From NCBI GenBank assembly GCA_003971905.1, contig RSEE01000025.1, positions 186,001-250,000 on the forward strand: 64,000 bases of DNA. The letters run 5' to 3'. The position numbers and the translations under genes were made by a program. Positions 1-64,000 of the stretch are shown piece by piece. The notes beneath the pieces are model-generated. The model did no database searches and was not told where the DNA came from. It saw only the letters and a list, made by a program, of their open reading frames with translations. How positions within the stretch are numbered: the first letter of the stretch is position 1; each line of letters begins with the position of its first letter. Source of the DNA: Moniliella sp. 'wahieum'. Taxonomy: Eukaryota.

Positions 1-403
1 TCTACGGGGGCCAGCTGGATGGCGAAGGGAACGAGGTTCTGGACTTGGCTAACCCTGCGTTGTTAAGTCAGCTACAAACGCTAGCAGAGAGAACCCAGCG
101 GCGCTGGAGCCATTGGTGCGTGCTGTGAACCAGCAGAACCCCATGTTGGCTGAGGCGCTGCAGCGTAACCCTGCGCAGGTGCTGAGTCTCTTGACGGCCC
201 TTGGGGGTCGTGCGGGGGCGGAAGCGGAACCGGAATCTGTGCCTATCGAATCCCTTTCGGATGCGGAGCGGGGGGAGGTACAATCAATTGTCGATCTGGG
301 TGTACCGGAGGACAAGGCCGTGGAAGTGTACTTGCTCTGTGGGAAGAACGTGGAGCTGGCTGTGTCGTACTACTTCGAGCATCCGGAGGATTTTGCCGAC
401 TAG
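1..403 (+). CDS. RAD23: UV excision repair protein Rad23, C-terminal part (XPC-binding/STI1 domain + UBA2); 5'-truncated by window
   Basis: EPLVRAVNQQNPMLAEALQRNPAQVLSLL (XPC-binding-like) followed by C-terminal UBA-like LSDAERGEVQSIVDLGVPEDKAVEVYLLCGKNVELAVSYYFE; TAG at 401-403. Confidence 0.88.
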
Positions 404-577
404 ACCCTCCCTCTACGGCCATGCCTTGTCCCTCTGCATTTGACTAGAAGACCGTCGGACTCATCCCGTCGTCGAGGAATTGGATCGATTTGATGCCATT
501 TGTTTCTTTGAGACCCGGCCATTGTAGTCGACAGACCCTCTTTACTTTACCGGCTGAGCGACTCAGCTTGAGCGCCT

Positions 578-643
578 TGAGCCCTTAGGCTTTAGCCTTC
601 AAGCTTCAAGCTTCAAGGTTCAACGTTCAAGCTTCAAGCTTCA
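578..643. repeat. 7-bp lattice array (TNA-N4)n, mostly TCA-AGCT
   Basis: Ten TNA triplets in exact 7-bp register: TGA GCCC TTA GGCT TTA GCCT TCA AGCT TCA AGCT TCA AGGT TCA ACGT TCA AGCT TCA AGCT TCA. Confidence 0.9.
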
Positions 644-1185
644 CGCATGCGTATACACACCACGCTTGAACAGACATTCTCCCTTTTTACTCCTGTCCTG
701 TCCTACTAGTATTATAACTACCCTACGTTACCGTAGCGCCTGCTCCCCGACCTGCTGCTGCGATTGGGCGGCCTACTATAGGTCTCCCTGTCGCTCTTGC
801 TCATGATTCGATGATGATTGGCACCGCCGACGAAGTCTAGCCTTGACAGCGTTCAATAATAGGGCAGTCGCGCTCTTTGGGGGTTCTCGTCTGTCCTTTC
901 CGCTGTGGCACGGGGGGTTCCTATATAATGCCAACAGAGATCTTTTGTTCTCAGAGTCTATACCTTTCTCTTCTTACTCTTCTCCTTCCTCGCCGCCTTT
1001 CACTTGAATCAGGCTACTCTCGCCTCGCCAGCCTCGCCAGCCACCGGACTCGGTACTTAGTACTTACCAGCCTCACCGTCGGTGACCTCTACCCCGCAAT
1101 AACACTTGCTATCTGACAAATTGTCAGGAAACGTGAGATGGAGGAAAAGGGGCAAATGGGTTGGATACAACTCTCCCCATTGAAA

Positions 1186-1600
1186 TCAGCGCTCAGCGCT
1201 CGCAGGGTCCTCGCCGATGGATCTCAGATCTGTGACATGCATCTCACAGTCCCTGCCCCAGCCGCTCTGCCCGGCAATCCGCACTAAGCGCAAGCATTTG
1301 TACGCGTTATACGTTACGTTGTGCATTACGCGTTACGACACGAGGTTCCCTAGACGCGCTGAGAGACCCTGAGGCGCTGAGCGCTGAGGCAGCGGCTCGC
1401 GTCGGTACTGGACCCCACTTTGCCCCGCTTCCGAGCTGGCGACAAGGGTAACCTAACCGGTAACCGGTAACTAGGTAACTGGTGATTAACGTTTTACGTT
1501 GGACGTACTTGAAGCTTGAAGCTTGAGCTTGAACGTCTTGAACGATCATCGATCATCGATCTCATCCCGTGGGCGTTACCGGCCTTAGCTCTAAGCTTAG
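1186..1600. repeat. cluster of TNA-palindrome heptamer arrays
   Basis: TCA GCGC TCA GCGC (~1187); TTA CGCG TTA (~1327); TAA CCGG TAA CCGG TAA (1454-1470); TGA AGCT TGA AGCT TGA (1510-1526); TGA ACGA TCA TCGA TCA TCGA (1539-1559). Confidence 0.85.
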
Positions 1601-2266
1601 CCCTACGTAGGCCGGTAATATGAGTGTGGCCGTGCGCAAATCCACAAGCCATTCGTACTGGCTGCCACTCCAGCTCAAGTTCTCAGTCTCTACATCCACT
1701 GGCAGGAGGTCACCGGTCAACCCCCCAAACCAATGTCTCCGGGTTCCCTGGCCAGCGGGGATGTTGACTGTGATCCTCCGGCTCCCACTCGGTAGACCCT
1801 CCATTGGCTTCTCCACGCTGCGGGTATCGTCCCACAGCGTGGCACTTCAAGCTTCAGGCTTCATCCCCTCTGTGTCCTGCATTCTCTCTTGTATGCCTCA
1901 CTTGCCCTGTGCCTAGTCCGGCCTCCTATGTAGATGCTTCGTACCTAGACCCAACTCTGGCTCCAATCCATCACCTTCTCCTCATCCTTCTGCTCAGCGA
2001 TGAGACTCATCTGGCTCCCCAGGGCAACATCCTAGGCCTTCCCGTGGCGCCGTACGTCCTCTTAGATGTTATGCGCTTACGCGCTTACCCTGGTTACCCT
2101 TTACGCGATACGCGGTACCACCTTACGGAATTACTACTGGTTATCGCCGACGCGCTGACGGCCCGCGACAAGGCTCCGCATTATTGGAGCTGGATAATCC
2201 AGAGCGCGATGTATGGGTTAGATGGGGATCGACACCCACAATCTTGCAGTGCCGGTCGCTTTCACA

Positions 2267-2287
2267 TCATGCATCATGCATCATGCG
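2267..2287. repeat. (TCATGCA)n heptamer array
   Basis: TCA TGCA TCA TGCA TCA TGCG; similar arrays at ~2513, ~31533, ~33249, ~40484 and 44581 (other strand). Confidence 0.85.
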
Positions 2288-3889
2288 TTCTCCAGCCACT
2301 GGCCAGGCTAAATGCTACAAGAAACTGCTGCAAAACGCAGGTTTAACCGCCGGGGATGTAAACCTGAAACAAGTATACCGCTAGTGTTCGATGTAATACC
2401 CAGGTGGGTGGACGGGTGGAAGAGGCCCCTTTCCAGTGCCTTTCCGCGCGTTCATGCGAATCATTCATCACCCATTCGCCTCATCGCCTCCAGCACCCTG
2501 CTTCCGAGTGCCATGCATCATGCATCGTGTGTCAGCACATCAGCACTGCATCAGCCCCCACCTGCTGTTCTAAATTTGTTTGTTGCTAGACATGTCGCAA
2601 GTTCACCATGCCCCGACAGAAGTGCCTGCCAGTATCGAGTATCCCAAACTAGAGTCGACTATATCCCCTACCATTCCTACCATTGACTCGACAATCCCGC
2701 GCCCCGTGCCACACCATTTGCCACCGTCGTCATAAAACCCCGATGTAAGATATCTGGTGGGTGGTAGGTCCTAGGTATCCACCAGCCCGCCACAACACAG
2801 CCACAGCCACAGCCACTAGCAACGGTGACTGGTGACTGGTGTACGTACTTGATAAGAAAATGAGAAAAACTGTCACGGGCGGGCGCCGCCAGGGGGCCCG
2901 CCCTGGGGGTTTTGGGGTACAATCCCTTAGGCGACGGTAGGTCGACTCACGGTAGTTTCGGGCTTAGGCTGGTTGGTGCGTCCGAGCGGAGCTAGGGACG
3001 AGGAGAGGCCTTTGGTGGGGCGGCTGCACGTGTGGCAAGGCTGCGTCTGCACCGGCTTGGGCCGTAGTAACGTGTCTGAAGCCTCCGAGACTTAGGGACG
3101 GGAGGAGGCAGAGGGGGACAACACTGCCTCAACAGAGACTGGGAATCGCCGCGACCAGAGGAGGGCTCGCGCGATTGGACTGACGAAGGGCTGGGGACGA
3201 GGTCGGAGGAGAAGTCGGACGCTAACAAGAGAAGCTGCCTGTACTGGATAAATTGGCTGGAAACGGGCAGGAGTCGGACAGGATAGACGGGAAGGCGAGA
3301 GGATGACGAGAAAGGACGAGAATGGAAGGTGGGGGAAAAGATCCCCATCAACCAGGGGTACAGGCAGGATCAAAAGGGAAACGGATACAAGAGGGGGTGT
3401 AGAAAGGAAGACATGTCAAAAGCGGGGTTGGTCGCCGCAGGCGCGACCGAGAAAGGAAAAGGAAACGGAACGAGGCGGCAGACGCCGCCACGGCATTGGA
3501 AGCTCGGTGGCCTTATTTAGGCCGGCCGACTTGGACTTGGGCGGGGGGCGACTATTGTCGCGCGGAGCATGGCCCTTGTGCCACCGCACAGGGTACAACC
3601 AACCATCATCATACTTGGTTGGCCTGCGGAGCACGCTCTACTGGGCATGTGCGGCCGGCGGGCCTTAGCTTCGGTCGGACCATCTCGTGTCCGCCGCAGC
3701 CCGTGACAAAAACCAGGGTGCACACCGTTTATAGCTAAGCCTCACGCGCAAGTGTCGCTGTTCCGTCGCCCAGCCACAAGCGACCGCCCGCAACCCAGCG
3801 TATCTCGGTGATATTATTTTGCCTCTCCAGCATGGAATGGTGGAATGGTGGAACGGTGGCTACGAATCCCCTAGTACTATTGGTGGCCT

Positions 3890-5010
3890 TGCATCAAGCT
3901 CATGAAGCTTATAGCTTGAAGCATTATAAACGCGCTGAACGTTTCGAACGCCCTCGAAGCTTGAAGCTTGAAGAGCTTGTGAAGCTTGAAGCTTAAAAAG
4001 TTCCAGAGCCTCAAAAGCCTCATCTCATCGATCATTTCAAATCTCAGCCTTCCTCCGGCCTCTTCAGGCCTCAGGCTCAGAAGCTCACACGCTCACACAA
4101 GTTCCCTGAGAGTGTATTGACACTCAGTGCTCGGTACGCAGTCCATTCCTCAGTGTATTATACTAGTGCCCGCAGTACGCCGAGCCTGTTGAGCTCACAG
4201 TCGCTCAGCCTGATGATCGATGAACGCTGAGAAGCGCTTAAACAGACTCGTACTCAATCGCACGCAGTCCAGTACTGATTGTACTGATTGGGGCTTTGGA
4301 CGCCATCCGGGTCTTGGCCTGTCTTGTGGCGTGTGACGAGCACGCGTGATCGGGCCTTCAGTTTTTTCCGGGTGCTGAGATGGTGGGTGAGTCGGTGAAT
4401 TTGCGATCGGAAGATCTGAGATACGATGATCGATGGTCTGTGATCGATGAGCTCGTTACAGTAGGGCGTAACGCGTAACGCGTAAGGGGGTGTTGCGGCA
4501 GATCTTATACGACGTGTCTAAGATCTAAGAAGCAACGCGTAACGTGTTGCACCCTAAGACTTACAAGCTTACAAGCTTAAGCTCAAGCTCGCTCAGCGCT
4601 CAATCGCTCAAGCTTGAACTTCAAGCTTCAAGCTTCAAGCTTCAAGCTTCACGCTCCTAAAGCCTAAGGCCCAACAGCAGCAGGGCCTCTCCCTAGCCTC
4701 CCATCGCGCAGCACGCTCAGTCACACGCCACACTGGGCTGGGCTGCAGCAAACGGGTGGTGCTGGTAGGGCTGGTAGCTATGAATAAGGCCAAGGCCTAA
4801 GGCTGGTAACCGGTAACCGGTAACCGGTAGCCGGTATCCCGAGCTGGAATGCAACGATAGAGCTTAGAGAGCCCAGAAACATGTATGTAGGTGTGACGTT
4901 TCGGGCGATACGAGTGTGGGAAGTATGTACCTACTCTGAGGCACTCAGTACTCAGTCAGTACTTTATTCAGCGCTGAGGAGCGCTCAGCGCTGGTGCTGA
5001 GACTCAGCCA
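3890..5010. repeat. dense ~1.1-kb mosaic of TNA-palindrome heptamer arrays upstream of the Crz1-like gene
   Basis: TGA-AGCT units (~3955-3995), TCA GGCC TCA (~4064), TGA TCGA TGA (4441-4450), (TAA CGCG)x2 TAA (4469-4485), TAA GATC TAA (~4519), (TCA AGCT)x4 TCA (4621-4651), (TAA CCGG)x3 TAG CCGG (4807-4834), TCA GTAC TCA (~4945), TCA GCGC TGA (~4968). Confidence 0.88.
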
Positions 5011-5277
5011 GCTCTCCTGTGCTCACAGCGTCCCCTCTGTGGCGCTGAGAATAGTCCCGAGGCCCCACAGGTCATGGACCAGAAACCATCTGCAACAACC
5101 ATTGCTCTTTCGCCTTCTTGTAGCACCTTACTTCGCCAGAAATACTGCATGGTATCAATCCTGCCTGGCCACCAGCCCTGACCCCCTTTCTTCGCTGCCC
5201 TTGCATCCGACATCCTGGTTTCTCCGCCCCATTCCAGCCTTCACCCCCCCCCCTCAGCCTGTATCCTCTTAACCACC

Positions 5278-6917
5278 ATGATGTCGAGCCACAGCCTTGG
5301 CGTCTCCAGCCCAACGGGCGCGGCCTCCTCCTCCTCCCTAATGGGGCCAGCGGGGTCTACCCCTCCACTTCTCGTCCCGCTATCGTTTGATCGGACCGTG
5401 CCAATGTCTCCACCCGAACTTCTATCCGGACCGCTGAGCACCCCCCTTGGTCTTAATCCTGTATCCACTCCCTCCTTCGTCAGTCTGCCTAATTCTGCCC
5501 CTGCCCCTGCAGCCTGCGCAGCCTCTGCTTTGAACTCCAACAAGCCTCATCGCCTTACCGAAGTCACCGAGTACCAGCGTCCTCTCTCTCTTACTTCTTC
5601 CACGGAGATCCCCTCCGATTCCTACGACCACTTCAAACGCTTTCTCGGCCTCGGCCATGCCAGCCCTAACCCGACCTCCATCCTGCCTCATTCACAACTG
5701 CAGCCCGTGGTGGCACCTTCGCGTACGCTAACATCAACACAGCCACATTCTTACTCCCATCCCCTCCCACACCCCCAACCTAGCCCCTGTAATCGCACAT
5801 CCACAAGCTCTTTCCACATCACACCTCCCGTCAAGGCCGAGCCCGTCTCACCTCCCCGAACCCTGGACCAGCTTACGTTGAATTTTGACCCTGCTGGGGC
5901 GGCAATCCTGCCTGTATCCCAAGGTTCTTCGCAGCCACCCTGGTCACCCTCGCGGGACGGGGGGAGAGCCAAATCGTGCCGCGTGTGTCTCAACGGACGA
6001 GGTCGCAAACCTCATTGCACACGTCGCCGCGGAGCATACAGAGTGCCCTCAGTGGCCCAGTCTGGCTACGAGTAGCAGTGTCCCAAGCCTTCTGGATGAA
6101 CCACCGCAACTGTCTATCGTTCTACCTCCTCGCCAGCCTCCGGGCTCACTCTCTACCAGCCCCACCACCCTTGCTCCAGCCCGGACGGGTCGGAGGCGCG
6201 GCTCCTCTCTTCTCCTCAGCCTCCCGCACTGGCTCGGTCTCGCGGTCGTCCGACAGCTCACCAGCGATCGAAGGCGAGCTCACGTTCGGCCTTCTTTCTC
6301 GACCTATCCACCACCTGCAAGTCACCACGACCAAGACCAAGGCCGCCTCGGCTTCACGACGGAAAGGGGCGGCACCGTTCAAATGTCCGGTGCCCGGGTG
6401 TGAATCGTCTTTTACCCGTGCTTTGAATCTGCGGGGCCACTTGCGTTCGCACACGAACGACCGTATGCGTGCCGCTTTTGCAAGCGCAGCTTTGCCCGTG
6501 CCCACGACAAGCGTCGACACGAAAAGCTGCATCTCAACGTCCGTCCTCACACGTGCGCATTGTGGGCACCGAATTCGCCCACCTTGATGCGCTGCAGCGT
6601 CATCAATCCCTGGAGGGGACGCGTGTCCGTGCCTGCCCACCCTGAGTCTACAAGAGCAACTCACTCTTCACAATGCTCACAATATGCACACGCCCCATCC
6701 CCATGTTTCCTCTGTTACCAACCGCCATGTGTACCACCGGCACCCCCTCCTGGCGCCCCTCGCACCTCCAGCGCCACCAGCCGTCGCACACCCTCCAGGG
6801 CCCATAGGGACCGCACCGCTTGACCCCAACTCAAACGCAACTTGCCTCCCTTCCACGCCCATCTCCAGTTCCAATTCTACCCTCCAACCCCACCCGCTTC
6901 CGTGGCCACTATTGTAG
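5278..6917 (+). CDS. C2H2 zinc-finger transcription factor, Crz1-like (frameshifted in assembly; 3' end approximate)
   Basis: S/P-rich N-terminus. Joining frames at ~6378-6603 gives FKCPVPGCESSFTRALNLRGHLRSHTN..PYACRFCKRSFARAHDKRRHEKLH..PHTCA..CGTEFAHLDALQRH, three C2H2 fingers resembling fungal Crz1. Confidence 0.75.
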
Positions 6918-9182
6918 CTATGCCTAAACCTGTCCTTACTCTCCCTGTCTCCCTATTTCCCGCCGCATCTTTCACCACTCCTCACCTGTTGCACCCTCCC
7001 CGCCTACCTTCACCACCCCCGTTACCGCCTTCTTCTCTTCTCTCTTGGTCGATACCCAGACCGTGCACCTTCCAACTCGGTGCGGCCCTAGCCTAGCCTT
7101 GCCATCGCTGCGATCCTGTTACATGCACTACACATTGCGCGCGGCAAGCAAAAGGGAGAAGCAAGGAGAAGGATGAGTTGTACGCGGGAAAAGGGGTGGA
7201 TTTTTGGAGGGATAAATTTGTTGTCGACCGTATCCGTTTCGACTTTTGCTGCTTGTTTTTGTCTTGTTTCTATTCGCAATCTGTCCTTTTACTATGCACA
7301 GTCGTTTATACTTCAGGTTGGGGGGAGGTCTGCCATAGAGTGTTCTCACTAGGATTCTCTCGGGGTTGAAGTTAGGGGCCGGGGTATAAACCTTTTGGAC
7401 GAAAAATTTGAGCTCTGTATGCGCACCGTATATGTCCCTCTTCAGAACCCCTGCTCGGGAGTATAGGGTGTGAGGTGGGAGGAAGAGATCCTTGAACAAA
7501 TGCGATTGCCAATATCATGGGGCGAGCCCCGATGTAGGACACCCCATCTTTCTTCCGTTTGGGGGCAGAAAAAGTTGGCTGGGTCAATCGGAGCCAAGCA
7601 GGATGTCTCGTTTCAGATTCCGAAGCCGAGCGGGTGTAAGGGCCGGGAAGATATCCCTAAGAGTTTGGGCGGCGGTCCTCGTGCAAACGGTGCGGCTCAG
7701 ACCCCTTGCGACCTGGAGCGGCTTGCGCTGTTCGCCAAAACGCGCTGAAGGGGGCCAGGAGCACAGGGCTAACGCCGCTTTACCGTTATATCACTATGAT
7801 CACCAGACTGAAGAGCTAGGGTTGTTGACAAGCACGGAGGTTAACGGAGTATAGAGTGGAAGAAGCACTGGCAGTCGTGCCGCCATTAAATTGTGGTGAT
7901 GAAGATACTCTGGGGGAAAGCGAACACATGAGCACAAAGGAAGGCGCAGCCGCGCGGCCAGCGCGGTGCCCTAGTGCTATAGCGTCTCAGAAGGCCGGTT
8001 GTAGGGATGCACGACGTATGGGCACCCTTTCAAGAGGTCGGCAACGATGAGGCCGAGGCCTGTAGCGTCTTGTATGAATTCTATTGTGGATGTTGATGCT
8101 TAGCTGAGCGCGCAGGCTGAGCGCTGCGCATAATATAACTGGAATGCCTAGAACTCGTATGACATAGTAGTATATGGGATTAAGCTGTTGGGACGGGAAG
8201 AGGATGCTGGGCGCTGAGGATGCTTGCTTGTTATTAGAGCCTCAAAAGAAGATACTGGTTGCAAGATGTGACTTGCAATTCCATGCGAAAATGGTGCATT
8301 ATTGTGGTTGACGCGGAGACGCTGAGAGGACGCTGAGCCTCCGCGCCGAGGAGAGAGTTTCGTTGCGCAAATGAGGCCATCGGCCTGTACGCTCTCTCGG
8401 CTTTGGACGATATACACGAATCGTCTGGGTAGCAGATCTTCGACAGGGCAAGGGGCATGGTGCATGGTGAGGCACCATGCACAAGGGTTAAGGTTAAGGG
8501 AGGGGATCTGAGTGAGAGACGCGAAAAAAGAGCCCATATTGCACCGCAATGGTTAATGGCAAGAGGCAACAAAGGTACAAAAAGGGCGCGCGTCAAGGTG
8601 TGACATGTACATGCCACATGCGACGTGTCAGTGTGACAATGTGTCCTGTGACATGTGACAGTGGCTGTCGGTGGGGGGGCTCAAATTTCAAGGGCTCAGG
8701 TTGGGGCGGTGCGGATGGACGGGGCCGAGGCGAAGGACACGCGCAGCATGGCGATGGAGGCGATGGGGAGGACCGAAGCGGAGACTCTTGGGGACAGAAT
8801 GGGGCGCTGACGCGAGCGGAAGCACAGCCATCGGGCGCCGGGCGGACAGCCATGCGAGCGTCAGGCGACTGAGTCGAGCAGGCGCATAACAGGGCGGAGC
8901 AGCGCTTAGCAGGCCCAAGCACCAGCGCGGCAGCGCACGGCAGCGCCCTGGCCGCGCACAGGGCCAGTGTCGGCGCGTGCCAGGCACGCACAAGCCACGT
9001 CGGCTGCTGTGCTGCTTCGTTTGTGCTCCGACGGGCGACCGCTGATCCGGTGTTCCTGGCTGCCGGGGGCGCAGGCAGGCGCAGCGCCAGCGCCCGGCCG
9101 CGCCCCTTCGCCTCGCTCGCCTCGCTGCTCAGTTTGCCCGTCGAGGCCGAGTGCCGGGTACTCACCCACCCACCACCTCCCC

Positions 9183-10734
9183 ATGGAGCCGACGGCTGCA
9201 CCCGCCGACGCGTCCTCCACCGCGCGCCCCACCCGGCGGTACGGGCGCAGGGAGGACCTGCGTGGCAGCGGCAGTGGCAATGCGAGCGACCAGCAGTCTC
9301 ACTCGGACGCGGCCTTTTCTGTTGTCCTCTACGCCCCCCCCGCTGGCTTCGACGCGCACCATTGCCCGCTCTATGCAGGCGCCTGCGCTGAAGTCCAGGG
9401 CCACCTCACCTTTGACCCCGCCAATGTGAGCGGCGTGGCCATCACGATCTCTGCCTGGGCCAGCGCAAAGGACCCCGATGCCGGCATGGGACGCAGTGGC
9501 AGTCGCGGCTACTTGCGCAAGCTCATGTTTTCCGTTGAAGAGTCTTTTGGCCCCGATGAGTTTGTGCCCTGGCATGCGGATGATGTGGCGCGCCTGAGCC
9601 CCAACGCGTCCACCTTAGCCGACCTTCCTTCAACTTGAGCTTTCCCCATGGTGTGCCAGTGATGCGTATGGCGACGGCCAGCTCGCCCGGGCCTCCTTGC
9701 CCCCCTCCTTCCTTACATCCGACGACCCTCCCGAGCCCGACAGCAACAGTCCACCTTCACAACATGGAAAGCGTACTCGTCTCGTCTCCTTCAGCATGCT
9801 CAAACGCCTTGAACGCCCGGACGAGGCCGACGTGCTGGGTGTCTGGTACGCCGTTGACCTTACCCTGCTTCGCTCTTCCCCCACCACCTCCACCCCTGCC
9901 GCAGACACTATTCACATTCCTGTCTGTTTCCTTGGCGAGCCAGGGCCCTTGCCACCTGGACCAAGCGCCCTGCCCCTTTCCCCAGTCTTGGTTCCAGGGC
10001 AACCGATCGCGCCAGGCTGGGGGGTGAATGCGCACAAGACGCGCTGGGCTGCGCCTTGTGCTTCATCATCTTGGTCCGTCCTTCCCCTGAGGTGGAGCTG
10101 GAACTCCACATGCCCTTAGCTCCTTTGGTGGCCGGGCAGACGATGCCTTGTTTACTGGTGCTCCGCCCAGAGGTGGAGGAGCAGTTGCCCGGATCCCCGG
10201 CCCGGGTGGGGCGAGGGATGCCCACCCCACCTCCCTCAGCAGGGGAGACTGAGCGCTCCCTTTCCTCCGCAGATTTGGGAGGAGAAAAGAACGCCCTGGG
10301 TCGGAAGAATCAAACTCGTCGTTGGAGCATCCACGACGCAAAGTAGTGGAGGACCTTCCTCTCACCTTGCTCTCACCCTTGTCCAAGTGCTACAGGCCGA
10401 CGAAAATCACGTCCAGTCGGGTGCACGACCACCTAGGATACAACTGCTTGCCCGCGCTGCCTTGCACGAGGTTCCGGGTGTCGACGGCGCACGCGTTTTG
10501 GCTGGTAGCTTAATGGTGCCGGCCCACACCACTCCTAGTTTCCGTTGTGCTGCCGTCGTACTGGACCATGCGGTCAAACTCGACCTCCTCTCTCCCTCCA
10601 AGGTGGCCAAGGCTGTCGAACTCGATGGTCTTGCCACCGGCCCAGCCGGGCCGTCAGACTTGTCCGCTGGGCACAACGCTTTCGTCTCACCAATCCCAAG
10701 GCACCTTTGGGTCGATTGTAAGGTTCAGCGGTAG
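9183..10734 (+). CDS. hypothetical protein, possibly arrestin-like Ig fold (frameshifted)
   Basis: Overlapping ORFs 8967-9638, 9697-10119, 10056-10346 and 10387-10734 with PLY..EVQGHLTF..VSGVAITI, LPPSF, VWYAVDLTL, GSLMVP..TPSFRC..LDHAVKL, typical of fungal arrestin-like proteins. Confidence 0.5.
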
Positions 10735-11067
10735 CTGTTCTGATGATGTCATCTTTCACCTGCCTCCTACAGTCACCTTCCTTTTGTATCTGTACACTTC
10801 ATCTTTTCCGCCCCCCCCTCCCTGGTTGGCTTCTGGTAGTGCATCAGCTAGAGACGATCATGGCGGGAGCGTTCTTTGGATGGGTTTGGGCATTGCATAC
10901 CATAGGTCGTTGTTCTTCGGGAGGCTTTTGACCGTTATAGCGCACCGGTGAGAATTAAGGTCCAGTTGTATCAACGTACGCGTTGATCAACGTCATCAAA
11001 CTCGGGGAGAAAAAAAAACTCAAATGCAAACTTCTGCGTTCCTGGAAGAGCGAAGGGGCAAAAGTGA

Positions 11068-11151
11068 AGGTCCCACTGGGATTCGAACCCAGGTTTCAGG
11101 AAAGCGACGAGAGTCAGAATCCTACTTGCTAACCAACTACAATATGGAACC
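11068..11151 (-). tRNA. tRNA-Gln (anticodon CUG) with 11-nt intron
   Basis: Minus strand: GGTTCCA TA TTGT AGTTGGTTA GCAA G TAGGA TT CTG A [CTCTCGTCGCT] T TCCTG AAAC CTGGG TTCGAAT CCCAG TGGGACC T. All stems pair; oligo-T Pol III terminators lie downstream (A-runs on + at ~11060 and ~11008). Confidence 0.93.
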
Positions 11152-11302
11152 GCGTGAAAGCCCTAACGACCAATATGATTTGGAAGCGACACTTAGCAAT
11201 ACCCTCTTCTGTGTCATTTTTTTCTCGGTCACCCACTTAGATGAAAGCTAACCTATGGTTGTCCTTAGCTTCCTGAGATCTCAGGATGGATTCCAGGATC
11301 AA

Positions 11303-13094
11303 TTACGCTCCGTTCCGGCCTTCAGGTGTGTCATCCGCATATGCGTACTGGCCCGCAAACCCAGCCCGCCCTTCCTCGAGTAAGGCAGGCGGATCCAATC
11401 CAACACGTGGATCGAGTCCTGTCCAGGCCCGATCCCCATTTTTGGCATCCGACGCAGTGTTTAGGATCCGGGTCACTGTCCCATCCCCTCGCCGCAGCGC
11501 CACCTGTTTCCCCCCCATGTCGTCCGTGTCTTCTGGAGCCGGCAAACGAGCCAGATCGGCAGCAGGGTAATAGGCAGTCCGAGTGACATACTTGCCCGTC
11601 GCCAAAAAAAATAGGTGGGGCATCTTCCTCCTCCTCTTCTTCCTCCACATCCGCTTCGGTCGCAACAAAGTTGGCCTTCTTTCCCGGTACGGCCCATGGA
11701 CGACCGGTACGAGCTTGGTACTCGTCCACCGCACGCGTATACAGTGCCGCCAAGTCCAACTCATACCCTTTGTCCCATCCGCCAGAGCCAGGAACCCCAT
11801 CCCGCTGCTCCTCTGCCTCTGACGCCAGGGCCACCAGCATCTCAAACGGCGTGACGATCGTACCGAAAAACTCTTTGCTGCCTGGAGGCTCGCGGTTCGC
11901 ACTGCTCCCCGACCCAGCCAAGGCCAACGAGTTTTCGGGACAGGCAACGAGGACGTACGTGTCCACCTCACTAAAGTTAGCCAACTTGGCAGGCGTCAGC
12001 TTTCCCACAGACAAGGTGTACACTTTCCTCCGGCTGCCGCGACCGGTGAGGAGGGCGCGGAGCGCCGCCAACAGCGGACGGTACGCCGCCACGCCCAACG
12101 TGCCCACCACCAGGGCCACCACCCGTGCGTTTGCTCGCTGCACCGCGGCGTAGCGTCGCATCAGCAGCCGGTTCGCCCCGCGGCCAGTTTCCTGCTCCGC
12201 ACGGCCGGTGGTCGGATCGAAAACGATGAACTTTCCGGTGCGCGAGGCAGGTGGGTGGGCCGTCAAGAGCGTGGTCAACGCCAGCGAGTCCCCGCCAATG
12301 TAGACGAGATCGGTTTCGGAGAAAGATACGCTGTCCGGAAGCGGGAGGTGGCGTGTGGATCCTTCGGTCTCATCCGACGGGAGGGGAGCAGCAAGCGTGT
12401 CGGGGGTAAGGGCAGTGTCGCGATGAAGGGCAAGCTTGGCTTCAAAGTTGACACGCGTGTCCAGTTGTTCGGGGACGATGGTGGCGTGGGGGAGGTAAGG
12501 CTGAAGGGCAGCGCAGAGGGCGGGGATTTGGGGCATACCCAACCTCGTAGAGGACAGTCAGGACAGCGCTGCTGGGCTCGGTGGCGGCAATGGCCTCTGC
12601 AGCGGCAGGTACGTCGAGTGGGAGCTTGCTGAACACATACAGCGTGGGAAGACGGGCAGTGCGGGAGAGACAGGCATGGCCAAAGTGGATGAGCGCTTGG
12701 GCGTCCACATGGGCGGCTGCCACCTCGTCCACACAACAGGCGCCATAGGAGGTGTCGGCGAGGATGTAGAGCTCAGGTGGGGAGACGGGTGAGGCCGGAG
12801 AGAGGTGATTGTGCGCGTCGGCCAGACGGGCGAGGTTGCGGTTCAGGGCATGGTACACCGGCACGGAGTCGCACAGCAGCTCATCGGGGAACTGGAGGGC
12901 AACACGCTGCAGTCCATAGGGCTGGGGGCAGCCAAAGAGGCGCTGGGCGGTGCGGGCCAGGTCGTAGACGTCGTCCACCGTCTGGTCCTGGGCAGCGGCT
13001 GATGCGGAGAGCAGGGCCGGGTCCAGCGGCGCCTGGTGCTCAATGATGTCGGCGCGTCCGCGTGGGAGAAGGCAGAGACGGGCGCGGCGGCCAT
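11303..13094 (-). CDS. DPH2: diphthamide biosynthesis protein 2 (frameshifted in assembly)
   Basis: [83 protein letters not shown] and C-terminal [15 protein letters not shown], all Dph2 hallmarks. Confidence 0.93.
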
Positions 13095-13315
13095 GGGTGT
13101 GGGTGGGAGAAGAGGCGGCGTGCTGTTCGTGTCGGCCGTTTCCTGTGGCGGGCGGGACGCCCCGAGCGAAATTATGGGCATCCATCAAAAAGAGCAATAT
13201 GCCAATTGCACCGATGGGCCGGGCGGGCGCTCAGTTTGCGGGCCGCTTCGATATTTTTTTGCGCGCTCGTGTCCGCAGTGGACAGTCCCCACCACGTCTC
13301 CCCTCCTTCCTGGCC
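13095..13315. promoter_or_regulatory. short (221 bp) bidirectional promoter between DPH2 and NSA2
   Basis: Divergent ATGs at 13094 (-) and 13316 (+). Confidence 0.65.
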
Positions 13316-14102
13316 ATGCCGCAGAACGAGTACATTGAGGAGCACATCCGCCGCCATGGTCGCCGCATGGACCATGAGGAGCGCATGCGCAAGAAGGAGG
13401 CCGAATGGTCCACAAGCACTCGGCCATTGCCCAGAGCACCAAGGGCTGGAAAGCCAAGATGCTCAACAAGAAGCGCCGAGCCGAGAAGATTCAGATGAAG
13501 AAGACGATCAAGGCCCACGAGGAGCGCAACGTCAAGCAGCATCAGCCCCGGCTGACGAGGGTGAGGCACGGCCGGCGTATCTGCTGGACCGTGAAGGCGA
13601 GCGCGACGCCAAAGCTCTCTCGTCGGCGGTGAAGGAGCGGAGGAAGGACAAGGCAGCTCGGTTTGCTGTGCCGCTGCCGCAGGTAAGGGGCATTGCGGAG
13701 GACGAGGCATTCAAGGTGGTGCGTTCGGGAAAGCGCAACTCGAATGCGTGGAAGCGCATGGTCACCAAGGCCACATTTGTTGGTGATGGGTTCACCCGGA
13801 AACCGCCCAAGCTGGAACGCTTCATTCGGCCCTCGGGGCTACGCTTCAAGAAGGCTCACATCACCCACCCTGATCTCAAGGCCACCTTCCAACTGCCCAT
13901 CTTGGGGGTCAAGAAGAACCCGCAGTCGCCCATGTACACGCAGCTGGGCGTGCTGACCAAGGGTACGATTATTGAGGTGAATGTGTCGGACCTGGGCATG
14001 GTGACCACGGGTGGCAAGGTGGTGTGGGGCAAGTACGCGCAGGTGACCAACAACCCCGAGAACGACGGGTGTGTGAACGGGGTGCTGCTTCTGTCCGAGT
14101 AG
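13316..14102 (+). CDS. NSA2: ribosome biogenesis protein Nsa2 (intronless; two assembly frameshifts)
   Basis: [109 protein letters not shown]. Confidence 0.97.
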
Positions 14103-14442
14103 GCGGCGGGCGTGGGAAACGATGTGTACTATTACTGCTGGAGTGCGTGCGGGGGGGGCATCGGGGAGGGCTAAGCCGGGAAAGATAGATGGATGGGAGG
14201 GCAGGACGGGTGACGGCTAGGGTTAGCTAGTTCATGCGCTCATGCAAGTCAATTAGTCCGTGGCAGTGCTGTTGGCCGCTGCAGGCCGTAGGGAGGGCAC
14301 GGGCCCTGCTGGACAACTGGGGCGACGCGTGACCCGACGCATGATGCTCCTTGGCCAACCGACCCAACCGCACCCAGCCGCCGCCGTCCGCTCGCTCGTC
14401 TCGCCCACCTCCATCCGCCTCGGCGGCATGTGCTGATTGCTG

Positions 14443-17400
14443 ATGCCCGCCCCGCACCCCTCAGACGTGTACCATCTGCGGGCGCCCCCGTGGCGTGCGC
14501 GCCTCAATGCGCTCGCCCCCCATCTCGGCTGGCCCGATGTCTTTCCCGCCGTCCCCGCCGCGTCCCCCGAGATGACCATCACCCCCGCCTCCGCCCGCTC
14601 GGGGTACACGGCGCAGCTGGCGACCAAGAGCGAAGGCTTCTCTGCCCACGACTTGATGTATGAGCGCCTCTCCTCCACCCAGCACCTCGTCGCGCCCCTG
14701 CTAGCCGAGATTGCTGCGCGCCAGGCGGACCTGGCACGCGCCTCCACCCTCCCCCCCGCCCCGCCAGCTGCCCGCCTGGCCCCGCGTCACGCTCAACGAG
14801 GCCAAGCTGCAGCCTACCTGCGCGACCTCGCCGACCCCTCCGTGCCGCTCGCTCTCGCCTTGCTCGTTCGGTGCCCCACGGCATCCGCGGCGAGCGCTTG
14901 ATCGATATGCTCTACCTCGCCCGCCCGCCCCCCCTCACAGGACGAGCCCAAGCCTCCGCCTTCGGCTCGCGCCACGCCGGAGCGCAGCACCCCCCTCCTC
15001 TATCCTGCCTCTGCTGCTGCTACGCCGTTCCTACCCCCGTGCCCATCGCCCGCGCAGCATGGTTCCTTCACACCGTCGGCGCCACCGACCTGCAATCCGC
15101 CCGGGCCAAGCCCCCACCTGTCGCTGCCGACTTGACCCAGGCTTTGGCTACTGCGCTCAAGCGGCTCATCGACGCCATTCCTGCCCCAGCGGATAGCGGA
15201 GTCTTGCCCAGTAGCACCGGCCTGTACAATGGCGTTGGCACTGGAGTAGGGGTTACAGTCGGAGCCGGGCCTGGGGCGTCTCCTTCTGCACTCTCGCCTT
15301 CACCTGCCGTTGCACCGTCGTCCTCTCCGGTTGTTGCCCTACGCCTGCTACGTTAACTACGTCTGTTACGTTTGCGTCACCACAGTGGACTCATCGACTG
15401 AGCTACCTGCTCACCCTCTCCCGCGTCATGGGCGACTTGCAGTTGCTCCACCCTCCCACCTGGCTGAGGATGAGCAGCGAGCTTTTAGCTCCCGCTCACA
15501 TTGGTCAGCTCCCCTTCCTCCTCCCCCTGCTTGATCATGCCTCCACTCTTTCCACAGACTGGGGCACCACTGCCACTTGCCCGCTGCCTTAACGGCATTG
15601 GTACGTGCCCACGCTACCACCACTCTCAGCCTTCGTGCCCTGGTCGAGGGCGAGGGGGGCATGCCTTGGCCGTGTCGCTTGTGCAGCAAACCACACGCTT
15701 GGCTCGCGGGATAGTGCTTTCTTCGCCACGTGTCTTGGTAGCTCCTCGGCTCTGGTCGTTATTCGCAGCGTCGCTCCCGCTCGTGTTGGGCCTCACCGAA
15801 AACCGCCCCGACACAGAGCAGGATGCAGTCTGCGGTCTGTACTTGGCCGTGCTCAAGCACGGGTGCATCGACTGACGCTCTTGCCGTTGGCTGGACGCCT
15901 GCCTCCGCCCTGCACCGAATTTGACACAGCGGTCTCGCTCGCCCAGCTACTTGATGCGCTCGAACCCAGCTGCGACCTGGGAGCCTGCTTTGTGCAACTC
16001 TTTGGTCTGCCCGCTCTCCCTCCCAAACGCAACGTCGAGTAGAGGAACTTCCTCTGGGCTTGCTCTCCATCTCATTTTCTTCCATCAGAGGGTCAAGACT
16101 GGCCTGCTGGCATGGCTGACGCCGCCCCACGCATCGCGCTCGTGTCTACTTGGCTCATTTGGCTACATGGGTGTGGGGTGACGTTCCCCGTTGGCTCGAG
16201 TCCCGTCTTCAAGCAGGCGAGATGAGTGAGGAGGAACATGCGGAGTTTTTGGCCCAATCGGTACCTGCAACTGGGGAACATGAGGAGGAGACATTGCCAC
16301 CTCCACGACCGAAGCCCAAACCTTTCTCGCTAGATCTCTTTCTCCCATGTTGGCTGGAGGAGGTGCAGAGGGCCTACCAGCTTTCCTCCAACCCGCCAAC
16401 GTCGAGTCCCAAACTCATCTCCCTCCCTCTCCCGCGCACATCTGCCCAGCCGATCCCATCACTTCCGGTCCAGGCTAGGGCAGCAGTCGAGTTCGCGCCC
16501 CTTGCGGCTCTTGTTGAGGCGCTGCTCAACTGGGGCTCTCTCGTACGCCACCTTGCTTAGGGCCGCAGGCCCGGGCTTACGTGCGGGCCAATCCGCTACT
16601 CTGGCATCACGGCTGGTTCGCTACGTCCCTCTGCCCCCTGGGGAAGACGCATCGGTGCGAAGGCGCACAATTTATGGTTCCCGCTCCCGGGACCGGGAGA
16701 CCTGGGATGAAGCTATGGAGCGCCGAGCTAGCAGAGAACTCGAGGCGCTCTTCCCCCTCCTCCGCGGACAGGAAAGCAAGGAGCAAGACCTGTCCGCTTG
16801 CAAGGAGGAAATTGAGACGCGTCTGCCGCACTTGTGGGATAGCACACCTCATGTCCAGCGTGCCGTACTGGCGCCTCTCGTTACGGCTGTTGCTCGGCTG
16901 TTTCCTCACGAGGGATGGCGTCCCTCCTTCTCCCCTCGCCTAGGTACCGCAGACTTGCAACGTCTCCTACTTCTCCTTGAGCGTGCTTGTGATTGGGATG
17001 CATTGGCTCAGGTACGTCTATCTATAGCCGGTTGACATTGGACTGACTTCTTTCCAGCTTCTGCTTTTGGTTTTGCATGATGTCTCGATCCAGGAGAACG
17101 TGCGTTACGCGTCTGCTCTCCCATTGGTGGAAACATCGGTGGTGTGTCATGCCCTGCTGTGGACCGCCCGCGGGGAGCTCGCCACGATGATCACGTCGCT
17201 CCAGGCCTGTTCCCGCTACGCTTCCATCCATCCACGCCCTACAGTACGATGGGCACGCGGGTGCTCCTATCTCTCGTAAGGGCAGGGAGTGGCCCGGCAC
17301 TTGAAGCAGTAGCGGAAATGCGCGAGCCTTCCGATGCTGTGGCGGAGGACCTTGCTGTCAGTCCGCCGCCCGGGGAAAGTTCGACGAGATCCAGTCTGAA

Positions 17401-20400
17401 ACGCTGGCTTCCTTCCAAACCTGCTTTCATCGTCCCCAGAACTGGAGCCGATGTTGCGTGCGAGTATGCTGGGATCGCCAGAGCCTGTTGCACTAGCCGC
17501 CATCCAGGCTTCGATCCAGGCTCATCTCGCATTCGAGGAGCTTGACCCGAACTCCACGTCCAGAGGCACGGGTCGAGGATCGACATCTTTGACCAGACTC
17601 TGCTCGACCTCGTGCAGGACGTGGTGGTGAATGCTGATGCGGCTGTGGCTTCTGCTCTGGAAACCGTGGCGACGGGCAGCCTGCTTCGCGCCCTGCCGGC
17701 ACTCTCTCCGCTCTGCTCGGACTCGTCAAGAAGGCGGCTGTGGGGCTGACGTGCTTGTCTCTCATCTCGTCTGCCGTTCCTACATGCATCAGATCCTCCT
17801 GGTCCGATCCGCTCCTCCGTTTCCTTAATGACCTTGCCGCCGCCAAACGCAATCAGCCTCCCATTAGGACGAGAGGTGTTTCGTCTCTTGGGCAAAGCGT
17901 CGTCCAAGGCATTCCTGCTTCCCCTCCTTTTGGCCTTGCTCGATATTATCCCCGCACCACATCGTCCTATTCTGTGGGGGGAGCTGCGCCGCCCTCAACT
18001 CTGGAAAGAAGGCATGCGTGCTGTTGCCTGCGGACACGGGTCGCTTCACACGCCCCCACTGAAAGGCGGTCCGATTACCTCGCTCATCACGCCCTGGTCG
18101 CTTCACATGGCCCTAGAGCGGATCTGTGCATTGCCCTCGGCCCGCTCGTCGTGTCTTCCCCACTGACAGGGTTGCCAGCTCGGAGGGGCGACGAATCGGA
18201 CGAAGCCGCGCTGGCACCCGTCCTGATTGAACGCCTATTTACCCCCACTCGACCCGTGCGGGCGAACAGGTCCTGATGCTCTCCCCTCCTTCACTAGGGA
18301 ACCGGGTCCACACACTACTCCTCACAGCACTTGTGCGAGGAATGGAGAGTATTTCAGACCCATCTCGCATGGAGGGGCGGGACAAGGAACTGCATTCAAC
18401 TGAAGCAGCGTTGGCACAACTCGTCCGGATCCGCCACCTCTTGGGTGTCAAGACTGTATACCCTGCCGATGTGCCTCTTTGGTCGGCGCTGATTCATGCG
18501 GTGTGAAGCTCCTCGGCGCCGGAGAGAGCAACCTTCTGAGCCGACCATCCTCGCGATCCATGCAGTCTGGCTCCTGTGCCAGCCCAACGAATGGTGGACA
18601 GCAAGCCAGGCCATGCGCGGGATGGTCCCCCGGTTATATGCCCGCCTGGCCCGCTTGCTCATCTCCGCTGCAGGACGGGGGGAGATGGATGTGGTGGCAC
18701 TCAGCCTCGACTCTCTTAATATTGGTGGAGGACATTCCGACGAGCTTGCTCCCTTTGCCAGCAAGGAGTCAACCTTTCTCCTCCAGCAGAGGGGCAGGGT
18801 CACTCCAACCTAGCTGGCTAGCCTCTGTTCCGTCCCCTCTGGCACAGGATGTAGCTAGGGTCCTACTCCCTTCCTGCCCCCAACGGGAGAAGGGTACTTG
18901 CTCCCTCTCTCACTGTTGCATTGCGGGAATCTTACTTCACTCCAGTGGAGACCAAGACGTGGGAACTTGTCCCTTCACTCCGCCAGTCAGATGGTGGACC
19001 AACTGCACCACCTGGGACGGAGGCGTACACGACAACCTATGATCCTTTAGGAAGTATACCAGACCAAGGCGTTCTCTCTCTTGCCTCCTTTGCCGCCCGG
19101 AAGGAACGAGACGGGCCAAGGCTTCACCTCCTCCCGCACCCGCGTCCTATTTTCCCTCACGACGACTCGACCGTCGCTCGCTCCATTGAGGCCGAAAGAA
19201 CGTATGGTACCTACGCTCTGATCCGCCTGAAGTACGGGCAATGCGGACCCATGCCTCGACAATACTTAAGCTCCGTACCCGTTGGAGGAAGAGGGGCGCA
19301 TCCTTGACCCACCCCCGCCAATCGTTGTGGACGAAGAGGAAGACATTGTTCGCGTACTGTCCCCTCCCCATGGAGACGGTGGAAAACTGTTCCTCGCCCA
19401 TGTCAAGTATCCTCTCAGACTCAGAACCGGAACCAGAACCCGAAGCCAGTCCTCCTGGCAGCCCAGCACTGTCCATGTTGCTTAAATGAAGTCGCCCCAT
19501 CAGCTGCGCCCTCAGCCTTGGGGTCGCCTACTCAGAATGCCACAACAGGGACTGAGAGTACCCTTCCAACCTCTGCACCCCTTCCATCCCGCTCCTGAAC
19601 CCATCACCCAGAAATCACCGCCTCCCCCACCCGCAAACGGCCTCGCCCTAAAGCGGCCAAGCCCAAAAACTCGACCGTCCCGCCCAGCCAGCGGCGTCTC
19701 CTGCCACGCCCAACCCCTTCCTGCCCCGTGCCTGTTTCCCCCGCTCCACCCACTCCAGCGAGCGTTCAACTTGGCTCTCTGGCTCCTACCTCCCCTCAAG
19801 CCCAACCTGCACCACCCAAGCCTACTAGGGGGAGGAAACGCAAGGCCCCCCAGAGCACTCCGTCGAAAATGCAGGGGATAGTCTCGCCCCCACGGACAGA
19901 GTAAGGACACGGAACCAACGGACTCCGCGAAAGGCAAGCGGGGCAGTGTGAGTGGGCAAATCCCACCTCCGGCTCCCCCGTTGCTCCCCTGCCACCTGCT
20001 ATTCCAGCCCCAGGAATACCCTTATCGTCCCATCCTGCTGCGGTGTGGGCCCCGCAGGAGCACACCTAAGCTCCTCCTATACTGCTCTTTTCTCTAACCC
20101 CTCAAGCCTCCTACCACCTCACCCCGGGAGACGTTAATACTGCGTTCCCTATTGCTCAGCCCGCCCAGCCCGTCAGCCCACTCAACCGCTCAGCCCACTC
20201 AGCCCACTCAGCCCGCCCAGCCCGCTCACACATGTTCAGCAAGCTCAGCAAGCTCAACAAGTTCAGCCCCCTCATCCCGTTCAGCCAGCCCCTCTTTCCG
20301 GTCCCGCATGTAGTCGGTACAGTTGTACCTTCACTTGGAGCTGCTGGGCAGGCCACTGAGCCCGCTCCTTCCCCCCAGAGAGGGGAAAGCGTGGCCGGGG

Positions 20401-20896
20401 GAGACCACGAAGGCCGCGTGGGGCTGGACGTCCCACCACCGGGCGCGGGACGAAACGAGCGGCAAGGGGACGTGCCAAGCTGCAAACAACAGACGTTCCT
20501 GTTCCTCCAGCGTCCCAATCGAACATAACCCCGCAGGTGGGATCGGAGGCTGGTACCACTCGCTCTTTCGCCCCGACCCCATTCGCCCCCGACTCGTCCC
20601 AGCTCCTACCCCCTGCTATGCCGAGTATGGGTTGGGGACAAATGGGCACCCCCCACCTTGCTCCGGGAAATGTGGCTAGGCCATCCAACTTGCGCAGCTC
20701 GCCCATCCGCGCAGGAACGCTGTCCATCCCTCTTCCCAACCCTGCGGGGAACGTGCACCTCTCTCCCCACATGTCAGGAGGAGTCTCCCAGATGCCTTCA
20801 GACTTGGCTCCTTCCATGGGGATTCCTCTCAAGGAGATGGTTACTTATCCTCCGCGCCCCAAGGCTCTGATCCCCTGTTTGGCACGAGCTTTTTAG
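14443..20896 (+). CDS. MED12: Mediator kinase-module subunit 12 (Med12/Srb8); many frameshifts, 3' end approximate
   Basis: LGWPDVFP..E; EGFSAHDL; RVTLNEAK..YLRDLADPSVPL..VPHGIRGERLIDML; VPIARAAWFL (Med12 N-domain); GT..CTGAC..CAG intron at 17012-17057; late WEL..DQGVLSLASFAARK; P/Q-rich tail. Confidence 0.82.
20157..20290 (+). repeat. 9-bp coding minisatellite (CAGCCCRCY)n, encoding QPA/QPT then QQA repeats
   Basis: cagcccgcc cagcccgt cagcccact caaccgct cagcccact cagcccact cagcccgcc cagcccgct ... cagcaagct cagcaagct caacaagtt, in the presumed Med12 tail. Confidence 0.7.
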
Positions 20897-21703
20897 GGTC
20901 CGGGGGGATGGATGCATCCATCGACCAAGGGTTCGATCCGTGGTTTCCCAGTATGTTTGGGTTGAATGCCACTCCCCGTGGGCCAATGCGGGAGAAGCTA
21001 GTCAGGATGACACAATGGGTGAGTCCAACGGATGGAACTTTATGTCCTAGTTTCTTGTTTACCTCGCGCTTGTCGTACTACTCGCTCTGTTCTCCCATCG
21101 TTGTTCATACCCATCTGCGATTTGCCTGGTGCATGTACTACGAACTCGTTTTGCATTTGTGGGGTGATCGCGGCCATGACTTAGATCAGTTGCTTCGGCT
21201 GCTAGCATACGTAGGCGGAAGAAGGGCTTTGGTTGGATGTGGTGGAGCCTGTGCTGTGTGCATGAGGCCTGCCCAAGGCAACGGCTGCAGCCTACGAGAT
21301 GAGGGTCATGATAGAGGTAGTAGGACTACTAGTACTCTACTAACCGTATACCTGGTAGTGTGTCGCTCTGACAACACGCAGGCAACATCAGCTGTCCGCA
21401 AGTAAAGGAGCGTTTTATCAAACGAAGAAGCCACTGCCATAAGTGCGGGGTCGATCAGGAATATCATTGTACATCCACAGTCCAAGCAATTGCCGTTTTG
21501 TTGGTAAGAAATGAGAGTCTTTAGGGGAGCAGAAGAGACGAATGTAGGAGCGAAAACAGCATTGCGTGTGAAGAGATAAAAAGGATGGAGGTCATCTCCC
21601 TAACGTAGGAGTGCAGGCGTTGTCGTGGGTTAAGATGCGGTAGGACTTGGCGTAGGACGTAAATCCCGATTCGACCTAGTAGGCGCCACTGTGGCTTTAC
21701 CCC

Positions 21704-22618
21704 TCAACTCCCCCATTGAACCAAAAAACCGTCTCTTTCCCAAGCACCTTCATCCAGCCCTTCATCTCCATCATCACCCCCTTGGTTGGAGCCGCCTGCT
21801 GAAGATGTTTTCCCCCCTGTAGCCTCAGGATTCAGTACGTTCTCCATCAAAGGCACAGTCGGTAGCATGTTTGGAGGGCGGGCTTGAAGGTACAAGACCG
21901 GCTTGTGTAGGCAGAAGACATAGGTCAGTATGGACGTATGGAGTGATGGATCTTAAAAGCACATACCATTTTCGCCCCTGCCTGACCCCCCCCTCCGTTC
22001 TGATACATCTGGAGAGCAAACGCAGGGTCGGCATTTTCTTTGGTGTCTGCCCAAGGCGCTGTGCCCGCGTCAGGCTCAAGAAAGTTATACCAGAGCGGGA
22101 TGAGTTCCGGCTGGACATAGTAGTATTGCTGCACGGTCTGGCGAGCACACACGTCAAACACCATCACTTTCCCATCGCTCTTCCAAGGCTGAAGGGATAG
22201 ACTGCCATTGGAGTTGATTTGGTAGGTGCCATGCTGCCAAATGAGTGAGGCTTTGATGCATCGGTTCACCGTTGCTGTACAGTTTCAGTGGGGACACGAG
22301 CATTCGGGTCAGCCGTCCGTTGTCGACCTGGAATAGCACACCACCTCATGTGGGAAACGTACAATTGGATGTGTAAATGTACTTAGCCTCCTCAAAGAAG
22401 CCATCTTGCGTAAAGGAGTAAGAGATCCCACTGGTCGAGGGCACGGTGAACTTGGCATTAGCTGGGTTGAAGAATCTCAGCCCAGTAGTGACGTTGCCAG
22501 AGCCGCTGGACCAAGTACCATCGATCCCAGTGACATTGTTCAAGTCGGCAGCAGTGATGGTCTGGAGTAGGGGGAGGGCAGCCAGCAGCCCAAGCATGGC
22601 ACCGGAGAGAAGCTTCAT
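21704..22618 (-). CDS. ROT1: ER chaperone Rot1 (two introns, ~22277-22361 and 21902-21966)
   Basis: Signal peptide; GTWSSGSGNVTTG..FFNP..PSTSGISYSFTQDGFFEEAKY; C..ASLIWQHGTY..NGSLSLQP..DG; LYLQARPPNMLPT after splicing gtatgt..ctgac..aag. Confidence 0.92.
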
Positions 22619-23861
22619 GCTTCGATGTTAGTGGATTGGAGCTTTAGTGGGCGATGAGGGGCGGCGATGGTGGCGGAGAAAAGGAGAAGAGGAACGGCTG
22701 GAGTGACTAGTACAGTGGTGCAGCGAAGAGCATCTGCCCTTACTCGCGTCACGCGTCATGACGCATGGCTGTTGGGCGCGATGGACGTACGATGGACGTT
22801 GGAGATTGCTGCTGATTTCTTTGTGGGAGCTCCAAGGCGCCAGAGCAAAGAGCCTCTTCGCCTTGTAGTTTGTGAGCGAGACGAGCGAGCGAGCGGAGGG
22901 GTCGATGTTGCGTTGGACAGCAGCAGGCTTGGGGGCGCTGTTCCGCATCCGCCGCGGCTGCGGCTGAGAGGAGCGAGCAGGGTCTGGACACACTGACCCG
23001 GTGCCTTCCCCACAGCAGTGATCTCGTGCGACCCACATTAGCCCCCAAGCAGCCTCAAACCCACTCTAGTTTAGTTGCCCACGGCTCGCTGTTGCAGCTA
23101 CACCGCCTCCTTACCATCCGAATGCTCGAGAGTACGCCAAACAGGTGGCATCAAGCCCATCAAGCGTGTTGCTCACATAGCTCACATGCCCTCACTAGCG
23201 TTCGCGTAGTCGATCGTGTGGTACTCGACAAAGCCATCAAGTTGTCAACTGTGCCTCGTCGGCCCGCCGGGTAGGCAAGGAAGCGCGTGCGTTCGTTTAT
23301 CACCCCCCTAGGCTGCCTGGCGGGCTCAGATCAAGGTCGAGCGCAAGGCACCAAATGGGATTTGGCTGGTGCCGCAGAAATTGGCAAGACGGTCTTTGAA
23401 CGGCTTGACCGCGGCAGCTGTGAGCGGGAGCTTACTTAGTTGTATAGAGCTGATAGCATCGGACGCCTGTACCGAAAATCCCGCTTCGGAGCCCGCAATA
23501 CCGGCACGAACGATGAGGAATGTATTGGTGGGTGTGCCTTTCCAGCGTGCGTCAAGATGAAATGGCTTTTGGGGATGGATTGGGGACCAAGGAATCACGG
23601 CGGAAGAGGGGCAAGAGATCGACCAAACGAAGCATACGCAGGCCTCGTTCGCCCTCTACCAAAGCTCGTTTACCATCGATTCTCCAAAAAAGGAAATCAA
23701 CCCCAGCTCCGCCTCGCATTTCTTCTAACATGCCCCCCATCCTTGCTGTCGATGCCACCCCCCTTTCAACATCACATCTGCCGTCCCGTTCCGATTTCCC
23801 CTGACGGTGTGGTATACCAGCATATGGATGATGCCACAAGAGAAGACGAAGGAGTGAATGA

Positions 23862-25779
23862 TTACGGAGGAGGCAGAATCGAGGGTGCGTACACGGCAAG
23901 CGTGCCACCCACATTGTCCTGGATAACTCCCGTGGTGGCATTGGCCGACCAGACTTGGGTGGAACGTTGGAATGTGTTGCCCGCAGCGTCGGCGTACGCG
24001 TATCGCTGAGATGCAGTTCCCTTTGAAGAAGCTAGTCGACCAATTGTAGAGAGGTTGAATTCACCCTGCGAGGACTGGACGGAATCCGTGCGAGCCCAAA
24101 GGGGAACGCCAAATTCCCCGGTGGGAAGGGCGAGGTGAGCGTGATAGCCGCGTTGGACCCATGCTTGGAACGGGGTGCCGTCTCCGCGACTGGACACGTT
24201 GAGGGCAAGTTCCACGCATACTCCAAAAACGGCCGGTCGCCATGGGCGGAGAAAGATCGACCGCGACTGTTGACAATGTTCATCTGAGCTAACTGGCCTG
24301 ATCCAACGACGGTGCAATTGGCAAAGGTGGTGGCGGATTGGTGCCATTTGATCCACTTGGGCTTCGCCTGTGAGCCCAAGTGCAGGATACTTTCGACTTT
24401 TAGCGTGCGTGGGACTCGGCTCTGGAGAATGGATAGAATAGACGAGTTGCCCGTCACGCGGGAAGTGGTAGTAGAGACGTGTGAGGGAGGATGTCGGCTT
24501 CGTAGGTTACCAGGGATCCCTTGGTGGGCTTTCCCGACGGGTCCAAGCGGACCTGGATGTTTCCACTCAGAAACCATGACGAGTCAATCGTCCCGTTCTT
24601 CTCCCCTGAACGACGGCGAGGGATACAGTGTGCTGCTGTCCATCCAACAGGATAGGGAGAAAGGGGGTCAGATCCAAGGTGTAGGTGGGCTGGTCAAAAC
24701 GCGCCAAAGGAGACCATCGGCCTCCACATTCCGGGTGCAATTCCTCCAGTAAAGATCACCGGATAAGGCTGGACAAATCCCGCCAGCCGATCGTCCACCC
24801 TGACTTGGATTTCTCGTACCGGACCGCGGGGATACAATTCCAGGTTCTGCGTCGTGGACTGGGATAGGGTGGGGTACACATCATCCGGGACCGAGGTGTA
24901 CCATTCTTCCTCTTGCGACGTTCCACTGGCGTAAACCTCTACTAGTGCCGAGCTCGTGTGCGGGGGCAACGTGATACTTGAATTGCCAGATGGTGGTTTC
25001 CCTCTCCACCGACGGAAAACATGGACTTGTCCGTAGTATAGTTGTAGGATAAGGGGAGGATCAGCTCAGCCGTACGCTGGGCCAGCGGATGGGACCCTCA
25101 TATCCTTCCTCTGTCCAGGGAACGTGAACAACAATGTCCAGTGTTACGTTGAGCGGGGCATTGTCCACCGCACTTAGATAGTTTTCGTAATCAAAGAGGA
25201 CGGTCCCTGCTGCGCCCAGAGAGCAAAGTACTTGCTCACATCCTTGCGTGCGTTCCACACGACCCCGGCAGGTGTAGGTTCCGAATTGTCGGTGCGCCAC
25301 AACTCCACCCCCCCGAACCAAACCGAACCAAGACGATCGTACTGTCGCCCGGACCTGTACAACGCAATAAAAGGAAAGATATGTGGTGAGTGCTTCAAGA
25401 CCTTCTCTAGGTTGTAATACCACACGTTCATGGGCCCAACGTACTCGTCCCGGTCATCTCCAGTTCCACTGCCCGCCAGTGACTGGGCGGTCCGCATGCT
25501 TCCACCAACGAGGGTGACCAGGACGTGGACTCTGCATGTCCTGTGTACTGGCCAAAGGAATGGTCGAAGAGCTGGTGCCGACATTGACGAAATAGTTTTT
25601 TGCCAGCATCGAGAGGGGGAGGGGCATGAGCTCAAACCCGCGCGAATCCTGCCGGGACCGTCAGGAGGGGTCTTGCGTGTATCGAGAACAACCTGCTCCG
25701 CGTGGGCAAGGACGGAAGCACATGGGGCCAGAAGCAGGACGAAGGCCAGCTTCTGGCTCAGGCGGACCAATGCGTGCAT
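23862..25779 (-). CDS. peptide-N4-(N-acetyl-beta-glucosaminyl)asparagine amidase A (PNGase A), likely secreted; frameshifted
   Basis: Hydrophobic N-terminus; GRQYDRLGSVWFGGVELWRTDNSEP..W..RKDVSKY; VEVYASG..EEEWY; GPVREIQV..D..LAG..PYPVIFTGGI.P..WRP..FGAF. Confidence 0.9.
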
Positions 25780-26479
25780 CCTTCTGCGTGGGGGGGGCAA
25801 GGTGGTGCCAGCGCCGTGAAGGGCAGTTGGCTTCAAGTTCAAGCTTCATGGACGAGCATACGCTTGGTCATACCCTTATCTAACCCTGCTGCTCTCAGTG
25901 CAACCCTACTACGCCGATCACGCTGATCGTGCTGATCGTGCTCAGGCTGAGCGCTGATCCTCCTTCAATTGTAAGATGTAAGCTTCAAGCTTGGCTTCAC
26001 GCTTCCCCTTCACCCAATATTGGATGGTCCCCGGCCCAAGCACAAAAGGGGGAGAGTAACCTACACTGCGATGGCACTCTATTCGTCCCTTGGCAGCGCA
26101 TCCATATGCTGCGGCGATGCTAAGAAATACACGATAGGTACCATTGTGAGGGACTAGGCTACTGAATTGAGGTCAACGGGGAGGCCAGTGGGGCCCTGAG
26201 ACCTGAGGTGGGCAAGCTATAGCAAACGACAAAATTCAAGGCGTACAAGGTGACCAAAGACCATTAGCAAGGCTTGGCACATGCACCAATACAGCAAAGC
26301 ACGGTCAAACAGGATGGACGGTACCCGAGCCAGAGCAGAGATAAGCAGGTTGGGTTTCACGTGAGGAGCAAAAGGGTGGAGAGCAAGGTTCAAGCCGAGT
26401 CGTGGGCCAGGACGTGCAGGAGACAAAAGAGTGTACGAGGCAAGCAAGCTGCCAGAGCGCTTGGAACGGGGCGATAGGA

Positions 26480-29400
26480 TGTAACTGCGAAAGAAGAAAG
26501 CATCCAACTTCAAGGTTTCACGAGGCAAGCGTGGAAGGGCGGGGAAGGACAAAGGCGTCCACGTCCTGTTGCGCTGGGGTGCAGGGATGGTTGGTGAGGT
26601 GGCCGAGCGGGGCGGAGGCGGGGGTGCCTTTTGCGGTACAGCGGGCAAAATTGAAGCCGGTCTTGGTGTTGTAGTCCCTCCACGCCATGGCGGCGAGGCA
26701 GTTTTACTATGAGCCACGGGCGAGGACACACTCGTCGCGCTACTTTCCCCCGAAATTCGGGTGCCATGCGACGCATGCGACTCGATGGGCGATTCCGCCG
26801 GAGTGCGAGCGAGCGGCAGAGTCAGAGCCCGATTCGGAGGCGGGTTCTGGGCGCGTCGGATGTGACAGGACATGGTGCGCCATAGAAATGGGGGCAAACG
26901 CATCAGTGGAAAGGGGTAGCGAGGTGCCAAAATTTCCAAATGCCGCAGAGGGTTGCGTCGGCCTTCCTGCTGACATGGACGATGACCACTCAGGCGAGCT
27001 GGGCAACGAGGGAGATGGGCCAGTGGACAAGGCCGATAGCTCGATCTCGTCCGAGGGGTTGGTATTGGTCCAACCCTCATCCTCATCCTCATCTTCTGCA
27101 TTGAGGGGGTGGCTCATTGCAGAGAGGGAGAGAGAATGGCCAGTTCCGAGGGGCGACGGTAGGTTCGGCCACGCGTACTAAGTCGTGAGCGGGAAGAATG
27201 GGTGCGGACCATGAACGCCGTCCTCCCCCAGGACCAGAAACGCGTCGCGACATATTGGTCGAATGCGAGCGAGCCGAGGGGGAGCGAGAGTGGACACGGC
27301 GGGGGACAGGTTTGATGGACGATAACGGTTCCTGGCTTTTCTCGGGCTGATCGGACTGCGGTGGACGAGCCCGCGCCCTAGGAATAGGAAGGATATGGGT
27401 GTTCAAGAGGGGCCGCCGACTTGACCGGTCCTTGGGACGAAGCTTGAGAAACTTGGCCAGTACAGAGGGCCGACGCTCCCTTGGCGGGGGCTTTGCTGTG
27501 ACTCTGGGTACGACGGCGCTGCAGAAGGTGAAAGAGCTCCAGCGGGGGGACGTTGACTGCACAGCCGACTTGGCCTCTTTCTTGGCCATTTTCGCATCGT
27601 GGGCACGGACCATACGATCGACCTTGTGGAGCTCTTTAAGCAGAGCTGCCTCCGTCTTGGCTTGCTCCTTTTTCGCCTTGGCCGCCTGCTTGGCTGCCGC
27701 CTTCGCAGCCCGTCGACTCACTTTGGTATTCACCTCCACTTTGGGGTGGGATTCGCCAAAATTACTGGGCTAGGCAGCGGAGATGCAGTGGGGGGAGGGC
27801 GCATGTCTCTGTATGAACGGGGGGACAAGCAAGCCGTGGCAGGTGTGGCAGGGGAGTTTGTCACCTCCGGAGCACAAATGCGAGCAGCGGGCAAAACCGA
27901 GGAAAGCAGAGAGGTACGAGCATCCTGTTGTTTGACCTTCTTATGCCTTCAGGTCCACTGGAGGTGTTGAAATAGGCATTGCCCCCACTAAGGGAGCAGA
28001 TCCAGTTCATGAAGGGTGTGAGGACCGTCCGGCTTCAGGGACGGTTGTAGATTCTGTGCTGCAGCATGGGGACTCTCATCATGTTCGGCCAATTCAGGAG
28101 GAGTATTGGTAGTGGGAGAAGCAGGCGCTGATCCGAGGCGGAGTCGGGCGCGACCCGAAGGAGCGGAGAAAATCCAAGGAAATCTGACCCAATGTCGGGT
28201 ACAGTGTAACTCAACGGCCTTGCTTTCTCGCACTTGTTCAACCAGGTCGCGGAACTAGGAGGTGGCCCGTGTGCGGGCTGGATGACCGGGGGGTTGGTAG
28301 GCCTGCCCGGGGCAACAGGAGATGGAGACTGAGAAACTTGCTTCGCACCATCCGCCTTAAGCCCTGGGACGGAGGTGAAGGCTAGAGGGGTGGGCATAAC
28401 GGGTTCCAGTTTAGGTTCCTGCGAGTCAGCCAGGCGGGGGCGAGGCGAGAGAGGCCAGCGACATGGTGGAGAAACTTAGTGCACCCAAGAAATCGGTCAT
28501 GGAGCCCTGTCCGGTCAAGTGAGCGAAGGCAAGCTGGGCAATGGCTCACCCCGAGCGAAGACGTCTGGGGGGTGATGGGGCTCAGGAAGCAGTGTACTTG
28601 TACCACTGCGCAGCCGGGCCCGGGGTAGGGGCGGGGAGGGTAGAGTGGCAGAAGAAACCGGATCCTTCTGGCCGGGAGGGGTGACGACGGAGAGCGTGCT
28701 GGAGGTGGATTGCAGTGTGGGTAGGGCCGTGCGCATAGCATGCGACGGTGGCGTGGCGGGGGCAGGTTTCCCATTTTGCTTCGGAAGCTGAAAAGCGAGG
28801 TCCAGTGTTACGGCGGCGGGGCGCACGACGGAAGCTTCCGAAGGGCGCATCGGTCGGAGGGACTGATCGGCTTGACAGGAGCGGTCGAGGGTTCAGTTGA
28901 ACGGATGGGGTCTGGCCTTCCAGCACTTTTGGAGGGGGTTGACATATGCCTCACCTCGATAGCAGGAAGGGGGTGAAACGGGCCCAGGTTGTTGATACAA
29001 TCCCTTCTCATCGTCTGCAAGGGCAGTATTACGGACTTGGACTCACTGCCCGAGTGCAAGGACTCCTGGGCCGGGGGAGGGGTGTGAGTAACTTGAAGGA
29101 AGTTCCTCCTTGGAACTGGAAGACTGCGTCAAAGTGGGTCCCAATGGCATCGCGCGGCTCGATGTGGGTTTGATGTGCATCTCCGGGAGTGGGGGAAGAA
29201 TGGCATCCGGCACGGTAGGTTGATGGATGGGGGGGATGATTGCGCTGGCTCTTTCCCACCAATCTGCAAAGATAACAATCCTCCCGCGTCCTGCGACCTG
29301 TCCAGGGAGGGATCTGTCGCATCTGGGCAGGATGGCGCCTTGCCGGGGGGAAGATGCCTATATAGGGAGGTTAGCGCCTGGTGCTAGGACACGGTTAGGA

Positions 29401-31160
29401 CTGTAGTCTTATACGTGACAAGATAACGTACCTGCTCTGAAGCAAATGGTCCAGTTGCATGCCAAATTCTTTTCGTTGTCGGGAGAGGGCACCACGGATG
29501 GGATCGGTCCCACCAGGTTCCACGTGGGAGAAGCGGTATCCTGCCTCAAGGCTGAAGGTGGGCGAGTCGGGCGGGGAGGAACAGGTGTTGCTTGCGGGGT
29601 AGCCCACCTTCGGTGAGGGAGCTAAAGGATGTCGAAGTGGACGCCGGATGCGCTTGCGGTTGTTCTTCCGTCGACTGGCAGTGTAGCGACGAACACTTGG
29701 TCTCCATTAGCGGCACATTCCTCGCAGTGGAAGTACCATATCAGGGTCAGGGTCGCAACAGGGACGACCTTATCTTCAATGTTAGATGTTAAGAGGGCCA
29801 AATCGACCACGAATTGCTTGGAGTGGGAGCTGGGTTGGTTCAGCATGATGGAAGGGTCGGATGGGGTCGAACGACGAGCCATGCTCCTCCATTGATGAAG
29901 GCGGCGAGGGGGGCGGGGGGGGGGGCGCACGGCGAGAGGGGACAAGGGCAAAAATTAGCCGAAGAGTCGTTCGCCTTGAGCTCTTCAGGATCCGCCCAAA
30001 GCGGGTTGGACTCAACGTGGGTAGGGGTGGTTTCTGCCCGCGTAGCGGGCTGAATAACACCACCAGCCTGGTCCCAAGAGGCCAATACAGTTGCAGTCGA
30101 GATGGCAGTCGGGGTAACGCTTTGAGAAAGGGCTTGCGGAACGAAGTCTTGGGGGCGAGGAGTGCGTTGACCTTCACTCTCGTTTTGTAGTTCTTCGAGG
30201 TCAATAGGGTGCTCTTCTGACGGGGTAGATCGCGCAACGGAGGCAACCCAATGGTCATCTGCTGGGGGAAAAGACTCCAAGCTTTGGCTGGGGGTGGAAT
30301 CCCAGTCGCCCTCAAATGAATTTAGATCGAATGCAGTCCCAGAGTATTGGTGATCTTGTTGCTCATGCTCATCATGCACAGCCCCCATGTGAGCCCCTGA
30401 GTCATGGGCGAGAGCGGCTAAGGCCGAAGCAGCGTCCATCTCGGGTTGGGTAGGGAATGGAGGCTCACATGCAAAATCGACGGACGAGATCTGGCTGAAA
30501 ACCATAGAGCGGCGTTTCTGGGGTGGAACAACGACCTCGACAATTGGGTCCCCCCCTTCCTCCGGATCGGGAGTGACATAGACGTCCGGAATGGAGAAGT
30601 GATGGCGATGAGCACGCTGCCGGCGAGTATTATCGAATGCTTCAGTCTGGGCTTTGTGTAAGACCAGGGAGGCCTCGGCGGCCAACTCGCACGGAAGACT
30701 GAGCTGAGTGACTCCCGGAACGACGGGTGCTCCAAGAACCCATTGGTCAGGGGCGGTCATTCCTTCGGGTAGAGGCCATCCAGCAGCCAGAGCATCAGCC
30801 AGTGCCTCGCCGTGCTCAGCGGGATAGGGTACTGGTCCCGTGGCGCCGTAGGCTTGAGGAGGGACGTATGGCCAAATCTGTTCTTGTGGATCTTCAGGTT
30901 GGTCATCGAAATCGTATTCGTATTCTTCCTCCCCATCCGAGTAATCGAACGCGTCTGGTTCGGATTCCCCAGTGAAGGCGTCGGGAGGGAGGGGGTAGAT
31001 GCCGCTATTGCTGCTGTCGGCGTCAACATCGTCAACGTCGGGTTGGTCATCGAAGCCGATATCAATTGCCCGTCTGATTGTAGGACAGAGGAGATGACTG
31101 AGCTGGTAAAGTGGGGTCACAGGAATCATCAGCGTCAACCGTCTCGACGCCAGTGTTCAT
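26480..31160 (-). CDS. large low-complexity/disordered hypothetical protein (one or possibly two genes; frameshifted; ends approximate)
   Basis: Chain of overlapping minus-strand ORFs (29840-31138 acidic; S/P-rich 28000-29900; 27089-27739 with K/A coiled-coil RRAAKAAAKQAAKAKKEQ; 26740-27117). No recognised domain. Confidence 0.5.
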
Positions 31161-32619
31161 GGCCACGTGGGGGGGCGCGCTGGCCAAGATGGCAGCGATG
31201 GCGGCGGCAGGAGCGCTGGGGGAAGGGGCATCCAGCCGCTGGCAGAAGTTGTGGTGCTGTGGAGGTGGTAGTTGTTCGGGGGGAATTGAGAGGATGGTGA
31301 TGGTAGTTGTGGTGGTGGTGATGGCAGTGGCGACTGCGGACGGGCTGTTTTTTCAGGTGGTCGGTTGAGTTGTACGCTCCGGCTGAGCGAGCGCTGAGCC
31401 AGGGTGTGCGAATGCGAAGGCAGCGGGTCGCACCAAGGGCTGTGGTAGCACAGGAGCAGTGTGCGCAGCGACGCACGGGGGTCCACGCCACAAGTGACGT
31501 ACACCGGCCCCTGCTAGCTTGCTAGGAGCCTCGTCATGCATCATGCATCAGTACTGGCTGGCGCAGGAGCACTGCCCTGTGCCGGCACATGCCGATCCAT
31601 TTGGCCGCAGGGCTGGCGCCTGGCAGTGCCCCCTGCTTGAAACAGAGGTGCTAGCAGCTGAGCCCGCTGAGCATCTTCCTCCGCCTGCCGAGCGTGGCCT
31701 CACCGCCTCAGGCCTCATCACCTCCCCTCGGCCTCGTGATATATCGTGTGATACCTCCTCAGGCCTGAAGATACTGAGACTCAGTACCAGAAGTCCTGCA
31801 TCGTTTATCGCCCTCGCTACATTATAGCTTTTCTAGGCAGCTTTCGGGAGGGACGCACAAGGTGGGACAGATAGCTTTTGCTTGTAGGCTGCTGCCGCAG
31901 CCCAGAAGCAGAAGGCCGTGTGCGCAAACAGTCAACGCTGTACACGCTGTTCTCTTGCGCATCCTGTCCCCCCCGCTCCCCCATTCGCTCTACCTGGACG
32001 TTAGGTCTTGCCGCCAAGGGAACTGTCACCGGCCACTGCTCTCTCGCACGTCGAAGAGTGCTCCGTTCCACGGTAGCAATGACCAACGGCACAAAAATGC
32101 CTCCTAGCCGAATCGAACGACTAATCTTCGCATTACGAGTGCGACGCCTTACCATTGAGCCAAAGAGGCGTTTTTGCCGTCGGGTCATCGCAATATACTG
32201 TAGCCATATCATGGACAGAACTTAAGGCTGGAACAAGGAAACGCTGCGCCCTAAACCGATCCGTTCGTCCTGCGTGTGCTGCTTGATAGCCCCAATCCCG
32301 CTGAGGAACCAGGGGAATCGCCAGGAGGTCAGGACCCCCGGTGCCGCCATCCGTTCCCATACCCGAAGAAGCGCGTGTGGACACAAATGAACGTAGTAGA
32401 CTTCCGAGCGGTGGCTGGTGACCGGTGAACGTTGAACGTACTGAACCATCTCCATTGGACTGAAGTCAATTCCTTCCAGTTCCCAAGCATCTTGCCCGCT
32501 GTCTTGGTGGCATAGTATCCTCGCGTCGTCAAAAACAAGGGGTAAAAAGGGCACTGCCCTATTTAATTTCCTGTTCCCAGAAAGAAAAGAATGGACCAAT
32601 GTGACATGTGAAGCGCGTG

Positions 32620-33470
32620 AAGCTGGAAGGATGGTCGATGGAAGGGGTGGCATGGTGACACAGTGACATGGACACGTGATGCTGCGTGTCATGCGTGCCT
32701 CAAGTCAACCTCGGAGGGCTTGAAGCTGGAAGTGAAGATTCAACGTTCAACTTCAACTTGAAGTTCAAGAGCTTGAGAGCCTCAGGCCCAGCTATCATGC
32801 ATGCTGGGCATGGCAGTGAGCGAGTGAGCTGTGTTGCATGTGATCGGGTGAGAATTGCGGTGTGCCTGGACAGCTGCTGGCTGAGGCACTGAGGCACTGA
32901 GCTGCACTATGCAATGCACAATGTGGAGCAGCAAGGGGCGAACTGCTCCCTGGGTGCGGCGCAGGGGGGGAAGGTTAGTGCTAAGCCTTAGCAAGGCTTA
33001 GGGCTAAGGCTTAGCGCTAAGGCTTAGCGCTTGCAGCTCCAGCTCTCTCTCGGAGAGATCTGAGATCGATGAGAGCTTGAGGAGCTTAAAGCTTGAAGCT
33101 TGAGCTTGAGGGGTCGTGCCGTGCCGTGGGCCTGGCGCGGCGCCCGGTAAATTTCACCAATCATTAATTTAATCAAGCTTCAAGCTAGTATGATGTGGTG
33201 ATGGCGCGATGACGCATTCATGTCACATGACCATGTCACGCGCTATGCATCATGCATCATGCACCATGCCCAATCTCGCACCTGTCAGGCACGGTGCCAC
33301 TGGTCGTGTCGGCGCTGGATCGACAGAGGGACTGAGGTACTGAGGTACTGAGGAGTGGCCGGTGACCTCACCCGTGCGCGTGCGGGAGGGAGGCGTGATA
33401 TCACCCATTCGCATGACTAGATGACCGATGATCGATGAGGTGCTGGACGGGTGACGGTCACGTGTGACGC
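32620..33470. repeat. cluster of TNA-palindrome arrays upstream of RhoGAP gene
   Basis: TCA ACGT TCA (~32740); alternating TTA GCGC TAA GGC units (32975-33030); TGA AGCT TGA (~33094); TCA TGCA TCA (~33250); TGA CCGA TGA TCGA TGA (~33422). Confidence 0.8.
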
Positions 33471-33482
33471 GTCCTATGCGCT

Positions 33483-36400
33483 ATGCGGCGCCGGCCCTCG
33501 CCTTCCGTCCAGCGCATCCAGCTCATCCAGCCCATCCCGTCCGCCCTGCCCATGGCTGCTGCCGCCATGCCCATCCCCGCCACCCCCGCCTCGCACGGCA
33601 TGGCGCTGGCCGACTCCGAAGAGCCCCTCATCTGCGGCGGCTGCCACCAGCCCATCGAGCCCCATGTTGCGGAGGACGGCTTCATCCACTTTAGCGGCGC
33701 CTACTGGCATCGCTCGTGCTTTGCCTGCGGCCGCTGCGGCACTGTCATCGAAACCAACGCCGAGACCGACGCCGCCCTCGAGCTCCGCTCCTCCGACGGT
33801 CGACCGCTCTGCACCGGCTGCACCTACACCTGCACCCTGCCGGCTGCCCATTCTCGAGGAGGCAGTCGTGGCGGTGAGGATGCCTACCACGCCACCTGCT
33901 TTTCCTGCCGCGCCTGCCACAAACAGATTGCCGACCTAGTGTTTGTCTCGACGTCCCAGGGCATCTATTGCATGCCCTGCCACACCTCCCGTCGCCAACG
34001 CAGCCATCGTCGCCGCCAACGCAAAGCGGCCGCCTCATCCTCCTCGGCGTCTGCCTCGGCCAGTGCGCCTGCATCCGCATCCGCATCCACATCCACATCT
34101 GCAACGACGCCCACCTTGCCCCGCGCTGCCGTCTCCCATGGATCGTCAGAGCTGCTTGCTCCCGATTCATCTCTTGCTCCAACCATCGTGCCCGCTCCTC
34201 CATATCCTCTTCCATCACGTCCGCCGCCCTGTTACCCCAACACGCTCTCTTTCCCCAGTGCCATCAGCCAACCCGCCCCCAGTGACGGGAATGACTGAAA
34301 CGCTGACAGTGACCGACGAAGAAAGGGCGCGCTTGTCTCCCATACCCGGTGGGATGCCCACACACCCGCTACTTCTCCAGCGCGCTCCTCACCCCTGGGT
34401 CCGGCCAGTTTTTCCCCGCCCTCGACCGAACCAATGGCGCTGATGAACACAATGGCCCAATCCACTTTGCGTTCTCGGCGACCCACCTCCCCAACCTCCG
34501 TTCCATTGCATTCACCAAGAATGATGACTGCTAGCCCCCTCCTCGATGTGATGAAGCCTCCCGAAGAGGAACGACAAACTGACCTTGCCTCTTCCCGGTG
34601 GGGGTGAAGGAACAAAAAAGCATGCAGCCTCCATTCATGTCATCAGGACAAATGGCGGATACCAATACCAAACGCGACACCCCCTCTCTTCTCTCGAGCC
34701 TGCCAACGTGTCCGTCCCCACACCAGCACAACTACCTACATCAATTCACATCTCGCCCATTTCGGCACCAGCGAGCCTGCCACCGGAACGGCCCCGCCGT
34801 AACTCTTCAAGACAAATCCTACCGAAAGAGCTTCCTTCAGCTGATGAGATACGCTCCGCTTCCTCTGCTCCTCCAGCAGAAGAGAGCACATCCCTTCCTG
34901 TGGTATCGGAGCCATCCGACGCTTTGCTCAACGCACCCCTTCCTAAGCTGAAGGGCGCCTCCGGACAACCAGGCACGCCAATGAGTGACAGTGACAAGTC
35001 CCGCTGGTCTGAGGAATCAGCAAGGGATGTGTCCTACTTACGCAGCTCAACGTCAGTCCCTCCGTCGGAGCAACAGAGCGCCTGAATGCCATGCCCCCGA
35101 CAAGGACGGTTCTTCGTTCCATGACAAGACGTTTGTCACGCTCATGAAACGCATTGGCGGGCCGGCGGATGAGGTCGGATTGGAGGAGCCTGGTCCTGAG
35201 GCACGATCGCATGGCAGCAAGATAGCGGCCAACATGGCCCTGGGCGATGTGTCTGCTCTGTGACCAGCTCCCGTCCGTCTCGCATCCTTCGTCCGATCCC
35301 GCCTCGCCCTCTGCGTTGGACCTGTTAGCAGAGCAAGTCCGCCAGCTAGTGATCCAGGCAGAGATGCAAGGCGCGTCTGATGCTACCGACCAGGGGGTCG
35401 TCCTGCCGACCAGGTGGCTGCTGAGGTGGTTGCTCACCTGGAGCGGAGCAAGTCGCAGCACGTGGAACATACAAGTTGCAATCCAAGTATAGTAAAATGC
35501 GTCGCGCCTCCCGTGTGGCCGCCGCAGGGCTTCTCCCTCGCCCGTACTGAGTTTGACGTGCGGTCAATGCACGCCACTTGGCGGAAGGGCGTCTCGCTGC
35601 GCTCCGATTCGATCCACAGTTCCGTCCGTCCCCCATCGACGATTCGGATGACCTAGCTCGTCAGTCGTTGCGCGTGATCGAGGCCGACCTGGCGGTTAAC
35701 AGCACAGCCGAACTGGAACAAACCGAGCTTGCCGAGCTTGTCAAGGCAAACAAGGCTGCGTTACGGACCAGTGTGACTCTGAACTCCCGCCCCGGCCCAA
35801 CAGTTGTCCCAGCAGGAAGATCCAATTTCGGTCGAGCCCAAAAAGGTGCACCCCCACCGCGACGCAAGCGAACAAGGGGTGTGGCGCCTCTGCATACAAT
35901 GTGCTGCTTGACAGGGATACTCAGGCAGTCACGTGTGCCGTTGGGGGGGAAGCGAGCCTCCCCTCACGGGTGTGGGAGCAATCGGCATGGCGTTGGTCCA
36001 ACCGACCAGTAGCTCTACGAGCCTGTGATTGACGAAGCCAAGGATGACGGGGTGAACGATTGACCGCTGCCGGTCGTTACCCGTTTCACCGGAACCAAGC
36101 AGGGGGGATCCCTCCTTGGGCCCGCAGGACGGGGAGGAACGGTCGGGACTTTCCCGGAGGCTAAAGTCGACACAGCGGCCAATGTGTGGGAGGACGGGAG
36201 CGAAGACCACAGTGCCCTCTTGATGGCTCGCCTTGCGGCCCGGCTGGACGAGGTGAAAGCCTCCCACCGAGACGCAATGGATGGCTTGGTGGCCGAGCGT
36301 GTCGCACTGGAGCAGAGTGTCTCGTCGCTGAAACCAAGCTGCCCTCCTTTCTCATGATGTGGAGCAACTAGTCACGTTAAAGGACAGTCTGCAAAATGAG

Positions 36401-38029
36401 GCCTTGTCCTTGACACAAAAGAATGAAGAGCTTTCGGACGCAGTGGCCCAACAGGCACGGCTGATCGAGGACTACTCGCGTGCTTTGGACCAGTACGAGG
36501 CCCAGATCCACCTTACCCAATCATCTGTTTATCTGCCTCCTCCTGCCCCCGCACAGGGTCCCACTCACTCCCAGCTCCAACCTGCTACACCCTCCTCAGG
36601 CGCGACGCGCATCCACCCTTCCCGATCCGGCCTGTTGCAACGCCTCAATGGTTCGGCCTTGGCACATTCTACTTCATCAGGCAGCTTACCTTCGGCCTTT
36701 GGATTTGGTCGTTCTCCCACCCCGCAACACCCCTCCGTCCTGATTCCCGATGGAGGGGACCGCGTGCCATCTCCTTCCTACCCTACCACCGGCTTACCGG
36801 GCCTGGAAGGTCTCGCACCTCCCCCACCTTCCCTCAGCAATGCCAACCCCCCACCTGGGCCTGGGAAGAAATTTTGGTGGCCCAAGCAGTCCCGCGCCTC
36901 GACAGCATCGACAGGAACCTCGCTGATCTCTGCCCCACTTGCTTCAAACGGAGGGACCGGAGTAGGGTTTTCCAGCGCCCTTCTGCCTCGACTTTGTCGT
37001 CGGTGCACCACGTCCATACCCCGTCAGTCCAGTCGGGTGCGCCGTCGATTAAATCAGGTGTGCCGTCGCTCGGCTTATCGGAATCGACCACGTTTACCAG
37101 TCGCGGATCTGGACAGGAGCATACCCTGGTCCCATTCAATGTGTTGCGTCCGACGCGGTGCATGGGATGTGGGAAGAACATGTGGGGTGTGAGTGAGGCG
37201 CGGTGCACGGGGTGTGGAGGGGTGGTACACCTACGGTGTAAGGAAATGCTGCCGCCGTATTCCTGCGAGCGTGAACACCGCAAGGTGTGCAAGGAACCGT
37301 TGGGTGGATCGATGTTCGGTTCAGAATTAGTGGAGCAATGTGCACTGGAGATGCGGCAAGTGCCATTGGTGGTGGAGAAGTGCATTGAAGCTGTGGAGAT
37401 GAACGGTGAGTCGCTTTCCTCTTCAATCGATGTGCCTGCTTACTGACTCATTTTGTGCAGGCATGGACTTTGAGGGCATTTACCGCAAATCCGGCGGAAC
37501 GAGCTCGGCAAAGGAGATCACCACGCTCTTTGAACGTGGGAACCGTTTGATCTTGACGATTCGGAACGCTTTAACGACATTGGGGCAGTGACGAGCGTGC
37601 TGAAGAACTACTTCCGCAACCTTCCTACGCCATTGATGACCTACGCCCTGCACGACAACTGGCTCGGCCTCTTCGGCCCGACACCTGGATCTGGGCCTCG
37701 AGGAGAGGCGGAGGAAGGCACCGACTTAGGACTGGGGTCGGAGGGCGGGGGGCAGAGGAGCAGAGGGCAGAAGAGTTCCGTTCGTTGCTCCGTCGGCTCC
37801 CTTTGGCCCACTTCACCACCCTTCGTTATCTCGTCTTTCACTTGTTCCACGTCCAAGCGCGGCGGATCAGAACCGCATGACAGCGCGCAACCTAGGAATG
37901 GTATTCGGACCGACGCTGATGCGCTCTCCAGACCCCGACGCCTCGAAGGAACTGACCGAGATGGGGCCGAAGGCGCGGGTCGTCGAATACTGCATCACCC
38001 ACCCAGAATTGTTTGACGAGATCGAGTAA
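33483..38029 (+). CDS. LIM-LIM / coiled-coil / C1 / RhoGAP protein, Rga1-like (frameshifted; intron 37406-37460)
   Basis: CGGCHQPI..WHRSCFACGRC..PLCTGC and YHATCFSCRACH..IYCMPCH (LIM); HTLVPFNVLRPTRCMGCGKNMWG..RCTGCGGVVHLRC (C1); MFGSELVEQ..VPLVVEKCIEAVE..GMDFEGIYRKSGG, SVLKNYFRNLPTPLMT, NRMTARNLGMVFGPTLM (RhoGAP). Confidence 0.92.
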
Positions 38030-40727
38030 AGCTTTGGGTCTTTTTTTCTGTGACACACGTTCTTTCTGCTCCCTGGTCCTTACCCCTTTTTATTGTATTG
38101 GCGCAGGGGGGAAAGTCTTGATCTGCCGTTTCCTTACTTACGCGCGGAGGCTTTCCCCGCTGTCGCTCGAACCCTGTTGACTGCCTCGCGACCCCCACCT
38201 TGAAGCTTGATGGCCCACCTCAAGGCTAACAAGACTTGCTTGACGTCTTGAACTTGACCCTTGACGACACTATTATGCACATTGGACTTTTCGTCTACCC
38301 TTTCTTACCCAGTAGCCGGCCTATGAGCTTTGAGCGCTGCGCCCTGTTTTTTTTGTCTGGGCCTATTTGTGGGTCCCACCTGGTTACCGTAACCATGCAG
38401 AAAAGACTCCTCTGGTTGTCAGCCGGTCTGGCGCGACGACGGATGCGAGTGCATGTATTTATCTCACCCTTCTCCGTTTGGCACTTGGTCGGAAGTGGGG
38501 AAGGGGCGTGCCCCATTCGTAGTCGAGGTACGATCCCAACAGTAGCATACGGCTATAGGGGCGAGAATCTGAAAAAGCTGGTAAGGGGGGTGAGAATATC
38601 AAAACTGTGGGAGCCCTCTTTTGTCCAGATCTCAAAATAAGCTCAAAAAAGACATATATAGTTCTTCGTCAACGCCGTCAGCATGTCTCTCCCTAGTGGG
38701 CCATCAAACCGAAGGAGACTCAGACAAAACCATGCGAGGGGCCAAATGGGGAACAGGCACAATTGAGAGGTCATCTTGCGCGTGTGCATCTCGAGGCTCG
38801 ATGTGGCTAGCCCCCCCTTTGAAAAAAGAAAGGTTCGTGCATAGTACGCCAAAAATGGCCATTTGGCCCATCTGTGAGGAATAATAGGAAATGAGAGGAG
38901 GAAGGCAAGTGTATAGGGGAAAGAGAGATATGCCAAATTGGGGGCTATAGCGGGGCGAACAGGCAAGAGTGTTACATCAAGTGTAGATGCATGGAACTGT
39001 TGGGTACGAAAAGCCACAAGCCTCAAGTTGGTCGACTAACGAAAACCGTTTAGTTCTTTTGTCCCTACATCTTTCTGCTCTAAGCCTCCATCCCCGCATG
39101 CGCGATCACAGTGGCTCCCATTCCGATTCACTGGCATTGGAGGAGTATATAGGAGTTTAGATCAACAGTGAGCGTACGATAGCAGGCAAAAAGCTACAGT
39201 ATGATCCCAAAACAATGACGTTTATATCCTTAACTTCACTGATGGTGTGCCTGCTGACGGCTGCGCATGGGCCCACCTTTCTTTCTTCCTCATCCATATA
39301 ATGATTTCCTTCCCTCTGCTCTCCCCCTCATCATCGTTCTGGAGAAAAGCTAACGAGCGTTGTGGATGTTGGCATCCTAGCTTTCCTAATACTAGAGAGA
39401 CCCTCTGCGATGCTGGCTGTATAACAAGCCCCTGCCCTCTGTCAAAACGCACATGCGTCTTGCTTTGTGCTCCTATATGAGTAACTGAGTGTTCTGCCCC
39501 CCTTGATATTGATGAGCGCTGATCCCCGCCGTGTCTTCTTTCCACGGACGGCATCCACCGCTTGACTCGATCCCTCGTTCTCCCCAGCGCTTGTGACTTG
39601 TGAACCATGTGAACAACTCTCAGACCAGTTGCTTTTTCCGTCAGTATACTCAGTTGCGTCCATCTGATTGGAGCCAGTGGTTGTGGTTATGGCGCAACAG
39701 TTTCCAATAAGTTTTGCAAACGCACACTTGCCGTCAGTGCCCGTACATGTGGTGAACCTTTTTGTGGCGCGACGGATGAAGAAACGACCCCAAAGGATAG
39801 GGGGCCACCACGGAAGCGGGTTGAGCGTGTTGAACACGTCGAACATTGAACGTTGATGCATTCATGATGATGAGATCCCCCCAAGCCTTCTGTGCATCTG
39901 AATATTGATATGTCAACGAAATGCGATGTGACAAAAGGAATGCCAAATACCGAGTGATATCGATTGGTGGGGGCCTTTCCGAGAGAAAGATTGTGGCAGC
40001 GTAGCAGGAGGTGCGAGACAGAAGGTTGATGAGGACCTTCAGGCGTCAGGTCCTACTCAGTACTCACCTCCGCCTCAACGTTGAGAAGAAGAGAGCAGGG
40101 AGAAAGGGTGAACTCTAATATTTAGTCCATAAGAAAACACTAGTATGTAGGCTCTGCTGCAGCGAAGAATGGGCTGGCCAAACCCCACAGGACTATACTG
40201 CCCAACAGGACAGTGCTGCCACGCCCGGAGTCGGGCGATGTCATGCCATGCAGCGAGAGGGCAGCAGGGGGGCAGTCGGTCACCCATTCGCAACAATATT
40301 AAACAAGACATTTGCATGTATATGGGGCGAGTACTACACTAGACAGGGTAACTCAGGGAGGGTGAAACGAGACTGACATCAAAGTTGGATGGCACAGATA
40401 TCCGTTTGGGCATGGACGAAGCTTGGCACCTTTTCGTTTGACTGTCTCGTCTTCGCATGGCACACATTGTCCATCATGCATCAACATGCATCATGCATCA
40501 TGTTGAACATGCACACACATCCCTCAATCTTATCTCAGATCTCAATACCATACTTGCCAGATATGCATACAACGCTTATAACCGTCGGGCCATTTTGTGG
40601 TTTTGCATATCCAACAAGATATGCTTTTTCTGAGGTTATTTTTTCCTCGCGATGATCTATTGCCCTTTTAGCTCGAGGTTTTTCTTCCCCCTCCTCACCT
40701 TCCCGACACTCTGTCATCTGCCATCAT

Positions 40728-40743
40728 TTATCAGATCAGATAA
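40728..40743. promoter_or_regulatory. double iron-responsive GATA element (ATCWGATAA on both strands)
   Basis: TTATCAGAT (40728-40736) overlaps ATCAGATAA (40735-40743), about 60 bp upstream of the FET4 ORF; matches the Fep1/SreA-type ATCWGATAA consensus. Confidence 0.6.
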
Positions 40744-40805
40744 CAGCACCACCACTCCGCTTACCACAACCTTAGCGACGGTCTATAGATCTACTATGGC
40801 CCATC

Positions 40806-42889
40806 ATGGACAATATAATAGATTTGTTTCTCTCCAACGCCATCCGTCGTCTGCATCATCACCATCGACCCAAGATGCCCCTCCCGCAACCGCTGCAGCG
40901 TATGGTGCGCCAGCTGCACTTCCAGCGCGATCTCACCATCACCGCACCTACCGTCCATCCTACCACCTTCTCCCCCACATCCCCTACTGAAGGCCCATCC
41001 TCTGACACGGACGAAAATGACGAGGAAGAGCCTCTCTTATGCATCGACCGCGTGCTCAACTGGCTCGTGCATCAATCAGGCTCCCTCCTGGTCTTCGTCT
41101 TGATTCAAGCCATCCTATTGGGCTGGGTCTTTGTTGGGATCCCCTACCACACCCAAACGTGGCAGATCGTGATGGGCAACGGACAAGCAATCTTCTCATA
41201 CGTGTGGGACTCGTTACTTATGCGTCATCAGCTTATGGTCTTCGGGAAAACACGGAGGTCGACTTCGTTACTTCGATCTAGGGCCACGAACAACATCGCC
41301 ATGCTCCGTGAGTGTTTATGCCACGAACGTGTTCGTACGCACCCCCCTGCCTCTCCGAATCCGCGTGGGGATGAGTTCGACATCCAACCGGTCCAACCTG
41401 AGGTGCCCTCGCTGTCCTACTATCCCAACACCTCTTCACCCGCACTTGGCCCCACCCAGCACCACCATCATCAACCCCAACGCCATGTACACTCCCACAC
41501 CCACATCCAAACTGACTCCCTTGACCCCCAGCTCCCCAAGGAATCCCGTATAGGAAAAACGCTCACCTACTTTGCCTTTCTCATCGGCCACATATTCTCC
41601 GTCATCTTGTTCTGGGTCTCCTTCTTCATCTGGATCGGGTTCGGTCCATCGATGCAGTGGAGCAACCTGTGGCAGCTAGACTGGAACACGGCCTTATCGG
41701 CATGGATGATCTTTACGTTTTCGTTCTTGGCCATTGCGCGCGAAGAAAATGGTCGGTACGCTGGCGTGTGTACAGAGGCAATTTTGCGCCTCGACCGACG
41801 GTTGGAGTACCGGTTGAGGGTGCTCACGCAGAATTCCCCCGCTATTCCCGCTGCCGACGGTAGTACCCCCCTCACAGGCAAGCAACTTACCAACAAGGTC
41901 CTTTCGCCTGAGGGTAGCTCGCAGCAATGCCCCTCTTCGGCTGGAGCAAGCAACATGCCGATTTGCACTCTCTTCCACGTGCGAACCTAGTCCAGAAGTG
42001 CATTCAAGTGTACGCCTCGGTTGTAGGCACGCTAGTCGGCATCGCGTTCCTCATCGTGGTACTCATCGTCTGGCTTGCCATTGGTGCCCCCATGAACTTC
42101 TCGACAGATTGGTGGTTGATTATCGGTACCTACGCCGGTTTGGTCGGATTACACGACGGTTTCGTGCTACGGAACATGCAAATGCGGTTGGATGAGTGGG
42201 AGGATCCGTGATTTGAAGATTTGGCCCGGCAGGATGACGTGATGATGGATGCTGTGCGGGAGGCGGGGCTTGCGCCTACGAACATGAAGGAGGAGGGGGG
42301 AATGGTGTCAAAAACCCAACATGACCTGGAAGAGCAAGAGAAGGAAGGGAAAGACACTGTCCCGAATAACAAGGAACTGAAGGAGGAAGATATTGCAACC
42401 CCTCTCTCAACGAACGGAATCGTACTTCCCGAACTCAGCCCTCTAACCTCCACTTTTTCCATCTCCTCGTCCTCACATACGAAAGAAAGACTCTCCTCGC
42501 GGCTCTGGCGATGGACCCGCACGGTATCGGACACGATGCTCTTCCTTTTCGCGCATGAGTGGGCCGTCATTTTGGACCTGCTATTGATCCTTGGGTTGAT
42601 CTGTGGTGCTTCGGCGATGCGCTGGAACATGACGGGTCAGCTGCTGTGCAACATTCCACCCATGACGATCGAAGCCTTCATAATGCAGATCCTGATCACT
42701 GGGCATAGTGGGCTGGATCAAAAGATGCGCAAGAGGCTTACAAGGGCATATGCCAATCGGGTACGGTTGCACCAGATTCTGGACCAAGTGTGTGCGGGAA
42801 GTCCGGTGGAACAGGAGAAGGAGAAGGACAATACGTGCTCCAAAGGTCCTGATGGCCGTGACGGCAAGGGGGAAAGAGAAGCACACTAA
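40806..42889 (+). CDS. FET4: low-affinity Fe(II)/Zn permease Fet4 (frameshift ~41930-41990; in-frame TGA at 42209)
   Basis: DRVLNWLV..SGS..VF; WQIVMGNGQAIFSYVWDSLLMRHQ; WSNLWQLDWNTA; WWLIIGTYAGLVGLHDGFVLRN; WNMTGQLLCNIPPMTIEAF..LITGH. Confidence 0.9.
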
Positions 42890-44219
42890 CTTGCACCGAC
42901 GCGTAAACGACAACTCTTCATGACCATCCAACATTGACGACGACAACATTAACGATCATGAGCCCAACAAGTCAGTACGGGACCGTCGGACCGTTGCTGG
43001 CTTGAGTCTGCTAGGCACCCAATGATTGCCTTTTTACTGATGAGATCAATGACCTTTTCTCTTTTTTTCTGTGCATGCGCCACTTTAACGTTGTACGTGC
43101 ATAACGCGTAGTAACGCCTTTTGAATGATGACGCGATGACGGTCGACCGACAACCTGTTTTTTTGTTGCTTTTACGGGCGTAACGACTTCCCTGCCTCTT
43201 TTGCTTCAGGCCTCACTTCCTTCTGGCTTTTGATGAGATTGGGGTCTGATTGCACGTTTTATTATGGGATTGAATATTGATTAACACGTGACGGACGCAG
43301 GTGCATTCTTGACTTGGTTTTGTACTTATATAGAAACTCACATGGCAACCAGGGACTTTTGTCCATGCGTGTCCTCCATGAGACATGCATGGCATCATGT
43401 ATCTTTTCTCTGACACTACCGAGCTAAAGTTCCACTGTGGCTATTTGTGATTTCTTCTGGGACTCGTTTGCGGTATATGCTGTGGTATGAAAAAGACACG
43501 TTGCCTGTTGGCATGTGTGGCATTATGCATCAGCGCCCTCAGGCCTCGGCGCCCTCAGCGAATTTGCACCAATGATATTCTTTTTTGCGCATTACGCGGA
43601 GCAGCGGGGCCCACAAAGACACAGGGGAAAGATCTCAGTAACGAGAGGGGCTATAATAGGAATCGAAGGAAACCCTGATGGACATGAGGTTCGTGATGCA
43701 CGATGAGGCATCTTATGTCGGCATTTTGGCCACGACTTCTTGACTTCATCTCTTGTATGGACCCTTGCCGATACCGTAAAGCGACACAATGTATATAGTC
43801 CACAGATCGTATTCGGGCCCGGGTGACGCGGTGACATGAATATAGCCCATGATGGTCGGAGAGGTCCACTAAGAGTGTGTGGAGGGAGGAACGAGTATAT
43901 CTTTTCTGTTCCTTTGTGGCCGTCACCTGCACAGAGGGGGGAATGATAAGATTCAGATGGCAATATAAGTTCTCATAATGTCTCGCTTGAACATCGAGAA
44001 GAGAAAACGAATCAAGCATATTCTCGCTTCTGATATGGAGGAGAGCATTGAGGATGCCGATAATGCTCAGTCATTAAAGTCATTCGTCACTGCATATTGA
44101 ACTCTCCTATCGTCGAAAAGAAGCCTGGCAGAGGCCATTGAAAAAGCTGTGATGGGGTGCATTTGGGGTTTGGGGCTCGCAAGAGAGATGCACTTTTTCG
44201 CTGCGGGACGTAGTCACCT

Positions 44220-44625
44220 ACGCTCTCAGATCTCACTACTACTGATGAGGCTCACCAGCAGGCTCAGCCGCTGAGCCTCGGCAGTGATGCTCATCCACAT
44301 CATCGATCATCCCTCTCATCCCTAGGATCAGAGTCTGGGACCTCCTCATCGATTCTGCCACAGTAGGCCTCAGTCCCTCAGGCTTTCATCGATCATCCTC
44401 CCCCCAGTGCTGGCCCTCTCCGGCTTCAGGGCCTTAGGGGGGGAAAGCTGTGAGTTTAGTGTGCAATCCTCATTTGACCCCGCAGCCGAAGACCTTTACG
44501 CGTATGATACAGGCGGCGTATTAGGCCCTCGTCTTTTGTGCCGTGTGAACAATGTGTGAGCCTTTTGGGACGGATCGCCATGACGCATGATGCATGATGC
44601 ATGATGGCATGGCACGCGTGACATC
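44220..44625. repeat. TNA-palindrome heptamer cluster
   Basis: TCA GATC TCA (~44226), TCA TCGA TCA (~44300, ~44386), TGA CGCA TGA TGCA TGA TGCA TGA (44581-44604). Confidence 0.75.
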
Positions 44626-46493
44626 TGTCGCCTGCCAGAGGCCCAATTGGCCAGCTCTGTGAGACTGTAATCGAGTAATCCCATTGTCTTCATATAACCC
44701 CGCCAAAATGGACCTGATCTAATTATCACAATTTGGCCTGTGCAAGACAAAAGAAAGAAGCATAATAGAGGGCATCGGACCCTATACACCCTTTTTTGTC
44801 TCTCCGCGGTGCTTTCTGCAAGGCCAAGGCAACGCCACAGGTCTCTCATCCATGCCACGCACCGCACATGGCACATCGTTATGTGTATCATGCCACGTCA
44901 CCTCGTCCTCACCACTTTCTCACTGTGTGGCTACTGAAGAACGTAATACGAACGTTTTGAGTATTACGATCAAAACTGATCAGCAGCGGCATACATACGC
45001 CGGATGAGGCTCAGCTCTGATGCGCAGACCGGTCTAAGCGTGGCAGCTTTTCTTTGTCCCTTTGAATGCAACAGTGGCGATCACAGCCACTATTATACAC
45101 ACAGTGATATAATGGTTTACCGTGCATAGGTAGGTCATATAATGGCCGGGGACCGCGCAGATCAGTCAATTCATATTGCACGGCCCCAAAGCAACACGCG
45201 ATGATACTGTATCATCACCAGAAACAACAGAGAACTGGAGCGGGATATGGAGATTAGTACACTCATCCGTTGCAGCCTCCAGACAAGAGCATGTATCTCA
45301 CTTGTATCGCCTTTCTACATTTTGATCATCATCGACATCATCTGCATCAGAGTTACTACATTTTACAGGCATCCCTTGTTTTTTTTTGCCACAACATTAT
45401 TGAAAAACCTGAGACCTATGCGGATATCCACAGCTTAATACTGAGTCGTGCGAACGACGGCTGCCCCAACAGCAGAACTCAGCGCACAGTGGCTCAATCT
45501 CTTACTCTCTGACGAGTTGTTCCTTCCGAGCGCCTGTAATACGGGTGGAAAGAGGGGAGTTGGGCCTTGGGGACCATGCCCGCAATAGGCAGTCCCTTAA
45601 TATCTGGCGGCAAGCTCATTGTTGGCCCGACATGCATGTGTTGAGAGGTTTGTCCACAAAAAGCGTCAACGCTCGGCTGAGCCCAGTGCTTTGAGGCTCA
45701 GCTGGCAGACCAGGGAATGGGGGTAAGAAGGGGGCAAGCGACACAGCGGTGGAGGGCCAGGTGCTTCGTGCAGTCGAGGACAAGACGTCGGAATGACAGG
45801 CATGGCCCGGGCTATTGTGTAGGGATGCCTTCTGGCGGTGCTGGCTCTGTGACGGCGGTACGAACACAGACGGAGTGCTGTCGGCCGAGGGAACTGAGGG
45901 CATCGATGATCGGTGATGGACCCGCGAACAAGCAGGCCCCGTGCCTGTTGCTTCCCAATCGATCGGTCCAGTCCCACGGGGGCACACCTGATTTGCTGGG
46001 CCGATCACCCGGCATGGGACCGCGCCAGGGCAGTGTTGGCCACCCCGGCATTAGCGGCGGCCAAGACTGGCGTACTGCCTGCCGGGCGGCGGCCAAGGGG
46101 GATGCACTGATGAGGAAATGCCAGCCGCGCTGCACACTGCCGAGCTGCGGGCGGGCGTGGAGGCACAGGGACAGTGTGCGGATGTACCATGCATGCCAGC
46201 GCCTGCCTCTTTGGTATAAGCACGTCCCGTCTCTCTCGCGGCCCTGCGCCGGCACGACACTTCCGACAAGACAAGCACCTTCACCGTCCGGGATACCCAA
46301 CAAGAATAAAACCAGGCGTCTCGGCCGCATCCAGGCGCCTTGCATCCACCCCCGCTCCCACCGCCACACTTCCTCTCCCCAGCACCCTCCCCATCGGGAA
46401 AGCGGAACACCCATCCTCGCACCGTGCCCTCCGTCCCTTGACCGCATCCGCCCTCTCCTTGCCCATCTTTCCCATCCGCCCCCCCTTACCACC

Positions 46494-47648
46494 ATGACTG
46501 CCCCCACCATGGAAGCCCTAGGATTTTCCTCCTCCCAGCTCCGGCGCCACCCTGCCAGCCTGCTCCCCAAGATGGTCCACACGCCCGCCTTGCTCGACCT
46601 CGTCAAGTGCCCCGTGTCAAAAAGCATGGTCGTCTACATCGCACACCAAGCGGCTCACCTTCTTCCCAATCCTCCTGGCGCATCTGGTGTTCCACCCGTC
46701 GACCCCGTCAGCGGCGTCCCAGGCCCTGTGGCCCTTGCCGCTGCCTACGCAGACCCTGCCGGGCGTACAGCGGTAGATGGGCTCCCCAGTCTCGAGTCCT
46801 TTCTGACGTCACTAGTGGAACGGTCAAACGTGCAGGTACCCACCCTGCTCGTACGCTCATTTACCTTGCACGGCTCAAGGCGCGCCTGCCACGGGTGACA
46901 AGGGGCATGCCTTGCACACGGCACCGCGTTCTCCTGGCCGCGCTCATTGTGGCGGCCAAGTACCTCAACGATTCTTCCCCCAAAAAAACAAGCACTGGTG
47001 CCGCTATGCTCAACTCTTCTCTCCACCTGAGGTGGCTTTGATGGAGAAGCAAATGCTGTACCTCTTGGATTACGATCTACGCATTGAAGAGGTCGAACTG
47101 GATCAGCACTTCTCTCCCTTTTTCGCGCTCACTGAGACTCCCGCCCAAATGGGACGAAGGGGGCAATACCTTCGCAGTGTAGAGGCAGGCCAAGAAGTGG
47201 AGCGCTACGCCCGTGCCATGGCAAAGAGGGCCCACCTGCGATCGCTTCCGCCCGATGAAGTGCCTTTTTGGAATGAAGACTCGACCTCGCCAGCCTCACC
47301 GGCATCGAGCACATCTTACCTCTCATCTTCTGAGACGGATTATTTGCCCATTACCTCCACCCTTCTCCATGCAGAGCGCAGTGCCCGTCCTCCTGTGAGG
47401 AAGGAGGGTACATGGCTCGCCAATCCTCCTACGGGTCGATTGCTACCTCCTGCCCTACCTCCCCAGGACTGACAGAGGACCACAGCTCGTCGTCCGGAAC
47501 CTCCCCTACCTTCCACTCTTCTCCCCTCGACGTTCCTCATCACGCTCCTCGTCCCCAAGCCCGTCGCTCCAGTCGATGGGCAACGAATCCTACGGCGCTG
47601 GCGCACTCTCTTTCCACCACCTCCGTTGCCAGTACGGTCTTCTTCTAA
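46494..47648 (+). CDS. Pho85-type cyclin, Pcl1/Pcl2 family (frameshifted; 3' end approximate)
   Basis: [103 protein letters not shown]. Confidence 0.9.
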
Positions 47649-49243
47649 CAGCTGGACCGAACTGGCCAAGCCCGCGGCAACCTATTACCCTGCTTACCGC
47701 CCACACACCTCGCGCGGTTAAACGGTTGACCTATACCCAAGGCACCAGCACTCACCAACAACTTCTTGCTCAGGCCACGAAACCAGCAACACTGCCTGGT
47801 CAAGCTATTTCCCCCATGGCACTTCCCCAACCAGCGGTTCAAGCACGTATGCGTGGACCGATGTAAAAAATGAGCACAAGCATAGGCTCTTTCGTCTTCT
47901 TTTTCCCTTCCCTATTCTACCTTACCTGGTCCCCTCTTCAGCCCCTTACCCCCCTCCTACAAGTCCGACTTTCCGTTAATTCCTTGATTTTTTCCCGTCC
48001 GATCCGCCATATTGGTACTGCTGGTACCTCACCCTTCCAATGCCCCTATGACCCCTGTCTCCTCTTTCTCTCCAAACGGGATCTCGCCTGCGTATTGTCC
48101 GTCTGGCCGGGCCCACGACACCATTATTCTCATTCCCTCCTTTGACTGGCTCTTTGAATTCCAATTTTCACTCGCTTGAGTTTCCATTAGTATACACAAA
48201 AACGTTCTGGTACAGCCCTCTTCTCGCGCTTTTCTGTCGTTCTCGTCTTGCATACACTCTTGGGGTGCATCTTCCCTCCGGACTGAGTACTGTTTTGTCG
48301 ATGCATTGTTGAGCGTGTGTCGTATTTTTGATGGCCTTTCTCGGGTTTCATAGGAAATGGAAGGCATACAGTATAGTTATTCCCTTGCGAGCAAGCCCCT
48401 TTTGCGGTGGTCCCCCAGATTATGAAAGTTGGAAGAGTGCGGGGCGCACTGGCGTTTATAACAAAGCACCACACGCCGGATGAGATTGCTGAGCGCGCAG
48501 ACCGGTTCAGGCGCAGCTCATCTTTGTCCCACAGCGGTAAGCTCTGTAAGGAATAATGACATGAATTCAACAGTATAGTGCTGGGTCCTCGCTCCATGCC
48601 ACTGCGAGGCTAATCAATATCAATCCACACACCTGTGCTCCTGTCACGTCTTTTGTGGTTAAACGTTAGGCCGTGTAATGATTGTAGGGCCTTGAGCCCC
48701 CTATACACCTACTAACACTTTCCTGTGAGTACTACTATGGCCCTCCTCTGATATTTTATCCACATGGGCGAAGACCATATATGGAGGGGACGTAGGAGTT
48801 GCAGAAAACCAAGGAGGAATAACCTGCACGCCCATTTGGATGTTGGGGAACTGCCAGACGCTCATATAGAAGCGGGTACCTTAGGGTTAGAACCGCACGT
48901 GCATATAGAAGGTGGACCCAGAGTACTGAGAGATCGGTCCCGATTCCTGCCTGCACCAGCCTCACATCCAAAATTAATCAGCTCAATCCGTTTTATTGGG
49001 GCTGCTTCTTAGTAGAAGAGTTATTGATTGGTGTGCTAGTATCCATACAACAACACCCACACCCAACCGTGGTATGCCTAACGTTGGCACCCAGAGCCCA
49101 CAATTCGAAAATCAAAACCACAAACCGAGAGACGTTGGAACAAGGAGGATAGGATTGAGCAAACGACAGAACAGGAAGAAACGAGAGTGTGCGGTAAAGT
49201 TTGATTCCACGTCAATCTAAATCTAAAAGGGAGCGAGCATGCG

Positions 49244-52171
49244 TTACCCTGAGAGCCCCGTCCGCTGGGCTGGACCGGCTTCCACATCGCTGTTGCCCAT
49301 ATCAGCTGCGTCCGAATTGAGGGTATGCGCATCCGTCTCGGAGCCGTCCGAGGGGGACTGGGCCATAGCCGAAGCAAGCAGTGTGCTTGTCGTCTTCCTG
49401 GGCAGGGGACATATCGTAAGGAAGAGGCATGTCGGCCGTGGCGCGATAACGATCCGCATTGCCCAAATGCTCGTTCTCCACACGTAGAAACATCCACTGC
49501 CACCGCCGCAGCATCTCGAGCCAAGCCACTAGCAAAGCTCGTGCCAGCCCACTGGACAATGAACTAGGGAGAGGAATGAGGTAAAGGAGCCAGGAGAGAC
49601 GGAGGACCAAGTCGCTCGCCATGGCCCAGTAGTACACAGGCCAATGTTCATAGTACATTAGTTCTGCACGCAGCAAGAAATGGAATCGCTTGCCCACCCG
49701 GTAGGGTTGACCGTCAGACCCAGACCGGGCCGTGTCTTGCCTAAAGACCAATCCATCAATACATCCCAAAGGCCCGAGTAGGTCGAATTGAGTAGTGCGG
49801 CACAGATCCAAAAGCCAAGTCCGGTTGGACCTGATCCCATCCAGCGCCAGTGAGCGTACGCGTAGGCATTGAGGATGCTGGCTGTGTACTTGCCACCATT
49901 GGCCAAGTGAACCGTTTGCCTCGAATCGACCAGCGGCGTAAGCACTGGGTTAACCGGATCAGGGAGGTAGCATCGTCAAGCCCCCGTCCAACGGCTCGTA
50001 TTCGCATCGCATATTCCATCCCAGCATGGCTCCAAGTCCACCCCCCCTGACGGTACTGGCATTGCATCAACCATAGAGTGGACAATGTAAAGGTCAAGCT
50101 AGTGCCAACATCACCAAGCATGAAATCAGAAAACTGGACCGCATAGGACGTAGGTACCAAGCGGCTGATAGAACACGGAGAACAGCCTCGCGGAGCCAGC
50201 GACGGGTTTCGGGCCACAATGCGCCCTGGGACGAAGATGACAAAAAGGGCAGAGGCCAACCAGAGAGCAGGCCAAGCCGTGGGAGGGATGGATGACGGTG
50301 GCCCGGCTCATCCGGATGGAAAACGAGAGTCGCGCAGCCAGAGCAAGTGAAAGCAAGAACCATGCCGGCAGTTCAAACGATTGGTGAGGATCTAACGTGG
50401 ACCGTGGATCCCATTCAAAATAAACGGCGCGTTGATACGATAGTATTGGAACGCTAGGCGGCACACGCCAAAAAGGAAAGCAAAGGTGGTGGGCAGGTAA
50501 AAGGCAGTGTAGACGCGCCAGAGCAGCTCCCATTCAGGTCCACGGACCAGGGGGTCTATCTCCAGTGCATTCCCCACCGCATCCACGGTCATCGTTGCTG
50601 CCAGTCCCGTTGCCATTCCGGCACGGAACACTGAGGCATAGTGGGTTCGGGCAGCCGAATCAAAGCCACCAGTCACACTTCGCAAGCGCGCCAATGCCCG
50701 CTTGCGGTCCCCCTGTTCAAAGTAAGCTGTGAACAGCTCCTCAGCCGAGATCATCAGATCATCGACTTTGTGCGAAGTGTAAAGTGGGGAAGGCTTAGCC
50801 TGAGCGGCAAGGTAAGCGTCTGATATGCCATGAATACCGAACACTTTGCTTGCCTTCTTGAGAATCTTGACAAAGCCGGTGCGGTTGAGAATAGCGTAAT
50901 TTTTGAGGATACAGAAGCCGCGGTAGAGTTCAATCATGGCATTTTGAGTTTCTTGGCCGCGGCCCACGTACGCTTCTGGATCCCGGCTCTGAACCGCAGC
51001 CACATTGTCGCTCCGCGTTCGCCATCTCAGCAATAATGTGCTCCGCCACCGTAGCAGGCACATTATCCAGTGCTGTTACCCACGCTGTTCCTCCTCGTCG
51101 TAGATGGTGGTTACTCGACGAAGAGGAGCGTTCTTCGCCGTCTCTGCCCTTTTGGGGCGTCTACGGGGGGTGCCCGCGCTACGCCCCGGTGGGTCTTGGC
51201 CGGGCTTACCCAAAGGTTTGGCTTCCGAGGATGCCTGGGCGGAACTGCGAGGTAATCCAGGGACGAGATCCTCAACGAACTGACGCATCTGGGTCATGGC
51301 ATTGTGATTGGGAGCGTGGCGCTTGAACGCACGGCGGTGATCGACTAGTTCGCGCGAGCTGACGAGCAATCATGGCGAAACGTTGCCTCAAACTCCGCCT
51401 CGCGTTCGAGGTAGAAGGTGGTAATTTTGTTTAGTTCCGAGTCGGACCGGCCAAGAATGCGTTCTGGATAGTCGAAGTGCGCTTCGACCAAATTGCGATA
51501 TGCTTGATGGCTGCCTCTTGCGCTGGGTCCACTGGGACCATCTCGGAGGGTGGCGAGGAAAAGGAGGCATCGTCGGAGGCTATAGGGGTCGATGTGCCCA
51601 TCGGTCACAGAAGGCATGGTGGGTGGATGAGGGCCTCTCCGCATGCTACGGCAGTAGGAAACATGCTGCTGTGATGGGAGGCGGTGTGATAAGGCAGAGC
51701 GCCAAGTGGAGACCATGGCCGAGTCAGGTGGTGGGATGTGTAGAGGAGGGTGGAGCGGGGACAGAGCAGATAGCCTCCTCAATCGTCATGCGGTGTTTTG
51801 GCCAAATCAATGGGTGGTAGATCGGCAGGGACGTTGATTGTGGGAGAGATTAAAGGAGAGGGCGCAGCCACGTGGAGAAGTAACCTGATGCGCCAGGGCT
51901 CTGGGTACCGTCTGAGGCAGGTGTGCTGGGCAAGAGGGGTTGGTGCTCACTCGATGGCCCGAGGCCGCTAAAGAGTAAGCTGGCGCGGCGGAAAGTGCTC
52001 CAGGCGGGAGACCGGTGCGGAGGCCGCGAGAGCAAGCTTACGTTGCGCAACAATACGCTGAGCCCGGCGGCCTTGGACCTGCTTGATGAGCTTCTTCAGC
52101 CCCTTGTAGTCGAGATAGGCACGCCTCCACTCAGGCTGCGCGTTGTCCTCCAGGTAGCGGCCAAACTTCAT
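49244..52171 (-). CDS. SYG1: SPX-EXS domain protein (Syg1/XPR1/PHO1 family phosphate exporter); frameshifted
   Basis: MKFGRYLEDNAQPEWRRAYLDYKGLKKLIK and ELYRG..LKNYAILNRTGFVKILKK (SPX); VQFSDFMLGD..SL, RLTQCLRR, HLANGGKY, YSGLWDVLMDWSL, LEMLRRWQWMFLRVENEHLGNADRYR (EXS). Confidence 0.92.
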
Positions 52172-52614
52172 AGTGGCTGAGTTGCGTACAAGACAAAGGG
52201 GAACGCAGGTCGAACACCCAGGACGACAGGGAAGGCGGCAGGCAAGGGGGGAGACGCGGCGGGGGTGAGGATGTGGGAAGAGAAAGAGGAGGGGAGGAGG
52301 AGAGGAGAAGAGGAGAGAAAGGAGAAGAAGGAGGGAGACGAGATAAAAGGTACCAGGGGGAGGGCCCACCCCGCTTGAGCTCATCCCCTCCTGCGCAATG
52401 GATCGAGAGCAGCCACCCGCTCCACCCCCAACACACCCAACGTGCGCGTCAAAGACTTTTGGCGTAATTATCGTTGTGGCATAATAATCGACATCACCTC
52501 GCTGGCTCATGCACTCATGCGTCAGCATGTCAGGGCTGCTAACCTCAATTTCAACGCCCTCAGTATATGCGACAGCAAGCAGTGACGCGGCGGGAACACA
52601 GGGTTCTGGAGGTG

Positions 52615-52694
52615 CACGTGACCGGCTTTGGTTTGCCATGCCTGACTCGGTGGAACCCTAGCGGGATATCTGCCGCAGTGGGTGTGATAGGGTT
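52615..52694. promoter_or_regulatory. Cbf1-type E-box plus inverted pair of telobox/Tbf1-like sites upstream of RPL36
   Basis: CACGTGAC (52615-52622, reverse complement GTCACGTG); AACCCTA (52654-52660) and TAGGGTT (52688-52694). Confidence 0.45.
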
Positions 52695-52788
52695 CTGCCT
52701 GCCGTCCAGGTTAGGTGCTCAACGCTGATGCTTTGAGCGCACGAAGGCAGCTAGCTGCAGATTGCCGTCAGCCAACCTACTCGCCGCC

Positions 52789-53252
52789 ATGGTCCGCAAC
52801 TCGTCCAACCCCATCCACAAGCCCACTGTTGCGCGCTCCGGTCTTGCCTGGGGTATTTCCCGCGGCCACAAGACTGAGCGCCGCGTGGTTCCTGCTCGTC
52901 CTGCCGCGATGAAGGGCCACACGTCGCAGCGCAATCTCATTGTCAAGTCGGTCATCCGTGAGGTCGCTGGCTTTGCTCCTTACGAACGGCGCGCCATGGA
53001 ACTCCTCCGCAACTCCAAGGCGTTATAATTCTGGCTTGGACATCCTCTACAACCCTGGCTGCGGGGGGAGGGGGGGATGCTCTGATGCTGATCGCGTCCT
53101 GGTAATACGTTTCTGTACTGACTTGTGGCTCATTTGCAGGACAGCGCGCTCGCAAGTTCATGAAGAAGCGCCTCGGCACCCTCAAGCGTGCTAAAGCAAG
53201 GTCGAGGCTCTGCAGAACGTGGATTGCTGAACAGCGCCGTGCTGGTCACTAA
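52789..53252 (+). CDS. RPL36: 60S ribosomal protein eL36 (intron ~53020-53139; small indels in exon 2)
   Basis: SGLAWGISRGH..IREVAGFAPYERRAMELLRNSK | D.RARKFMKKRLGTLKRAK.KVEALQNVIAEQRRAGH; branch site CTGAC and TTTGCAG acceptor. Confidence 0.96.
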
Positions 53253-53587
53253 ATGGCTCACCCCTGGTTGCTTGTCCCTATGAATTCAGTACTCAGTGCT
53301 CTGCATACCCGCCTTTCATGTTACTTGTCCTTCATTACGTCGTTTCACTTCCATCCACGCCTTCGTCCGTCCTCGCCTCTTGTCAGCTGTTCCCGTTGTC
53401 GGATCTGAGTGTGGCTGTGTCCACCATGGCTCTTGCCTCACTTCTTGCCCGATAGAAACATAACCTGAGGTGTGTGATGCTGGGGGACCTATGGCTGTCT
53501 TTCTGCTGCTGTTGTTGCGATGGTAATCCCATGATTTGACGCAAGCGATGGTAATTCCATGATTTGCCGCAATATTGATGGATAAGA

Positions 53588-54931
53588 TTAGTTGTCGAGT
53601 ATACTGTTGTCGCTCAGGTCACTTTCATTATCGTCCAGATTGTCAGCGCCGTCGCCGTCGTCGTCGTCGCCGCCGCCACTGATCGCGCCGTCGGGATATG
53701 CAGACGGTTGTGAAGCGTTCGGATTGGAACCGTCTTCGCTTCCACTTTCCCAAAGACCATGATCTGAATCCTCCTCGCTTTCTGATTCCTGGCCCGAGAG
53801 GGCCGAAGAGGACCTGCTACCAAAAGCACAAGCAGTCAGTCACCGCACTCTGTTGAGCAAAAGGAATGGGAGCAAAGGCCATACACTATCTGGACTGCCC
53901 AGCCTGGTTTGTGCCACGCCGGAGAGCTTAGACTTAGGCGGGCTAGCCCGGGATCGGCCAGGGGTAGGCTGCCCTTCTTGTCGACTTCGATCGTGTCAGC
54001 AGTGATGGAGCTAGAGGTTTTGAGCTTGGGTCTGGCTCGGTCTTGGCTCTTGACACTCTCTGTCCCGCTGGGAGCTGGTGACGCCCGCGCGCTGGCCACA
54101 TTAGGGTTCAAGGGCGAGGCAGCAAAAACGGTACTGTTTCCTGCACGAGACGTGATCGAGTGCACGGCTAAATATGGGACGCACGATGGTTAGTATGCTA
54201 AAACGAAAGGGGAGGGGGACCTACTCTTTTTTTGGCGGCCCCGGCCTCCTCGTCCCGAGGCATCGCCCCGTTTGGAGTTCGGCTTGAGTAAGTGACCGTC
54301 CGGGGCGCGGATGCGTTTGCGAGCTTCCAATGCAGCTTGAACTCGTGGGGTGGATAAAAGGAGACTTGAGGTGTCGGGAGTAGCATTGGGGGTGGGTGAG
54401 TTGCGGGCAGAGAGAGCCTGCTTGCGAGCAGCACTGGCTGCCTTGCCGCTTGAACCAATGCCAAGGCACTTGGCAGATGAACCGCATAACGATTGCTACT
54501 CACTTGGCGCGAGCATACCACACATTCAAAGAGAGGGTTCTGGGCATACATGTCGGGTTTGCCAGCTTGGCTGCCTGGGGGTGACAACTGACGTGGTGGC
54601 CGACGCAGCAGCTGAGTTGGGGGACGTTGATCCACTCGAGGAAGGCGGAGGTCCGCTTTTGAGCGTCGCGTCTTGGGAGCTCGACGAAGCAGCTTTGGAG
54701 GTATCTTCGGTACCAGCCCCACGGAGCATATGCCCAGAGAGAACAGAGCGCACCGCTGGCCGCACGTATGACACACGTCCCCAATCGTCTCGGCGCGGCG
54801 GCGCTTGGCAGTCAACCGCCAGTTGACAGCAGACTGTGATACCATGTCGCGAACCAGGCGTCGTACAGACGTTTGCTTAGGCGCTGGATACCGCCTGAGG
54901 CAGCGCCATCCAACGCGGTCTCGTCGGCCAT
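53588..54931 (-). CDS. SGF11: SAGA deubiquitination module subunit Sgf11 (introns near ~54170-54225 and ~53815-53885; frameshifted)
   Basis: N-terminal helix (IQRLSKRLYDA.LVRDMV), VCHTCGQRC, then the Sgf11 zinc finger FECVVCSRQVSSNRYAVHLAKCLG (joined frames); acidic C-terminus ending DNSILDN-stop. Confidence 0.8.
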
Positions 54932-56694
54932 AGCGGTAGGCTTGGGAAGGGATGTCGGTCAGGTGGTGGTGCGTTCGATCAGGTAAAATCACCCGCACTG
55001 CGCCGCAGTGCGTGGGGAGACCTGAAACAATGAAACGAGAATTCTGGTCGGGCGCAGCTGTCAGCCGCAGAACAGACGCGTGGGGAAGGCAACGATGTTA
55101 CGCTGGGGGCGATGGTGGTGGCAGTGAACGGCCAGAGTGACCCGTGGAACCTGGGGCCAGCAAGAAGGCGAAAATGAGTAAAGGTGAAGTTCCTAGTACT
55201 ATAGGGAACAAATAATAATACTATCACCGACGAACCAACAGTTGATGCATCATGGCTCTGACCATCATCGTGTCAATAAGCAGCCTGGTACAGATCCCGA
55301 AGTGATGCTCAGGTTTGACGCGGATAGGAATGTGGCTACGGCGGGATGGCCCGAGACACTGCCTTCAGTGTGTTGCGCCCGCGTGCGACTTTGAGAAGAA
55401 GGCCAATGGAGACTCGATCCATGTATAACACAGGCGGGTGTTCAACAGAAAAGGCACATGAAAATGGCAGGCAGATACATCGCGGCCGACGCTAATAATG
55501 TCCTATGGTGTGTGGTGCACGTTTTCATGCGATATAGGAGGGCTGATGGAGCGGGTTGGGGGATATACCAAGCACATATTCGGCAACCTCAGGGAAGTTG
55601 CGGGAGAGGACCGGCTAGCTCCCAAATCTATCTATTCTCGGCGCGTTGTCGCTGTCGTCCTACTATTAAAACTCTTCGGACGTGGTTTAATACTTCTCTC
55701 TAGCAATGGAAGCGATCGAAGCTGTGGACAGAATGCTGCTTCGTATCGCTCCTTCTGCTGAATTGCCTGTCAGTAGACCAACAACCCACTCTATATGACT
55801 CGGGATATCCGTTACGTATTTGGCGACAGGTTGTGTCCAGCACCGAGACTGGCGTTTTGCTGAAAACTCCATCTCGGTGGGGGGGAGGGGTGTATACATA
55901 CGAACGGAGGGATCATCGAGATCATCTTCGATCTCTGGTTCGGCCATCACCTCGCCCTCCTCGTTTTCCATTGCACATCGAAGCCCAGGCTGTTCACTGG
56001 ACCGCACTCTTCCTCCCACCCATCTTTGATGGGGGGGGGGGGGAGCGCGAACTTCCAAAACGAGTGAAGTGGATGGGCGCCTTGGACTTTTTGTTCGGGG
56101 GGCGCTGGCATATCTTCACATTATGGGTTGGCCGGAGCGCCGGAGCGCTGAGCTGTGGCTATTAGAGCGCTATGAATAAACGGGGAGGTGGAGAGTAACC
56201 AGAGTCGCCGAGTCCTCTCGATTACTGGGACAGAGGTCTGAATACGGTGAGCGTCCAATGTGTGTTCCATGTTACCGTACGAAGTGCTGGCCTCGCACGC
56301 TGTCGGCGTCCCTCGGATGGGGATGTCTAGACTGCCTCTGCCACAAACGAGCCGCAGCGTCAAAACGACCAACGATCATGCATTCGGGTCTACTATCGAT
56401 GATCATCGATCAAGGACGATCGCTTATCGCTTTATCGACTTACCGATGTCTATTTGCGAGTTACCCCGATTGAATATTGAGCGCCAAGCTAGTGACCGGT
56501 GAGTGAAACAACGCGCAACACGTGACAGGCAGGACACGACACCAAGCGTCGCTGTCTCCAGCCCTAAGTTCTTCCGATCAGTTCCATTCACCAAGTGCCA
56601 AATGCGGATGGCATAGAAATACAGGAGAATCAGCTATCTGCAGGGCGAGCTGTGTGGATGGTATGCACAGATGCCGCATCAAGGAAAGTACCTG

Positions 56695-59607
56695 CTAGAA
56701 GCAAGAGAGTTGTCCATTTGCGCCCAGCTGAGTGAAGGCCGAAGGCGCGGAACAAAAAAAGTAAAAGACGGATGAGGGAGCGTGAGGTTGAAGCGTAAAA
56801 GGAAAGGCGAAACGGGGTAGAACTCTCTTCTCAAGGTGTCCAGTCAGACTGGTAGAGCGGCAACGCGGGCATGTCCAGCTCATCGGGGTCGGATAGGGAA
56901 GGAAGTGAACGAGGGCCCGGGGTAAAAAAGTCCCCCTTCGCAAGGGGGTGGAAGAGGTTGTAGAGTCAGGGCGGGTACAGCCGGTTGACGTACGTGATGG
57001 GCTTTGCTGAGCTTGGGCGAATGACCAGAGGGGCATCAAGTCGCCCGCACTCAGCGCTCGGGCAAGAGGCGGTAATCCCATCAGGGTCTCGCCATCGGCT
57101 GGCGAGCGCACTTCGTGACTTTCGTTGGATTCCGATGGGGTCGGGGGACCATCGGCATCGCTGGGCCGCCAGCTGGGTAAAGATGAACCAGAAGAGGAGG
57201 CTCGTGAGCGTAGTTGGTCAGGCGGTACATGGCCATCTTGCGAATGAACAAGGCTGGGCCCGGCTTCGTTCGCGACAACGGCCTGCTGCCATGGCACAGG
57301 GGAAGTTCCCTCTCCAACCTGTTGGAAGGGTAAAATATTAACATGATCAGATGTTGTGGGGCTCATTCTGCTTTGCACGTGCACATCCACATCTTCCATT
57401 TCCTTCGCAGGAAGAGGAACATCATCGGGACAAGAACGCGGCGGGACAGACAGAGGCGGAGCCTGTACGCTTGCCAGGAAAGGGGAGGCTGATGAGCAAA
57501 CAAGGGTTGCGTGCTTTCACGCCACAGCGCCAATTGAGCTTCCGCCTCAGCGCGGGCTTGATACTGTGCCCAAAACGCCATTTGGATTTGTTCCACGGCA
57601 CGCTGGGCGTCGAGCGCAGCACGTTCTGCGCAGCAGCCCGACCTTCAGTCTGAGCCAGCAGAGCTGGCCAACGCTCCAGTTCCTGGTCTGCGGCCTGCAT
57701 GCGCGTCTCGACCGTAGCCAGCCGACCTTTAAGTTCGTCCACCTGGGCCTGCAAGACATCATCTCATCGGCCTTGGCACGCTGAAGAGCGGCAAACTGGT
57801 CAGCATGACGGATGGTTTGGGTGCGCAACTCTTGTTGAACCATGGCCAACTGATTTCGGGCAGATTCGAGCGCAGCAGTGTCACGTTCCCGCTCACGTTC
57901 TCTCCCACGGTCCTCCGAAGGGTGTGCAAGCGCAGTGCGCGATCCAGGTCGCGAGAGTGAAGTGAGACAGACGAAAGCGTTGGACTTGGTCCGCTTCCAC
58001 GGCCACGGGCCTTGTGTAACCCACGCCGCCCATCCTCCGCATGGGAGCCATGGTTTCTCCCGCTAATGGTACAGGTGACGTGCCCAGTCGCAAGGCGCGA
58101 AGTGGCGTACTCATCGGACGAGGAGGCACCTCATCTCGAGGGGAATCAAGAACCTCGGCCTCGGGTTCGGAAATAGAGTCCGTCTCAGACTCAAGCTCAG
58201 AGCTAATGGGGGAATCGAAAGTAATGGGGCACTGAGGCTCGGATGAGGGCGGCAACGGCATGTCCGGAGCGGGCGAGGGCACTTCCTTCATGACAGGAGT
58301 AGACGGGGGGGGATGAACGGTGTGGGCCCGGGCGTGGCCAGTGCGCAAGCCAGAGCCCGACAGGGCGTACGGATGCGAGGCAAGCCAGCTCGAAAGCCAG
58401 CCGAGAGAAGCAGGCTGGCAGGGCGCTGGCGGCGAAGAAAAGCAGCGTTGGCGGCCCGAGCGCCCTCCGAAGTTTCATCCTCTTCCCCTTCTTCTCTCCA
58501 CCAACGGTGCCAGCCCTTCCTCCCCGTTTCGCCAGTCCTTGCTGAAAGACTGAACGAAACAGGCCTGGAACGGGGTCGCGCAGCGAAAAGTGGCCATCTC
58601 GTTCCCTGCGGTCGGCATTCGCGTTAAGTGTTCATTCGCCTCCAAAATACGAGACGTGCGGGCTGAGTTGATCCCATCGGCACCGTGCAATTCGTCGAAA
58701 TCAGGGAGCTGGAGCTGTCTTTCGCCACCATGCAATGAGGAGGAAAACGAAGTGGGGCGGGAGGGAGGAGGAAGGCTGAAGCGGAGGAGGGGTCCACTCT
58801 GGATCCTGCGTTCCCTAGGGTCATTATGCATCGAGTTCTTGAGGATGGGGCGGCTGGCAGAGGGGAGGCGAGGGTGAGAAGAGGTGCGACCCTCCAGCTT
58901 GGAGAGTGAGCTGAGACGGCTATCTGGGGAAGATGCATCGTCCTCAGTGTCACTGCCGGAGGGTGACGTAGACAAGTCGTTGGAACGGGTAATATTCTTG
59001 CGCTGCTGAGGCCACCGCCAAGCCAGCTGAGGCTTCGTCAGAGTTGGAATCGAGGACTCTGGTGAAATCAACGAAGCTGCCGAAGGCTGAGTGCTCGCAC
59101 TGCAAATTGAAGAAGGCCGAGCACCCGCTGGGCCAGCAAGGATCTCCATACTCTGACGTCCAGTGGACATGCTTGGTTGACGGATATGTCTGCTAGGCCG
59201 GCGAGTGTGTACAGTGGCTGGCGTTGGAGTAGAGGCAGGTGAGGGAATGGAGTCCAGCGGGGGCGGAAGAGGTGGGTCCGCGTTCCTCGGAGTGACCGGC
59301 GCAGACATAGGCTCCACCGGGAAATTTCACTTGGCTCGGGTACGATCTGGGCAAGGCACATGGACGGGGAAGATGAGGCAGCAGGGGCGGGATCGAACGA
59401 TGTGTCCTCCACCGCAACTGGAAGGGGGGGCATGCCTAGGTCGGAAGGAAATGGCGAAAGCTGAGGAGTGAAGAGGCCGGGGGCGAGTTCGGTAGCCGAA
59501 TCAACGCTTGAATGCCCAGAAGTGAACGGTCGAGGCGGTAAGGAGACAGACAAAGACGCAGTGCGGGAGTGGCCCCGCCCGTGGCGGAGGGAAGACACGC
59601 GGGCCAT
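56695..59607 (-). CDS. hypothetical S/P-rich protein with C-terminal coiled coil (frameshifted; ends approximate)
   Basis: Chain of overlapping ORFs 59068-59607, 58475-59317, 57893-58348, 57547-57849, 57422-57754, 57363-57596 and 56695-57399; heptad-like QAQVDELKGRLATVETRMQAADQELERW. Confidence 0.55.
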
Positions 59608-59943
59608 GCTAAATGGGGCGGCTGAGAGAAGTGTTGGCGGTGCAAGGCGGACTCAATGGAGGAAGTGTGTTGGAAGGCGGAGCGGCTGAGACGAAATGAG
59701 GGTGGCAGCGATGAAAAGGGGGGCGGGGAGTGGGTGGAGGCGGACACGGGGCGCTCGCCTGGAACGCAAGGTTCCGTGAAAGATGGTGAGCGTAAGCCGA
59801 AGGGCAGAAGCTGGGCGCGTGGGTTAGCGAGCCGAGGCGGACGAAGGTGAGAGCAAGGCCGCTGAGAGCGCCAATGGACGTACCACGCTCGGCTGAGGCC
59901 CAGACCCAGGCTCGGGAGTCTGCAGAGGCACAGGCACAGCCTC

Positions 59944-60013
59944 GGGGAGGAGGGGGGGAGGGGGGGGGAGGGAGGGGAGGGGGAGGGAAGGGCAGAGGGC
60001 AGGAGGGAAGGAG
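59944..60013. repeat. G-rich polypurine tract (G-quadruplex/H-DNA potential)
   Basis: GGGGAGGAGGGGGGGAGGGGGGGGGAGGGAGGGGAGGGGGAGGGAAGGG..., more than 8 G-runs with 1-2 nt A loops. Confidence 0.8.
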
Positions 60014-60667
60014 CGGCGGGGTGGCGATGGGGAGAGCGAAAACGACCCGCAGCCCGAAATCGAAAACGAATGGCGGCGGGCGGAGCAAGGGGCAAGCAGC
60101 GCCGCCTGCCTGCGGCCTGGTGCCTGCGTCTGGCGGCTGCCGCCGTCTGGGGCCACGCTGGGCGACCTGACGCTGACGCATGACGCGTGACGGAGCGAGC
60201 GAACCCTATGGCAGCGGCGCGCGTGGTGCACACACTGCTCCTGCGCAGATCTCCGCCCCGTCACACATCAGCATCACGCGCACACGCCGCATGTCACGCG
60301 CAGATCATCAGACCCAGGCACCGCTGTCTGGCACAGACCCCACGCCGCCGCCGCGGAGGCGCTGGGCGGCGTTGGGCGGCAGCGCAGCCTGCGCCCGTTC
60401 GCGCCAGCGCGCACCAGCCCAGCACCCAGCCGACACCATGTCTGCGCAGTTCCGGCTGAGCCTCAGGATAGCCTCACCCCTCACCGGTTCCAGCCTCATC
60501 GGCCTCATCGACATCCATCATCCACTCATCCACTCATCCACTCATCCATCTGCCGCGGACACCCACCATTGGGCTCATCGATCGCACATCCGTCCTCCCT
60601 CGGCCTCAAGCTTCAAGCTTGGAGCTTGGCGCGCAACCTGGCGCAACGCGGGGAAGGAGCGACGCGG

Positions 60668-60713
60668 GCTGTGGCACTGCTGTGGCTGCTGTGGCTGCTG
60701 TGGCTGCTGTGGC
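60668..60713. repeat. 9-bp tandem repeat (GCTGTGGCT)n, ~5 copies
   Basis: gctgtggcactgctgtggctgctgtggctgctgtggctgctgtggc. Confidence 0.85.
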
Positions 60714-60772
60714 ATGCGGCGGGCAGGGCGGCGATGGAATGGGGCAAGGGGGCAGTGTGCGCCCATGGGAAC

Positions 60773-61038
60773 TAACGGGTGACCTGTGACCGGTGACCGG
60801 TGACCCCGGCTGCGTGTGACGCGTGACGGCGAGCGCTGGCTGAGCGAGCGAGTGGGGAGCTGCGCAAGGCTGCGCGCTGTTCCGAGTTCAGCCTGTCGCT
60901 GCTGCGCCGCAGCATCATGCACATGCCCCTTGTCTCCTGCCCCATCACGCATCACGCGACCCGTATCGCGCGTGACGCGTGACGCGTGACGCGTGACATG
61001 TGACATGTGGCATGTGGCATGTGGCACGTGACATGTGA
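60773..61038. repeat. TGA-lattice heptamer arrays with spacer switching
   Basis: TAA CGGG TGA CCTG TGA CCGG TGA CCGG TGA (60773-60803); (TGA CGCG)x3 (TGA CATG)x2 (TGG CATG)x2 TGG CACG TGA CATG TGA (60973-61038). Confidence 0.92.
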
Positions 61039-62256
61039 CACCCATACTTCATTTCCTTGGCGCTGTTGGCCATGGTGGTGTCATTAATGCCATTCCCTGC
61101 GTCCAGTTGGTACACTCTGAGCATCTGAGGGATCTGAGTTCCCTTGTCGCCCGGCTTGGGTGCTGCGTTCCACCGTTCCACCGTGTTCTAGCACAGGCGG
61201 AGCTGTTGCACTCCATCGACCATCCCGATACCCACATCCACAACGAGCAGACTGTGGAGGAAGGGGGAGAGACGGGGTGTGGGGCGATGCGTACTGACTA
61301 GTGGCTACCGAGTGATGGGAGCTGGAGAGCATTCGGAGGGGCAGATGGAGGCGGACCTCACGTTGCGGGACTCGGAACACCGAAGGCGACGTCTGCGTAC
61401 CGGAGGGTGGTAAACGAGAGCACCGCAACATAACTGTTGGAATGCCAGCAGAAGGAGAGCTGCTTCGACTGTTGGAAAAGCAGAAGGCGACAAGAACGCC
61501 GAGTACTGTTGCAGGGACGCACTCCAGAACCATTCTTCCCCTTGGCTAGGATGCGGGCGCGAGGATACTATGCCAGCAAAATGGCAATCAAGATGTTTGA
61601 CCACGGGAAAGAATTAACTAATGCGTCTCATTGGAGATGGTTCACTTCTCGGATGTGTCTGCCCCGCTCATTCATATCCACGCGCGACTACCTCAAGTAT
61701 GAAAAGGAATCGCGCGGGTGCGAGAGGGTCCTGATCTACAGGCGGTTTTTCCGCAGTACGCCGGATGAGGAGGTCGGTTGCGTTCCTTTGTCCCAGCCTT
61801 ATGCTTTGTAAATGATATGATTGCAATATAAGGACAAGGATGTTCAAAGAGAGCCACACGGTCCGCCCCATTTGGACGAAACGAAGGCCTTTCGTCTTGG
61901 AGAGCTTGGATATGTTAGTACTAAAGTTCAATGTCTGCATGGTCAACGTTCAACGTGCTTCATGTTCAACTCGTGCGAGGTCTGTGCGGTCCAACCTTCC
62001 ACTTGAACGTGGAGCGTTTTCTTGGGGACTTGTGGCCGTGGTCCAAATGATCCAGATGTTTGGGGATCAGATCTCAGAGCTAACCGAAACCCAGCCTCTT
62101 TCTATAAACTTTGTGTCATTACCACGATGGGGAGCTCGATTCACCCATTGGTCCATGCCGCCTCCAAAGCTTCATCAGCTGCACCCTACACGAGCACATG
62201 CCGAGACCAACGTCTCGTATCTGCACTACAGTAAAGACATGAAGTGGCAATCCTTA

Positions 62257-62884
62257 TTAGAGGGTAAACGAGCGAACCATCATGATATGTGGCTGGCCCG
62301 CATCATCAAAGGGCTCCCCTACTGGGGCGTAACCCAACTTCTCGTAGAATCCTTGAACTGGTATCTGAGCTCCCAGCTTGATCGTGCATACCTTGCCCTC
62401 GTTTCCTGGGGCCAGGGCGGTGTACAGCCACCACTCAGCCGCTTGAACCAGAAACTTACCAGTACCGCCCTTGCGATGAGGCAATCCCACTGCGAGCCGG
62501 CCTAGTTTAGCCCCGACAGCACCCGTGTTGCCAGCGGAGACGAAAGCCTTGCGGAAGCGAGCAACTACCGCCTCCTCTGTTTCAGCCGGACCCAGGGGAT
62601 CAGAAGGGAGGGGCAACGGGACCGGGCGACTCTCACCCGGGTAGGGAGAGTAACGAAGCGCATCGTGCCAATGACCTTGCTGGGATCACTGGTGGCGTAC
62701 AGTGCGAAATGAGCTGCCGGCTCGTCCCAACTGTCCACCTCATCCTCGGGCGAAAAGCCCTGCTCGCTCTCGAAAACACCGACACGCACATCGTAGCAGC
62801 CGAGCTTATCATTAGCATCCAGCGCCAGGCGCCATGCCAGCTCAGACGGGGTGGAACGGGCTTTTTCGGAGGAGAAGAACACAT
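62257..62884 (-). CDS. GNAT-family N-acetyltransferase, ElaA/YjcF-like (frameshifted; start uncertain)
   Basis: CYDVRVGVFESEQGFSPEDEVDSWD..AAHF..IGTMR; KLGRLAV..HRKGGTGKFLV; LGAQIPVQGFYEKLGY..VGEPFDDAGQPHIMM. Confidence 0.88.
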
Positions 62885-63456
62885 CGCTCGGAGGTTGTTG
62901 GGCAGGGTGCAATGGTGGGAGGGGAGACCAGCTAGCTGTCTCCCGTCCTTCGGACGCCCCACCAGAATGACTAGGGCCGCATCTCGCATCAGCCTCTGCG
63001 ATCCTGCTAGGGAAATGCTGCATTTCACGTTGCCAATGAAATTTCACTACCAGATGGGTCCAAAAGCCACCAAGGCCATCTCCGAGATGACCTTGTCCCC
63101 AGGACTGAGGCAGAAGCGATACTTGTCCAGGCCAAACCACCACGACCCACGCCACGCAGTTTTCATCATTTCTCGTAACCATCAAAAGACGTTTCGCTCT
63201 AAAGTACTGAGGACGATGTCAAGTCATCTATTAGGTGCTTTTGGTGGCTAGAGTGTTGCGCCACATCGGACTAGCGATAAACGCGGATGAGGATGAGGAG
63301 GCGTGGCAATACGCCCATGTGTAGATTCATCTTGCTGCTAGCTGCACCAGTAACAGAGGTCAGAGCATGACCGCAAATGGGTCATGGCCATTGATAGTGA
63401 ATTAAGCGCAGCACCCTCCCGGCAGCCATTAGCCACTAGGGGTGTGCTTCAAGTTC

Positions 63457-64000
63457 TTAATACCCAGCCGCTCCAGGAGCAGCCTCGCCCTCCTTGGCCA
63501 GGGACAGGTAGAGGTCACGCATCCGAGTGTTGTCCACGGCGGCACCCTGGGAGGTTTGGCGATCGTCTTGCTCTGATCCGACTCGAGTCCTAGATATTTG
63601 TTGACCCGTTCCAAGTCGTGCCCTCAACCAAGTCCTTGTCCCGCTGTGCCAGCAACGCCGCCTCATTCTCCTGTAACCACAAGAGTTAGTCACACCTGTA
63701 TTTGCCGGTAGCGAGATGATAAAACGTACTTGTTCTTCGCGATGGTCTTTTCCTTCTTCGTATTGTATTCCTCGTAGAATGTATCGATCTCGCGCTCTGC
63801 ACGCGAGATTGTCTCGCCGCCCTTAAGCCTCTCAGCCGTTGCATTGCGAGCCGCAATGTCGTCGGCTTGTCGGGAGCGCCAGGCACGCACTGCCTCAGGC
63901 TCGCCCGCCTCATCATCATCATCGTACGGGTTGGCAGGGGCAACAGCCATAGAAGGACCCAGTTAAACTGGAACGTGTGACTCGCCACCTCTGTTCCTCG
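63457..64000 (-). CDS. CLC1: clathrin light chain, 3' part (intron ~63671-63729); 5'-truncated by window
   Basis: [48 protein letters not shown] | ENEAALL..GTTWERV..; [26 protein letters not shown]-terminus; gtacgt..ctaac..cag intron. Confidence 0.9.

Follow-up and report, generated by a model that had tools for sequence, protein, structure and literature searches.

One strict rule covers nearly all of the heptamer repeats in a region of a eukaryotic genome, whatever the repeated unit: a T-N-A node is followed by a 4-bp palindrome, and the elementary product is a 12-nt seed, TNAXY-Y'X'-TNAXY, which is new in this analysis. Microsatellites are usually seen as products of slippage that is blind to the unit, and the strictness of the rule across units points to a specific mutational mechanism. 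The repeats are most likely lineage-specific by-products of recurrent insertion mutation in non-coding DNA, and not functional elements. The region analysed, here called the window, is a 64-kb stretch of nuclear DNA from a basidiomycete (Ustilaginomycotina), a relative of the smut fungi, with eukaryotic genes such as DPH2, LIM, RhoGAP and Med12; all counts are from this single window.

The rule is clearly illustrated by a simple pattern count. With N free, TNA-palindrome-TNA occurs 94 times, against 7.55 ± 2.64 (maximum 14) in 100 dinucleotide shuffles, the comparison that the initial annotation of this DNA had proposed; with an identical TNA at both nodes there are 82 matches against 2.20 (maximum 5) in 40 shuffles, N being the same in 82 of the 94 links and different in 12. 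The signal is confined to TNA nodes, with 0–12 matches for each of the other 15 aNb node types, and TNA autocorrelation has its maximum at the predicted lag of 7 (1.97×; by node, TCA 3.96, TGA 3.52, TAA 6.31 and TTA 4.00). Neighboring layouts are near chance within the window: TNA with a 2-bp palindrome (11 vs 8.05), TNA with a 6-bp palindrome (3 vs 0.75), TNNA with a 4-bp palindrome (2 vs 0.57), and TA with a 4-bp palindrome (12 vs 3.27). Each of the sites originally listed has at least one exact link or array, and the notion of one rule with a varying unit is borne out by the 82 same-TNA links (vs 2.2) and at least 13 units. Thirteen different 4-bp palindromes serve as fillers, including 11 of the 12 that contain G or C (CTAG is absent, as had been noted); all-A/T palindromes, which had not been noticed in use, occur as well, in three ATAT links and two AATT links. 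C or G fills position N in 48 of the 54 loci described below, XY is AA, TT, TA or CT in none of them (10.7 expected), and the heptamer unit is its own reverse complement apart from N.

In the seed, the two copies of a 5-nt direct repeat are separated by 2 nt that copy the adjoining XY in inverted form; by definition of the 12-mer, Y'X' is always the reverse complement of this XY. The seed has 96 matches on both strands, against 0.30 (maximum 2) in 30 shuffles, and the matches collapse into 54 loci, for which 20 shuffles give 0.35. Its phase is fixed: of the 20 exact 12-nt runs of period 7 whose self-complementary unit is of the A..T kind, 16 are in the seed phase or its reverse complement (5.7 expected if the seven phases were equal), and most 11- and 13-nt runs are the seed minus or plus one base. 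Among runs of under two copies (n = 37), 16 consist of the 10-mer with exactly 2 nt added at one end and four have no extension. The commonest form of locus is the phase-fixed 12-nt seed rather than a duplication in two copies. Phase is kept less strictly in long arrays, about 11 of 31 falling within 2 nt of the seed phase by our own count. Outside the runs, neither single 6-bp A....T palindromes (136 vs 141.4 ± 12.1) nor TNA-centred 7-nt palindromes (140 vs 153.8 ± 11.9) are enriched, which suggests that palindrome and duplication arise together. Inverted parts of other lengths number eight for length 0 (vs 4.97), six for length 1 (vs 0.97), and none for lengths 3 and 4. The donor of the inverted copy is the XY side only; the mirror form TNAXY-N'A-TNAXY has 15 matches, 13 of which coincide with main-form strings, leaving two that are independent.

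Units of a few bases repeated head to tail, as in any microsatellite, form 43 exact period-7 arrays of at least two copies. The unit is N plus a 6-bp palindrome in 31 of these, the outer pair of that palindrome is A....T in all 31, and about 37 of the 43 obey the grammar or are one change off. Self-complementary units of this type are found in none of the 58 period-6, 12 period-8 or 10 period-9 arrays, and with a looser length cut palindromic units occur at other periods in 0 of 52 and 3 of 47 arrays. The longest exact array is 33 nt, and TRF gives up to 7–9 copies. Adjacent units carry the identical palindrome in 17 of 20 pairs, and in the other three the palindrome switches in register with the TNA node kept. 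Six of the 12 non-conforming arrays, as read from the array list, are a single substitution from the grammar yet still repeated, and rule-breaking units have been amplified (e.g. TGG-CATG ×3.3 and TGA-CTGG ×2.6); this and the identity of adjacent pairs indicate, indirectly, that whole units are copied. The arrays vary in unit, length and decay state and contain in-register CpG-type transitions, TCA and TGA forms are interspersed independently of gene orientation, and there is no homology among the flanks of arrays that share a unit. The hairpins into which long arrays fold combine a TNA triloop with 6-bp stems and single N.N mismatches, with z-scores against shuffles of −4.10 (4619–4653), −5.08 (597–645), −2.71 (4805–4836) and −2.65 (60966–61041); folding of a 12-mer (0 kcal/mol) and of a 24-nt array (z 0.11) is no better than that of shuffles. 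The principal arrays and seeds, read from the sequence and unstranded unless stated, are as follows.

597..647: TCA-AGCT ×2, TCA-AGGT, TCA-ACGT, TCA-AGCT ×2 and TCA-CGCA array; the one-change unit AGGT adjoins the switched palindrome ACGT; hairpin with N.N mismatches, z −5.08
1454..1474: TAA-CCGG ×2 array, preceded by TAACC-TAACC, a 5-nt duplication without the palindrome half
1508..1561: TGA-AGCT ×2, decayed units, then TCA-TCGA ×2
1708..1719, plus strand: isolated 12-nt seed GG-TCA-CCGG-TCA, which alone does not fold (0 kcal/mol)
2265..2287: TCA-TGCA ×2 array
3956..3996: two TGA-AGCT arrays
4466..4485: TAA-CGCG ×2 array
4608..4655: TCA-AGCT ×4, the longest exact array (33 nt exact; 7 copies by TRF; hairpin z −4.10)
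4805..4834: TAA-CCGG ×3, then TAG-CCGG
8599..8660: decayed TGA-CATG array (TRF period 7, 9 copies, 70% matches)
22745..22758: TCA-CGCG two-copy array
25830..25957: TCA-AGCT link and TGA-GCGC 12-nt seed, upstream of a PNGaseA-like gene
31534..31554: TCA-TGCA ×2 array
32417..32439: in-register switch from TGA-CCGG to TGA-ACGT ×2
33083..33263: TGA-AGCT, TCA-AGCT and TCA-TGCA arrays, upstream of the LIM/RhoGAP gene
40472..40544: TCA-TGCA arrays and TCA-GATC seed, upstream of an iron-permease-like gene
44224..44606: seeds TCA-GATC and TCA-TCGA ×2; array TGA-TGCA ×2
56401..56502: seeds TCA-TCGA, TGA-ATAT and TGA-CCGG
60606..60633: TCA-AGCT ×2, then TGG-AGCT ×2, the rule-breaking node TGG having been copied
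60773..60828: TGA-CCGG ×2 and TGA-CGCG seed
60966..61041: TGA lattice of 11 nodes, CGCG ×4, CATG ×2, then TGG-CATG ×3 and CACG, with CGCG>CACG>CATG changing in register and the mutated node TGG amplified
61943..61956: TCA-ACGT two-copy array

The repeats are non-coding, as had been claimed at the outset: none of the 54 loci overlaps a Pfam-supported ORF (10,819 bp in total), against 9.1 expected under uniform placement, and many are upstream of genes. Besides the 54 perfect loci there are 43 with one change only, against 9.05 ± 2.73 expected, a ratio above chance of about 54:34, and steady birth with neutral decay predicts such numbers. With 54 perfect loci in the roughly 21 kb between genes, and any of 12 base changes enough to lose one, the rate of a 7-bp insertion activity would be, per site, very roughly of the order of point mutation per base.

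We tentatively propose that the heptamer microsatellites are scars of a sequence-directed 7-bp insertion, involving a staggered break and a hairpin-type addition, followed by ordinary slippage. The seed would form when 7 nt are inserted at TNAXY, with N mostly C or G, to give TNAXY-Y'X'-TNAXY. An enzyme with a T-S-A preference would make a break with a 5-nt stagger, both ends of which would be filled in, one having first become a covalently closed hairpin; opening of this hairpin 2 nt off its tip would leave the 2-nt inverted copy as a P-nucleotide-type addition. Ordinary unit-wise slippage or unequal exchange could then generate arrays of up to about seven copies, with folding of the long ones into TNA-triloop hairpins perhaps aiding the copying, and point mutation, including CpG transitions (CGCG>CACG>CATG), would erode them. 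The 12-nt seed, the copied rule-breaking units, the decay ratio of about 54:34 and the unrelated flanks support the shared generative process that the initial annotation had suggested; its more specific idea of pure fold-back copying is unsupported, because this would complement N at the next node, yet 82 of 94 links keep the same N. Against an insertion scar is the rigid 2-nt length of the inverted part, given that hairpin opening in V(D)J joints varies in length, and we know of no hairpin-forming transposon with a T-S-A preference. The one-sided origin of the inverted copy and the looser phase of the long arrays also count against it. Somewhat less probable still is that this lineage has an undescribed, sequence-directed break-and-repair or transposition activity that acts at T-S-A sites and adds exactly 7 bp there, made up of a 5-nt duplication and a hairpin-type inverted copy of 2 nt.

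Slippage alone, favored by hairpins, could give a similar outcome, and we regard it as a serious but on balance unlikely explanation. Only self-complementary 7-nt duplications would persist, their folded loops (a 2-bp stem with a TNA triloop, or longer) escaping repair, and the 12-mers would be remnants of contracted arrays. Palindromic loops are said to resist mismatch repair in yeast (work of Nag and Petes), long arrays do fold (z −2.65 to −5.08) and are homogeneous (17 of 20 adjacent pairs), and the under-use of AT-only palindromes and CTAG, with AA, TT, TA and CT at 0 loci vs 10.7, is in keeping with it. However, other palindromic unit lengths should benefit equally, yet the arrays of periods 6, 8 and 9 have none; stability does not predict the outer A..T pair in 31 of 31 arrays; the 12-mer and the 24-nt array fold no better than shuffles; rule-breaking units are amplified as well; and the 12-mers keep to one phase (16 of 20) more tightly than the long arrays that would be their parents. 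Excision footprints are a less probable source; here cut-and-paste transposons that duplicate a 3-bp TNA target would leave behind 2 nt from both of their inverted termini (TNA-XY/Y'X'-TNA), each insertion-excision cycle at a duplicated TNA adding 7 bp. Tc1-type footprints consist of the target duplication plus terminal nucleotides, and PIF/Harbinger targets are TNA-like (TAA/TTA); such footprints account for 3 + 4 = 7 and the symmetric T.A target, for an N that is free but copied (82 same, 12 different), and for the 3 of 20 pairs in which the palindrome switches but the node does not. But 13 palindromes demand as many terminal dinucleotides, the bare 10-mer is not modal (4 of 37 short runs, vs 16 that have 2 nt more), 48 of 54 loci have C or G as N, unlike PIF/Harbinger, and homogeneous arrays fit copying rather than independent events. 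No transposase or nuclease domain is present in the 147 ORFs of at least 128 aa in the 64-kb window, and the only terminal inverted repeat pairs in it are the heptamer arrays themselves, with no TIR elements.

A functional or structural code, in the form of protein-binding or cruciform signals at promoters or of three-frame stop barriers, is improbable, and is not required to account for the repeats, in spite of the intergenic location of all loci, many of them upstream of genes, and of the fact, evident directly from the sequence, that three TGA units at period 7 (TGA or TAA in such barriers) place a stop in all three frames. Thirteen palindromes and a free N speak against a single factor, there is no sign of maintenance (34 one-change vs 54 perfect loci above chance), the TCA and TGA forms are mixed regardless of gene orientation, and most loci are single 12-mers, too short for folding. 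A sequencing or assembly artefact is very improbable indeed, as the arrays differ in unit, length and decay state, avoid coding DNA exactly (0 of 54 loci) and show CpG-type transitions in register; we know of no basecalling error model that yields such arrays.

Among known systems, the footprints of Tc1/mariner and PIF/Harbinger elements are alike in that a symmetric short target with a 2 + 2-nt palindromic filler gives TNA-XYY'X'-TNA; these families have constant termini and a TA or TWA target, whereas here there are too many fillers (13), N is mostly C or G (48 of 54) and the 2-nt extension of the seed is unexplained. Footprints of the hairpin type are closer, with the 5-bp direct duplication (96 vs 0.30; 16 of 20 runs in phase) and, by definition of the 12-mer, the short inverted flank copy at the junction. 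In V(D)J and hAT footprints the inverted part is variable in length and either flank may donate, whereas here it is always 2 nt and always from one side (mirror form 2 of 15 independent), with no element or transposase within the 64-kb window. In the available text of PMC5499845, hAT, Transib, MULE and RAG share flank hairpins, their opening by host enzymes, and footprints at joining; to the extent described there, hAT, MULE and Transib footprints and RAG coding joints resemble the seed in combining a direct duplication of target length with a short inverted flank copy. The accessible part of PMC1131882 describes 5-bp duplications as marks of Transib and RAG transposition, a length that the seed shares, but a preference of both for GC-rich targets, in place of the T-S-A seen here, and gives soybean rust as the only fungus with Transib as of 2005.

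Bacterial heptamer repeats such as the cyanobacterial STRR and the Xanthomonas GGGAATC repeats (PMC4692102) are alike in period 7, intergenic site, many units per genome and hairpin potential; their hosts are prokaryotic, and an STRR-like identity was rejected for the repeats of this fungus on the basis of its eukaryotic genes and the self-complementary unit in 31 of 43 arrays. 'Ab initio' DNA synthesis in vitro, in which a polymerase acts together with a nicking enzyme, can yield, according to section 4.7 of PMC10520511, short palindromic repeats with a nickase site per unit, a constant node within a self-complementary repeat that is comparable to TNA; this is a test-tube reaction with thermophilic enzymes, and nothing in the window indicates a nicking enzyme or self-primed synthesis. 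In 417 kb of DNA from other organisms that also has a (TCAAGCT)n array, the grammar turns up 36 times less often, and the initial suggestion that the family has no earlier description agrees with a limited full-text literature search, in which none was found. If the mechanism is confirmed, it would add a new case of a lineage-specific mutation signature by which repeats arise de novo, and the repeats would offer a ready set of hypervariable markers for a poorly sampled fungal group; if the 7-bp insertion activity is real, scars and slippage together would steadily supply new intergenic DNA. Ordinary microsatellites and short minisatellites share with these arrays the short head-to-tail units, the homogeneity, the copying of mutated units and the non-coding location, but here instead one rule, T-N-A plus a 4-bp palindrome at a period of exactly 7, extends over at least 13 units.

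The repeats follow a strict rule in which a trinucleotide node, TNA, is followed by a 4-bp palindrome, XYY'X', with a period of 7. The initial annotation proposed that such node-palindrome-node links are chained into a lattice that should outnumber shuffled expectation and give a TNA autocorrelation peak at 7, and both predictions hold. The 10-mer TNA-XYY'X'-TNA is matched 94 times, compared to 7.55 ± 2.64 in 100 dinucleotide shuffles, and when the same N is demanded in both nodes there are 82 links compared to 2.20 (maximum 5 in 40 shuffles). The autocorrelation peak of TNA lies at lag 7 (1.97-fold; TCA 3.96-fold, TGA 3.52-fold, TAA 6.31-fold, and TTA 4.00-fold). The node specificity is for T-N-A alone, with the 15 other aNb node types yielding 0–12 same-N links, and the effect is confined to this geometry, as seen from the observed and shuffled counts for TNA with a 2-bp palindrome (11 vs 8.05), TNA with a 6-bp palindrome (3 vs 0.75), TNNA with a 4-bp palindrome (2 vs 0.57), and TA with a 4-bp palindrome (12 vs 3.27). 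All 4-bp palindromes but CTAG, TATA, and TTAA are used, 13 of a possible 16.

Exact arrays of at least two copies number 73, 58, 43, 12, and 10 for periods 5, 6, 7, 8, and 9, respectively, and period 7 therefore far exceeds a fourfold fall per added base. In 31 of the 43 period-7 arrays the unit is one base plus a 6-bp palindrome, which is of the form A....T in all 31; self-complementary units are found in none of the arrays of period 6 (0/58), period 8 (0/12), or period 9 (0/10). When the length cut is relaxed, self-complementary runs make up 74 of 169 at period 7, compared to 0/52 at period 8 and 3/47 at period 9. The grammar has a few variants at period 8, in which the node has 4 nt or there is an additional base, TNNA with a 4-bp palindrome not being enriched overall:

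4560–4579, TACA-AGCT, 2.5 copies
33326–33353, TGAG-GTAC, 3.5 copies
50748–50763, ATCA-GATC, 2 copies

A 13-nt tandem unit, AAGGCTTAGCGCT, is present in about five copies at 32971–33031 and is self-complementary bar one base (AGCGCT + AAG-G-CTT); it is the sole self-complementary unit found among periods 10–21, and may be two fused heptamer units minus one base. TA-flanked 8-bp palindromes, a Tc1-like comparator, show a mild excess (12 vs 3.27 shuffled) with no pattern:

23995, 44497, 49857, and others, TA-flanked 8-bp palindromes, including TACGCGTA (three times), TAGTACTA (three times), and TACTAGTA (twice)

The shortest runs reveal the elementary product. By length, the exact period-7 runs whose unit is A..T and self-complementary comprise 20 of 12 nt, 15 of 13 nt, 8 of 14 nt, and 23 of at least 15 nt, the chance level for 12-nt runs being about 1 by our estimate from total run counts. 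Sixteen of the 20 12-nt runs are in one phase (Y'X'TNA-XY-Y'X'TNA, or its reverse complement TNAXY-Y'X'-TNAXY), with 5.7 expected from seven equal phases, and the 11-nt and 13-nt runs are mostly this 12-mer minus or plus one base. Among the 37 runs shorter than two copies, the 10-mer has no extension in 4, is extended by exactly 2 nt on one side in 16, and by 3 nt in total in 12; random flanks would mostly leave it without extension. Direct counts of the 12-mer give 96 on both strands compared to 0.30 (30 shuffles), and 54 loci compared to 0.35 (20 shuffles). Of the 54 loci, 48 have C or G as N, vs 69% of background TNA sites. The elementary product, or seed, is therefore a 5-nt direct repeat split by 2 nt copied in inverted form from the adjacent dinucleotide. 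The inverted part is rigidly 2 nt in length, with lengths of 0, 1, 3, and 4 nt giving 8 vs 4.97, 6 vs 0.97, 0, and 0, and its donor is the XY side only, the mirror form occurring 15 times, in 13 cases as a string identical to one of the main form. General counts over all duplication and inverted-copy lengths are confounded by the arrays and were left out. Outside the runs, neither single A....T palindromes (136 vs 141.4 ± 12.1) nor TNA-centred 7-nt palindromes (140 vs 153.8 ± 11.9) are enriched, which implies that the palindrome is formed together with the repeat.

The palindrome is shared by neighbouring units in 17 of 20 pairs (from 15 multi-link chains), and the arrays therefore grow by whole-unit copying. 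This copying is independent of the rule; by our reading of the array list, half of the period-7 arrays that do not conform (6 of 12) are a single substitution off the grammar, yet repeated. Rule-breaking repeated units include:

2824–2841, TGA-CTGG, 2.6 copies
60616–60629, TGG-AGCT
61004–61026, TGG-CATG, 3.3 copies

Ordinary non-palindromic arrays, also near-perfect, share a spacer with heptamer arrays, which shows that ordinary units, too, undergo slippage in this spacer:

60512–60548, (CATCCACT), 4.8 copies
60677–60713, (CTGCTGTGG), 4.1 copies

A G-rich tract of about 70 nt (GGGGAGG-like, of quadruplex-type composition) lies at 59944–60013, just upstream of the array-rich spacer at 60.2–61.0 kb.

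The three in-register palindrome switches are symmetric double changes; the intermediate adjoins in the switch at 599–647 (AGCT, AGGT, ACGT), and that at 60966–61041 follows CpG transitions (CGCG, CACG, CATG). Where both TNA nodes are the same, the palindrome between them is perfect in 82 cases, has lost one pair in 25, and both in 21, and the 54 perfect 12-mer loci compare to 43 separate loci with one change (about 9 of the 43 by chance). A ratio near 1:1 is, we infer, that predicted by constant birth and neutral decay, and it shows no sign of selection or correction. When single-stranded, long arrays form hairpins of 6-bp stems separated by single N.N mismatches and capped by a TNA triloop (z −4.10, −5.08, −2.71, and −2.65); neither an array of 24 nt (z 0.11) nor the 12-nt seed (0 kcal/mol) folds better than shuffles. 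Hairpins can thus matter for long arrays only, and not for the birth of loci.

The window has a G+C content of 57.6%, and its genes are intron-split and eukaryotic, including those for DPH2, S8e/NSA2-like, Med12, PNGaseA-like, LIM/C1/RhoGAP, iron-permease-like, SPX/EXS, Sgf11, and GNAT proteins. Features used here are:

11.3–13.2 kb, minus strand, DPH2 gene
11068–11151, minus strand, tRNA gene (Rfam, 52 bits)
32098–32169, minus strand, tRNA gene (Rfam, 57 bits)

The top match overall to the DPH2 ORF is an unnamed protein (72%). Its best named relatives belong to the Ustilaginomycotina (Tilletiaria anomala at 54%, followed by Ceraceosorus, Malassezia, Microstroma, and others), and the host is therefore a basidiomycete from a sparsely sampled, smut-related lineage. 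None of the 54 seed loci touches a Pfam-supported ORF (10,819 bp), with 9.1 expected under uniform placement, and they are absent from gene blocks (e.g. 10–22 kb, 26–30 kb, 34–38 kb, and 46–52 kb). Rough intergenic zones (20,782 bp) contain 53 of the 54, the loci spanning 808 bp, or about 4%. Each tRNA gene lies about 120–320 bp from a lattice link (at 11274 and 32419). A 9-nt repeat, GCTCAGCCC, at 20154–20286 (about 15 copies, 73% matches), is within the long ORF block downstream of the Med12 domain and is probably a coding low-complexity repeat. The flanks of same-unit arrays share no homology, and there are neither larger repeats or mobile copies besides the arrays themselves (in 500–5100 and across the whole window) nor inverted-terminus elements in the window; the loci therefore arise in place.

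As a control, public metagenome contigs were scanned for (TCAAGCT)3TCA, giving at least 120 loci in at least 417,223 bp from many organisms. None of the matches listed shares the grammar, and they include no relative. Links with cores other than AGCT number at least 25 among the matches listed, or 0.06 per kb, and most of these have AT-only cores and lie in AT-rich contigs; the window has 64 (1.0 per kb). The 12-mer loci lacking an AGCT core number at least 8 (0.019 per kb) among the matches listed vs 44 (0.69 per kb) in the window. Thus a single (TCAAGCT)n-type array elsewhere is an ordinary microsatellite, whereas a rule spanning many units is peculiar to this genome. No description of this grammar was found in open-access full text searched by words and by three array strings; on the basis of one 64-kb window, the repeats are microsatellites with a strict, so far undescribed grammar. 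Among public runs, a single one, from a food metagenome (share of words 0.05), and no RNA run was listed as containing sequence of the window. It yields 13 short contigs, mostly at 2656–3887, a non-coding-looking segment with no Pfam match, to which they correspond at 90–99% (e.g. 2910–3108, with 2 differences in 199); none spans an array with unique flanks, and most of 500–5100 is uncovered. These contigs may come from this species or a close one, present at low depth, or from a conserved or repeated element.

We tentatively favor a two-step mutational origin of the arrays, although we hold it at somewhat less than an even chance. A postulated break staggered by 5 nt at TNAXY would be filled in at both ends, one of which would gain a 2-nt addition from a putative hairpin opened off its tip, giving the seed that is observed; slippage would multiply the 7-nt unit, the copying of which is evident in the arrays, and point mutation would erode them with the decay pattern described. 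The enzyme involved is likewise putative. Slippage alone, favored by hairpins, would account for the long arrays and for the under-use of AT-only cores, but we consider it rather unlikely as a full explanation, since it leaves unexplained why only period 7 and only A..T units are used, as well as the seed. That the arrays are transposon footprints, each a TNA duplication with 2+2 terminal nucleotides, is distinctly improbable; this accounts for the 3+4 structure and in-register switches, but is defeated by the number of different fillers (13), by the 12-mer, and by the preference for N = C/G. A functional code is more doubtful still, being unnecessary and opposed by the decay pattern, and an artefact is very unlikely. 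A parallel is known in vitro, where ab initio DNA synthesis by polymerases combined with nicking enzymes can yield short palindromes in tandem, each unit bearing the recognition site of the nickase (PMC10520511).

Three other candidates were rejected. With fold-back copying across a node, the following node should carry N', but N is unchanged in 82 of the 94 links; a RIP-like deamination (CNG to TNA) is discordant with the intact GC-rich cores; and topoisomerase II-type 4-bp duplications have the wrong period.

Several observations weigh against the two-step origin: the inverted 2 nt are rigid and one-sided, the phase lock of long arrays is weak, and none of the 147 ORFs of at least 128 aa in the window has a transposase domain. 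The T-S-A preference (TNA with N = C or G) is also unlike Transib, for which an excerpt of PMC1131882 gives GC-rich targets. The same excerpt describes 5-bp duplications as a hallmark of Transib/RAG transposition, and, according to an excerpt of PMC5499845, the chemistry of hAT, MULE, Transib, and RAG produces flank hairpins, which host enzymes open and whose joining leaves footprints.
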